This document shows, in pieces, positions 1 to 64,000 of a stretch of 64,000 nt of DNA. This stretch comes from Hypanus sabinus. Lineage: Eukaryota. The stretch covers positions 496,001-560,000 of the forward strand of contig NW_026780455.1 in assembly GCF_030144855.1 (NCBI RefSeq). Reading direction: 5' to 3'. Both the position numbers and the translations under genes were made by a program. The first letter of the stretch is position 1; each line of letters opens with the position of its first letter. Below the pieces are notes generated by a model, which saw only the letters and a program-made list of their open reading frames with translations, did not search any database and was not told the DNA's origin.

Positions 1-94
1 GTGTGCTTAAAGATGCGGCTGCCATTTTGTGAGACTGTTCTTCCAGCACATCATTTTGTGAACACTTTGAAATTATTAATGCTCTGCAATGTGA

Positions 95-290
95 TTATGC
101 GGGCTTCGACAGATTTGGGTGTACGCGCGGATTTCGATTTTTGTATTTGGGTGTGAGCGCGGAGATTGGAGATGAGCGCGGATTTCGGGTGTATCAGCGG
201 ATTTGTGTGTGAATGCGGATTTCAGATTGCCTGCACACGGATACGGGACTGTCGGCGGATGTGGAGATGTGCCGATTTTGGTGTGCGTGT
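95..290. repeat. Degenerate minisatellite / low-complexity tract built on GCGGATTT(C) units
   Basis: gcggattt(c) and variants recur about 6 times, separated by GT-rich spacers. Confidence 0.6.
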
Positions 291-633
291 GCACTTAAGG
301 ATGGACGAGGGTTTGACAGTGCGGGGGATGAAGGTGACTTCGAAATGCTCGTAAGTATAATCGAGCGCGAGGACGTAGGGTGTACAGATTTCAGGGTGCA
401 CGCCGATATGGAGTATTTTGTCGATATAGGATCCGCGCTGAAATTCATTTGCAACGAGCTCAATCCGAAGTTGAACTTCGATTTCCTCCTGACGTGTCCA
501 CTTGGGAATCTAAGGCTCCCTGGCATTCTCATTCGATACTCTGGTTCTCTTGCATAGATGAATGCCGGATGGCGTTGAACTTGGTTATGAAGATTCAGTA
601 TCTCTAAGCGAACTTAAGCATGTTCCGAGAGTG

Positions 634-647
634 CTGCAGGGGGCGCT
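634..647 (+). promoter_or_regulatory. Candidate CTCF site
   Basis: ctgcagggggcgct matches the CTCF core (CAGGGGGCGC); motif match only. Confidence 0.35.
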
Positions 648-3600
648 GTTGAGCCAGGAAGCACCAGCTACACCGATCGCTCCCTCTGGATCGCACCTGC
701 AGTTAGGCGGGGCTGTCAGCTGCAGATCAGGTCGTGAATCGCTTTCTATAATCGGATTTGTGGCTTGCATTCATAAGGTTTCCTGAGAAACTGACTTTTC
801 AGGATAGTTTGCAAACTAATCACCACTTTTTGAAGTGAAGGACGTGATATCTACCCTTCATTCACACCATCCTTCCTCTTGCATATCGCTCAGTGATTCT
901 GCATCGTCCTCGAACACAAACACTGAGCCAGGCAGAGAGAGCGAAAGAAAAACAAAATAGTGATAGATGGATGCCTAGATGATGGTGCAGACAACCCTCA
1001 CAATCTCAGCTGGTTAGCGGGTCGGTAGTGTGAATTCACTAGACGTACGTAGTAAAGGGAACCATCGGGGTTTCCCCTTTTCTTCACCTGTAGGTCAATA
1101 GTTGATGTGGTTTCCGGAAATGCAGGAGAGACGAATAAAGGTGTATCCCAGATTGGGGCCTGCTATGCAGCAGAAACTCAACAGGTAGCAGGAGAATTTC
1201 CGTCCGATGTTTATCAATGTGAAACAACGCAGAAGACTGTTCAACGTTCAAACCTCAGGGTAAATTTATTGCCAAAGAAAGTTTAAACTACTCAAACATT
1301 TAAACATTTAAGTTTAAATGTAAACTACTCAGAGATTGATTACCAGTTGAAAGAATAAAACGTGATAAAATGAAAACCAATATATACATAACGGAGTACA
1401 AACAATGTGCAGAAGAGTACAAATTAAATATGTAACGACTGAGTAATATTGAGAGCATGGAACATTGAAAGTGAATCCATAACTTTGAAACTGTTCCGGT
1501 TTGAGATGAAGGAAGTTATCCACACTGATACAGGAGCCCGAACCAGCGTGGATAACGTCACTTGCATTAACACTGCGCAGAACAAGATGACGGCTGCAAT
1601 CGGCCTTTATATGAAGCTCTGGAGAAGGGGCGAGTACTCTCCGGCATGGATGGGATACCGTGCTCGGGCTGGGTGTCGCCGCACCAATGCTACCGCAGTG
1701 AGGCTCGCTCTATCATTACTAGCCACATTATATAACTCCAGCAGTAACACTCCCCTCCCACCACAGTGTGTCAACCGATCACCACCACTCCAAACAAACC
1801 TCACTCCATCAACATTACCCGACAGTGCGTCACCCCTCAAGTAGTATTCTACTTCCCGCGGATACTGTTGACAATAGATGGAAACTTTCTACACTTTGAT
1901 ATCTGCCTGTCAACTCGCCATCATCAATACACATCTCGGGCCTCGTTCTCGTACACGCCCGGAAGTGTCGTAATCGTCAGACAGCCCCAATCTTCGTCAG
2001 ATCAAACACCTGATGCTGACCTTCTCTCGATTCCACGTCGTGGAAGTGTCCTCGTCCTGCAGAAGATGGTGCGAGAGAAACCTTGTCTCCCGCTGATTCT
2101 GGCGGTCATCCCGCGTAAGTTAAATCACAGTTGTAGGGGAGGCATGTGTGAAATATTCTTTATAAAAGGACATAGTGCCGCATCGGACGTAGTTAGGCTT
2201 GGTTCATTTACTCGACATGAGATCAAAGATCTAACGCTTTGCTTTCAGCGGGTGAACTCATGACAATGTGTCTATTCACTGATAAATGGCTGTCGCGCAT
2301 CTCGGAGTGTCCCACTATGGGATGGGACACTGAATTAACGAATTTCCTTGAGTTTCGTTTCAAAGGCTGGAAGCCGATCTCGAGGATTCCTCGGAGATTA
2401 TGTGCCAAAAGTAAATGCGGGGCAAGAGCGAGTATGCTGTATGGTGTGAGTTGGGTTGTTGTGAACTTTGTTTGGAACTCTTACCTGAGAATGGATTAGC
2501 TGAAATTGTACAGAGTCATGGGAGGTGCACGAAATGATCCAGCCGTTTCAGAAAGAGCCCCTTCATCGGGAGATGTCTGATGTCAGTCAGCGAGTGGATG
2601 CCGGGTAAACGGCACCACATATCTCATAATATCGCGTGCAGGCGAGTTCGAACTTTCATGCTCTTAGTTCCTTGGGGAATAAAGTCACTGAACCAAACCC
2701 GCGGCCAAATCTTCATATTCGGCCCTTGAAAAGAAAGAGTTAAATCAGATTCATGCTTGTATATATGCCAAACAGAGTAACAGGGAAGAGAAGTTCGGAA
2801 TAAAAAAAAATGATTTCAGACTGGAAGCTAATAAGAGCATGAACGTGTGCAGGGACACACATCCTTGAGTTTAGATTGTGGAGAAGAAAGTGGTATTGCT
2901 TACAGATCTGCTCTCTCTACCTCTCTGCCATTGAGCGAGATTGGAGGCACCGGATGCTACCACTAGGGGCCGGAAATGTACTGAACTAAAATCTATATCA
3001 GATGTTTCGAAAGGAATGAATGGGACAAATTATTTTTGTAAAGGTGAATTTTCGGTTCGGCTACGATGCAGCAAGGGCTAGGAGACAGAGATGGAGTCTC
3101 GGGCGGAGAGAAAAAGAGAGACATCGAATGTCCAAGGCTACTCCATGCAGAACACATGGTTGTCCAGGGGGCGTGTGGCCCTCATTACGCGAGTCCCTTG
3201 ATTTCAACGAAAGGGAGGTGAATTGTGATCAACCTGATACAGAGGATGTGTAAATTTCCAAAATTTTAAACATTTGGGAGCTTACATAAATCCACAAAGT
3301 GAGATGCGGGCGGTGCTTAGATGAAGAAAGCGAGAGGGTAGGACGGAGAGAGGGAGAGTGTTGTCTGCTCAACTGGGCACAGCGGATGCAGCTCAACTCC
3401 CGAATCGTGTTGGATCATAGAATCCTCCTTCTTTCACAGGTTTGTATAGATTTCCGGAATTACAAGGTCTTGGGAGCATTAAGAAATCGCACACGGTGAA
3501 ATAAAGGGGAAGAGGAAAGAAGGGAGTGCGAGGGACGGGGACAGCCACAGATGGAGTGTATTGTGTGGCCAAACTGGTAGACCGGGAGCAGGAGGTCTCG

Positions 3601-3654
3601 AATCGGGTTTGAGTATTGAAGGGGCGTGCCCAGTGGCTACGTCTTCAAATCCAC

Positions 3655-3664
3655 ATACGTCACT
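3655..3664 (-). promoter_or_regulatory. CRE-like decamer of a TCR V-beta type promoter
   Basis: atacgtcact (reverse complement agtgacgtat) ~85 bp upstream of the leader ATG; resembles the AGTGAYRTCA V-beta decamer. Confidence 0.45.
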
Positions 3665-3745
3665 GGTATATGAGACAAAGTGAATGAATTCGTCTCTGCC
3701 GCACGCACCACGTTCATCACTGAGAGAGTCAACCCTCCAAGGAAG

Positions 3746-3782
3746 ATGTTTCTCTTTCTGCAATTCATCCTCACCTTCGACT
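3746..3782 (+). CDS. TRBV: Probable leader (L-part1) exon of the TCR V segment, MFLFLQFILTFD; donor site non-canonical (ctgagt)
   Basis: Short hydrophobic ATG-initiated peptide ~300 bp upstream of the V exon; ends in phase 1, as the V acceptor requires; followed by CTGAGT rather than GTGAGT. Confidence 0.5.
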
Positions 3783-4084
3783 CTGAGTGGAATTTCACAA
3801 ATATTATTTTTTTCTCTCCTTGCTTCTGTTTTCCTTTCATGTTCCTTCTACTTACTTTCCCCTCCCGTCGATTCGGATTCATTTCTTATATTCTTACGAG
3901 CCAACGCGTCCGCAGACTATCTGCCCTCTGGCGCCTCCATTAAATTCCTAACTCCCGTCGAAGTGTCCCCTTCTTCAATCATCTTTTTTGCTTCCTTGAA
4001 TGCACCCTGTTTATCCCCAATCTCCATTGATCCGCGTCTCTGCTTCCCTTCTCCCCGTTCAGCCAATCCCGTCTCTTTTTCCAG

Positions 4085-4383
4085 ACGCGACCTCGGTGAC
4101 GATCCACCAGTCTCTGGCTTTCTCCGGAACTCCCGGCCGGAATGTGACCCTGCGCTGCACAGTACAGGGTCGTATCAGTGCAAACAACTGGTTGTACTGG
4201 TACCGACAATTCCCGGGAAAGGTTCCGGAGTACATGTTTTACTCGAGCCCAGCTAATTCCGTGTACCAAAATGAATTGGTGGACGGTTTTACGGCGGAGA
4301 GACCGCACAGCAAACTGTTCTCTCTGAAGTCCGATAAACTGGAAGCGAAATCGTCGGCCGTGTATTTCTGCGCCTGGAATGAT
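4085..4383 (+). CDS. TRBV: T-cell receptor variable exon, most similar to the TCR beta TRBV30/Trbv31 lineage
   Basis: Acceptor tctctttttccag|ac; open frame ATSVTIHQ..TLRC(23)..LYW(41)YRQ..FYS..FTAERP..FSLKSDKL..SAVYFC(104)AWN; immediately followed by an RSS. Confidence 0.85.
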
Positions 4384-4422
4384 CACGGCAGCTCAGAGTG
4401 ACGGGGCAGCTGTACAAAAACT
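4384..4422 (+). other. Recombination signal sequence with 23-bp spacer
   Basis: Heptamer cacggca (4384-4390), exactly 23 nt spacer (4391-4413), nonamer acaaaaact (4414-4422). Confidence 0.9.
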
Positions 4423-4959
4423 CTCACAGTCAAAAAAGTTACTGCTGTCAGCTGAACAGAAAATGAGACGTCTGTCAATCAGCGGTTGGGAGGCGGGTCT
4501 ATCAGTGAGGCGCTTCGCCCCAGCAATCAGTCGGTGAGAGAAGGGGTGGAACTGTTGCTTTTAATGTTCTCCCTTATTAAGGTTTCTTATCAGTGAAGAT
4601 AATCAGTGCACTGATCTCTCCACTCTATCATTCCTTTTTGATGTGCAGTCTCCCCGCATATCTCCAGCGCCAGAAGCTCGTATCCGTTGAGTGCGACTGG
4701 CCATCGCTCATCATATGCAGTCCGGAGGATCAAATCTACAGCTCTTTATCCCTTTTGTTCATTCGTCGAAGCACAGCACAAGCTGGGACGTTGGAGAGAG
4801 TTGAGGACAAGAGGGACCCCGGTGTATAAGTGTAGGACGTAAACGTTGTGAATGGTGGGGAGTGTCGAGGGACAGTGGGACCACGTTATGTAAGGGTTTG
4901 ACTAACAAACTGTCCATGGTGGGGAGAGCCCAGCGACAAACCGTGCACAGTGGGTAGAA

Positions 4960-5255
4960 CACACTCTTTAAAGAAGCACTGGCTAGAAGGTCTAGAGAAG
5001 ATCAGGTGAGGGGGAAAGATGGGTGGGTGGGGTTGTGAGGGCTTCTGTATGAGATGTTGGGAGGAGACAGTGGGAATAGATAAAGAGAGGAAGTAGAAGT
5101 CGCCTGACACTGGGGAGCGGTAGATGCTGGCAAAAAGGGGCAGGAGGGGCTGAACCAGAAGGACATGGACAGATGTGCAGGTAAGAGGTAGGAGGGTATC
5201 CATAATAGGAAATGGAATGAATAAGGGGTGGGGGACAATTTAGCAAAACAGTGAG
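4960..5255 (-). mobile_element. Penelope-like element fragment (purine-rich strand)
   Basis: GA-rich tract similar to the tracts at 17625-17870, 54100-54460 and 62380-62720, which adjoin recognisable Penelope GIY-YIG tails. Confidence 0.45.
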
Positions 5256-5268
5256 AAATGTGCCGCTT

Positions 5269-5720
5269 CTGTCAGCGAATCAGGAAAGGGGACGTCTGTA
5301 AATCGGAGGCTGGGAGGAGGGCATATTCATCAAGCGTTGCGCCCTCGCGGCGAATCAGTGAAATAACTGGCGGAGCTATTTCACCCTGGCTTTTAGATTC
5401 CTGTCCTACTTAATGGTGAAGGTGTCTCCGCACCAATCATCCCACTCAATATTTCCATTTGTACGCTGATCCCACACATCGTTGATCCGGGAGGATTGTA
5501 ACTTTTCAGGGCGCCACTGATATTCAGTCTCCAAGATCAATTCTCCCGCACGTTATCTCCTTTGTCCATCAGTGGAAACTCAGAATGAATGGACTCTGGG
5601 ACGGTTCGCGAACAGAGGGACCTCGGTGTATAAGGGTGGCATATACGCACGGTGAATGGTATTCAGGGACAGAGGTACGACGGTGTACAGGAGTAGGACA
5701 AACGCCGTGAATGTTGCTGA
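5269..5720 (+). repeat. Diverged duplicate of the V-segment 3' flank (4445-4900)
   Basis: ctgtcagc..gacgtctgt(c/a)aatc..tgggagg and agagggacc(c/t)cggtgtataag occur in both regions at an ~805-825 bp offset. Confidence 0.7.
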
Positions 5721-5904
5721 CTGTGGAAGGACAGAGGAACTTCGGAGAACAAGGGTGGGAGACAGCCGGATAATGGTAAATGATCGGGGGAGAGAGGAAA
5801 ACACCGGGAGGACACACACCGTGGATGCTTCTTCCCTGGTCCATCCACTCTTGGTCTGCACTTCTGGTGCTGAGGTCTTCAGTCACTCCCGATACTCAGG
5901 GATT

Positions 5905-6330
5905 AGAAATACATCCAGACTACCAGCCTTACCAAAGTGTGGACGTGGGACTGCACTCTGGATCTTAGTGTAACAGTGGTCCAGAGTGTGATTTCCTCTG
6001 GTAATACAGGCGATCTGGTAGTAATATTTATTAGTGACATTATCAGGCCGGTCCTGTAAAAATCTCCCGACATGCCGGGGAAGGCTTTGGGACCGGCTAT
6101 TTCATATCCCTTGATTGAATCGCACATTTCATCCAGGGCCGTTTCGCATTACCCTGCGGTGGAATATACACCGCTTCCGAAAAAGCTCGCCTGGGATCTC
6201 CTGCGGCAGCTAAAATGGCCGGCGCTAAATTGTGAGGTATTCCCGGTAAAGAATGAAAATGCCTTTGGAATATTCGAAACTGGAATGTACATATCCATGG
6301 GAAGCAGGTTTAAAGTAATTAGCAAATGAA
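5905..6330 (-). mobile_element. Degenerate LINE APE-endonuclease fragment (Rex1/Babar or L2 type)
   Basis: Minus-strand peptides ALDEMCDSIKGYE..GDF and TRGNHTLDHCYTKIQSAVPRPHFGK. Confidence 0.7.
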
Positions 6331-6469
6331 TCGTATAGAAGCGAGGGAGCGCGGACCCTAAGCCTGAACATTTTTTTTTAATTTGCCTTTCTCTACCTCA
6401 ATTCAAAATTTTATAAATTGATCGCTGCGAACAAGTTTTTCAGCGCATAACTCGCAGGGAATTCACTGG

Positions 6470-6900
6470 GGCCAAGTATTGTCATTCCGATTCCCATTCA
6501 CCTTCCAACGTGTCAGTCCATGCCGACCCCTCTGTCAAGAAGAGGCCATCATCAAGTTAGTGGAGCAACCTCGCATATTCTTTCTGGGTATTCTCCAACC
6601 TGATTGTGTGTATAAATGTTATCTTTCCTTCTTCTCGCCTGACTATTATTTCCCTCTTAGCCCTCTCCTCGTTCCACTTCCCCTATTCTCACTCTCTGCT
6701 ATCATATACTTCCCACTCCACCCCTTCACATTTCCTTTCCACCAGTCTTCACCTATCACCTTCCAGCTGGCCTTTTACCCATCCCACAACTTTTAATTTA
6801 GGCATCGTACTCAGCCCCACCCCCCACCAACCCGTCTACTTTTCACTCTCAGTTCTGATGAGATCCTTCCAGCTATCGACCAAAAAGTGCAGAACCGGCT
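6470..6900 (+). mobile_element. Penelope-like element 3' fragment (GIY-YIG C-terminus plus pyrimidine-rich tail)
   Basis: CQEEAIIKLVEQPRIFFLGILQPD resembles the Penelope KLEEQHLIFRLGTLQP motif. Confidence 0.7.
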
Positions 6901-7452
6901 TCTCGCCACGTGAGGGCAGCGGTACACTGTATATCGTTGCACATTGTCCGACTCGAACGGCACACAGCACGCGCAGTCGTTATACCGGTGCATATGTAAA
7001 AGTTTGCTCTATGGATGCATCTGTACAAATGCTAATATCTCGCACATACATCTCTGTCTTGTATAGTTATGTAAATAATGGGGAGAGCATCCACTGGGTG
7101 ACCTTCTGTACCTAATCAAATGGCCACTCACTGTATGTTCGTGTTCCTCTGCTATTGCAGCCCATCCGCTTCGAGGTTCAACGTATTGTGCATTTAGAGA
7201 TGCTCGTCTGCACACCACTGTTGTAACACGTGGTTTCTTGAATTACTGCCGCCTTCCACTCAGCTTGAAAGAGTCTGACCGTTCTCCTCTAACCTCGGCC
7301 AGACTCTGTGAAAAAGCCACAAAATTACCACAACAGTTTTTCGCGCCACGCTCTATAAACACGAGAGAACGTTGTGTGTGAATATCCCAGGATTTCAGTC
7401 GTTTCTGTGATAGACAAACTCTCCCGGTTTGGCAGCAATAAGCATTATACAG

Positions 7453-7983
7453 TCAAGGTATATTAAGATTACACTTCATCCCTCTTCTGACGTTTGGACG
7501 GACGAGCAACGGAACCTCTTGACCAATTCTGCATGCTCTTAAGCATTCTCTTGCTGTAACAAGATTGGCTGATGAGATATTTGCATCAACGAGCTGATGT
7601 AGATCTGTTTCATAAAGTGGCCACGCCATCTGGGTAACTTGAACGAAAACGTGGATAGATGGGTGTGTACGTTTGAAAACGACACAATGATTGACGGCGT
7701 CATGGATGTTAGAGCGGGTTGTCAACGGAGAAAGCGGGATATCTGTGTAGTCAGTGCGTAGCTGTAGCTGATAATGAGGCCACTGAGTGTATGTTGTGTT
7801 GTCTTTATTATCACATCTGCAGACCTTCTTTACTTCTTCTCCACAGTATTCCGTCTGGAGGAGCAATTGTACAAACCGAGGCAGCAGCATATTGAGCTGC
7901 TGCTGATCTTTCGCTTCTTTTCCTACCAGTAGACAAGCGACGTTCTGTGTTTGCCGTATAACCAGAACTTTTGCATCGACTCG
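7453..7983 (-). other. Unassigned stop-free reading frame (~176 codons) in CpG-rich sequence not recognised as repeat
   Basis: The ORF-track frame 7453-7890 extends upstream without a stop to 7983 (RVDAKVLVIRQTQNVACLLVGKEAKDQQQLNMLLPRF...); no family recognised. Confidence 0.25.
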
Positions 7984-8070
7984 CTACGAAATTCCCTGTG
8001 ACTTGCACGCGCTTTCACTCTGCGGGTCCAGAGTCAGTGAATCAGTTGGCACACACAAATGCATCACGGA

Positions 8071-8314
8071 NNNNNNNNNNNNNNNNNNNNNNNNNNNNNN
8101 NNNNNNNNNNNNNNNNNNNNNNNNNNNNNNNNNNNNNNNNNNNNNNNNNNNNNNNNNNNNNNNNNNNNNNNNNNNNNNNNNNNNNNNNNNNNNNNNNNNN
8201 NNNNNNNNNNNNNNNNNNNNNNNNNNNNNNNNNNNNNNNNNNNNNNNNNNNNNNNNNNNNNNNNNNNNNNNNNNNNNNNNNNNNNNNNNNNNNNNNNNNN
8301 NNNNNNNNNNNNNN
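8071..8314. other. Assembly gap (N run)
   Basis: Run of N. Confidence 1.
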
Positions 8315-8622
8315 TAAATACATGCATAGCAAATTCGCAATTCCTTCTGCGTTTTCGCCGTGTTCCATTTCGAGAAGCGATAGCTCCCACCCTGGGTCAG
8401 CAATATTGCTCGTTTCGCTTCTAACCAGAAAAGGAACTGAGTTTCTCATAGCCGATGTATCACCATAGATACTTCATCCGCACACCACGAAATCCCTGTG
8501 CCGTTCAGGCACTTTCTCCATGTGAGTCAGGGATGCAGAGAAACATACAGAAGCATCTGGAATAATTCAGGAACATCCGTAGATAAATAGATAAATAACA
8601 CAAAAATGCATTCATACATACA

Positions 8623-8768
8623 NNNNNNNNNNNNNNNNNNNNNNNNNNNNNNNNNNNNNNNNNNNNNNNNNNNNNNNNNNNNNNNNNNNNNNNNNNNNNN
8701 NNNNNNNNNNNNNNNNNNNNNNNNNNNNNNNNNNNNNNNNNNNNNNNNNNNNNNNNNNNNNNNNNNNN
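8623..8768. other. Assembly gap (N run)
   Basis: Run of N. Confidence 1.
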
Positions 8769-8774
8769 CGCGAA

Positions 8775-9340
8775 GTAATGATGAAAATTCTAATTAGGCC
8801 ATAAGTTCTGGTCGCCTCACTATAAGAAGGATGTGGAAGAATTGTAAAGGGTACAGAAGTGATTTACCTGGATGCTCGCTTGTTTATATAGTATGCATTG
8901 AGATCAGAGATTAAGGGAGCTAGAGCCTTACTCTTTGGAGAGAAGGACGATGAGAAGAGACATGTTAGAGGTATAGAAGATATTAAGAGGAATAGAGAGA
9001 GTGGACAGCCAGCCCCTCTTCCCCGCGGCATCACTGCTCAATACAAGAGGAATTGGATTTAGGGAAGGGGAGGAAAGTTCAAGGCGGATATTAGAGGAAG
9101 TTTTTTTTTTCTCAGAGAGTGGTTGGTGCGTGGAATGCACTGCCTGACTCTGTTGTGGTGGCAGATACACTAGTGAAATTTAAGAGACTACAAGACAGGT
9201 ATATGGTGGAGATATGTGGGATGCAGGGTTTAAGGATGGGGGGGGGTGGGATATGTGAAGCAGGTTTTAAGGGTCGGTACAACATTGTGGGCCGGAGGGC
9301 CTGATCTGTGCTGTACCATTCTATGTTCTATGTTCTGTGT
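8775..9340 (+). mobile_element. CR1 LINE 3' fragment
   Basis: ORF2 C-terminal remnants (HYKKDV.., VGAWNALPDSVV) and terminal (ttctatg)n repeat at ~9319-9338. Confidence 0.85.
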
Positions 9341-9344
9341 ACAC

Positions 9345-9778
9345 ATAATCGAAAATCAGCGGATAGACCTCAAAAGAGCTGTGCATGCAAGGCCGCCAAG
9401 ATTCTCAAAGAACTAGAAGCCTTTTAAAAGGAAGAAAAGGATGAGTGGGTGAAAATCTCCCAAACAGAATTCAAAGACAGTCAGCTGATAACATAAGGCG
9501 TTTACAATCAGGGCCAGCTGCCAAACAGGGGGTTACTAAGTACTGACCATGGAGGGGGCCCAAATCTTTGCTTCGGAACCTTTCCCTTTCCTGTTATGTT
9601 TAAACTCTAAAAGATGGAAATTAAAAAAAAAGTAATCTTGCTTAAAATGTTAAATATTTTAAATATTATGTCATCTTCAACTTTATGTCTTTTGGAAATC
9701 AGATCATCTTTATCTCGCTAAGTTATTCAAGGTAACAGAAATGTTGATCAGGTGTGCACATACCTTTGCATGCCACTG
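9345..9778 (+). mobile_element. Tc1/mariner 3' fragment with right TIR remnant
   Basis: Degenerate IEN..LKRAVHARPP..LKELE..EW.KI C-terminus; ends ..ctttgcatgccactg (CACTG terminus). Confidence 0.7.
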
Positions 9779-10069
9779 AATGCAACTACAATTTGTAAGA
9801 ACTATCTCTGCAATAATTATTTTTAATCTGTGTATATCATTATTGTTGTTTGTTTCATTTTTTTTTTATTTGTTGCGTGTACCTTCCTTTCCAGACCGGT
9901 TGTATGTCAGTGTCCAGCTGTGTTTCAATAGGTTTCTCAATTTTATGTGCATTTACAAACACGACACGCACCCGTGGACATCAGACTGCTGGGATAATTA
10001 GATACACTTCCAGTCTGCATTTGTATCACTTGGCTGACGGTCTGAAAACAAAGGGTTAATTGCAACTGC

Positions 10070-10150
10070 AGTTCCGTAGAACCTAATTAAGTGTGTCTCC
10101 GTGTGGATTGTTGACGTCATCGCGGCGTGTGGCTGCTGGTCTATTAATAT
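10070..10150 (+). promoter_or_regulatory. Promoter cassette of GPCR copy A: TAATTA, O/E-like site, CRE TGACGTCA, TATA-like ctattaatat
   Basis: TAATTA 10084-10089, TGACGTCA 10112-10119, ctattaatat 10141-10150; homologous block upstream of copies B, C and D. Confidence 0.55.
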
Positions 10151-10275
10151 GTACGGTATCCATCACATCGACAGTTTCAATGAGAGCCGCCAGTCTACGC
10201 TATCAGAAAACAACGGCTGCAGACAGAGAGAAGACAGAGGCTGGATCGGGAACAGGAATCTGGACTAACCCAGCA

Positions 10276-10456
10276 ATGGATTATAATCTGCGAAATGCAT
10301 CGCGCAACGCTACGGGAAATGCGAAGAATGTTTTCTGGGCGTTTCAATATCTTGTTGCATATTCCGAAGGGCAAACGTTGGACTATCGAATCACTATGGC
10401 GCTTGTGACATTCCAAGTGGTTTACTACCCTGTACTCGCCATTGTAGCTCTTCCTG
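10276..10456 (+). pseudogene. GPR139/142-like GPCR copy A, exon 1 (N-terminus and start of TM1)
   Basis: MDYNLRNASRNAT...VYYPVLAIVALP + G|gtaagt; 181 nt, phase 1; N-glycosylation sequons. Confidence 0.85.
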
Positions 10457-10599
10457 GTAAGTGTCTCGTCTCTTCCTCATGAATACATTGAAAAGTTTAA
10501 GTCAGCTTCTCGTTCATCCCTGTCCTCTAACGACTCGCTAATTGCAAGACAGGTCTTTCCAGCCGGTATCACTTAAGCTAACATCGGCTGAATGGATTT

Positions 10600-11340
10600 C
10601 AGTAACTAAGTACCCCACGCAAATCTTATTGTGAAAGTAAGGAGGCATGTGATCCTCGGGGTCATTGCTGTGTGGAGCCAAAAATGGCTTGCCCACAGAA
10701 GGAAACGTGTTGTTGTAGACTGTCATATTCTGCATTGTAGAGCAGGGCCTCTTGCACCCCTATCCTTTCTGAGTTTTATAAATGACCTGGATGAGGAAGT
10801 GGAGCGATATGTTCGTCAATTTGCCAATTATACAATGGGTGGGGAGGGCTGTCAGATGTTCCAGCGGGATTTTGATTGGGGGCGAAATTGCGCTAAGAAG
10901 AGCCAGATGAATTTCAACATAGATCAATATCAGGTCGTTCATTTTGTTTGGTCAAATATGATGGCAGAATATGGTGTTACCTGAATTAAACAAATAAATA
11001 ACTCCCACCACCATCTCACCAGTTAAAAAGTATGAGGATACATTGCATCATCTATCACCGACACAAATAGTGCGGAGGAAACTGACAGCATGCAGAGCGA
11101 TATTAATGTGCTCACCGAATGTACCAGCGTCTGGCAGATGGAGTGCAAAGGTGGTAAATGCAAGGTGATCCACTTGGGAAGGGCAAATGGAAGAACGGAA
11201 TATTATTTAAGTGGTAAACGATTGCAGTATGCTGCTGTGCGGAGGGACTTTGGAGTGCTTGTGTTTGAATTGCAAAAGGTTGGTTTGCAGGTGCAGCAGC
11301 CTATCAGGAAGGCAAATGGGATGTTCGCCTTTGTTGCTAA
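10600..11340 (+). mobile_element. CR1 RT fragments in the intron of copy A
   Basis: FINDLDEEV..QFANYT and VWQMECKGGKCKVIHLGRAN..QQPIRKANGMFAF. Confidence 0.8.
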
Positions 11341-11375
11341 TTGTGTGTTAATGGTCTTTACCTCCCTCCACACAG

Positions 11376-12317
11376 TTAACGTGGTGACAATAGTCATCCT
11401 GTCGCGGGGAAAGTGCGGCCTCTCCAAAGGCGTCACAAGGTACCTGGTTGCCATGGTAGCAGCGGATCAGCTGGTCGTTCTCTTCAATCTTGTATTGAGC
11501 AAGATTCCGTGGAGCTACATGCCAGGAGAGCTTTTACGCTGGTCGTATCGTGTTCCCGTGTGTAATATCCACGCTGTCATATCCTACGGCGTCACGGACT
11601 GTTCTGTCTGGTTCACCGTCGCTTTCACCTTTGATCGGTTTGTCGCCATTTGTTCACAGAAGTTGAAACGAAAATACTGCACCGGGAGAGCGGCGGCTCT
11701 GGTTCTGGGGACAGTGACTGTGCTGAGCTGCGTAAAGAGCATTTTCTGGTACTTTTATCTCGATGGGACATATGCGTTGATACTTTCGACAGTGCTCTGT
11801 ATCCGTTCTGATCGTTTTTTCAAATCACAAGATAACATATTTGAACTAATTCATTCCCTCCTCACCCCAATATTCCCCTTTGTCCTCGTTCTGTTGCTGT
11901 TTCATTCTCCTGTTAAACACTTTAACCATCAGGCACGTCTTAGTGACCAGCCGAGCCCGGAAGAGACTCCGTTGTTCGCGCGATGGCGAGACGCCCGCCG
12001 ACCCGGAGATGAAGAACCGCAGGCAGTCCCTCCTGTTACTGCTGGTGATGTCGGGGAATTTCATCCTGTTGTGGGCGCTGCTGACGGTGTCCTCCGTATG
12101 GGAGAGCCTGTTTATTTACATTAACGTGTTGCCCCCCAGTTCTCTGCGGGAGCTGGGCTACATCCTGCAACTTCTGAGCTGCTGCACCAACACGGCCCTT
12201 TACGCCGTGGTCCAGGCCAGGTTCAGGGTGCAGTTGAAGGAGACGGTGATATCGCCCTTCAGTCTCATTGCAAAGTTCACAAGGCGTTGTCAGGACCGCA
12301 TTAAAGTGCTCCCATAA
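11376..12317 (+). pseudogene. GPR139/142-like GPCR copy A, exon 2 (TM1-TM7), frameshifted by a 16-nt insertion
   Basis: cacag|ttaac VNVVTIVILSRGKCGLS..FDRFVAIC..; insertion gttctgttgctgtttc at 11888-11903 in TM5; the other frame continues to CTNTALY and a stop at 12317; removing the insertion gives 368 aa. Confidence 0.9.
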
Positions 12318-12539
12318 CGCCACGATCTATCCCAATTCCTCACTGGCATGTGCGTTTCCATTACTGTTGTGGACAGTCCCGATTAGCTCCCGCCCTCCCC
12401 CACTCCATGCAGTACCACCATCGGGGACGTCTTCCCAATCTGCCTCCACTGCCCTCCTTCCAGTTCACGTTATTCATGAGTTCCGTCTAACGCCTTCTTC
12501 ATTTCCACCAAGTCCGTGCTTCTACTATTATAAAGCATA

Positions 12540-12905
12540 TAACCATATAAAAAATACAGCACGGAAACAGGCTATCTCAGCCTTTCTAGTCCGTGTCGAA
12601 CGCCTAATCTCACCTCGTCCCATCGACCCGCACTCAGCCCATAACCCTCCGTTCCTTTCCTGACCATATACGTATCCAATTTTACTTTAAATGACAATAC
12701 CGAAACTGCCTCAACCACTTCTACTGGAAGCTCGTTCCACACAGCTACCACTCTCTGAGTAAAGAAATTCCCCCTCGTGTTACCCCTAAACTTTTGCCCC
12801 CTAACTCAAATCATGTCGTCTTCTTTGAATCTCCCCTACTCTCACTGGAAAAATAGCCTATCCACGTCACTCTGTCTATCCCCCTCATAACTGTAAATAC
12901 TTCTA
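12540..12905 (-). mobile_element. CR1 3' end inserted in the 3' flank of copy A
   Basis: Reverse complement of a CR1 3' UTR and ORF2 end (aaccatataa..cagcacggaaacagg..); absent from the same position in copies B, C and E. Confidence 0.75.
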
Positions 12906-13478
12906 TCGCCCCCATTCAACCTTCTGCGCTACAAAGAATAAAGACCTAACTTTTTCTACATTTCGCTGTAACTTAGGTGCTGAAACCCAGTTAACATTCT
13001 GGTAATTCTTCTTTGTATTCTCTCTGTATGCATGCCTATCTGTGACATCACCATCGCACTCCGACCGTTGTGACCTGCCGGTATTCTGTGCGGCTGGAAA
13101 TTCTCCTCCGTAACGCCCGATGTACTCGGTCTCTTTCCTTCGGCGAGAACTTTTAGTTCCAGCAGCAGCAGCCATCGAATGTTTCGGGAAGAAGCTTACC
13201 GTGGACGGACTGCAAATCTCCACTTGGTCCGGAGTTCTTTGGAATCTCTCTGTTACCTCGAGAATAATTCAGTAACTCGGACTCGTAAAACCACTCGTCA
13301 AATCGTCTTTCCTCCGTCTGGAGCACCAATTGCCATCGAGATGTCTTCTGGGAAAGAGAATAAATTTTGCTCACTTTGAGCAGCGGAGGTCCAACTTGTC
13401 CAATCAGATTAAATATATTGAGTATGTGAGGAATGTGGCTGTTGAGGAAAGGGCGGCGGATGTCCTTGTTTTATTGAG

Positions 13479-13481
<3 letters not shown>

Positions 13482-13520
<39 letters not shown>
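13482..13520. repeat. (CA)n microsatellite
   Basis: ~19 units. Confidence 0.98.
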
Positions 13521-13523
<3 letters not shown>

Positions 13524-13616
13524 AACTGAACACCACTCCACTCCCTTTGCAATTTTTGGTCATTTTTTCTCCATTCTTTCTGAAACATTGTTTACCTTTG
13601 CATTTACATAATAATA

Positions 13617-13658
<42 letters not shown>
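13617..13658. repeat. (ATT)n microsatellite
   Basis: ~14 units. Confidence 0.98.
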
Positions 13659-13659
13659 G

Positions 13660-13900
13660 TAGTTTGTCCTTTACGCTGCCCATTGTCTTGCTTATTAATT
13701 ATTGTACTGCCTTGCACTGTTTGGTGCACTTTATGTAGCCCCGTGTAGGCCTGAAGTCTAATGTAGTTTTGTGTTGATTCACGTATTCTAGTGTGGTTTT
13801 GTGTTGTTTCATGTCGCACCATGGTCCTGAAGGATTTTTGCTTCGTTTTTACTGTGTACTGTCCCAGCATTTGTGGTTAAGATGACAATAAAAGCGACTT
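13660..13900 (+). mobile_element. Rex1/Babar-type LINE 3' UTR fragment
   Basis: Similar to the 3' tail at 39850-40000 (tgcactgtt(t)tgtgcactttatg..gtagttttgtgttg). Confidence 0.55.
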
Positions 13901-14039
13901 GATTTGACGTTAACTGAGATTTGGCACGAGATGTGAGATGCTGTCAGAAGTATGGTTCAGCAGAAACACTTCCAATTGGTATGGATACACCTGAGCTTTT
14001 TCCCGCTGACTATTCAGGAATAGCATCTCTCACTGAAGT

Positions 14040-14285
14040 ATTCCACCTGAGATGCTGATTGGAGCCCTCAGAAACGCCGATGCGCATCTTTACAAGGTCC
14101 CTCGTAATTTGGCCCTTTTCCTTCTCCGTTTGATTATTCACCGTTGCGCTCAGTTCCCGTCGCTGCTTGCGAAACGTGACAGCGTGGGTTTCCTCTGGAT
14201 GTTCGTGTTTCCTCCCACAGTCCAAACTGTGCTAATCTCCTGTGTTAAGTTAATTGGTCAATGTAAATTGACCCATTGGAAGTAA
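14040..14285 (+). mobile_element. V-SINE (HE1-like) remnant
   Basis: gcgtgggtttcctc..gtttcctcccacagtccaaa..taattggtca.tgtaaattg.ccc core. Confidence 0.7.
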
Positions 14286-14956
14286 CCCTGGTACCGTGAA
14301 GCATAACGCCATCTGAGGCCCGAGCTTTGGGAATAGACTGTAAGTCAGACTTTTGAAAAGGACCCTAGCTGTTTAGGCTGATCCAGAACAGTAAGCTTCA
14401 GGGCACAGCAGCCATTAAAATTTGGTCCAGAGTTGGTGGACAGAGGGTCGTAGTAGAGGGCCACATTTCTGAATTTGACATGCGTTGGGGATGCTCTGGC
14501 GTTTGACTTGGCTGAAAATGTAGAACAAAGAGAACAAAGAACAATACAGCACTGTACAGGCCAAACGGCCCACAATGTTGTTCCGACAACAGATGACACA
14601 TAAGTACGCTTGTGGAGGAAACAAACCGTGATGGAGTGGTGGATGTTGAGGAAGCAGGGTAAAGTGCGGATGGGTTGGAGATGTAGCCTGAGAAATGACA
14701 ACTTTATCAAACTAATATGACAGTTCGGTCTCTGCGTTGCTTCCGAACGATAGGCAATTCGGGAAATGAATATCTTAATTGGAATCTAGAGAAAAGGGAG
14801 AGAACAGCAAGGTTGGTCATGTTGAGGTATAAGAAAAATGTACAGCTTGGACAACTTGGACAGAAGCTCCCATTCCTGGACAGGTAATTCAGTAACTCTA
14901 TTGTTTGATACACTCACATGCAAAAATGTAAAAAAAACAGAACGGAAATTCGTTTG

Positions 14957-14970
14957 CCGCTAGAGGTCGA
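14957..14970 (+). promoter_or_regulatory. CTCF-like motif, unit A 3' flank (degenerate)
   Basis: ccgctagaggtcga at the position homologous to the motifs in units B, C and D. Confidence 0.35.
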
Positions 14971-16929
14971 CAGACAGCAATGCAGACATTTCACTGCGGG
15001 AACCCAGGGATCGCATTAAACACATCGCACAAAGAACAGGCAATAGGCGGTGATTAACAGGGGTTGTTCTGATGCTTGTGTACATACTAACTGTATCGAA
15101 TGAATGCAAATGGGCTGATTAATTATCTTGCAGACAAATTAATAAAATAATATATATATATGTATTTGGAGACATGCACCAAGTGCCGGAAAAATTCAAG
15201 TTAAGAGAGTGGTAATTTCAAATGACCCGTAAAGAGCAAGACCTTCACACAGAGAGTAGTGTGTGCATGGGATGTTCTTCCTGGTGTGGTGGTAGATACG
15301 CAATGATCAGTGACTTTAAGAGAAGCTCTGATGGGCATGTGAACATGAGGAAAATTTATGTAAATGTATGCTCATTATGTCAGCTGACAATATCAGTTAG
15401 CCACTTGGATACTATTTTGGCTGGTTCAAAACGACACTGTGGGGTGAAGGGTTTGTTCCTGTGTCTGTACTGTTCCATGTTCTGGATTCTGAATCCGGGA
15501 ATAAACAATTGACAGTTCTGAGAGATATCCTTCATCGGCATTGGAAATGGCAAGGTTTTCGATGATTTTAGGCCGTCGAAAGTTACGGGGGAAGTAAGTT
15601 GGAAGTGTCGCAACAGAGGTAATAAAGACTACGGCAAATAGGTGCTGGCTGGGAGGTTATGGGGTAGGTGTGGTTGAGAAAAAATAAATGTTGATTCTCC
15701 CACTGGGTTCCACCGTCCACTAGGTGAGTGGCGAAGGTCCATGGCAAAAATAGAATGGAAAACGCTGCTGTAAACCTCCCCTTTCTGTGTCCATGATCGT
15801 GTGATCCTCCTCTGGCAGATCTTTCCAAGTAGATATGTCATTGACGTCCGGCTTTGACAACACACTAAACTGTAACTGTAGTGTGTCGGCAATCTCAAGC
15901 TGCTCCTTGCTGCGTGACTACCAATCGCAAACAGTGGTTAGGGAACAGCCAACGTGAGGACGGGGAATGCCTGCTCATCAGAAGGCGAGGATATCGCAAT
16001 CCCACCGACTCTCTGCTGCCTGTTTAGAAAGGATCCGGCTGAGGATTTTTTCCTGTAATCATTCTCATGCATCATAGCAATCTGTCCTCAAATAATTTGA
16101 ATTATCTTTTTTTCTTTAATTCTTTCTCGTTTTTAGTTTATTTTCTCTCCTTTCCTCTATCTTCTTCCACAGGTAATGTTTCCCGTGTATTTTTTCCGGC
16201 GTCCGTGTTGTCTGCCATTTCATACTCCCTTTCCGCCTTCGAAGAAACTGCTCTTGCTTTCAATTGTCTGTCCTCTGTCCCATAACGATGAGCGTAATTT
16301 TATTCCACTGCAGCGACCCGCGTTCGTTTCACGCCGGTGCATGTGCGGACATTCTCCTCGGGTCTCCTCCAGTGCTCTGCTTTCCCATCAGAGATACTAA
16401 TGGTTACGGCAAACAGGTGCTGGCTGCGGAGTTGAGGGGGGGCGTGGTGTTGGAGAAGAACCAAACATTGGCTTCTACGGCTAGGACATGCACAACAAGT
16501 GTATAGGAATGGAATTGCTGAAAAATATTACCAAAGCTCAGGAAATGACATCACAAGATCATCCTATCTGCATTAACAAAGTTGATGTTCCACCACCTCC
16601 AATTCTCTGCCCATTCCTATGTCTGGCTGCAGCCGGTAGAAAATGTCCTTCTCTGAAGGTGTCCGTCTCTCACTTTATGTATCTGCGTTCTGGTATTTGA
16701 CATATTCGCAGAGGTCTGACTATACGGTGCCTGTCGAAAGTGCTCAACCTCCTTGGAAGTTGTACCGTTTCTCAACATTGAATCACAGTGGATATAATAT
16801 GCCTTTTTATGACACTGATCAACAGAATAAAAACACGTCGTGTCAAAGTGAAAACAGATCTGAACAAAGTGATCGAAATTAATTACAAATTAAAACACAA
16901 AATCATTGATTGCATCGGTATTCGCCCCC

Positions 16930-17620
16930 TGAGGTATAACACCCTAAATCATCACTGGGGCAGCTAATTGTTTTAGAAGTCACATAATCCAATCAAGCTG
17001 ATCACACTGAGTGAGTCAGCATCCTTGCCAGAACTACACCACTGAGATAAAAGTGCACGCCAAACGGTTCTGCGAAATTTCCATTGGCAAGAAAGGGACG
17101 ACTGAGATCTACAACTCTGGAGGAGTTACAAGTGTCAGTGATTGAGATGGCAGAGAAAGAGCATGGAGCAGCTGTTGTCCCAGTGCTTCAGCACCCGCAG
17201 TGTTATGGGAGACGGCAAAGAGAAAGTCAGTGTTGAAAAAAACACTCACATGAAACCTCGGCCAGAGTTGGCCAGAAGGTATGTGGCAGACTCTGAAGTC
17301 AGCTGGAAGAAGGTTCTGCGGTCTGTTGAAACCAGAATTGAGCATTTTGGCTTCTGGGAAACAAAGCTAACTGCTATGTTTCACGTAAGCCAAACACCGC
17401 TTAGCATTAAAAACACACCATCCGTACTGTGAAGCATGGTGATGGCGGCATCTGGCTGTGCGGCTTGTGAAGGTAGAGGGCAAAATGAATGCAGCAAAAC
17501 ACAGGGGAATTCTGGTACAGCGCCGGAAGTAGTTTGCAAGAGAACTACGGTTTCGGAGAAGATTTGTTTTCCAGCAAGACGATTGCCACAGTCATAAAGC
17601 CAACACGACGCAACAATGGT
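16930..17620 (+). mobile_element. Tc1 transposase fragment
   Basis: HMKPRPELARRYV..WKKVLRSVETRIEHFG, VKHG..IWLCG, FQQDD motifs. Confidence 0.85.
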
Positions 17621-17624
17621 TATC

Positions 17625-18060
17625 AGGCAAGAGAGTTAAAAAGGTAGGGAGAGGAGAAAAAGGCGAGCTGGAACGTGATAAGTGAAGTCAGGTGGGTCGG
17701 AGGGGAGAAGGGCTGGAGAGAAAAGAATCTGGTAGGACAGAAGAGCTGACTATACGACAAAGTGAGGGAGGAGGGAACCCGAGGAAGTAACAGGTAGCTG
17801 AGAAGAGGTAAAAGGTCAGTGGGGAATAAAGAAAGATTTTTTGCTTACTGTTTGGTTTAAGGTTAGAGAATGTTCAAAGTGGGATTTATTTCTCGAAGCA
17901 CCAGTCAACGTGGATACAGATGCCTCCAGTTTTCGCCTTCTCCAGCCCTTCACCGTTCCTTGCCACCTGGCTTCACCTATCGCCTTCCAGATAGCTTCAT
18001 TTCCTCCCTCCCATTCATTTATTTAGGCTTCCAAGTCATTGCAACACCGGAGATCTAAAT
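17625..18060. mobile_element. Penelope-like fragments in opposite orientations
   Basis: Purine-rich tract followed by a pyrimidine-rich tract, joined near ..gagaatgttcaaag.. Confidence 0.5.
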
Positions 18061-18629
18061 AACAGATGCAAGTAGACGTTCCTTTCGCTGAAACCAAGAA
18101 TCTCTGGCGATGAGGGCTGCTCGATTAAGCTTACTAAATGCCCTGTGACCTGTATTGAGCAGAATTCGGCATGAAATCTCTTTCTTTCTCTCCCTGCCTG
18201 AGCCTCTACCTCTGGCTCTTAGCACTAGTATCAACTTTGTTGAAGAAAAAATATTACCTCTAAACAAATAATTTATCCCTTTTCATACACTTCGAAATAC
18301 CTAGCATGAATTTCACCACAGCGCTTGTCCGCCCTCTAGTGGTTACAGCCTTTGCCTTCACACCTCAATCTGTTGCATGGAGGCAGACAGAGCCGATCTA
18401 TAAGGAAGACGATATTCTTCTCCAGTATCTAACCTCAGGGATGTGTGTCCATGCACAAATTCATTTCTTTACTGTAGGCTTCTCGGATTAATAACTGTGA
18501 TGTTAAATGTTAACTGCATATATAAAATGGCTTCTCTGAAGTGGGAAAATGAAATGACTACTCTGAATGTATACTGATGTGACGTCTCGGTACTAAATAT
18601 CGACTGCTTATTCCCCTCCATAGGTACTG

Positions 18630-21600
18630 CCTGACGTAGAAAGCGGGCAATGAGTGAGTGGGCCAGTGAAGGAGTGGAGATTTGCTTTGACTCGAGAGAT
18701 TCTGGCAGTTTTGGCAGTTGGACTGTGCAATTAAGTCAATCAAGATTTGAAAAGATCAGCAGAAAGCCGTTGATAAGACAATCAAGATTTGAATAGCTCA
18801 GCAGAAAGCCGTTGATCAGACAATCAAGATTTGAATAGCTCAGACTAGGCAGAAAGCAGCTGATTGGGCAATGGATATCATGTGACCAAGCAGTTTGAAA
18901 AGCTCAAACAAATAAATAAGCGGATGACTGAAGCGGAGCAGCCTGTGGAAAGCGACCACTGAGTGAGTGGTGCACATAGGTACCGACGATATAGGTAAAA
19001 AACGGGATGAGGTCCTGCAAGGTAATTTTTGGGAGTTAGGAAATAAACTAAAAAGAAGGACCACAAAGGTAATAATCACTGCACTACTACCAGTACTACG
19101 TGCTAGTCAGAGGAGAAATAGGAAGATATTTCCAATGAATACGTGGCTTGAGAAATGGTGCAAGGGGGAGGGATTCAAATTTCTGGGGCATTGGAACCAG
19201 TTCACGGGGAGGTGGGACCGGTATAAACAGGACGGTCTGCACCTAGGATGGACTGACAACTGTCCTAGGGGGAGCGTTTGCTACTACTGTTTAGGAGGCT
19301 TTAAACTAATGTGCAGGGGGATGGGAAAAAGTGCAGATATACAGAGGGGTGTCAAATGAGAGTGGAAGCAAAAAGTAGTAAGGTGAAATGTAAAAGTGGC
19401 AGGCAGGAAAATCCAGGGCAAATAGCAAAAAGAGCCAATTTTAACATAATTTTATAAGGTCTAGGAGAGTTGTAAAAACATGCCTGAAGGCTTCGTGTCT
19501 CAATGGGAGGAGCATTCGTAACAAGGTGGATGAATTCAATGTGCAGATAGTTATTAATGAATATGATATTGTTGGGATCACAGAGACATGCCTCCAGGGT
19601 GACCAAGGATGGGAGCTCAACATCCAGGGATATTAAATATTCTGGAGGGATAGACAGGAAAGAAAAGGAGGTGGGGTAGCATTGCTGGTAAGAGAGATTA
19701 ACGCAATAGAAAGGAAAGACATTAGCCTGGAGTATGTGGAATCGATATGGGTAGAGCTGCATAACAGGAGGGGGCAGAAGGCGCTGATGGGAGTTGTGTA
19801 CAGGCCACCTAACAGTAGCAGTGAGGTTGGGGATGGCATTAAACAGGAAATTAGAAATGCGTGCAATAAAGGAGCAGTAGTTATAATGGGTGACTTCAAT
19901 CAACATATAGATTGGGTGAACCAAATTGGTAACGGTGCTGAGGAAGCGAATTTCTTGGTCTGTATGCGGGATGGTTTTCTGAACCAACATGTCGAGGAAC
20001 TAACTAGAGAGCAGGCCATTCTAGATTGAGTATTGAGCAATGAGGAAGGGTTAGTTAGCAATCTTGTCGTGCGAGGCCCCTTGGGTCAGAGTGACCATAA
20101 TATGGTGGAATTCTTCATTAAGATGGAGGGTGACATGGTTAATTCAGAAACAAAGGTTCTGAACTTAAAGAAGGGTAACTTTGAAGGTATGAGACGTGAA
20201 TTAGCCAAGAGAGACTGGCAAATGATACTTAAAGGGTTGACGGAAGATATGCGATGGCAAGCATTTAAAGATCGCATGGATGAACTACAACAATTGTTCA
20301 TCCCAGTTTGACAAAAGAATAAACCAGGGAAGGTAGTGCACCCGTGGCTGACAAGGGAAATTAGGGATAGTATCGTCTAAAGAAGAATCATATAAATTAG
20401 CAAATAAAAAGCGGCACACCTGAGGACTGGGAGAAATTCAAAGACCAGCAGAGGAGGACAAAGGGCTTAATTAGGAAAGAAAAAAAAGATGATGAGAGAA
20501 AGCAGGCAGGGAACATAAAAACTGACTGTAAAAGCTTTAACAGATACTTGAAAAGAAAAGATTCGTCAAGACAAATGTAGTTTCTTTACAGTCAGAAACT
20601 GGTGAAATTATCACAGGGAACAAAGACATGGCAAACCAATTTAATAACTACTTTGATTCCGCTTTCACTAAGGAGGACAGATATAATCTTCCAGAAATAG
20701 TAAGGGACCGAGGGTCCAGTGAGATGAAGGAACTGAGGGAAATACATGTTTGTAGGGAAGTGGTGTTAGGTAAATTGAAGGGATTAAATGCAGATAAACC
20801 CCAGGGTCAGATGGTTTGCATCCCAGAGTGCTTAAGGAAGTAAGCCAAGAAATAGTGTATGCATTAGTGATAATTTTTCAAATCTCCTTAGAATCTGGAT
20901 TAGTTCCTGCGGATTGGAGGGTGGATAATGTAACCCCATTTAAAAAAAAAAAAGAAGAGAGAGAGAAACCGGGGAATTGTAGACTAGTTAGTCTGACATC
21001 GGTGGCGGGGAAAATGATAGTGTCGGTTATCAAAGATGTAATAACAGCACATTTGGAAAGAGGGGAAATCATCCGACGAAGTCAGCATGGATTTGAGAAA
21101 GGAAAATCATGTCTGACGAATCTCATGGAATTTATTTGAAGATGTAGCTAGTAGATTGTTTTGGGGAGAGCCTGTGGATGTGGTATATTTCGAGGTTCAA
21201 AAAGGCTTTTGACAAGGTCCCACCGAGGAGATTAGTGTGCAAACGTATTGCACACAGTATTGGGGGCATGGTATTGATGTGGATAGAAAATTGGTTGGCA
21301 GACAGGAAGGAAAGTGTGGGAGTAAACGGGACCTTTTCAGAATGGCAGGTTGTGACTTGTGGGGTTCGGCAAGGCTCAGTGCTCGGACCCCATTTGTTTA
21401 CAATAAATATTACTGATTTAGACGAGGGAATTAAAAGCAGCAACTCCAAGTTTGCGGATGACACGAAGCTTGGAGGCGGTGTTAGCTGTGGGTTGGATGA
21501 TAACAGGATGCAGGGTGACTTGGATAGGTTAGGTGAATGGGCAATATCATGGCAGATGCAATTTAATGTGGAGAAATGTGAGGTTATCCACTTTGGTTGC

Positions 21601-22373
21601 AAGAACAGGAAAACATATAATAATCTGAATGGTGGCCGATTAGGAAAAGGGGAGATGCAACGAGAACTGGGTGTCATTGTACCCAGTCATTGAAGGTGGG
21701 AATGCAGGTACAGCAGGCCGTGAAAAGGGCAAATTGTATGTTGGCATTCATAGCAAAATGATTTGAGTACAGGAGCAGGGAGGTTCTACTGCAGTTGTAC
21801 AAGGCCTTGGTGAGACCGCACCTGTAGTATTGTGCGCAGTTTTGGTCCCGTAATCTGAGGAAATACATCCTTGTTATAGAGGGAGTACAAAGAAGGTTCA
21901 CCAGATTGCTTACTGGGATGGCAGGACTTTCATCTCAAGAAAGACTGGATCGACTAGACTCACTGAAATTTAGAAGATTGAGAGAGGATCTTATTGAAAC
22001 GTATAAAATTCTAAAGGGATTGGACAGGATAGACGCAGGAAGATTGTTTCCGATGTTGGGGAAGTGCAGAACGAGGGGTCACAGTTTAACAATAAAGGGG
22101 AAGCATTTTAGGACCGAGATGAGAAAAAACCTCAACACACAGAGAGTGATGAATCTGTGGAATTCCCTGCCACAGGAAGCAGTTGGGGCCGGTTCATTGG
22201 CTATATTGAAGAGGAAGTTAGATATGGCCCTTGTGGCTAAAGGGGTCGGGGGTATGGAGGGAAAGCAGGTGCAGGGTTCAGAGTTGGATGATCAGCCATG
22301 TTTATACCGAATGGCGGTGCAGGCTCGAACGGCCGAATGGCCTACTCCTGCTCCTATTTTCTATGTTTCTATG
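18630..22373 (+). mobile_element. Near-full-length, decayed CR1 LINE (5' UTR, truncated ORF1 SGNH esterase, ORF2 APE and RT)
   Basis: VHIGTDDIG..DGLHL esterase (18967-19359); APE VYRPPN..GDFN..SDHN; RT QHGFEKGKSCLTNL, GVRQGSVLGP, KFADDTKLGG; 3' ttctatgtttctatg; many stops and frameshifts. Confidence 0.95.
18737..18843 (+). repeat. 42-bp tandem repeat (~2.5 copies) in the CR1 5' UTR
   Basis: caatcaagatttgaa(a/t)ag(a/c)tcagcagaaagccgttgat(a/c)aga starting at 18737, 18779 and 18821. Confidence 0.9.
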
Positions 22374-22724
22374 CTTGCAGAATGAATTAGAGAGTCTAGA
22401 GGAGAGGCAAATAATTATGAAGGAATTTCATATAGAGAAGTGCCCAGTCTTACTATTGGGCAGAGGGAATAAAGGCTTGAACTATCTATGAGCTATCTAT
22501 GCAACAATCATTTAATCTGTTTATATCATCGTTATTATTTGTTTGCTTGTTTTTTTTTTTTTTTTTAATTTGCTGCGTGTACATTCCTTTCCAGATTGGT
22601 TGTATATCAATGTCTTGCTGAGTGTACGTGGTGAGCCGACTTCTGGGATTATTGGATACACTTCCAATCTGCGTTTCTTTTGCTTCTTTGACTGTCTGCA
22701 AATAAAGGGTTAACTACACCTGTC

Positions 22725-22810
22725 ATTCTGTAGAACCTAATGAAGGGAGTGTCCGTGGGGATTGTCGACGTGACCGCGGAGGAGTGGCTGCTTGTTACCT
22801 GGTTATATGT
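22725..22810 (+). promoter_or_regulatory. Promoter cassette of GPCR copy B
   Basis: TAATGA 22738-22743, tccgtgggga 22752-22761, degenerate CRE cgacgtga. Confidence 0.5.
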
Positions 22811-22929
22811 CCCACTCTCAACGCCAGTCTCAGTCAGAGACGCCAGTCTACGCTATCAGAGACAAGCGGGCACAAGGGAGAGAGAGAACAGAGGCTGGAT
22901 CTGGAACAGGAATCTGGAGTCTTCCCGCA

Positions 22930-23104
22930 ATGGATCAGCAAAATGCATCGCGGAACGCTGCGGCATCAGTAAGGAATATTGACCGGGCGTATCCATATCT
23001 GGGTGAAAATCCTAAAGGAATACCGTTGGACTTTCGAATCTATCAGGCGCTTCGGACCGTCAAAATGTTTTTTTATCCTGTACTCGCCATTGTAGCTGTC
23101 CCTG
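22930..23104 (+). pseudogene. GPR139/142-like GPCR copy B, exon 1
   Basis: MDQQNASRNAAAS...FFYPVLAIVAVP + G|gtaagt; 175 nt. Confidence 0.85.
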
Positions 23105-23639
23105 GTAAGTGTCTTGTCTCTTCCTCCTGATTAACGTTGAAAAGTATGAGTCAGCTTCTCTTTCATACCTGTCCTCTAATGACGCGCTAATTGCATGTCA
23201 TGTCTCTCAAACCGGTACCGCTTCAGCAACAACGGCTGAGTGAATTACGGACGTTCTCTCTCCAGCTTTGGGGCTGTCAGCGTCCCGGTTACTTCTCTGT
23301 CAGGCAGACGTTTTCTGTGTCTCTTCTCATCTCAAGCACTGCCAGTAAGTGACCTCCCATGCAGCTTCAGTCCCAGGGACAAAGTCTCGAGGTCGCACAA
23401 ACTCTCCCCACAGAGCATACCCTCTAATCTAGGCAGTATTCTGGGAAATTACATCAGCACCCTCTGTGAAGCATACACATGCTTCCGTTGTTTTATGTTA
23501 AATAGCCCATTTGGAACATGCTAGGATAATTCAGCTATCTCGAATGAAGGAAGGAATGAATGAACACATAAATAAATAAATATCTCAAAGCCTACCGGTT
23601 AAAGGGAAAGAGCCCACGTGGCCAACATTACTGCCACGA

Positions 23640-24500
23640 TCTTCCGCCTGCACAAATAGTGCAGTAGAATCTGGGAGCATGCAGACGGATATCGATTGTT
23701 TAAGCGAAAGTATTACCCTTTAGTCGGACGCAGGACAATGCTGCTAAAGGCGAGGGAAGGAGAAATGGAAGAGCAGAATATTGTTCAGTGAAAATTGATT
23801 GCAGTATGTTGCCATGTGGATGCACTTTAGAGTGTTTGGTCTTCAATCGCAAAAGTTTGGTTTGCAGCAGCAGCAGGCTAACAAGAAGGCAAATGGGATA
23901 TTGTCCTTCATTGCTACAGGGGTGAATTTAAGAGCAGGGAGGTTATGCTGCAACTGCACAGGATACAGATGAGGCGGCTGCTGGAGTACTGTTTGCAGAG
24001 ACAGTCTCCTGACTTGAGGAGCGATTTACTGGCGTTGTGGTCGTTTCCGCATTTTGATTCCAAACATGAGGTGCCGAGACTATATGCGGAGACTGAGTCG
24101 CCCGGAACTGCACACACTGGAATTCAAAAGGATCAGATACGATCTTTTAGCAACATGTAAAAATACGATAGAGATAGGTAAAACAAGGACAGGAAAATTG
24201 TTTCCACTGTTGGTTGAGACTAGAACAGGCCGACGTAGGCAGCAGCTATGGGGAGTGAAATTCGGACGGGAGGAAATGCTTTTCACAGAGCGTGGTGCAA
24301 CTGTGGAATGCTCTGCCCAATGGGGAAGTGGAAATATACTTCAGAAAAGATTAGATATATTTTGCCTACTAGGGGTATTAGGGTTGGTTGGGGTTGGGAG
24401 GCAGTCAGATGGAAATGAGTCTATGGTCAGATCAACCAGGATCATGTTCAATGACGGAACATGGCAGTCCGAACAGATGGACTATTCCGACTAGTATTTC
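23640..24500 (+). mobile_element. Decayed CR1 ORF2 3' fragments in the intron of copy B
   Basis: KKANGILSFI..FKSREVMLQL..LHTLEFKRIR..LFPLLVETRT remnants. Confidence 0.75.
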
Positions 24501-25231
24501 TTCAGAGCTTCTGTTCTAACGTTCTCTCTTGTTTACAGCAGAGGGATGTTGAATTACTGTCACCGTGATAGTTGGTACTTAATCGGTGATTAGTTAATTA
24601 TCACATTCGTGTTTCATGTCCTTCTCCTGACCACAAATATCAGAATACGTTTCAGCCTTCCATTGATATCACTGCTTATCTCATAGGGGTCGGGAGTTGA
24701 ATTCGGTCACTGGAGCACCGAGGATTCTCCGCCATTCCATCACAGCTGAACTATCATCCCTCTCAAACTCATTCTGGGGCCCATTCTCCGTATCCATTGA
24801 CGACCCGACAACTCAAGGGCATATGAATCTCTGCTGCAAATGCTGGCAACGAATTGTTTCCCATTGCCGTCTGTGGCGAGAAATTCCACATATTCACCAG
24901 CCTCGGTCTAAAAAAATTCCCATCCATCTCTGTTCTAAAGTGATGTCTTGCTGTTGTAAATAGTCACCCTCTGGGTGTAGACTCCACAACTACAGAAACT
25001 ATCCTCTCGGCCTTTCAATATTCAATATATTTCAATAAGGTTCCACTCATTATTCGGAACTACAGTATAAACACTGCCCTTTTAATAATGGCGCTGCATA
25101 AACTCCGTAGTAGATACACTGATTCCATGCCCACCTCTGCTCTCGGAAATGCTATCGATTAAATTGATCGTCTTCAGAGAATGTTTCTATATCCAAGTGT
25201 GTGTTAATGGTCTTTATCTCCATCCCCCCAG

Positions 25232-26108
25232 TGAGCGTGGTGACAATCGTCGTTCTGTCGCGGGGACAGTGCGGTCTCTCCAAAGGCGTCACAAGGTACC
25301 TGGTTGCCATGGTAGCAGCGGATCAGTTGGTCGTTCTTTTTGATCTGTTATTGAACAAGGTTCCGATGAGTTACATGCCAATCGAGGTTTTCCTCTGGTC
25401 GAATCGTGTTCCCGTGTGTAATATCCACGCAGTCATGCTCTACGCCGCCACGGACTGTTCTGTCTGGTTCACCGTCACTTTCACCTTTGATCGATTTGTT
25501 GCCATTTGTTTTCAGAACCTGAAACGAAAATACTGCACCGAGAGAGCTGCGGCTCTGGTTTTGGGGACAGTGACTGTGCTGAGCTGCCTAAAGAACATTT
25601 TCTGGTACTTTTTGCTCGTTGGGTCATATTCGATGTCACGTTGGTTCATGCTCTGTTTACGTAGTTTTCGTTTTCCCCCATCTCAGGAGACAATATTTGT
25701 ACTTATTCATTCCCTCCTCACCCCAATATTCCCCTTTGTCTTGATTCTGCTGTTAAACAGCTTAACCATCAGACACGTCTTAGTGGCCAGCCGAACCCGG
25801 AGATGAAGAACCGCAGGCAATCCCTCCTGTTACTGCTGTTGATGTCGGGGAATTTCATCCTGCTGTGGGCGCTGCTGACGGTGTATTCCGTATGGGATAG
25901 CCTGTATTTTTACATTAACGTTTCTCCCCCGGATACTCCTCGGGAACTGGGTTACATGCTTCAACTCCTGAGCTGCTGTTCCAACACGGCTCTTTACGCC
26001 GTGGCCCAAAACAGGTTTAGGATGCAGTTCAAGGAGACAATGAAATCTCCCTTGCGTCTAATGACAAAGTGCGCTCGGCTATGTCAGGAGAGCATTGATC
26101 CTCAGTGA
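25232..26108 (+). pseudogene. GPR139/142-like GPCR copy B, exon 2, frameshifted by a 46-nt deletion in ICL3
   Basis: ccag|tgagc VSVVTIVVLSRGQCGLS..; 877 nt versus 923 nt in copy E; junction at cccgga 25796-25801. Confidence 0.92.
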
Positions 26109-28475
26109 CGCCCCAAGATATCCCATGCGCAGTTCCATTGGGGCTCTGGAAAGCCTCGATTAGCGTCCGCCCTCCACCCGTCCATGTACAAATAGGATCA
26201 AGCAGTGTTCCAGTCTGCCTCCACTCTGCTCCTTCCAGTTTAATTTATTGACGTGTTCCCTGTAATGCATCCCTCAGTTCCACTAAGTGGACGATTCTAC
26301 CGTTACTTGTAGACGATGCCTTTACATCACCATGGCAATACGACCGTTGTCCCCTGCCGGTATTCCGTGCGGCCGGAATGACTGCTCAGGTACGCCTGAT
26401 GTAGCTCCAGCTCTTTCCTCTGGCGCGGGCTATTGATTCCAAAAGCCCCTGCCTTTGAGCCGTTCAGGAAGACTGGATGCAGTGCAACGGATTTCGTGTG
26501 GAGATCTGTCTGCTACCTCGGGAATAATTTAATAAATCGCACTGAGGGAAGTTCACATGATGTTTATTTATTTATTGATTCCCTCGTAGCTTTGCCTTCT
26601 TCATTCTCCGGTTAATTATCTGACTTTCTAGCCACTTCCCGCCGCTGAAGGAAAATAGGTTTCTCCCACAGACTGCTCCTCCAGACCAGGCTGATAGGTT
26701 AATTGGTCATTGTAAATTATCCCATTAGTAGTGTCGCTCGGAACGTGAAGCTTTTCGACAGCAAAGGCCAAACCTTTAGGAATAGACTGGAATTAAGACT
26801 TTTGAGGACTCGTTCCGGTCGGCTGAGACAAGAGACCGAGATGAATTGGATCGCATGGCTTCAAAGAGAATACAGAGGGCAGAGGTGGAGGACTGCCATT
26901 CTGCATGTGACAATTGTTGCGAATGTTCTGGTTTGATTTGGATGAAATGGGCAGGGCTCATAAATACTCTTGGAGACGACACAAACTTGATGGAGTTGTC
27001 GATGATGAGGGAGCCTGGTGAAAGTCCAGCTGGACATGTATCCGGGAAATGGCAGCTTTGTTGTACTAATACCAACTGATAGAATACAATACTGATACAA
27101 TATGACAGTTCGGTCTCGAAAGACAGAGAAATAGGAGAATAAGAAATATCTTTAGGAATATAGAGAAAATGGAGAGAACAAAAAAAGATTTATGCTGAGG
27201 TACCAGAAGAATGTTCCGCTTGGTTGCGTTACGTCCACGCAACATTAGGGAAAGTTTCTCTTACGTGTACGCAACACTGTAAAAGTTTCAGCAGCAATAG
27301 AACACATCTGCAGTCTGGTTCTTCTGTTAACAATCACTATTTTATTGGTAACTACGTAATATAGTAATTTAAACCAGGGAAATCAAGGGTTAGCAGTATT
27401 ATGCATATATAGGTGTGTAAACAAAAAATGTTCCAAAACTTATTCAAGATCAGGTGGCAAGTGTTACAGTCTTACGATTCTATGTAAGAAACTTCTGTTC
27501 AGTTCAAATACACAGAAATTGAAGTGTGAGAGAGGTATTTGTAATCTAAACAAACAGGTGTCGTCGATCTTCCCGTTGTCCTCTGAATCCTCACACGAAT
27601 CATCACTAACAGGAGGTTATCACAAGTCGGACCAACTTCAGGGGATCCACCACCCAGGCAAGGGTGGACACGCCGTTATATTTCACGAGGTTACCCCAAT
27701 CACACACGGGATAGCTACATATCCATATCCACGAACGACGAAATAACTCCAAAAGTGATTTTCCACACGGGAGTGTTCTTCAGTGAACTACCACACCGAG
27801 ACAAGTGGTATATGCGCACATCCTATTCACAAAGCTTTTCCCCTCACCAGAGAACCTACTCCTGCGGATTAACTCTGTGACAAACACACTTTCGTATCCC
27901 AATGGAAATGAACTCACCTTTACCGGCTGCTTGGAGACAGAGTCCAAACAGTGATCTCTTTGTCTCAGGTCTCCTACTGTTAGAAAAATTCTCTACCTCT
28001 CCTCTCTGCAAACTTCTTCTAGTTCCAGCACCCTGTGAGAGTCATTCATTAATACGCTGGATCTACCTCAACTCATCCAGTTGGGCTGCTGAAAGTTTAA
28101 ACAAGCGGCCGAATTACTGGTGACTTCCATTGACTGAAATCATCTTGACTCGGACTGTGTGTCTCTGTGTCCTTGTATATGCTAAAACAAGGAGCAGATA
28201 CATTGTCCATCATTTCCAGCAGAAACAATCCATTGTCCATCAAATAACGCCACCTCTCGCACCACAGTAATATAGCAAATTTTAGAGTCAACAGAAATCC
28301 AGCAGCATCCAGATGTCAGTCTGATTCTCTCGACCTTTTTGAAGTGACAGTCCACAGAAAGAATGAACCCTGGGTGCATGTAACAGTCAAAGCACCTGTC
28401 CGTGCGCAGGTAATTCAGTAACTCTGATGTTTGAGTCACTCATCTGCAAAAATACAAACATAAATTTGTTTTTCG

Positions 28476-28489
28476 TCAGCAGGTGGCAG
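28476..28489 (+). promoter_or_regulatory. CTCF motif, unit B 3' flank
   Basis: tcagcaggtggcag, 1 mismatch to CCASYAGRKGGCRS. Confidence 0.5.
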
Positions 28490-28729
28490 ATTCTGATGCA
28501 AGGATTTTTATGTTGCAACCCAGGGATCGCATTGTCATCACAACGCATGAAGAACAGTCCATAATTAGTGTCCGACAGTGAGTCCTTCCGTGGTTTGTCA
28601 TACATATATATATCTGACTTGGATGTCTGTAAATTGGCTGATCAATATTCTGGCAGATGAAACAAATACATACGTTTACAAACATACACAAAGTGCGGGC
28701 AATTTTCAAGCTATAGATTAAATGCACTC

Positions 28730-30000
28730 TAAACCATAGAACACTACAGCACAGTACAGGCCCTTCAGCCCTCCATGTTGTGCCGACCCATATAATCCTT
28801 TAAAAAAAGTACTAAACCCACACGACCACTTAACCCTCCATTATTCTTTCATCCATGTGCCTGTCCAAGAGGCTCTTAAATGTCCCTAAATATTTAGCCT
28901 CCACCACCATCCCTGTCCAGTCACTCCAGGCACTCACAAACATCTTTATAAAAAACTTACCCCTGATGTCTCCCCTAAACGTCCCTCCCTCAATTTTGTA
29001 CCTATGCCCTTTGGTGTTTGCTATTGGTGCCCTGGGAAACAGGTACTGACTATCCACCCTATCTGTGACTCTTGTAGACCCCTATCAATTCTCTCTCACT
29101 CTTCAACGCTCCAAAGAGAAAAGTTCCAGTCCTGCTAACTTTGTTTCATATGACTCGTTCTCCAAACAAGACAGCATCCTGGGAAATCTCCTCTGCAAAT
29201 CTCCTGTCCATACCTTCCACATCCTTCCTATAATGAGTTGACCTGAATTGAACACAATACTCTAAGTGCGGTCTCACCAGAGATTTGCAGAGTTGCAGCA
29301 TCACCTCTCTACTCTTGAACTCCATCCCTCTGTTAGTGATGCCGAGCATCCCATAGGCCTTCTTAACTACCCTATCAACCTGTGCAGCGAGCTTCAGGGA
29401 TGTAAGGATTTGAACCCCAAGGCCCCTTTGTTCATCCACACTCTTAAGTAACTGACCATTAATCCTGTACTCAGTCTTCTGGTTTGTCCTTCCAAAATGC
29501 ATCACCTCACACTTGTCCGGATTGAACACCATCTGCCATTTTCTGCCCATCATTGCGGCCTATCTATATCCTCTTGTACCCTTCGACAACCTACAGCTCC
29601 ATCCACAACTTCTACAGTCATTGTGTCGTCGGCAAACTTACTCATCCATCCTTCCGCCTCTGCATCCAGGTCATGTACAAAAATCACAAATCGCAGGGGT
29701 CCCAGGACAGATCCCCGCGTCACACCACGTTACCGACCTCCAGGCATATTATTTACTTCCATAACTACCCTGTGAACCAAAGAACCATGGAACATTACAT
29801 CACAGAAACGGGCTTTGGCCTTTCTTGGCTGTGCCGAACCGCTTTTCTGCATAGAGACACTGACGTGCATCTGGGCCATATCCCTCCAAACCCTCTCATC
29901 CATATACCCCTCGAAGTTTTTATCAAATGGTAGAAGTGATCCCGTATTCACCACTTCATATGGCAGCTGATTCCACACTCACACAACTCTCTGAGTGAAG
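28730..30000 (-). mobile_element. Two adjacent CR1 3' fragments
   Basis: Reverse-complement CR1 3' ends at ~28733 and ~29785; RT peptides KWQMVFNPDKCEVMHFGRTN, KFADDT. Confidence 0.85.
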
Positions 30001-31001
30001 AAGACCCCCCATACCAGTGTAGGATAATGCTATGCCTCACACATTTACTGTGATGTTTTATGTATTTCATTTAGCTGTTCGGTCCGAGCAGTCTGTTCTG
30101 CTGGCAGACTGTTTGGATTACTGTTGAAGATAACAAATGCGAGCTATCGAATTGGTATGGTAGAATTAGTGGCAGCTTTTCTGCGGGAGATGAGGAATGA
30201 AGACGCTGGGAGAACGGATTGTAGGATTTAATTGTGTGGCAGTCCCGTTTGTTCGAGATGGATTGCGAGCGACGTTCGTAAGATGTCGTGTGTGTTTTCA
30301 CATTGACCGAGGGACCAGGACGCGAGTTCCAAGAAAGTTCAAGGTGAGATCCAACTTGTGCATATTTGACTGTTTAATTACAATGGGCTTTCTTCTGTTT
30401 GTTCTTCGTTAGAAACACATTAATTAAGTTAAGATTTATACAATAATCCCTTTTAATTGTATGCTGCCCGTTATTCCATGTTACTAATTTGTAACAGGGG
30501 TGCAAATTACACAGCAGTAAAACCAAACGTGGTGGAATCACGACCTATATGTTTCTATATGCCACGAAATGCATTTTCTTGCTAGGATACTCAAAAAATT
30601 CTTAATGGAATGATAAACATGACAGAATCGATGAGAGATCGCACACACAGAGGCGCTCAAGCGGTAAGTGTCAGACGACCGATCTCGTCTGAGCTCTCTC
30701 GTTAACAGGACGCTTTCGAGATTGAAATGGTGCCATCTGGAAGATTTTTCTAAACATGCTGACTGATCGATTATCCTTTCTTAACCCCATTCTCTTCGTT
30801 CTACCCGGGACTTTTGTAACCCTTTCTAAAAAAACAACCTTACAACCTCTGCTTAAAAAATCAGGACAAGCTGACTGGTTTCCATTTATTTCATCACCTG
30901 ATTATATTCTGTGTAACAACACAGCATGAAATCTAGATCTATTTTCTGCGAATTCAATATCTTTAAAAATCATACTCTTCTGGCATACTAACCTGTAAAA
31001 T

Positions 31002-31004
<3 letters not shown>

Positions 31005-31050
<46 letters not shown>
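31005..31050. repeat. (GA)n microsatellite
   Basis: ~23 units. Confidence 0.98.
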
Positions 31051-31053
<3 letters not shown>

Positions 31054-31429
31054 TCACATTGTTTCACTGTGTCTCCACACCGATGAACTGATTGCCAATT
31101 ACCCAGAAAGAGTGTCTTCAACATGATAAACGTCTGAGTCAATGTGTATCCACTGGTTATGAAAGGACAGGAATATAGAAATATTGTGGATTGTCAATGG
31201 GCACCTGGCGAATTTCCTTGCCCTTCTGAGGAACTAAAGAAGTAAGGATGCCGTCCTGACAACGATGCAGCTGGACTTTGCCGATTTTTTTTCTTTTTTT
31301 TCTCTTCAACCAGGGATTTGAATCAGGGTTCAGGATTGCTAATTCAGGTTTAGGAGCAGTTGTGACATCGCAAATGTCAGGTTCGTGAACGAGAGTGGAT
31401 GCCAACACTCGCCGCAACACTGATAAATC

Positions 31430-33860
31430 CTGAACCCAACACGGCCATTTTTCAATTGCTCGGAGTATTCGGAATATTTAGAGCTGTCTAGTGTTGCAGC
31501 TTTCTTGAGAATTATGTAAGTATTTTATCTGTAAGGATAATTTTAAAGCATTTTTGTAGTGACTGCGATGATCCTCTTTATAAATATAATGATTGGAACA
31601 ATATATAGCCTATTACTGTTTCATCCTTTTCCACATTCCTCTTTTAACCCAGACATAGTGTTCACGTCTTCGTTAAGCCGTTATGACATTTGACGTGTAA
31701 AAACACCCTGCATGCCATTTTTTTTTATCAAAAATCGTTTGACTTTTCCTAAAGTGATACAAAATGCGCCATATTGAAAATATATTAAAAATGTATACTT
31801 TTGTACATTCAATATGTTCCGGGTCAAGTTTGACCCGTATATATTGTAATGGGTTTTATATCCACCAGTGTGGTTTGTGGAAATATTAAAACTGTAATAC
31901 TGTATATGCCATGCCTGTGTACATCTTTATGGTCTGCAGTGATAGAGTTCAAGTGAAACCGTGACACTGTAACAAGACCTGCCTGCGTTCGCACCACATT
32001 TGCCCAGGTTCCCACCGAGACAGGCACCTGTTGGTCTTTGCCGTCCCCTTTTTACTTGCAGGTCGCTGTCCTTTCCGCCAGTACATGCTCAGCAACCCAC
32101 GAAAATACGGAATAAAGTTAAGGGTAGCCTGTGATGTACGTTTCAGTTATGCTTGAAATATGGAAGTATGTTAAAGTATGTTATTGGAAGACAGCTGGGG
32201 TAGCCACGGAGCGAAAACAAAGCATGCACGTCGTGTAAGAGATAACGGAAGGGCTAAGAGGACACAACGTTATCTGAGACAACTTCTTGACATCTCCGGA
32301 TCTTGGTCAGGTGCTCCTTAAGTGAAAAATCACAATGGTGGGCACTGTGATTCGGAACGTGCCTGAGCTGCCACTTGCTGTGATTGCAACAAGGGGGAGA
32401 GACGTCTTGTCTTCCAAGTTTGTTTTCACCCATGACACCACAGTTGTCTCGTATATGCACTAGAAGAACACGAATGTCATCCTTATGAGCACAGTACATG
32501 AGCGGGCAGAGGTCAGCGCTCAGGAGGGCAGAAAACCAGCCATCATCCTTGACTACAATGTCAACAAAGGAGGAGTGGACAACCTTGATAACGTAACAGG
32601 CACATACAGCTGCAAGAGGAGAACAGCCCGCTGGCCTCTCGCTATATTCCATAGCATCATTGACATATCGAACTACAACGCCTTTGTCACATGGAGTGAG
32701 TTCACCCCTACCTGGAGGGCAACCAAGAAGAAAAGAAGAAGGTTATTTCTGGAGGATTTTGGCAAGACAACTTTTATGCAAAGGCGACACCACCTTCCCC
32801 GACCAACGGCTTCAGCAGCAGGGTCAGGGCAGTGCCGCGAGCTGAACCTGGTCCTGATCTACAAGAAGTCCCACAAGAAGCCAACACAAGAGGACAGAAG
32901 AGAAGGAGATGCAACTTCTGCTAGGCAAAAAAGAAATACAAAACTGGGACAACTTGCTGCAAATGTGGGTAACTCATATGCAAGGGCCACACACGCTAGG
33001 TATAAGATCACTCCTTTGAATGCGAATACTAATTTTCAAGTAGCATTTTTTTTCTTTGTTGGTTAAATGTTAATTAATGCTGAGATAATAGTTAAAATTT
33101 GTAATTGCATAATAGTTAGAAGGATATTTCATGATCAAGCAGTGCTGACAGTCTTTGATGGTTGCAGCGGTTACAAATGTTTATATAATAAACACTACAT
33201 TTCCGGAATGTTCTTGCCATTTTCAGTATCAACAAACATATTTAATTCATTGTGGTTGTTATGTTTTCATGTCTCAGTTAAAACTGGACATGCTGTTCTG
33301 TGGTAGTAGATGCTATTTCGCCAGAAACGATTCAGAAAAATACTTTCCCTACTCTCTGAAACAATACTTAAGGATTAATCATCCATTTATTAATGTCAGC
33401 TAGGCTGTTCATATATTCTCAAAAGAACTGTCGTTCAAAATATTGTATAGTCACTTGTTATTAGGGGATTCTTAGACCGGTCAAACTTGACCCGGATCAT
33501 ACTGCGAAGAAATAGATTATGAACAGTATGTAAGGGTGAATTCAGAGTATTGTACTGTTTTTAAAACACTGATTTCTGTTTGTTTTGGGTGCTTTCAACG
33601 ACTTTCTATATTGAATAAGTTGTTGTTCTTTGTCTTTCATCTGTTACGATATCCAGACGGTTTTATGGATTGTTCCATCTGTAATTACTGCTCGGTAGTC
33701 ATATAATTTGTTGGAATTTGACACTTGTATTGATTGTCAGCTGTTGTGTCTTTTCTGTTTCTCAGCAGCTGGTGAGACCTCATGTCCGCACATTGCCAAT
33801 CACGCTCATTGCGCATTCTGTCAGAAATTTCAGTCTATCCTGGTGATGTCTAACATCGTG
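31430..33860 (-). mobile_element. R4/Dong-type non-LTR element C-terminal fragment (restriction-like endonuclease), split by a piggyBac insertion
   Basis: Minus strand ..RAVITDGTIH..DIV..; joining the two flanks across TTAA restores ..YSE|LKEE.. followed by ..YIVPI.. and ..KKAATLDSS. Confidence 0.75.
31648..33536 (+). mobile_element. piggyBac (PGBD4-like) DNA transposon, internally deleted, copy 1
   Basis: Left TTAA+cccagacatagtgttc; right gaacagtatgtaaggg+tgaa; subterminal palindromes gggtcaagtttgaccc (~31820) and ggtcaaacttgacccg (~33479); transposase QYM..P.KYGIK, DYNVNKGGVDNLD..RWPLAIF. Confidence 0.9.
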
Positions 33861-33914
33861 GCCTTTCGGTAGTTGTCCATAAACATTACATGCCTACGCC
33901 CTTTACTGTTTGGA

Positions 33915-34260
33915 TGGCGGTGAACAATGGAGTTCCGGAACAATCAGTGTTGGGTCCTCTTCGTATCGCGTTGTACGTCAATGATTTGGATGAAGGATTT
34001 GACATGGTTTGAGACCCACGTGAAGGTAGCTGGAAGGGCAGGTAGTGTTGATGAAGCAGGGTGTTTGCAGACGGAACTAGACAGACTGGAGAAGAGACAA
34101 ATAATTATGAAGGAATATAAGGTAGGTAAGTGCCCAGTCTTGAACTTTGGCAGAGGGAATAATGGCGTGGAGTATTTCATAAATGGAAAGAACACCTGTA
34201 TTGAAAAATCAGAGTTGCAGAGGCTCAGGAAAATCTGCAGATTAAGTCACTGGTGAGACA
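33915..34260 (+). mobile_element. CR1 RT fragment upstream of copy C (homologous pieces upstream of B and D)
   Basis: GVPEQSVLGP..LYVNDLDE..LQTELDRLE; same sequence at 22374-22490 and 46845-46940. Confidence 0.75.
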
Positions 34261-35949
34261 ACAAAATGCATGTTCAAATAGATTTTCAGAGGAGTGGTAT
34301 ATATAAACAACTCATTCGCCATGTAATAAACAGTATACTCTCTGTCTAGGGCTGGACTATTTTAACATAGTTGAGAGCATTAAAACAAGCAGAGGTGCAG
34401 AGCTTTTTGAGAAGATTCACAACATGGAAATGTGCGGAACGTCGGGGAAGCCAAATGCAATGTTAGCATCTTTTTCCAGGGAAATGGTAAAAAAACAAGC
34501 AAATCAGGCTATTAGTCTGTATATTCGTCCTGCTTCCGGCCTCATAATCCCGTTGCACGGGCAGCATATCCAGGGGGGTCCTGAAATTGAACTTAACTGT
34601 TAACTCCCGGAACAGCCAGTACAGGATCTCGTCACTCATAGTACCCATGTCATTGGTAACTCAATGACCAGCGATATCTAGCTGCTCACATACCCATTTA
34701 AGAATACGGAGGACTCGATTTGAAATATCGCTAACGTTGTCGCCCACAGAACTACCGGTCCGCAACCCTAACGAATATCCTATCACCACAGCGTGACTTT
34801 CATGCTGGCCCCCACACTAACATACACTCAAGGACACCACTCAATGACAACGTTCATTCTGTGTCATAGAGACAAAATAATTGCATTAGCGTCCAACTCT
34901 GTGAATGAACACTGTTAGGTGAAACTCAGCGACGGTATCCAAAATTATGCAGGAGATGGCCACATGGGAACTCTGCAACTCTGCCCTGGCCCCTTCAGCC
35001 ATTTCTCCTTCCTGACTGTCACACAGTCTCCTGTTGCCTGCGTCCTGGGTGTAACTCCCTCTCTATATCTCTATTCCATCACACTTCAGCCTCCCAAATG
35101 ATCTGCAGCTCGTCCAGTTCCATCCCCAGCTCATCAACTCGGATTGTCAGCAGATTCATCTGAACGCAGCTCTCGCAGATGTCGTCGTCAGGTTTATCCG
35201 AGTTCTCTATGGCTTCCCAGATACCGCAGGAGGAGCATTCAACTATCCTGCCTGGCATCTCTGTTATCCTATCTGATCAGATATAACGAAGGGAAGGAAA
35301 GGAATTCTTAGCCAAGTGTTTTTTTTTTACTCTTTTCTTTGGCTTCTTTTACTGTAGCTTCCCAGATATGACGCCTCGGTGAGCAGAATCCTGAAGTTGA
35401 CCTGTTTGACCGCTCATTTAGACGATGGCTACTGCATTTGACCCTGCCTTACTCCTGCTGTTCAACTGCAAACGCCGCCTGGACGCTGGTCAAAGCTCTT
35501 CCTTACTTTTACGATCCGCTGTTCCTTTTTATACCCGCGCTGACTCCGAAATCACCCGATGTCCGGATTGGCCGCTGGTTCGAAGCTCTTTTTTTTCCCG
35601 AAAATCATTATTTTACAATAACCTAACGCGATATAATTGTCAATCAACCTACGCAACTCTATTTTTTAAGAAACTTCTAAGTAATATTAATTTTAATCTG
35701 TTTATATCATCATTATTGCTTGCTTGTTCGTTTCTTTGTTTTTGATTTGCTACGTGTATCTTCCTTTCCAGACTTGTTGTAAATCAATGTCTAGCCCTGT
35801 GTCAATAACTTTCTCAATTTTGTGTCAATTTACAGACCCAGCACGCATCCGCGGAGAGCCGACTTCTGGGATTATTAGATACACTTACAATCTGCTTTTG
35901 TATCGCTTCTCTGAGTGTCTGCGAACAAATGGTTAACTACACCTGTCAT

Positions 35950-36040
35950 TCCGTAGAACTTAATGAAGGGATTGTCCGTGGGGATTGATGACGTCACCGC
36001 GGAGGTGTGGCTGCTGGTTCCGGGTTCTATTAGTATGTCT
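35950..36040 (+). promoter_or_regulatory. Promoter cassette of GPCR copy C
   Basis: TAATGA 35961-35966, tccgtgggga 35975-35984, TGACGTCA 35989-35996, ctattagtat. Confidence 0.55.
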
Positions 36041-36157
36041 CCCTCTGAACCCCAGTCTCAGTCAGAGCCATCACTCTGCGCTATCGGAGACCAGCGGGCC
36101 CCAGGTAGAGAGGACAGAGGCTGGATCGGGAACAGGAAAATCTGGAGTATTACACCA

Positions 36158-36332
36158 ATGAATCTGCAAAATGACTCGCGGAACGCTGCGGGATCTGTAA
36201 GGAATATTTTCTGGGGGTATCCATATTTGGATAAAAATCCTAAAATGGTATCGTTTGGCATTCAAATCACTCCGGCGCTTGACACCGTCAAAATGATTTA
36301 CTATCCTGGACTCGCCATTGTAGCTGTTCCTG
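36158..36332 (+). pseudogene. GPR139/142-like GPCR copy C, exon 1
   Basis: MNLQNDSRNAAGS...IYYPGLAIVAVP + G|gtaagt; 175 nt. Confidence 0.85.
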
Positions 36333-37807
36333 GTAAGTGTCCCGTCTCTTCCTCGTGATTCACGTTGAAAAATAACAATCAGCTTCTCTTTCAAACTTGT
36401 CCTCTAAAGACGCGCTAATGGCACGGCAGGTCTCTCAAACCGGTACCGCTTCAGCAACACCAGCGGAGTGAATTACGGACTTTTTCTCTCCAGCTTTGGG
36501 GCTGTCAGCGTCCCGGTTACTTCTCTGTCAGGCAAACGTTATCTGTGTCTCTTCTCATCTCAAGCACTGCACCAAGTGACCTCTCATGCACCATCACTCA
36601 CATCCAAGCATGTTCGAGCTCTCAGAATCTCTCCTCACAGTGAGTGCCTTCAAATCTAGGCAGTATTCTGACAAATTACATCTGCACCCTCCGTGACGCA
36701 TACACATGTCTCCGTTACTTTATGTTCCACAGTCCAATTAGGACATGGTTGGATAATTCATCTATCTCGAATTCTGTTGGAGGGGACTACATCGCTGGAA
36801 TGAATGGATGAATATATAAAGTAATAAATACCTAAAGCCCCACCGGTAAAAGAGAATGAAGTCACGTCGGCATCATTAATACCATGATCGTCCCCAACAC
36901 AAATAGTGCAGTGCCATCTGGGAGCTTGCAGACGGATGTCGATTGTTTAAACGAAAGTATTAGCATGTATGTGGACGGAGCAGTACTCCAGCTGGCGCCT
37001 CAACAGTATCTCGAGCATTTGCAGCAGCAGGCTACAAGAAGGTTATGCTGCAAATGCACGAGGTACTGTAAACGTACGAAAGTAATAGATAACAGAGGAA
37101 CAGGAACGTCTTTTCCACTAATAGGTGAGACTAGAATTAGGGGACATAGGCTGCAGCTTGTGGGGAGTGAATTTAGAACAGAGATGTAGAAGAACTGCAT
37201 TTCCCAGTGAGTTGTTAGTCTGTAGAATTCTCTGCCCAATGAAGAAGTTCCCTAATTCCTTGTGTGAGGTCAAAAGTCAGTAAATCTCAGTAAATATATT
37301 TCAGAAAAAAATTGGATAGATTGTGGCGTAGTAGTAGGGGTATTACGGGCTTTAGAAGGAAAAACCGGACGAATAAAATGCATATCACTCTCTGCTGCAA
37401 ATGGTTCCAACGAACTGACTCACACAGCCATCTGTGACGAGGAATGCCACATATTCACCAGCCTCGGTCGAAACAAATTTATATCCACCTCTGTTCTAAT
37501 GTGAAGTCTTGTAAATCCTCATCTTCTAGTTTCAGATTTCACCACAACAGTAGCTATCGGCTCCACGTCTATGACATGTCGGCCATCCAATATTCGATAG
37601 GTTTCAGTGAGATTCCCCTCATTCTCTTAAACTTCTGAGGTACATTATAGTCACTACTATTTAATAATGGATCCAATTATCTCCTTAGTAGATACATCGA
37701 TTCCGTGTCCATTTCTGCACTTGGAAATGATATCAATTAAAATAGTTGTTTTTAGAGAATATTTCATTCCGAATGTGTGTTAATGGTCTTGATTTCCCTC
37801 CGCACAG

Positions 37808-38324
37808 TGAACGTGGTGACAATCGTCATTCTGTCGCGGGGAAAGTGCGGTCTCTCCAAAGGTGTCACAAGTTACCTGGTTGCCATAGTAGCAGCGGATC
37901 AGCTGGTCGTTCTCTTCGATCTGCTATTGAGCAAGATTCCGATGATTTACATGCCATGGAAGGTTTTCGACTGGAGTTTAAGTGTTCCCGTGAATAATAT
38001 TCCCGCCGTCATACTCTATGCTGCCACCGCAGGCAATCCCTCCTGTTACTGCTGGTGATGTCGGGGAATTTCATGCTGCTGTGGGCGCTGCTGACTGTGT
38101 ATTCCGTATGGGAAAGCCTGTATATTTATTTTAAACCTAAACCCCCGAATACTCTGCTGGAACTGGGCTACATTTTTCAGCTGCTGAGCTCTTGCACAAA
38201 CACGGCCCTTTACGCCGTGGCCCAGTCCAGGTTCCGGCTGCAGTTCAAGGAGACGATGAAATCTCCCCTTCGTCTAATGACAATGTTCTCTCGTCGTTGT
38301 CAGCAGAGCATTAATCCTCAGTGA
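37808..38324 (+). pseudogene. GPR139/142-like GPCR copy C, exon 2, with an ~406-nt deletion (TM3 to ICL3) and frameshift
   Basis: cacag|tgaac VNVVTIVILSRGKCG..YAAT joined directly to ..ccgcaggcaatccc (NRRQS region) at ~38027; 517 nt versus 923 nt. Confidence 0.92.
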
Positions 38325-39009
38325 CGGCCCAAAATCTCCCATTTCGTCAGTGACATATGCAGTTCCATTGGGGCTGTGGGCGTCCCTGAATAGCTCCCGT
38401 CCTCCACCCTTCTGTGCACAAACAGGATCAAGGAGTTCCCCAGTCTGCCTCCACTCTGCTCCTTCCAGTCTACTTTCTTCCAGTCCCCTGTAATGACTCC
38501 CTCTGGTCAACCAAGTGGGTGATTCTTCCCTTATTTACAGGCGAAGCCTTGCCATCACCATCGCAATACGACACTTCTGTCCTGCCGGTCTTCCGTGTGT
38601 TCCGATTGCCTGCTCAGGTACGCCCGATGTAGTTCCATCTCTTTCCACAGGGGAGGGCTATTGGTTCCTAGAGCGCCTGTCTTTGAGCCGTTCAGGAAGG
38701 CTGGTTCCTGTGAACAGACTGCAGTCCCGCTTGCAGCGGATTTCTTTGGAGATCTGACTGACACCTAGAGAATAAGTTAAAAACTCGCACTCGTAAACGG
38801 ATCATTCAGTCGTTGGACCCTAGTATCAATCCCCATCGCAAAGCATATTGGAAATTAAAGAAATTCTAGCACTCCCTCCACCTGGCCCTAGCTACAAGAA
38901 ACAGAAAAGATTCCTACTTTCAAATGCTGCTCATAGACTTCAGTTCAGCATTCAACACAATCATCCCTCAGAAATTGATTTGAAATCTGAACCTACTGGG
39001 CCTGAACAC

Positions 39010-40000
39010 CTCCTTCTGCAACTGTATCATAGACTTATAGACTTCCTGACTGGGAGAGCTCAGTCAGTCGGAATCGGACGCAGCACCTCCAACACTGTTA
39101 CACTGACCAAGAAGGCCCCACAAGGCTGTGTTCTCAATCCACTGCTGTTCACTCTGCTGACCCACGGCGGTGCTGCAACACACAGTTCGAACAACATCAG
39201 CAGGAACGACGACTCAGCCTACAGAGAAGGAGGTGCAGCGTCAATCGGGCGGATGCAGAGCCAACAACCAGAACAAAACAAATGAGATAGTTGTTAACTT
39301 CAGGAGGGCATGGACTGACCACTCTCTGTGGAACATCGACGGTTCCTCGGCAGAGATCGTTAAGAGCATCAAATTTCTTTGAGATCAATTGGCGGAGAAT
39401 CTTACCTGGTCGCTCACCACCAGCTCCAGAGCAAAGAAAGCCCAGCAGAGTCTCTACTTTCTTCGAAGGCTGAGGCAAGACAATCGTCCTCCCCCATCCG
39501 CATCACATTCAACAGGGGTTGTATTGAGAACATCGTGAGCAGCTGCATCACTGCCTTGTTCAGAAATTGCACCATCTCGTATCGTAAGACACTGCAGCAG
39601 ACTGTGAGGTCAGCTCAGAATATCATCGGGGTCTCTCTTCCCGCAATTACAGACATTTACACCACACGCTGTATCCGCAAAGGAAACAACATTATGAAGG
39701 ACCACACGCATCTCTCATGCAAACTCTTCTCTCTTCAGTCATCTGGCAAAAGGCAAAGAAGCATTCGTTCTCTCACGACCAGACTATGTAACAGTTTCTT
39801 CTCGAAAGCCATCAGACTCTTCAATACCCAGAGTCTGGACTGACACCAGCTTACTGCTCTCTACTGTGCCTATTGTCCTGTTTATTATTTATTGTAATGC
39901 CTGCACTGTTTTGTGCACTTTATGCAGTCCTGGGAGGGTTTGTAGTCTCGTGTAGTTTTTGTGTTGTTTAACATAATTCATTGTAGTTTTTTGTATTGTA
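39010..40000 (+). mobile_element. Rex1/Babar LINE 3' portion (RT C-terminus and 3' UTR)
   Basis: APQGCVLNPLLFTLLTH, AQQSLYFLRRLR, CIENIVSSCITALFRNC..TTRLCNSFFSKAIRLFN. Confidence 0.85.
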
Positions 40001-41435
40001 TCATGTAGACCATTGTACTGAAAATGGACGGGGCTCATAAACACTCTTACAAACGACACAAATGGGATGGAGTTGTCGATGTTCAGGGAGCTTGGTAAAT
40101 GTCCAATTAGAAATCTGGCCGGAGAAACGATAAATGTGTGATAGAAATGCGACAGTTCGGTCTCGAGCGATAGAGAAATACGAAAGTAGGAAATACTTTT
40201 TTAGGAATATAGGGAAAATTAAGAGAACACAGTATGGTTTATGCTGTTAATTAAAGAATACTCAGCTCGGTCTCGTTACGTAGACACAAACCTGGGGATA
40301 GTACCTCTTACGTGCACGCAACGATGTCAATGTTTCAGCAGCAATAGAACACACCCGAAGTCTGGTTTTGCTGTTTACAATCACTATTTTATTACTAACT
40401 GCGTAAACCAAGTAAAGCAAGTGTTGTCAGTATTATGCATCTATGTGTGTGTAAAAACATAAAGTTCCCAAAGTTATTCAAGCTCGGATGGCAAGCGTTA
40501 CCGTCTAAAGATGGAATGTAAGAAATTTCTGTTCAGTTCAAATGTACAGAATTTAAAGTGAGAAAGAGTTATTTGTTATCCAAACAAACAGGTGTTGTCG
40601 GTCTTCCCGTTGTCCTCGGAATCCTCACACGAAACATCACTAACAGAAGCTTAAAACAAGGGGCGGTGGGCATCTTCAAAGGAACCACCACCCCGGTAGG
40701 GTCGACACACCGGTAGATTCCACAAGGTTACTCCAATCACACACAACGTGATAGCCACTTACCCAGTTCCACGACCTACGAAAAAATTCCAACAATGATT
40801 TGCCACAGGGATTTTCATTAGTGAAGAAGCACACCCAGAGAAAGGGTAGAAAAAAAACACGTGTTTTCGAGGTTTTCCCTTCAACAGAGAACCCACTACC
40901 GCGTGGGTACCATACTTTGGTATCTGAATGGAAAGAAACTCACCCCCACGGGCTACTTGGAGACACAGTACAAACCTTGACCTTTGTGTAAATAAGTTTC
41001 TTCTATTTCAAAACTTTCCCTCCTCTCAATTCTGCAAACTTCTTCCCGTTCCAGCAACTTGTAAAAGTCATTATTCAATACTCTGGATCTGAAATTTTAA
41101 GCAAGCGGCCGACTCATTGGAGTCTTCCGTTGACCGAGTCCATCTTGACTCTAATTGTGTATCTCTGTGTCCTTGTATATTCAAAACAAGCCGCGGAATA
41201 AAATGTAAACATTAATTGTCCATCAAAGAGCGTCACCTTTCTCAGCAGAGCAACAGAGCAATTCAACAGTATCGAAAGGTCATTGCTTCGGCCTGTTTAA
41301 GTGACAGTCCACAGAAATAAAATAACCCTGGGTTTGTAAAACAATCGAAACACCGGTTCGTGGACATGTAATTCAATAATTCTTAAGCTTGAGTCACTCA
41401 TCTGCAAACAAAAAAAAACGTAGAATTGAATGCCG

Positions 41436-41449
41436 CCAGTAGGTGGCAG
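41436..41449 (+). promoter_or_regulatory. CTCF motif, unit C 3' flank
   Basis: ccagtaggtggcag, perfect match to CCASYAGRKGGCRS. Confidence 0.6.
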
Positions 41450-42049
41450 AGTCTGATGGAAAGATTGATGTTCCAATTCACAATTCGCATTTTAATCACA
41501 ACGAATCACAACAGTCCATAGTTAATGTCAGAAAGTGAGTCCTTCCGGGCTTTGAGATATATATCCGACTCGGATGTCTGGAAATAGGCTGATGAGTAAT
41601 TTTGCAGAAGACAAGATAAACATTTATTTACAAAGATACGCAATTGGCCGGTCAATTTTCATGCGCTGGTTTTAAATTCACTCTGAACGGCAAGGCGTTT
41701 CCAGAGCGAGTCGTGTGTACAAGGGTTGCACTACCTGGTGTGGTGATCGAGGAACAAGGACATGTCGCCTTTAAAAGAAGCCGACACTGACATGTGCCTC
41801 TGAGGAAAATCGAAGGATATGCTCATTTTACCAGCAGAAAGAATTAGTTAGAATTTATGGAAAAATAATAAATCTACAACATATTAAATGAACTTCGGAC
41901 CACAGTGCGGTGCCAAGCATCTACTTACCTTATTAATTACCTAGTGTTACCGATAGACCTCTGTTTGTTAAAGCTCCATGTCACAATCCAGTAGTCTCCT
42001 AAAAGACCCGATAGTATCCGCCTGCACCACTGTCATCGATATCCTTTTA

Positions 42050-44200
42050 GACACATTCACCAATCTCTGAGCGGAAAACGTAACCTGACATCTCCACTGT
42101 ACCTCCTTTCAAAAGTTTAAAGCGGTGGCTTCTGGGGATAATCATTTAAACCCCGGGATAAAGCCTCTGACTATTCATTTGATCAATACTTCTCAGCAGT
42201 TTATACAGATCTGTATGGTGACCACTCATCGTCCGTCTCTCCAAGGAGAAAAGACCTATTCTCTAAAGGCATGCCCCCGCCCCCCACAATCCAGGCAATA
42301 TATTTGTAAATCTGCTCTACACCCTTTATATGTTTTCCACATCCTTCTTGCAGTGAGGTGACCAGATGTGAGCACAATACACTGAGTGGACTCTGACCAG
42401 GATCCTCTTTTGATGCAACGATACCTCTCGCCTCTTAAACACAATCCCGCGATTGATGAAGGCCAGTGCACCGTATGCCTTCTTAACCACAGAGTCAACG
42501 AGCGCAGCTGATTTGAGCTTCCTATGGACTTGGACCCCAGGATGACTCTGAACCTCAACACTGCCAAGAGTCTTGCCAATATTACTATATTCTGCCATTG
42601 TATTTGACCTACAAAAAATGAACAACTTCACACGTACTTGGGTTGAACTCCATCTGCGAATTCTCTGCCCTGTTTCCATCCTATCAATGTCCAACAGTCA
42701 CCACGGACAGCCCTTCACAAAATTGCAACTTTTCCATTCCCAAATTGATTATGCAAAAATCATCGTCAGAGGCTCAGTAATCTGCACCCTCGCGTCCCGC
42801 AGTTACCTGGGGTACATCTCGTCCGGTCCCGGTGACTTATCCTACTTGATGCTTTCCAAAAGCTCCAGCACTTCCTGTTATAAAGATGTAGTTGCTCAAT
42901 CATTTCAGTTTGCTGCAAGTCATCACTACAGTCACCAAGATCCTTTTCCATAGTGAATACTGAAATAAATAATTCATTACGTATTTCTGGCTATTTCCTC
43001 CGGTTCCATACACAGTTTCCCACTGTCACAAGCGATAGGTCCTATTCGTAACGAATCTCCACCCACAAAGGCTCCAAAACAATTCCACCGTGACGTCCAC
43101 CTTTTCTGCAGCCGTGACACTCTTTCTGATCAACAGTGCCACGGCCCCTCCACTTTTCCTTCCTCACTGTCCCGAAGGCCACTACATCATAAGAACTTAA
43201 GACAAAGTAGCAGGTCGGCCGTTCTGACTATTGGGACTGCCCCGCCATTTCTTCATGAGCTGATCCAATCTCTCCTTTAGTCCCATTCACCCGCCTTCTC
43301 ACAATAACCTTTGATGCCCTGTAGTCCCTGTAAAGGCGACCACATCACAGCTCCATGTGCAGATCCACAGTCTAAGCTCATACACTTTGGTAACAATACT
43401 CCGTGTGTTAAAATAGACACATCTCAAAGCGTCGGCCTGAGCACGTCCCATCTCTTTCACATGTCTACCCTCCCTCTCCCACTGTGGATAAGGTTTCACG
43501 AATTGTGTGCAAACCTCCTCTTCTTCATTCTCTTCTGTTCTGTTTCCCCCCCCCCCCAACAATTCTAATTTAAAGTCTTCCCAGTAGACTTAGCAAACCT
43601 CCCCGCCAGGATATTCGACCTTCCGGGATTCAGCTGCAACCCGTCCTTTTGTACAGGTCACACCTGCCCCAAAAGAGGTCCCAATGGTCCAGAAATCTGA
43701 AAGCGTGTTCCCGCTAAATATAGAGACCCCATCACTAATGCTTTCCTCTTCCTTTCCCTACCCGTCTGAACCACAGCGCCGGACTTTGTGACAGATGCCA
43801 CAGCTACAGATGCTTCCCCCAGGAAGGCAGTTCCCTCCCAGTCCAAAATAACAATATTCAATCAGGGGTCTTTTTGTCAAGAGGTTCCACAACAGGGGTG
43901 CTCCCTAGTACCTTACACTTCCCCTTCCCCCTCCTGATTGTTGTCCCGGTGTGACCACCTCCCTATAAATCCTTTCTATGGCCTCCTCGCTCACCCCGAC
44001 CATACGAAGATCATCGAGCAGCAGCTCGACACACCGGTCCAGATATGTCCGTCCGGGTGGATGGGCGACTCCAGGACATCCCACATCTGACACCGAGCAC
44101 ATACAACCGTACTCACACTCATAGATCCATTCCGCAACTATCACCAGCAAGCCTACCTCACCGTTGCAGACTGTCTGATTGTAGAATGTTGCGGCCATCA
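42050..44200 (-). mobile_element. Fragmented CR1 LINE (ORF1 zinc-finger/coiled-coil part, start of ORF2, RT pieces)
   Basis: CSVSDVGCPG..LDRCVELLLDDLR..IERIYREVVTP; RCVYFNTRSIVTKV; KKAYGALAFINRGI. Confidence 0.8.
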
Positions 44201-44599
44201 CTGAATCGATGCTGAAGTTTGGTTGCAGTTCGGATTTAAATGTCCAAGGCTACACGTTACATCGGAGGAATTTGAATGACTGTAGATTGGATGGCGTGGC
44301 TGTGCAGGTGAAGAATGGCATCAGCTCAGTATAAAAGATGTGACGCAGGATCGTAAGCTGTGGAATCATTGTGGCTTGTGTTAAGAAACCGACAAGCGAA
44401 AAGGATCCTCATTGGAGGTATATGCAGGCCTCCCGACAGAGCTGGAATACAGACCACAGTTGTCAACGGGAAAAATGTGGTCGATGTCATGATAACCATG
44501 GGCTGTTCAACGTGCATCTCGATTGAGGCGGTTTGTTTTTACAGCTTGTCTTTAAGCTGACTTGTGGATCAGCTGTACTGGACTGGGTGGTAAGAAATG

Positions 44600-46375
44600 A
44601 ATTGGAAATGATTAGGTAGTTTAAGGTAAACGAACCTTTAGGCAGCTGTGTTCACAATTTAGTTGAGATCAAAAATATAAATTGGGAAATCTGAAGTCCT
44701 ACGCAGCAGTATTTTAGCTGCATAAGATAAATTACAGTAATATCAGCAAGGTCTTTCCAAAATGAAAATGGAAGGAGACACTGTCAGGATTGTCTGCAGG
44801 GCAGAAATGCGGTGAGTCTTTGGTAAAGCAGAGGAAAGTGCAGGATTCATGCTTTCTGAAAACAAACCAATAAATACTCAAATGACGAATTAGCACGATC
44901 GTGGCAAAACGTAAACGCAAAAGTTAAGGCGTATAATCTGTGTCGTGTTTTATAAGGCAGAGATTTCTTGATTTTTTGAATAAGCAAATGTGTAATGGGA
45001 AGCCAGCTGGGGGAGCCACGGAGAGAAAACAAGGCATGTGCGTCCTGTTCGAGTTGACAGAAAGACTAAGAGGACACAATGTGACCTGTGATAACTTGTT
45101 CACATCTCAGGAACTAGGTCAGCACTCCTGAAGAAGAAATTCACAATGGTGGGCACTGTGAGGGGGGACAAGCCTGAGCTGCTACCTGCTGTGTTTGCAA
45201 CAAGGAGGAGAGACATATTGTCTTCCAAGTTTGCTTTCACCCATGACACCTCAGTTGTCTCGTACATGCAAAAGAAGAACAGGAATGTCATCATTATGAG
45301 CACATTACATCACGTTGCAGAGATCAGCGCTCAGGAGGACAGAAAACCAGCCATCATCCTTGACTACAATGCCAACAAAGGAGAAGTGGACAACGTTGAC
45401 AAAGTAACAGGTACATACAGCTGCAAACAGAGAACAGCCCGCTTCCCTCTCGCCATATTCCATAATATCATTGACATATCGACCTACAACCCCTTTCTCA
45501 TACGGAGTGGGCTGACCCCTACCTGGAGGGCAAGCAAAATGAACAGTAGGAGGTTATTTCTGGATGATTTTGTTAAGACTACTTTTACACAAAGGCGACA
45601 CCACTTTCCCCGACCTGTCGCCTCAGCAGCACTGGTAAGGGCAGTGTGACGATCTGAACCTGACCCTGATCAACAACAAGTCCCACAAGAATCCAACACA
45701 AGGGGGCAGAACAGAACGAGATGTAACGGTTGCTCTGCAGAAAAGGACGGTAAAGCACCGAGAACTTGCTGCAGATGTGGGAAACACATATGCAAGGGCC
45801 ACACATGCACGGTTTTCTACACTGCTTTGAATGCGAAGACTAGTTTTCAGATAGCAATTTTTTTGTATTGTTTGTTGGTTAAATGTTAGTCGTTCATGGT
45901 GACTTAATAGTTAATAGTTACAATTATATAGTAGTTATGACGATACTCTACGATAGAACAGTGAGGACATGTTTGATGGTGGTAGTGATTATAAATGGTT
46001 ATATAATAAAAGTCCAGAGTTGCAGAATGTTCTTGCCATTTCCATTTGCAGTTTCATCAAGTATATTTGTATCATTATGGCAGTTATGTTTTCATGTCTT
46101 AGGTAAAATAGGGATGATATTGAGTGATAGTAGATGCTTTTTCTCCATTAAAGAATTTTAGTTTTTTTCTCCAAAAACCACTCACCCTGCTCTCTGAAGC
46201 ATTTATTGGGGATGAATCACCAATTTAATAATGTCAGATACGCTATTTATGCATTCTACAAATATCTGTATTTCACAATTTGGTATAGACACTTGTTATG
46301 AGGGGATTCTTGGGCCTGGTCAAACTTGAACCAGACCATACTGTGAAGCTATAGAATAGGAACAGTGTGTAAGGG
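44600..46375 (+). mobile_element. piggyBac (PGBD4-like) copy 2; right end intact, left end not seen
   Basis: VTCDNLFTS, MVGTVRGDKPEL..DYNANKGEVDNVD..; C-terminal cysteine-rich domain RCNGC..TCCRCGKHICKGH; right TIR gaacagtgtgtaaggg+TTAA (46376-46379). Confidence 0.9.
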
Positions 46376-46379
46376 TTAA

Positions 46380-46810
46380 TTCAGCATATTGTAGTATTTG
46401 GAAAGCATTGGTTTCTGTATGCTTTGTGTGCTTGTAATGGCTGTATCTGTTGAATAAGTTGTTGTTCTTCTTTGGCTGTCGTCTGTTACTATATCCGGAC
46501 GGTTATTATAGATTGTCCCGTCTGTAATTACTGCTCGGTAGTCATATAATTTGTTCCAATATGGCTCTTCCATTTATAGCTTCCTATCCCTTTGTACGTC
46601 AATGATTTGGATGAAAAATTTGATAGCTTTATGGAGATCAGCCATTTCCAGCTCCAGCTCCTTCACGCGGATTGTACTTGTTGTGTCCTTTCTGTATCTC
46701 AGCAGCTGGTGAAACATCATGTCCAGGCATAGCCATTCACGCTCATTTCTCATTTGCTCGGAACTTTCGGACCATCCTGGTGGTGTTTACTATTGTGGCC
46801 TACTGAAGAT
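46380..46810 (-). mobile_element. R4/Dong RLE fragment (duplicate of 33537-33860)
   Basis: NNRPDIVTDDSQRRTTTYSTDTAIT..KY. Confidence 0.75.
46579..46675 (+). repeat. 97-bp exact direct duplicate of 46892-46988
   Basis: gcttcctatccctttgtacg...cttcacgcggattgt identical in both places, 313 bp apart. Confidence 0.95.
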
Positions 46811-47709
46811 GTCCATGAATATTACTGCTCAGGTTCTTTACTGATTGGACGGCGTGATCAGTGGAGTTCCGCATCAATCGGTGTTGCGACCGCTTCCTAT
46901 CCCTTTGTACGTCAATGATTTGGATGAAAAATTTGATAGCTTTATGGAGATCAGCCATTTCCAGCTCCAGCTCCTTCACGCGGATTGTCAGATGCTGCAG
47001 CTGAACGCAGCTCTCGCAGCTGTCATCGTCAGGGTTACTGGAGTTCTCTATGTCTTCCCAGATCCCGCAAGCGGTGCACTCAACTATCCTGCCTGGTATT
47101 TCTGTTATCCCATCTGCTCAGACGTAAAGAAGGAAAGGGAAGAAACAATCTTAGCCCAGTTCTTTTCTTTGCCTACTTTGAGTGAAGCCTCTATGAGCTG
47201 ACACCTCGGCGAGCAGAAGCCTGAAGATCACTTGCTGGCCGTCCATTCAGACGACGGCTATTGCACTTAAGTCGACTTCCTCACCCGTATCAACGACAAA
47301 CACCGCCTGGTCGCGGTCAAAGCTGGTTTTCACTGGAAGGACCCGCTGTCGACTTTAATACCGTGCTTCGTGAAGTCCTCTCCTCCCAAATCACTCGACG
47401 TCCCGATTGGTCACTGGTCAAAGCTATTTATCGGACAATTATAATTGTGAAATTATCTAACTCGGTAGTATTTACTATCTACCTATCCAACTATAATTTT
47501 AATAGGTATCTATGCAATAATAACATTAATCAGTTTCTGTCATAATTGTTAATAATTTTATTTTTTTATTTGCTGATTGTACCTTCCTTTCCAGACTGCT
47601 TTTATGTCAGTGTCACAGCCGACCTCTGGTATTATTGGATAGAGTTCCAATCTGCTGTTGTATTAATACTCTGACTGTCTACAAATAAAGGGTTAACTGC
47701 ACCTGCCAT

Positions 47710-47800
47710 TCCACAGAACCTAATTAAGGGAGTGTCCGTGGGGATTGTCGACGTCATCGCGGTGGTGTGGCTGCTGGTTACCTGTTCTATTAATATGTAA
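47710..47800 (+). promoter_or_regulatory. Promoter cassette of GPCR copy D
   Basis: TAATTA 47721-47726, tccgtgggga 47735-47744, cgacgtca 47749-47756, ctattaatat. Confidence 0.55.
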
Positions 47801-47917
47801 ACCATACAACGACAGGTTTAGTGAGAGCTGCCACAATCCGGTATCAGAGACCAGCGGGCTCCAGATAGTGAAACGACAAAGGCTGGATCGTAAACAGTGA
47901 CCTGGACTTTCCAAGCA

Positions 47918-48098
47918 ATGGATCGTAATCTACGAGATGCAACGCACAATGCTGCGGGCATTGCGAAGAATATCTTATGGGCGTATCAACTCCTAGTTGA
48001 AAATTATGAAATACTGAGGTTGGATTTTCGTATCACATATGTTCTGAGCATTTTCCAACTGGTTTACTACCCTGTAATCGCCATTGTAACAGTTCCTG
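47918..48098 (+). pseudogene. GPR139/142-like GPCR copy D, exon 1; splice donor mutated (G|ttaagt)
   Basis: MDRNLRDATHNAAG...VYYPVIAIVTVP; 181 nt; TT instead of GT at 48099-48100. Confidence 0.85.
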
Positions 48099-48150
48099 TT
48101 AAGTGTAATCGTCTCTTCCTCTTGTTTAACGATGAAAAAATAAGTCAGCC

Positions 48151-49037
48151 AATACTTTTCAAGATTCGGACGTTCACAACATATGAATTAATAAAGCTTC
48201 GCCATTATTGCATCTGACACAATCTGCTCTATGTACCACCTTAAATTGTATGAGGGAATGACGAGCACATAACGATGAGATATTAACCAGTTTAAGTTTT
48301 TCATTCCAAGTTTCCTCAGATATTTGAAGTCTGTAAATGCTGATCCCAGAGATTCTTAAGTTGGTCTAAAGGAACATTCCTCGCCTCCAGTAACACACCA
48401 TAAATGTTAGATATTGAACCATCTTGAAAAGGTGTCAAACTAACATTTACGTTTTAAGCCGATCCCTGTGACGGCCCTATTCGGTATTGTTGCCGGAGAA
48501 GATATTATGCTGAAGGCATCTGATTTACACATTTTATCCTTTAGCTCTCCATCAGCTCGGAGTACGCTTGTTTTTAAATGGAAAGATGATTTTTTTTTCC
48601 TGCTCCTCATGCTCAATGGTTTTACGACGTTATGTTATTTTTGAATTTAGAGAAAATTTGTGGTTCAATTTCTGAATCTCGTCAAGACTGTCAAACATTG
48701 TTTGGACCAGTACAGATTTTTTCTAAACATTCAATCGTCTTGTTAAACCCAGATGTTGGCTATTAATAATTTTTATTTTATGACAAGGCAATTTTACCTT
48801 CTTTTGTCCTTATGAACAGCTTCTGCCTTGATAAGGTTTGAATTGTTTTATTTTCTCTATGAAATTAGTATAGTTTAATGTTGCTATTGATTAACTTATA
48901 TGAATACGGGTAATGAGATTGATATTATTATGTAATTAGTACCTTTAATCTTTTTTTTTACTTTTTACATACATTTTCTTCTATTCTGTGCTCTTCTATG
49001 TAGAAACTAATAAAAATATAGGGAAAGAAAAAAAAAA
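48151..49037 (+). mobile_element. 5'-truncated, 5'-inverted L1/Tx1-clade insertion in the intron of copy D
   Basis: 48151-~48430 reads on minus SSLCARHSLIQFKVVHRA..CVRC..HML; ~48431-49037 reads on plus FKPIPVTALFGI..QWFYDVMLFLNLEKI, then aataaa (49009) and poly(A); the intron sequence of the sister copies resumes after the A tail. Confidence 0.85.
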
Positions 49038-49059
49038 TATATACAAGCCGCCTTTTCTT

Positions 49060-51260
49060 TCAAACCTGCCTTCTAACGACACGCCAATTGCATGGCAGGA
49101 CTCTCAAATCGATATCGCTTCTGGAAAGAACGTCTGAATTCGCTTGATAAGGTGCTCCATGCAAGGCTTCAGAAATTAAAGCGGCATGGGATCCAAGGAG
49201 ACATTGCTTTGAGAATTCAGAACTGGCAGGCCCACAGAAGGAGAATTGAGGTTGCAGAGAGGTCATATTCTGCATGGAGTTCGGTGATCTTGGGATCTTG
49301 GTGTTCGGGTGCATAGGGCACTCGATGCCGCTACGCAGGTTGACCCGATGGTGAAGAAGGTATACATTAAACGTGAGATTGAGTTTAAGAGCCAAGAGGT
49401 TGTATTGCAGCTATATAGGACCCTGGTCAGACCCCACTTGCTTTAGTGTGCTCAGTTCTGTTTGCCTCACTGCAGGGAGGATGTGGAAACGATAGAAATG
49501 GGGCAAATGATACTTACAAGTATGTTGCTTGGATTGTGGAGCATGCATTATGATAATAGGCTAAGTGAACTCGGCCTATACCCCTTAGAGCGACGAAGGA
49601 TGAGAAGTGACATTATTGCGGCGTGCAAGATGATGGGAGGCATTGAGCATGTGGATAGTCAGAGGTTTTTTCCCCCAAGAGCGGAAATGGCTAGCACGAG
49701 AGAGCACAGCTTTTAGCTGCTTGGAAGTAGTTTTTCAGGATTAAGGCGTCAGGAGTAAGTTTTTTTTTACGCAGAGTGGTGAGTGCCTGGACTGGCGTGC
49801 CGGCGACAGTGGTGGAGACTGACCCGATAGGACCTTTTAAGAGACTTCTGGAAAGTTACATGGAGCACAAAAAAATGCAACGCCATGGGTAACCCAAGGC
49901 AATTTCGAAGGGAAGGACATGACTGGCACGGCGTTGTGGAAAAATGACTCAGTATGTTTCTATGTGTCCATGCATTGAGGAATATACCTTGCCAGCTTTC
50001 GAGTTGGGTCGGGGCTGTATTAATAGCATTTGCAGAGGTTTGGTGGAGTGGGCCGTTTCGCTGAATCAATCAATCAATCAATTAATTAATTAATTAAATC
50101 GTCTCACCAGTTATAGAGCACGAGGTCACATAGGCATCTTCACTGCCATGATCTTTCGTCAGCACAAACACTGCTGAGGAAACTGCGAACCTGCAGAGTG
50201 TCATAAACAGGCTAGGAGAATGCACTAGCGTCTGGTATATGGGGTACAAAGTTGGAAAATGCGCGGTCATCTACTTGGGAAGGACAAATGGAGGAAGAAG
50301 TAATAAACGACTGCAGTACGTTGCTGTGTATAGGGACTTTATTTGAATCACAAAAATATTGGTTTGCAGGTGCAGCAGGCTATCAAGAAGGCAAATGGCA
50401 TGTTCGCCTTTGTTGCCAGAAGGATTGAATTTTCGAGCAGGGAGGTTATGCTGCAATGGTACAAAGTGCTGGTGAGGCGGCGTCTGGAGTACTAATCATA
50501 GAAAACATACAGCACAATACAGGCCCTTCGGCCCACAATGTTGTGCCGAAAATGTCCCTACCTTAGAAAGTACTGGGCTTACTCAGAGCCGTGTACTTTT
50601 CTAAGCTGCATTTACTCATCCAAAAGTTTCGTAAAGGACACCATCGTATCCACATCCCCCACCGTTGCTGGCAGCCCATTCCACGAACTCACCATTGTCT
50701 GTGTAAAAACAATTGCCCCTGACATCGCCTCTGTACCTACTCCCCAGAACCTTAACATCATGTCCTCTTGTGGCAGAAATTTCAGCTCATGAGAAAAAGC
50801 CAGTGACTACCCACATGATCAATGCCTCTCATTTTCTTCTACAACTCTATCAGCACTGTGCAAGTCTGGTTTCCAGACTTGAGAAAGGATAAACTGGCTT
50901 TGTATGAAGTTCACTGGTTGATTCTGGAGATGAGGAGGTTCGACTATAACGAGAAATTCAGTTCCCTTGGACTGTCCTCGCTGGAATTCAGAAGGATGAG
51001 ATCATATAGAAACATAAAAAAATTATGAAAGGGATAGATAAGACAGAGAAGGAGAATTGTTTCCACTGGTAGGTGAGACGAGAACCACGGGACAAAGCCT
51101 GAAGATTCTGGGGAGTAAATTTAGGACGGTGATGAGGGGGAACTGCTTCTCCCAGCGAATGGGGGATCTCTGGAATGCTCTGCTAATTCAAGCAGTGGAG
51201 TCTACCTCAATTGATATATTTAATACAGCCTGGCATATCTTTTTTGCATAGTGGTTATGA
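49060..51260 (+). mobile_element. Cluster of CR1 fragments in the intron of copy D, with an opposite-strand CR1 3' end nested at ~50495-50830
   Basis: KLKRHGIQG..WIQNW, RRRMRSDII, MFPLVGETRT remnants; reverse-complement 3' end aatcatagaaaacatacagcacaatacagg. Confidence 0.8.
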
Positions 51261-52098
51261 AGAAAATGCAGTTATGCGGCGATGAGTCCACGGGCAGGTC
51301 ATCTTCATTGCCGGAGCATGCCCGACCGAACAGATGGATTATTTCTGCTGCAATTGCTAATACCGTTATGTAATCATGTTCCCTCATTTTCGCAGTTGTG
51401 AGGAGCTGAGCTTCTGTCATCGTGATACTTGATTAATTAACCTGTTCATTATTCTCTTAAAACTTCCCCTTTGCAGCCGCATCTTCTGGTGCCAGAGATC
51501 AGAATACATTCCAGTCATCGATTGATATCACTGCTCAGCCCAGAAGGCTCGGGAGCTGAATTCGGCCATTCGAGCACCCAGCCTTCTCCGCCATTCCGTC
51601 AGCTCTGATAGCAACCACATTCTAGCGCCCACTCCCCGTGTCCATTGATGTCACGACGAATCAAGAGCTCATCACTCTCCGCTGCAAAAGGTACCAATGA
51701 ACTGGTCCTCAAAGCTGTGTGTGGCGTTAAATACCAGACATTCACAAGACTCTGTGTAAAAAAGAAATGCACATCACTGTTCCATATGATGGCTTTCCTT
51801 TGAGAAAAATCATCTTCAGATCCAGAATCCATCACTATGGAAGCTACCTCTCCACGCACACGGTAACTCAGCTTTTGACTATTAGATAGGTTTAAATTAG
51901 AGTCCTTTCATTCCCCTGAACATCAGGAGGTACTTAAGAATCACTACCGACTTAACGCTGCCTCCTGATATTCTTCTAGCAGATACATCAATTCCATGCC
52001 CATGTCTGCTGCCGGAAGCGCTATCGATTAAAATAATTGTTTTCAGAGAATGTTTCTATCTAAATCTCTGTTAACCGTCTTTGTCTCCCTTAGCACAG

Positions 52099-53023
52099 TT
52101 AACGTGGTAACAATCGTCACCCTGTCGCTGGGTAAGTGCGGTCTCTCCAAATGCGTCACAATGTACCTGGTTGCCATGGTAGCAGTTGATCAGCCGGTCG
52201 TTCTCTTCGATCTGGTATTGAGCAAGATTCCGGGTACCTACATCCCAATTGAGGTTTTGCTCTGGTCGCGTCGTGTTCCTGTGTGTAATATCAACGCCTT
52301 CGTATCTTATTCTTCAACGGAGTGTTCTGCCTGGTTCACGGTCACTTTCACCTTTGATCGATTTGTCACCATTTGTTTTCAGAAGATGAAACGAAAATAC
52401 TGCACCGGGTAAACGGCGACTCTAGTCCTCGGGACAGTGACAGTACTGAGCTGTGTAAAGGACGTTTTTTGGTACTTTTTGCTCGATGGGTCATATTCGG
52501 TGTTAAGTTTGTCCGTGCTATGTGTGCGTTCTTTTTTGTTTTTCCCTATCTCAGGAGGCAGCAATTCTACTGATTCATTTCCTTCTCACCCCAATATTCC
52601 CTTTTGTCCTGATTCTCCTGTTCAACAGTTTAACCATCAGGCACGTCTTCCTGGCCAGCCGAGCCCGGAAGAGTCTCCGTGGTTCGAACGATGGCGAGAT
52701 GCCCGGCGACCCGGAGATGAATAACTGCAGTCAATCCCTCCTGTTACTGCTGATGATGTCGGGGAATTTCATCCTGTTGAGGGCGTTGCAGACGTGGTAT
52801 TCCATATGGGATAGCTGTTTTTTTTTACATTCACGTGATACCCCTAAAGTCCCTGCGGGAGCTGGGCTACATGCTGGAACTGCTGATCTGCTGCACCAAC
52901 ACGGCACTTTACGCCGCTGTCCAGGCCAGATTCAGGGTGCAGCTGAAGGAGACGGTGAAATCGCCCTTAAGTATCACGGCAAAGCTGACTCGCTGTTGTC
53001 AGTACCGCAGGAATTTTCAATGA
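52099..53023 (+). pseudogene. GPR139/142-like GPCR copy D, exon 2, with a nonsense codon and frameshifts
   Basis: cacag|ttaac VNVVTIVTLSLGKCG..; TAA at 52410-52412 (Lys in copy E); frameshifts near 52540 and 52830. Confidence 0.92.
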
Positions 53024-53557
53024 GGCTTCTCCTATACGAATCAAATTACCCATTTCGTCTGAGGAGTTAATTGTCTATTGTAAATACCAGACAAGAACCG
53101 CCGGTTGGGAACCAACTGGAAGTAAGACTTCTGAGCCGACCTGTGCCGGTAGACTGATGCATGAGACCGAGCTGTATTGGATAACACGAATACCAACTTG
53201 TCCTGGACGTAGAAGATAAAGGGTAGAGGTAGAGGGCAGCCATTTCGCATGTGACAAGTGCTGGAGATGTTCTGGCGTTTAACTTGGATGAAAATTGGAT
53301 GACTCATTAATATGTTTGCGGCAACACAAAAGGTGATGGAGCTGTGGATGTTGAAGGACCTTGGTAAAAGGGAAGATGGGTTGAAATTGTGGTAATGAAA
53401 TAATAACTTTTTTAAAATTAATGCGACAGTTCCGTCTCTGTTTTTTGGAAACGACAGAGAAATACCGTCGTATTTCGTCGGCAGGTAACTCAATGGCAAG
53501 GACCCCTCTGTTTTTTGAAGCTCCCTGCAACAATAGAAAATGCAGAATCCTATGCCG

Positions 53558-53571
53558 CCAGAAGGTGGCAG
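53558..53571 (+). promoter_or_regulatory. CTCF motif, unit D 3' flank
   Basis: ccagaaggtggcag, 1 mismatch to CCASYAGRKGGCRS. Confidence 0.5.
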
Positions 53572-54099
53572 TCGGCAATGCAGAGATTTCAATGTCACAC
53601 AGAAATCGCATTTTAATCACAACGGAGAAATAAGAGTCCAGCGGTAATGTTCGGCAGCGAGATGTTCCGGGGTTTGTGATATGCATAAAAGACTCGGATG
53701 TATGCAAATGATCTGACTAATAATCTTGCATCGACAGAAAAAAAAACACTTACTTTAAGACAGACACAAATTGACGGAGGATTTTCGGGCGGTAATTTCA
53801 AATGAACTCTGAAGAGCAAGACCATTACACAGAGAGTAATGGGTGCATGGGGTGCATTTCATACTGTGGTGGCTGAGGCACAAGGAGGAGTGACCTTGAA
53901 CAAAAGCTGAGACAGACATGTGCCTATGACAAAAATTGAAGGACATGGTCGTCATGCAGGCAGGGAGGATTAGTTAGCGATTATATTGCCAATTTAACTG
54001 GTTGAGTACACTGCAGGACGACAGGACTGTTCTAGTGCTGTAAACGTCCAATGAAGCGAACGAACAACTCACAATTTGGAGACTCTTTTTCTGCATTGG

Positions 54100-54470
54100 A
54101 AAGGACGAGGAGCCAGCTGAGAAGATGATGTGGCAGATTAGCTACTGACCTGGGAAATATGGAAATAAGTGATGAGCGCCTTAGGGGCGAGCGGGGTTAT
54201 GTAAGACGTTGTGTGTGATAGGTGTAAGAGGTAAAGAAACGGAGGAGGGGGAACGTCAGGAGACTTGATAGTGGATGAATGCAAGTAAGGAGATTCTCCC
54301 AGTGGAGAAGATGGGTAAGTGAACTGGACAGAAGTGACGAAAGAAGAACCAGAAAAGCGGATGGAGTAGGAACAGCTAGTGAACTGCAACAAATAAGCTG
54401 TTGCTGGAGATGGGAAAGTTCATACCCTCAGTTAGGAAACTACCGGGACAGAATATGAGCTGATCCTGTC
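54100..54470 (-). mobile_element. Penelope-like fragment
   Basis: Purine-rich tail plus reverse complement of a ..HILSR*FPN*GYELS.. GIY-YIG end. Confidence 0.5.
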
Positions 54471-55255
54471 GAAGAATCATTCCAGCAACACCGACCGTGG
54501 TCAGGCAATTAGCCTAACGATTAGCCTCGCAGTTCCTACATCACTTCCGGGCCTCAGTCAGGGCAATCTGTACGTCCGGCTCGTTCAAAATGATAGTTTT
54601 CCCGATGTGTCTCTCTGCAGTCCAAAGATCTATAGGGTACGTAAACTGGTTTTTGTGTATTCCCTTTTTGATTAGAGTGAAATCGCAATCCCTGACTTTG
54701 TTGGGGCGGAGCTCAAGCTGGAAATATTATAAATAGTTCGACAATAAACTCTCAGAATGTGAATGGGAAGATTGAGTAGATTTGCAGACCAGAATGCAGT
54801 TCTAACTATTGGGAAGTACTGTGCCGAAGGACTCGCAGAAACTTTCTCCGAATTTCTATCGGATCTCACTGAAGAGGTGGAGTCAGCACTGAACAGGCAA
54901 CACCGGGTACAGCAGGCGAAACCGGCAGACTGGCAGGTGAAGTGTCGCCTCAACAGAAAGGCCGGTTTGGGACAGGGAACTTCGGTACTGGAGACTCTGT
55001 GCGGGCCGGCGCAGCACTGGTTCTGCTTGCAGGGTTAGGCGCCAGGAGGGAGATCAATGAGCAGTCATTTAAAGCTGCTGGCGGGGCATCCGAACCCATA
55101 ATGTCGTCATGGCTATTAAACAAGTGTATGGATTCTTGTACCGGCTGTGAGAAAAATATGTCTTTGTATAAATTGAATGCAATCCAGTCCATCACGTGTA
55201 AGAGCCACCTCATCTTTGACTACATCGACAAGGAATGCAATAGCAGCAAAGCAAC

Positions 55256-58200
55256 AGAACCATAGAACCATAGAGCATTGCAGAACAGAAAAAAAACCTG
55301 TTGGCCCTTCGTGGCTGTGCCGACCCTCTTTTCTGCCCAGTCCCACTGACCTACACCCGGACCATATCCCTTCATACACCTCTGATATATGCAGCTGTCC
55401 AGGTTTTTCATAAATGTTAAAAGAATGCCCGCATTTAACGCATCGACCTGCAGATCATTCTACACTCCCACCACTCTCTGTGTGAATAACCTCCCCCAAA
55501 CCCCGAATGTTTATTCAACCTTCAGCCCTGCTCCCTTATCCCATGCCGTCTCTTTTGTTTTATTATTTCCCCTATCCTCAATGTAAAAAGACTCATTGCA
55601 TTCACTCTATCTGTACCCATCATAACTTTATATATACCTCTATCAAATCTCCCCTCATTCATCTGCGCTCCAGGGAATAAAGTCTTAACCTATTCAACCT
55701 TTCTCTGTAACTAAGTTTCTCATGTCCCGACTACATCCTTATAAGCCTTCTCTGCACTCTTACAAACTTATTAATATCCTTCCTGTAAGTCTGTGACAAA
55801 TACTTCACGCAAAACTCGAAATTCGGTCTCACCAATGCCTCATACAACCTCACCATAACATTCCAACTCTTATACTCAGTACTTTGACTTATAAAGGCCA
55901 ACGTAACAAAAACTTTCTTTGATACCCTATCTACCTTTGACCACTACTTTAGGAAATTTTGTATCTGTATCCCCAAGTCGTTCTGTTCTAATGCACACCT
56001 CAGTGCCCTGCCATTTACCTTCTATGTTCTACGTAGTTTATCCTTCCAAACTGCAATACCTCACACTTGTCTATATTAACCCTCATCTGCCATTTCTCAG
56101 CCCATTTTCCAGCTGCTCCAAATCGCTCTGCAAGCTTTGAAAACCTTCCTCACTGACCACCGCAACTCCGATTTTTGAATCATCGGCAAATTTGCTGATT
56201 CTATTTACCACATTATCATCCAGATCATTGATGTAGATGGCAAATAACAATGGACGCAGCACTGATCACTGTGCAGCCACTTGTCACAGGCCTCCACGCA
56301 GAGAAGCAATCCTCCACGACCACTCTCTGACTTCTCCCATTCAGTCAACTTCTAATCCAATTGACTACCTCATCATGTATACAGAGCAACCGAATCTTCC
56401 CAACTAACCTCCCATGCGGGACCTTGTCAAAGGCCTTCATGAGGTCCATGCAGACAACATCCACTGCCTTCCCTTCATCCACTTTATTGATAAATCTAAT
56501 AGCTTTGTTAAACATGACCTACCACGCACGAAGGCTTGTTGACACTCCCTAATAAATCGCTGCCTATCTAAATACTTGTAGATACTATCCCTTAGTACTC
56601 CTCCCAGTAGTTTACCTACCACCAACATCAAACTTATCGGCCTATAATTTCCCGGATTACTTTTAGAGTTTTTTTTAATGGAACAACATGAGCTATCCTC
56701 CAATCCTCTGGCGACCCACCCGTAGATGCCGACATTTTAAATATATGTAATGCCCCTGCAATGTCACCAATAATCTCCTTCATAGTCCGAGGTAATACCC
56801 TGTCAGGTCTTAGGGATTTATGTGCTGTCTTTGGCTTCAAGATAGCAAACAGCACCTCCTCTTCAATCTGAAAAGGTTCCATGAACTCAATACTTGTTTG
56901 TCTTATTTCCAATGACTCCATGCCAGTTTCCTTAGTAATTACAGTCTGAAATTAAACATTTAAGATCTCACCCATTTCTTTTCGTTCCATGCATACAAGA
57001 CCACTGAACTTCAATGTGACCGATTTAATGAATTACTACCCTTTCGCTCTTTATGACTGTCAAATCAACCTCGTGCCTTCTTTTCGCCCTGCTGATCTAT
57101 TTCTTAAGTATTTTCTTGCACTTTTTATACTCCTCAAGTACCTTAATTTCTCCCCGTTACCTATGCATGTCATAAGTCTGTCTACTTTTCTTTATTAGAT
57201 TTCCAATATCTGCAGCGAAACAAGGATACTTATTCTTATTCACTTTGCCTTTCAACCTGGCAGGAACATACAAACTCTGCACTGTTAACATTTATCCTTT
57301 GAAATCCTCCCAACTACCAACGACATCCTTGCCAGAGAACAACATGTTCCCATCCACTCTTTTTAGATCCTTTCTCATTTATTTAAATTGGGCCTTTTCC
57401 CACTTGAAAACCTCAACCCGATTACCAGATCCATCTTTATCCATGATCAAGTTGAAACTAATGATATTATGATCACTGGAATCAACGTGCTCCCCAGCAC
57501 ATACATCCATCACCTGTCCTATCTCGTTTCAAATAGGAGATCTAATACTGCATACTCTTTTCTTTTTTATATATTTTTATTAATTTTAAGAAAAACATAG
57601 ATAAATATGAATACCAAGCGTTTGAGAGTACATAATTAATAGTTTAAGTAGACAATCAGATATATAATAATCAATATATAAGGACTCCCAAACACAGTAC
57701 TCATGTAAAAGAGACAAAAAAGAAAAAGAAACAAAAAAAAAGAGAAAAATAACTAACCAACATGGGCCAATATATAATGTTAAATTCATACAGTAGAGCC
57801 AATAACTCCGAACCTCCAACCAAATAATTAAGGATAATGAAAGTAAGGTTTAGGAAAAGACAATTTAACCCGTATGAAAATGTTGAACAAATGGTCTCCA
57901 AGTTTCTTCAAATTTAACTGAAGAATCAAAAACCACGCTTCTAAGTTTTTTTTCTAAACTTAAACAAGTAATAGTTTCAGAAAACCACTGAAATACCGTT
58001 GGAGCATTAATTTCTTTCCAATTCAATAAAATAGATCTTCTCGCCATTAATGTAACAAATGCAATCATTCGTTGAGATGAAGCGGATAAACGGTTGTTAT
58101 CCATCATTGGTAAACCGAAAATTGCAGTAAAAGAATGCGGTTGAAAATTGTTATTTAAAACTCTTACAATAACACTGAAAATATCTTTCCAATAATTTTG

Positions 58201-60200
58201 TAAACAAGGACAAGACCAGATCATATGAGTCAATGAAGCAACATCAGAATGACATCTTTCGCAGGTTGAATCAACATGAGAATAAAGTCGAGCCAGTTTA
58301 TCCTTAGACATATGAGCTCTATGTACAACCTTAAATTGTATTAGGGCATGCTTAGCACAAATAGAGGACCAATTTACCAATAATAAAAAAGTTTCCCATT
58401 GCTCAGTGGATATACGACAATGCAACTCTTCTTGCCATTCCTTCTTAATTTTTTCAATACTGCATACTCTGTAGTCGGTACCTCTATATATTGATTCAGA
58501 CAAAAAAACCGTCCAGAGCTTTAAAAGTATGGGAGTCCCAATCAACACGTGGAAATTTAAAATCCCCTACAATCACAACTTAATGTTGCCTACAGTTGTC
58601 TGATATATCACTTCAGATTTGCTCCTCCAATTCTCACGAACTATTGGGTGGTCTACCATACAATCCCATTCATGTGGTAATATATTTCCTGTTTCTGAGA
58701 TCTGCCCATATGGCCTCGGTGGCAAACCATCTAAACAGTCTTGCCTCGGCACTGCTGTAACGTTTTCCCTGACTAGCAATGCCACACCCCAACCAATCCT
58801 TAATCCTTCTGTCGCTATCACGGCTAAAACATTGGAACCCTGGGACATTAATCTGCCAGTCCTGTACCTCCTGTAGCCAATTTTCACTGGTGCCTACAAT
58901 GTCATAATTCCACGTGTCAATCCATGCACTCAGCTCGTCGGCCTTCTCCACAATACTTCTTGCATTGAAATAGACACACCTCAGAATGTAATTACCACCA
59001 CGCACATCCCTTCTATTTGTGACTTTACATGAAACTTTGACCTCAATTATTTTCACTCCTGCTCCATTATCTACTCTGACACTCTGATTCCCATGCCCCT
59101 GCAATTCTATCCTACCGTCCTCCAATAGTACTAACAAATCTCTCTGCAAGGATATTGGTTCCCCATATTTCAGTTGTAATCCGTCTCTCTTGTAAAGGTT
59201 GCATCTGCCCCAGAAGATGTGCAAGTGATCCTGAAATCTGAAACCTTACACCCTACTCCAGTTCCTCAGCAACGCGTTCATCCAGAGCATCCTATTCTTA
59301 CAAACACTGGCACGTGGCACAGGTAGCAATCCTGAGATTACCACCCACGAGACCCTACTTTTTAAATTCCTACCAAGCTCTCTCTCCGCACTCTTCAGTT
59401 CCTCCTCACGCTTACTTCCTACGTCATTAGATGTGTACTATGACATCTAACAGCTCACCCCCCCATTTCAGAATGTGACGCGATCATAGATATCCCTGAC
59501 CCTGACTCCCGGGAGGGGACAAACCATCCGAGAATCTCTGTCGCGACCACAGAACATCCTGTCTCTACCACCATCTGTCGTATCTCCTATCACTACCGAT
59601 CTCCTCTTCTTCCCCCCACACTTCTGCACTGCAGAACAAGACTCAATGCGAGTGATCTGAGCTGTGCAGCTTGTTCCCTATAGGTCATCGCCCCCAACAG
59701 TATCCAAATCGGTATACTTGCTGTGAGCGGAATGGCCACAAGGGGACGTCGCTCTGTCTGCCTTCCCCCTTTCCTCGCCTGACGGTAACCCAATTACATG
59801 TGCACTGCTCCTTTGGGGTAGCCAACTCCCTGTAGCTACTATCTATAAAATTCTCATTCTGCCGAATGATCCGGAGGTCATCCAGTTCCTGCTCCACTTC
59901 CGTAAAGCGGTTTGTTAGGGTTTGTAGCTCTATACACATCTTGCAAGTATCGTTGTCAGGGGCACCGGAGGTCTCCCTGACTTCCCACATCCTGAGAAAG
60001 GAGCATTCCAACAACCTGTCTGGCATTCTTTGTACTCTAAACAAACAAATCAAAACTTACCAGAACCTACCCTTGTCTCTGTCTGTTCACGCCGAAGCCT
60101 GTTGAACCAAAGCCGTCCTACTCTGAATCAGTCCACTCCGACTATTATCAGTAATCAATTTGCGAATTTGAGAGTGAGGTTGTTGTTGTGGATCTCTTTA
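55256..60200 (-). mobile_element. Near-full-length, decayed CR1 LINE with a nested L1 insertion
   Basis: 3' (ttctatgg)n at 55256-55275; RT GNYRPISL..QQAFVRGRSCLT; APE RCVYFNARSIV..; ORF1 esterase and CxxC..CxxC coiled coil (59685-60053); 5' end approximate. Confidence 0.92.
57559..58455 (-). mobile_element. 5'-truncated L1/Tx1-clade insertion with a 15-bp target-site duplication
   Basis: TSD aatactgcatactct at 57544-57558 and 58456-58470; ORF2 C-terminus SSICAKHALIQFKVVHRAH..CERC..HMIWSC; A-rich tail with aataaa. Confidence 0.95.
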
Positions 60201-60379
60201 ATTAGATTTTCATCTTCCCTCCGTTTTGCCGATTCGAAACCACTTGTGATTTGGCTCAGAGCAGATGCAATTACTCATTCGGATCTATTTGTGACGTCGC
60301 TTTGAGGACCCGGACAGGTAAATCTCGGATATTGAATCTGATACTTTTAAACATTCCATGAACATTTCAGCAGATTGTC

Positions 60380-61000
60380 GTAGGCTGTGACAATGTTCAG
60401 AGCAATGCACTTTGTACAACCAACCTCCACACACTTTGCAGCACCCACCCCTTCCAAAAATAGATCAAATGGATTTGCAGTGGGTCCAGTGGAGGGCCAC
60501 GACAAGACCACAGGAATTAAAGGGTTAGCGAATGAAGATCTGGAACAGTACTCGCTGGAGCTTAGAAGAAAGTGCGGAGTTGAGTGTTCACATGGAAATC
60601 TATCAAATGTTAAAACGTCCAAGATAGAGTGGATGTGGAGGATTATTGGAACAGAGGGCACAACTGCAGAATACACTACTTCATAGAGAAAAGAGAAGAG
60701 ATGAAATTTGAACTGCTCGTGAGTGCTGAAGCTAAATAATCGACCGTCTCGAACGGCTATGGAGGTCACGTCTTTGTGGATCTTTAATATGGAGGTTTAT
60801 AAGGAAATTGTGATTTTGGGCGAATAGAATTGAAAAGAGTCTTGATGTAACGACCAGGCAGGCGCGATGGTCGCGAATGGTCTCATTCTGGTGTTTTGTC
60901 TCAGCTTCCTCTGCTCTCGTTATCGCAGCAGAATTACTCAGTTTCACCATCGAGTCTGCTCCGCCATTTCATCACGACTGGTCTAATTTTCCACTTATCT
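60380..61000. mobile_element. Small CR1 (plus) and L2-like (minus) remnants
   Basis: GIKGLANEDLEQYSLE.RR (CR1 C-terminus); RAEEAETKH.. resembling an L2 linker. Confidence 0.45.
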
Positions 61001-62364
61001 CTCAGGTTGTGCTATGCCCGCATCTCTTCATGCCATGACCAATAAGGAACCTATCAAAGTCTGCCTTGATTATATAAAGTGACGTCGACAGCTGCCTGTG
61101 GCGATTTGATAAATTTATCAAAGAAAAAAGTGGTGCATAAAGTTTCGCAAGTTCGGATCGAACACGAGTGATAAAGAAAAGCCAGGAAAGAACTAAAGGT
61201 GGAGAACACGAGAAAATTACAGATGCTGGAAATCCAAGGCAAAACATGGGAAATGCTGGAGGAACACAGAAGGACAGGCTGTATTAATGAAAATTAATAA
61301 ACAGCAGAAGCTTTCGCTGGACACATCTGCAGGAAATTAGGAAATCCGGGAGGATCAATGAAAAGTAATTGACAATCAGGACTTCTTCCCAGGCTCATGT
61401 CTGTCTCAGTATGTCTTCGACGTCATTGGTCCTAATGTACACCACGGGAAGTGAACCCCATGCAGCCACTACTCTCTCTGTAGAGTTCTTGCTCTGTAGA
61501 GATAATTTGAAATTTATTCCCGAAGATCCTCCGTCACTTTCGGTATGTCTCAAAGTAAATGTTTTTATTTGTCTCTTCTGCAAGATTATTAGTCTAATAA
61601 TTTGCATACATCCGAGTCACTGAAGTATATCACAAACCGGAAAAAAAAGTCAGTGTCGAACATTAACTAAAGGTGCGCGTCGGCGTTTCGGTGAGTTTCC
61701 GTACCAATCAGTATCTCAGGAGAAGTTGTTCAGTGCAAGATGTTATTCCTGGAGGGGCCGTGGGGAAAAGCTCTGATGTATCGAGACCAATTGAAGGTAT
61801 TTATGCTGGAGCTTTACTTCTGAGAGCATCTCACGTTTCGTCCCGATCTCAACAAATACATCGTCATGCTTTGCTTTACCTCAGCAATCACCTTCCCACC
61901 TACCCACTGTACTCAATCCAATTAGACAGATTGGACCATTGCTGCACAAAGTGTCTAAGAATTCCTTTCATTTACCATAAGGCAATGCGATGACAGTTGC
62001 TGCTTGAACTGGACGAACCGCGATTGGGCGACAAACATAAAATGCTGGTGGAGCACAGCATACCAGACAACATCTATAAGGTGATGCGCTGTCACTGCCA
62101 CTGGGCGGGTGGTTTTGAGAATGCAAGTTACGTAATTATTCTCAAGGTGACAGACAGATTTCAAAGAATCCCGGATGAAGAGGATCCTGTCTGCGGTAAC
62201 CAGTCTTCCCGAACAGTTCACAGACTGCGGCTCTTGGAAACAAAATTTCCCTGCAGAATAAACAGATGGAGCTACACTGGGCGTACCTGAGCAGGCATTC
62301 GGGCTGCACGGAATACCGGCAGGGCACAAGAGTCGTTTTGCGACAGTGATGTTATAGTTTCACA

Positions 62365-62720
62365 TGCAGATAATGCTGGAATACGTACACAACGCTGGAA
62401 GAACTCAGCAGGTCAGGCAGCATCCGTAAGAAACGAGTAGCCAACGTTCCGGGCCGAGACCCATCATCAGGAATGGGGGTGTGGGAAGAGAGGGCCGAAG
62501 CACAGTAATAGAGGTAGGTGAGGGGGTACGGCCTAGAGGCGCCAGGTGGAAAAACAAACTGAGGAAAGGTAAAGGGGGACGAGTGGGGATAAGCATGAAA
62601 GAACTGTAGAGATAAAGAAGTAGAAATTTGAAGGAGAGATAGGCCGAGAGGGACCTGCGATAGGGGAAGGGGGAGGGGGAGGGAATTACCTGAAATTGGA
62701 GAATTCAATGCTCATGCTAC
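62365..62720 (-). mobile_element. Penelope-like 3' fragment in the 3' flank of copy E
   Basis: gctggaagaactcagcaggtcaggcagcatc..ccgagacccatcatcagg terminus plus GA-rich tract ending ttacctgaaattggagaattcaatg. Confidence 0.65.
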
Positions 62721-62897
62721 CAGGCTGAACGAACAACTCGTAGAGAAAGTCAACTAGAAGGAGCACAGTGGAGGCAGAAAAGTCCCCGAATGTGTATCTT
62801 GGGGAGGGTGGAAGATAATCGGGTTTGACTACAGGTTCAATGTAACTGCACATGACTCTGACGAAATGGGATATTTTGCGGCGGTATGGGAGAAGCG

Positions 62898-63820
62898 TCA
62901 CCGAGGATTCATGCGGTCCTGATAACGCCGAGTGAACTTTGTCATCAGACTGAAGGGAGATTTCACTGTCTCCTTGAACTGCAGCCTGAACCTGGCCTGT
63001 GCCACGGCGTAAAGGGCCGTGTTGGTGCAGCAGCTCAGCAGCTGGAAAATGTAGCCCAGATCCCGCAGGAAAGACGGTGGTGTCGGGGAAATATAAAAAT
63101 ACAGGCATTCCCATATGGAATACACCGTCAGCAGCGCCCACAGCAGGATGAAATTCCCCGACATCACCAGCAGTAACAGGAGGGATTGCCTGCGGTTCTT
63201 CATCTCCGGGTCGGCGGGCTTCTCGCCATCGCACGAACCACGGAGTCTCTTCCGGGCTCGGCTGGCCACTAAAACGTGCCTGATGGTTAAACTGTTGAGC
63301 AGCAGAATCAAGAAGAAGGGTGATATTGGGGTGAGGAGGAAATGAATCAGTTGAATTGCTGTGTCCTGAGATAGGGAAAAACGAAAGGAAAGCATACAGA
63401 GCATGGACGAAGTCGTCACCGAATATGACCCATCGAGCAAAAAGTACCAAAAAATGTTCTTTCCGCAGCTCAGCAGAGTCACTGTCCCCAGAACCAGAGT
63501 CGCCGTTTTTCCAGTGCAGTATTTTCGTTTCATCTTCTGAAAACAAATGGCGACAAATCGATCAAAAGTGAAAGTGACCGTGAACCAGACCGAACAGTCA
63601 GTGGCGGCGTAAAATACGACGGCGTGGATATTACACACAGGAACATGTAATGACCAGAGATAAACCTCAAACAGCATGTAAGTGCCCGGAATCTTGCTCA
63701 ATACCAGATCGAAGAGAATGACCAGCTGATCCGCTGCTACCATGGCAACCAGATACCTTGTGACGCCTTTGGAGAGACCGCACTTTCCCCGGGACAGGAT
63801 GACGATTGTCACCACGTTAA
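62898..63820 (-). CDS. GPR139/142-like class A GPCR copy E, exon 2 (intact TM1-TM7 and stop); exon 1 lies beyond the window end
   Basis: Acceptor ctccgcacag|ttaac; 923-nt uninterrupted frame VNVVTIVILSRGKCGLS..PVCNIH..FDRFVAIC..FILLW..CTNTALY..RMNPR*. Confidence 0.9.
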
Positions 63821-64000
63821 CTGTGCGGAGAGAAGTAAAGACCATTAACACACCTTTGGATGGAAACATTCTCAAATTGCAATTATTTTCATCGTTTGCT
63901 CTTTGGAATAGAGATGGGGAGCAATTTCGAAAGAATGAGGCTGGTGAATTTGTGGAATTCATCGGCACGGACGGCTATGGTGGCCAGTTCATTGAAACGA

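What the first reader, a model, noticed from the sequence alone, without database searches (positions are those of the whole stretch)
10276..63820. Tandem array of orphan GPR139-like GPCRs with hypervariable extracellular faces
Five paralogues share the same two-exon structure, with a phase-1 intron in TM1. ICL1 (LSRGKCGLSKGVTRYLVAMVAADQ), TM3 (SVWFTVTFTFDRFVAIC) and ICL3/TM6 are nearly invariant. In contrast ECL1 (WSYMPGELLRWSYR / MSYMPIEVFLWSNR / MIYMPWKVFDWSLS / GTYIPIEVLLWSRR / GTYMLFEVYLWSLH), ECL2 and the N-termini differ strongly. This pattern is expected of a ligand-diversified receptor repertoire under birth-and-death evolution. Its position beside a TCR V segment makes an immune or pathogen-sensing role an alternative to chemosensation. 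I know of no assigned function for this lineage-specific expansion.
Basis: partly seen in the sequence, partly recalled or inferred. Interest (0 to 1): 0.75.

Follow-up and report, generated by a model that had tools for sequence, protein, structure and literature searches.

The report
Ray GPR139-like receptor array, mostly pseudogenes
This stretch of ray DNA holds five old tandem copies of a cell-surface receptor gene from a very large, apparently unpublished shark-and-ray family; four copies are broken and one looks intact, and what the family senses is unknown.

Summary
The sequence observation holds. There are five copies of a class A GPCR, in units of about 12.5-14 kb. Four show both coding exons, joined by a phase-1 intron just before N1.50 in TM1.

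- Copy 1: +16 nt in TM5.
- Copy 2: -46 nt in ICL3.
- Copy 3: -406 nt, removing TM3 to ICL3.
- Copy 4: two +1 frameshifts, a TAA stop, a lost splice donor, and W6.48R.

Only copy 5's main exon is intact, and its first exon lies beyond the window.

The family is huge in sharks and rays, where NCBI labels it "probable GPR139". GPR139 is the nearest solved receptor (profile E 4.7e-15), but the family lacks R6.51, the GPR139/142 signature, so it is a relative and not an orthologue.

Change is concentrated outside the cell. dN/dS is about 1.0-1.2 in the loops and 0.35 on the inner face. The loop value is not significantly above 1, and the deep pocket is conserved. That fits a birth-and-death receptor repertoire but does not prove ligand-driven selection. 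The neighbouring TCR V segment gives no support for an immune role. No RNA evidence or paper was found. Earlier agents of this scan reported the same family on other stretches of this genome.

The parts
10276..10456 (+). Copy 1 exon 1: ATG, N-terminus with N-glycosylation motifs, and the first half of TM1. It ends in the first base of a split codon.
   Evidence: Open from the ATG, followed by donor G|GTAAGT. tblastn to the Hypanus sabinus P0006 N-terminus gives E 2e-19.
11376..12316 (+). Copy 1 exon 2, a pseudogene. A 16-nt insertion at 11881-11896 in TM5 shifts the frame, and there is a further +2 nt at 12305. D2.57 is changed to N.
   Evidence: Alignment to copy 5, frame translations and invariant-residue check.
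11046..11337 (+). LINE reverse-transcriptase fragment in the intron of copy 1, next to the acceptor. It creates a misleading 344-aa chimeric ORF at 11090-12124.
   Evidence: ORF list. Homologous fragments lie in the introns of copies 2 and 4, at 23651-23916 and 50147-50416.
22930..23104 (+). Copy 2 exon 1, an open frame with an intact donor.
25232..26108 (+). Copy 2 exon 2, a pseudogene. A 46-nt deletion at 25794/25795 in ICL3 shifts the frame into an immediate stop. N1.50 is changed to S.
36158..36332 (+). Copy 3 exon 1, an open frame with an intact donor.
37808..38324 (+). Copy 3 exon 2, a pseudogene. A 406-nt deletion at 38025/38026 removes TM3 through ICL3 and shifts the frame. C3.25 is changed to N.
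47918..48098 (+). Copy 4 exon 1. The frame is open but the splice donor has changed from GT to TT.
52099..53023 (+). Copy 4 exon 2, a pseudogene. There are +1 nt insertions near 52532 and 52816 and a TAA stop at 52410-52412. W6.48 is changed to R, and 9 of 61 family-invariant residues are lost.
62898..63820 (-). Copy 5 exon 2: intact, 307 codons plus stop. It keeps 60 of 61 family-invariant residues and has an intact acceptor. Its exon 1 must lie beyond base 64000.
   Evidence: Pfam 7tm_1 E 5e-17.
4000..4398 (+). Neighbouring V-set (TCR V-like) ORF. It is not part of the receptor array.
   Evidence: Pfam V-set E 1.9e-11.

Best explanation
Shown: the window holds an old tandem segmental duplication. 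Four units run head-to-tail, 12.5-14 kb apart, and a fifth is inverted. Each unit carries a two-exon class A GPCR gene. The gene belongs to a family that sharks and rays have multiplied enormously. Its nearest characterised relative is GPR139, of which it is not an orthologue. In this window the array is largely dead. Four copies were disabled independently, and one keeps an intact main exon with almost all family-invariant residues.

Inferred: family members act as receptors with a common signalling machine. ICL1, the DRF region, ICL2, ICL3, TM6, TM7 and helix 8 are conserved, as is the deep core (D2.57, Y/F3.33, T3.36, W6.48, Q7.42). The recognition surface is variable and is made of the N-terminus, ECL1-3 and the outer helix tips. 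Copies are gained by local duplication and lost by decay, which is birth-and-death evolution. Because R6.51 is missing, the ligands are unlikely to be bound in the way docking suggests GPR139 binds aromatic amino acids. A conserved deep pocket under variable loops points to ligands read at the vestibule, or to loops that are simply weakly constrained. The tissue and the ligands are unknown.
For: - Five copies and their lesions.
- Duplication units are alignable through introns and flanks, with K 0.16-0.35, similar to exon dS of 0.26-0.37.
- The same units align with Mobula and Hypanus loci at 70-76% identity, and the window's copies interleave with those genes in the tree.
- The intron position is conserved across elasmobranchs.
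- Family size and taxa: 1851 clusters with E<=1e-5, and all of the best 120 are elasmobranch proteins named 'probable GPR139'.
- Nearest solved receptor: GPR139 at E 4.7e-15, against 1.8e-9 for the next.
- R6.51 is replaced by L or F, and the acidic pocket residues of GPR139 are not kept: with PMC8807744.
- Omega gradient: loops 0.95-1.20, outer TM halves 0.48-0.68, inner face 0.35. It is the same among six intact genes as among the window's copies. N-terminus omega is 0.9.
- Family entropy is 2.18 bits in ECL and 0.50 in inner TM.
- The AF2 model has seven long helices plus helix 8, placed where I had labelled them.
Against: - No RNA evidence for any copy.
- Exon 1 of the only intact copy is not visible, and that copy is not among the annotated proteins returned, so it too may be non-functional.
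- Loop omega is not significantly above 1.
- Synonymous divergence is about half as high in the conserved segments, which is not explained.
- The AF2 model has low confidence (mean pLDDT 62.8).
- Pocket positions were transferred from GPR139 by numbering offsets, without a structure-based alignment.
Confidence: 0.65

Rival explanations
1. Relaxed constraint only. The loops and the N-terminus vary because they are weakly constrained, as in many GPCRs, and because most local copies are decaying pseudogenes. On this view there is no ligand diversification and this locus has no function.
For: - Four of five copies are broken.
- Loop omega is 0.95-1.20 with confidence intervals that include 1.
- N-terminus omega is 0.9.
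- Positions matching GPR139's ligand contacts are no more variable than other outer-TM positions (p=0.29).
Against: - The same gradient is seen among six intact genes from three genomes.
- Inner-face omega of 0.35 shows long purifying selection after duplication.
- Loop dN (0.39) is about equal to or above the non-coding divergence between units (K 0.16-0.35).
- Hundreds of intact models are kept in many species.
Confidence: 0.25
2. Concerted evolution. The constant segments (ICL1-TM2, ICL3-TM6) are kept alike by gene conversion between paralogues, and this exaggerates the constant-versus-variable contrast.
For: - Third-position differences are 0.04-0.10 in ICL3-TM6 against 0.25-0.45 elsewhere.
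- dS is lower on the inner face than on the outer one (0.23 against 0.35, p=0.015).
- Nominally significant shared tracts cluster at codons 181-224.
Against: - No pair survives correction for 55 tests (best p=0.0045).
- The same low synonymous divergence is seen between window copies and a Mobula gene (0.03-0.06), which recent within-genome conversion cannot produce.
- Distant family members show only a mild dip.
Confidence: 0.15
3. Immune or pathogen-sensing receptors, suggested by their position beside a TCR V segment.
For: A V-set ORF lies at 4000-4398, about 6 kb upstream of copy 1.
Against: - It is a single V-like ORF in transposon-rich DNA.
- Nothing links it to the receptor genes.
- The family occurs in many other clusters of this genome and on many contigs in other species, so the adjacency is most simply chance.
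Confidence: 0.04
4. True GPR139/GPR142 orthologues or recent duplicates that sense aromatic amino acids as GPR139 does.
For: - NCBI names.
- GPR139 is the best PDB match.
- Shared features: a YYP..LA...P.N TM1 motif, N5.58, aromatic 3.33, and no proline at 7.50.
Against: - R6.51 is stated to occur only in GPR139 and GPR142 and to be essential for ligand recognition (PMC8807744). It is L or F in all 92 family members.
- The D2.61, E3.29 and E3.32 equivalents are R/S, A and L.
- A single sequence matches GPR139 only at E 1.4e-6, close to muscarinic and opioid receptors.
Confidence: 0.03

Closest known systems
GPR139 and GPR142 (class A orphan receptors activated by L-Trp and L-Phe)
   Same: - GPR139 is the nearest solved receptor by family profile (E 4.7e-15, with a gap of more than five orders of magnitude to the next).
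- The two align over their full length, including TM1.
- Shared residues: aromatic at 3.33, N at 5.58, W6.48.
- Neither has proline at 7.50.
   Different: - R6.51 is absent (L or F).
- The acidic residues of the GPR139 pocket are absent.
- Position 7.50 is T here and F in GPR139.
- The match is low and only a little better than to other amine and peptide receptors when one sequence is used.
- There are hundreds of copies per lineage, whereas GPR139 is described as a highly conserved vertebrate gene (PMC12208981, abstract seen).
Vertebrate chemosensory GPCR repertoires that evolve by birth and death (OR, TAAR, V1R/ORA, T2R)
   Same: - Tandem clusters.
- Many pseudogenes beside intact genes.
- Most of the coding sequence lies in one exon.
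- A conserved intracellular face and a variable ligand side.
- Lineage-specific expansion.
   Different: - Expression in sensory neurons has not been shown.
- The variable sites lie mostly in the loops and helix tips and not in the deep TM pocket.
- There is a conserved intron in TM1.
- The catshark study found no GPCR among the 50 most specific genes of the 'brain & olfactory epithelium' library (PMC11979771).
Shark V2R/OlfC olfactory repertoire
   Same: It is the one receptor family known to be expanded in sharks, which have very few OR, ORA and TAAR genes (PMC11979771).
   Different: V2Rs are class C receptors with a large extracellular domain. They are unrelated in sequence and architecture to the family described here.

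Membership tests
Class A (rhodopsin-family) GPCR | Match to the Pfam 7tm_1 profile above its gathering score | tested here: met
   PF00001, E 5.2e-17, 62.6 bits against a cut-off of 30.5, residues 51-316 of the copy 5 ORF.
Class A (rhodopsin-family) GPCR | Seven transmembrane helices plus helix 8, and the conserved anchors N1.50, D2.50, C3.25, (D/E)R(Y/F), P5.50, W6.48, N7.49/Y7.53 | tested here: met
   - The AF2 model of family member P0006 has seven long helices and helix 8 (mean pLDDT 62.8).
- All anchors are found in copy 5. Two are variants: DRF in place of DRY, and NTxxY in place of NPxxY.
GPR139/GPR142 subfamily | Arginine at 6.51, reported as unique to GPR139 and GPR142 and critical for ligand recognition (PMC8807744) | tested here: not met
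   L in copies 1, 2, 3 and 5, and Q in copy 4. Among 92 family members it is F in 69, L in 21 and Y in 2 (paper text).
GPR139/GPR142 subfamily | Closest sequence relationship to GPR139 among characterised receptors | tested here: met
   The profile of 27 members scores E 4.7e-15 to GPR139 and 1.8e-9 to the next receptor, AT2R. This shows the nearest relative among solved structures only. It is not a phylogeny.
GPR139/GPR142 subfamily | Other GPR139 pocket residues: D2.61, E3.29, E3.32, F3.33, I3.36, H5.43, N7.38 | tested here: not met
   The family has R/S, A, L, Y/F, T, Y/N/H and G at these positions. Only the aromatic at 3.33 is kept. Positions were transferred by numbering offsets.
GPR139/GPR142 subfamily | Non-proline residue at 7.50 (F in GPR139) | tested here: inconclusive
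   T at 7.50 (motif NTxxY). Proline is absent, as in GPR139, but the residue differs.
GPR139/GPR142 subfamily | Activation by L-Trp, L-Phe or related peptides | not testable with these tools
   This needs a cell-based assay.
GPR139/GPR142 subfamily | Orthology by phylogeny and synteny with vertebrate GPR139 or GPR142 | not tested
   No true GPR139 or GPR142 sequence was available by reference for a tree. The window holds no flanking single-copy genes.
Birth-and-death sensory-type GPCR repertoire | Tandem clusters mixing intact genes and independently disabled pseudogenes | tested here: met
   Five units, of which four are pseudogenes with different lesions.
Birth-and-death sensory-type GPCR repertoire | Large, lineage-specific copy number | tested here: met
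   1851 clusters at E<=1e-5, and the best 120 are all elasmobranch. Other clusters were reported in this genome (unchecked notes). No per-genome census was done.
Birth-and-death sensory-type GPCR repertoire | Positive selection at ligand-contact sites | tested here: inconclusive
   Loop omega is 0.95-1.20 with confidence intervals spanning 1. Deep-pocket positions are conserved.
Birth-and-death sensory-type GPCR repertoire | Expression in a sensory tissue | tested here: inconclusive
   No RNA run holds the stretch. Only short pieces 90-95% alike were found, in runs whose type is a guess.

The most novel reading that the evidence does not exclude
This GPR139-related family is a large, unrecognised sensory receptor repertoire of sharks and rays, chemosensory or of another modality. 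It would make up for their famously small OR, TAAR and ORA repertoires, with ligand specificity set by the variable loops and N-terminus.
Probability: 0.2. Interest if true: 0.85.

Novelty: new member of a known kind. Interest (0 to 1): 0.42.

Why it matters
Sharks and rays have very few classical odorant receptors, and V2Rs are the only expanded family known. In the catshark there are 2 OR, 6 OR-like, 3 ORA and 3 TAAR genes (PMC11979771). A class A receptor family with hundreds of members, restricted so far to elasmobranch records and absent from the literature I could search, is an obvious candidate for an unexplored sensing system.

This window adds a caution. Locally the family is mostly pseudogenes. 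The variation lies in the loops and not in the deep pocket. Selection above neutrality is not shown. The name 'GPR139' in the annotations should not be read as orthology, because R6.51 is missing.

Tried and rejected
- **RNA evidence.** The one run search found no RNA holder. The best shares were 0.05-0.22. Laying four runs gave only short contigs 90-95% alike, from relatives or paralogues, so nothing can be said about expression.
- **Tree-based counting of changes.** iqtree2 on this machine does not offer ancestral sequences. I did not try another route. I used pairwise and disjoint-pair estimates instead.
- **Gene conversion.** A GENECONV-style permutation test found no pair significant after correction.
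- **Deep nucleotide constraint in ICL3-TM6.** Distant family members show only a mild dip in third-position divergence, so I rejected a strong family-wide element.
- **Literature.** Searches for GPR139 with shark, elasmobranch or cartilaginous fish, and for 'GPR139-like', found no paper on this family. The catshark sensory paper does not mention it, and no supplements are held for it.
- **Looking beyond base 64000 for copy 5's exon 1.** This was not possible.
- **The 344-aa ORF at 11090-12124.** It is not a gene model. It is a LINE fragment read through into exon 2 up to the frameshift.
- **The 356-aa ORF of copy 5 from 63968.** Its first 49 residues are translated intron.
- **Masked N runs.** 8071-8314 and 8623-8768 were left untouched.


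Full report
**What is in the window.**
A tblastn with the one long receptor ORF finds five homologous copies. Their main exons lie at 11376-12316, 25232-26108, 37808-38324 and 52099-53023 on the + strand, and at 63820-62898 on the - strand. Self-comparison shows that whole units of 12.5-14 kb are duplicated, introns and flanks included, at 70-83% identity. Copy 5 is a rhodopsin-family GPCR (Pfam 7tm_1, E 5e-17).

**Gene structure.**
The N-termini of annotated homologues match short open frames 0.9-4 kb upstream of copies 1-4. Each frame starts with ATG, at 10276, 22930, 36158 and 47918. Each ends ...CCT G followed by GTAAGT, and the main exon follows ...CACAG.
- The same junction is used in NCBI gene models from Scyliorhinus, Heptranchias, Heterodontus, Rhinoraja and Hypanus, so it is ancestral to the family.
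- Copy 5's exon 1 must lie beyond the window end.
- The 356-aa ORF that starts at 63968 reads through the end of the intron and is not the real N-terminus.

**Four of five copies are dead.**
I aligned each copy to copy 5 and read it in all frames.
- Copy 1 has a 16-nt insertion in TM5 (11881-11896).
- Copy 2 has a 46-nt deletion in ICL3 (at 25795) and N1.50S.
- Copy 3 has a 406-nt deletion from TM3 to ICL3 (at 38026).
- Copy 4 has two +1 insertions (about 52532 and 52816), a TAA stop at 52410-52412, a GT>TT donor after exon 1, and W6.48R.
- Of 61 residues invariant in 27 family members, copy 5 keeps 60 and copy 4 keeps 52. Copy 1 has lost D2.57 and copy 3 has lost C3.25.
- The lesions differ between copies, so each died after the duplications.

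**Age and relationships.**
- Exon dS between copies is 0.24-0.37. Non-coding divergence between units is K 0.16-0.35.
- Loci from Mobula and Hypanus sabinus align with the window's units through introns and flanks at 70-76% identity.
- In an ML tree the window's copies are not monophyletic. Copy 3 is sister to a Hypanus gene (support 100), and the rest form a star-like clade with Mobula and Hypanus genes.
- The array is therefore old, about as old as the split of these ray lineages or older.
- Earlier notes of this scan call the genome Atlantic stingray. I did not verify that.

**The family.**
- The word search returned 1851 clusters at E<=1e-5. The best 120 are all from sharks and rays, nearly all named 'probable G-protein coupled receptor 139', with a best identity of 75%.
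- Copy 5 alone matches GPR139 structures at only E 1.4e-6, close to muscarinic and opioid receptors.
- A profile of 27 members matches GPR139 at 4.7e-15, against 1.8e-9 for the next receptor, over the full length including TM1. GPR139 is the nearest solved relative.
[quoted passage not shown] Here 6.51 is L, and F, L or Y in all 92 family members. The acidic pocket residues are not kept. Position 7.50 is T.
- I therefore file the family as a GPR139-related lineage and not as GPR139 or GPR142.

**Where the copies differ.**
I assigned topology from the class A anchor residues. It agrees within a few residues with the helices of an AF2 model of family member P0006 (mean pLDDT 62.8).

| Region | Omega, five window copies | Omega, six intact subfamily genes |
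|---|---|---|
| Whole exon 2 | 0.56 | not computed |
| Extracellular loops | 1.20 (CI 0.69-2.16) | 0.95-1.17 |
| Outer TM halves | 0.48 | 0.68 |
| Inner face | 0.35 | 0.36 |

- The six intact genes are copy 5, three Mobula genes and two Hypanus genes. So the gradient is not an artefact of pseudogene decay.
- Outer dN exceeds inner dN at p<0.0005.
- The N-terminus has omega 0.9.
- Family-wide entropy is 2.18 bits in the loops, 0.97 in outer TM and 0.50 in inner TM.
- Loop omega is not significantly above 1. Loop dN (0.39) is only about equal to or somewhat above non-coding divergence.
- The 17 positions that match GPR139's ligand contacts are no more variable than other outer-TM positions (p=0.29). 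Several are nearly fixed: D2.57 in 92 of 92 members, A3.29, L3.32, T3.36, G7.38 and Q7.42.
- So the 'hypervariable face' means the loops, the helix tips (6.58, 7.35) and the N-terminus. It does not mean the deep pocket.

**An unexplained detail.**
- Synonymous divergence is uneven. Third-position differences are 0.04-0.10 in ICL3-TM6 and 0.14-0.15 at the 5' end of exon 2, against 0.25-0.45 elsewhere.
- The low values also hold between window copies and a Mobula gene. They fade to a mild dip between distant family members.
- A permutation test for shared tracts gave no pair significant after correction.
- Old homogenisation, a locally low mutation rate or nucleotide-level constraint are all possible. 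Part of the 'invariance' of these segments is thus not protein-level selection.

**Expression and literature.**
- No RNA run holds the stretch. Laid contigs were short and only 90-95% alike.
- No paper in the library describes this family.
- The catshark sensory paper reports very small OR, ORA and TAAR repertoires. It found no GPCR among the top 50 genes of the 'brain & olfactory epithelium' library.

**The immune idea.**
A real V-set ORF lies at 4000-4398, about 6 kb upstream of copy 1. Nothing else ties the receptors to immunity, and the family forms many other clusters. I give this reading about 4%.

**Verdict.**
This is one possibly working gene and four pseudogenes of a large elasmobranch-expanded, GPR139-related receptor family that evolves by birth and death. 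It has a conserved signalling side and core and fast-changing loops. Ligand-driven diversification is plausible but not shown, and function and tissue are unknown. Other agents of this scan have already reported the same family on other stretches of this genome.

I did not search or fold a joined exon 1 + exon 2 product.

Noticed in passing
window 4000-4398 (+): An open V-set domain with WYRQ and YFCA motifs, which is TCR V-like. It stands alone about 6 kb upstream of the receptor array. Pfam V-set E 1.9e-11.
   Followed up: partly
window 32179-33734 and 44991-46577: piggyBac-type transposase fragments (DDE_Tnp_1_7, E 2.6e-8 each) lie at matching places in two neighbouring duplication units and are 79% identical. 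The element was therefore inserted before those units were duplicated.
   Followed up: partly
window 11046-11337, 23651-23916, 50147-50416: The same LINE reverse-transcriptase fragment sits in the intron of copies 1, 2 and 4, so it is older than the duplications. In copy 1 it lies next to the acceptor and gives a chimeric ORF. A Heptranchias NCBI model (P0028) likewise begins with LINE-derived residues fused at the exon 2 boundary, probably an annotation artefact.
   Followed up: partly
L002 3170-3349, L008 3598-3774, L007 3323-3498: The Mobula NCBI models P0001 and P0003 start at an ATG inside the intron and miss an intact exon 1 that lies 2.2-2.7 kb upstream. The gene of P0002 has a frameshifted exon 1. 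So some 'intact' annotated family members are truncated or doubtful models.
   Followed up: partly
window exon 2 codons 181-230 of all copies (for example 63280-63130 on the - strand in copy 5): Synonymous third-position divergence is 3-8 times lower in ICL3-TM6 than in the rest of the exon, also between the window copies and a Mobula gene. The gene-conversion test was not significant, and the cause is unknown.
   Followed up: partly
window 62686-63546 (-): A 286-aa ORF is open in the +1 frame over copy 5's exon 2. The same frame is open for long stretches in other copies. It is probably a by-product of composition, and I did not test it.
   Followed up: no
L009 3660-4581 and 9996-10918: The Hypanus sabinus scaffold holding P0007 carries a second family copy 6 kb away with a 1-nt deletion and many in-frame stops. 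This is another pairing of an intact gene with a pseudogene.
   Followed up: partly
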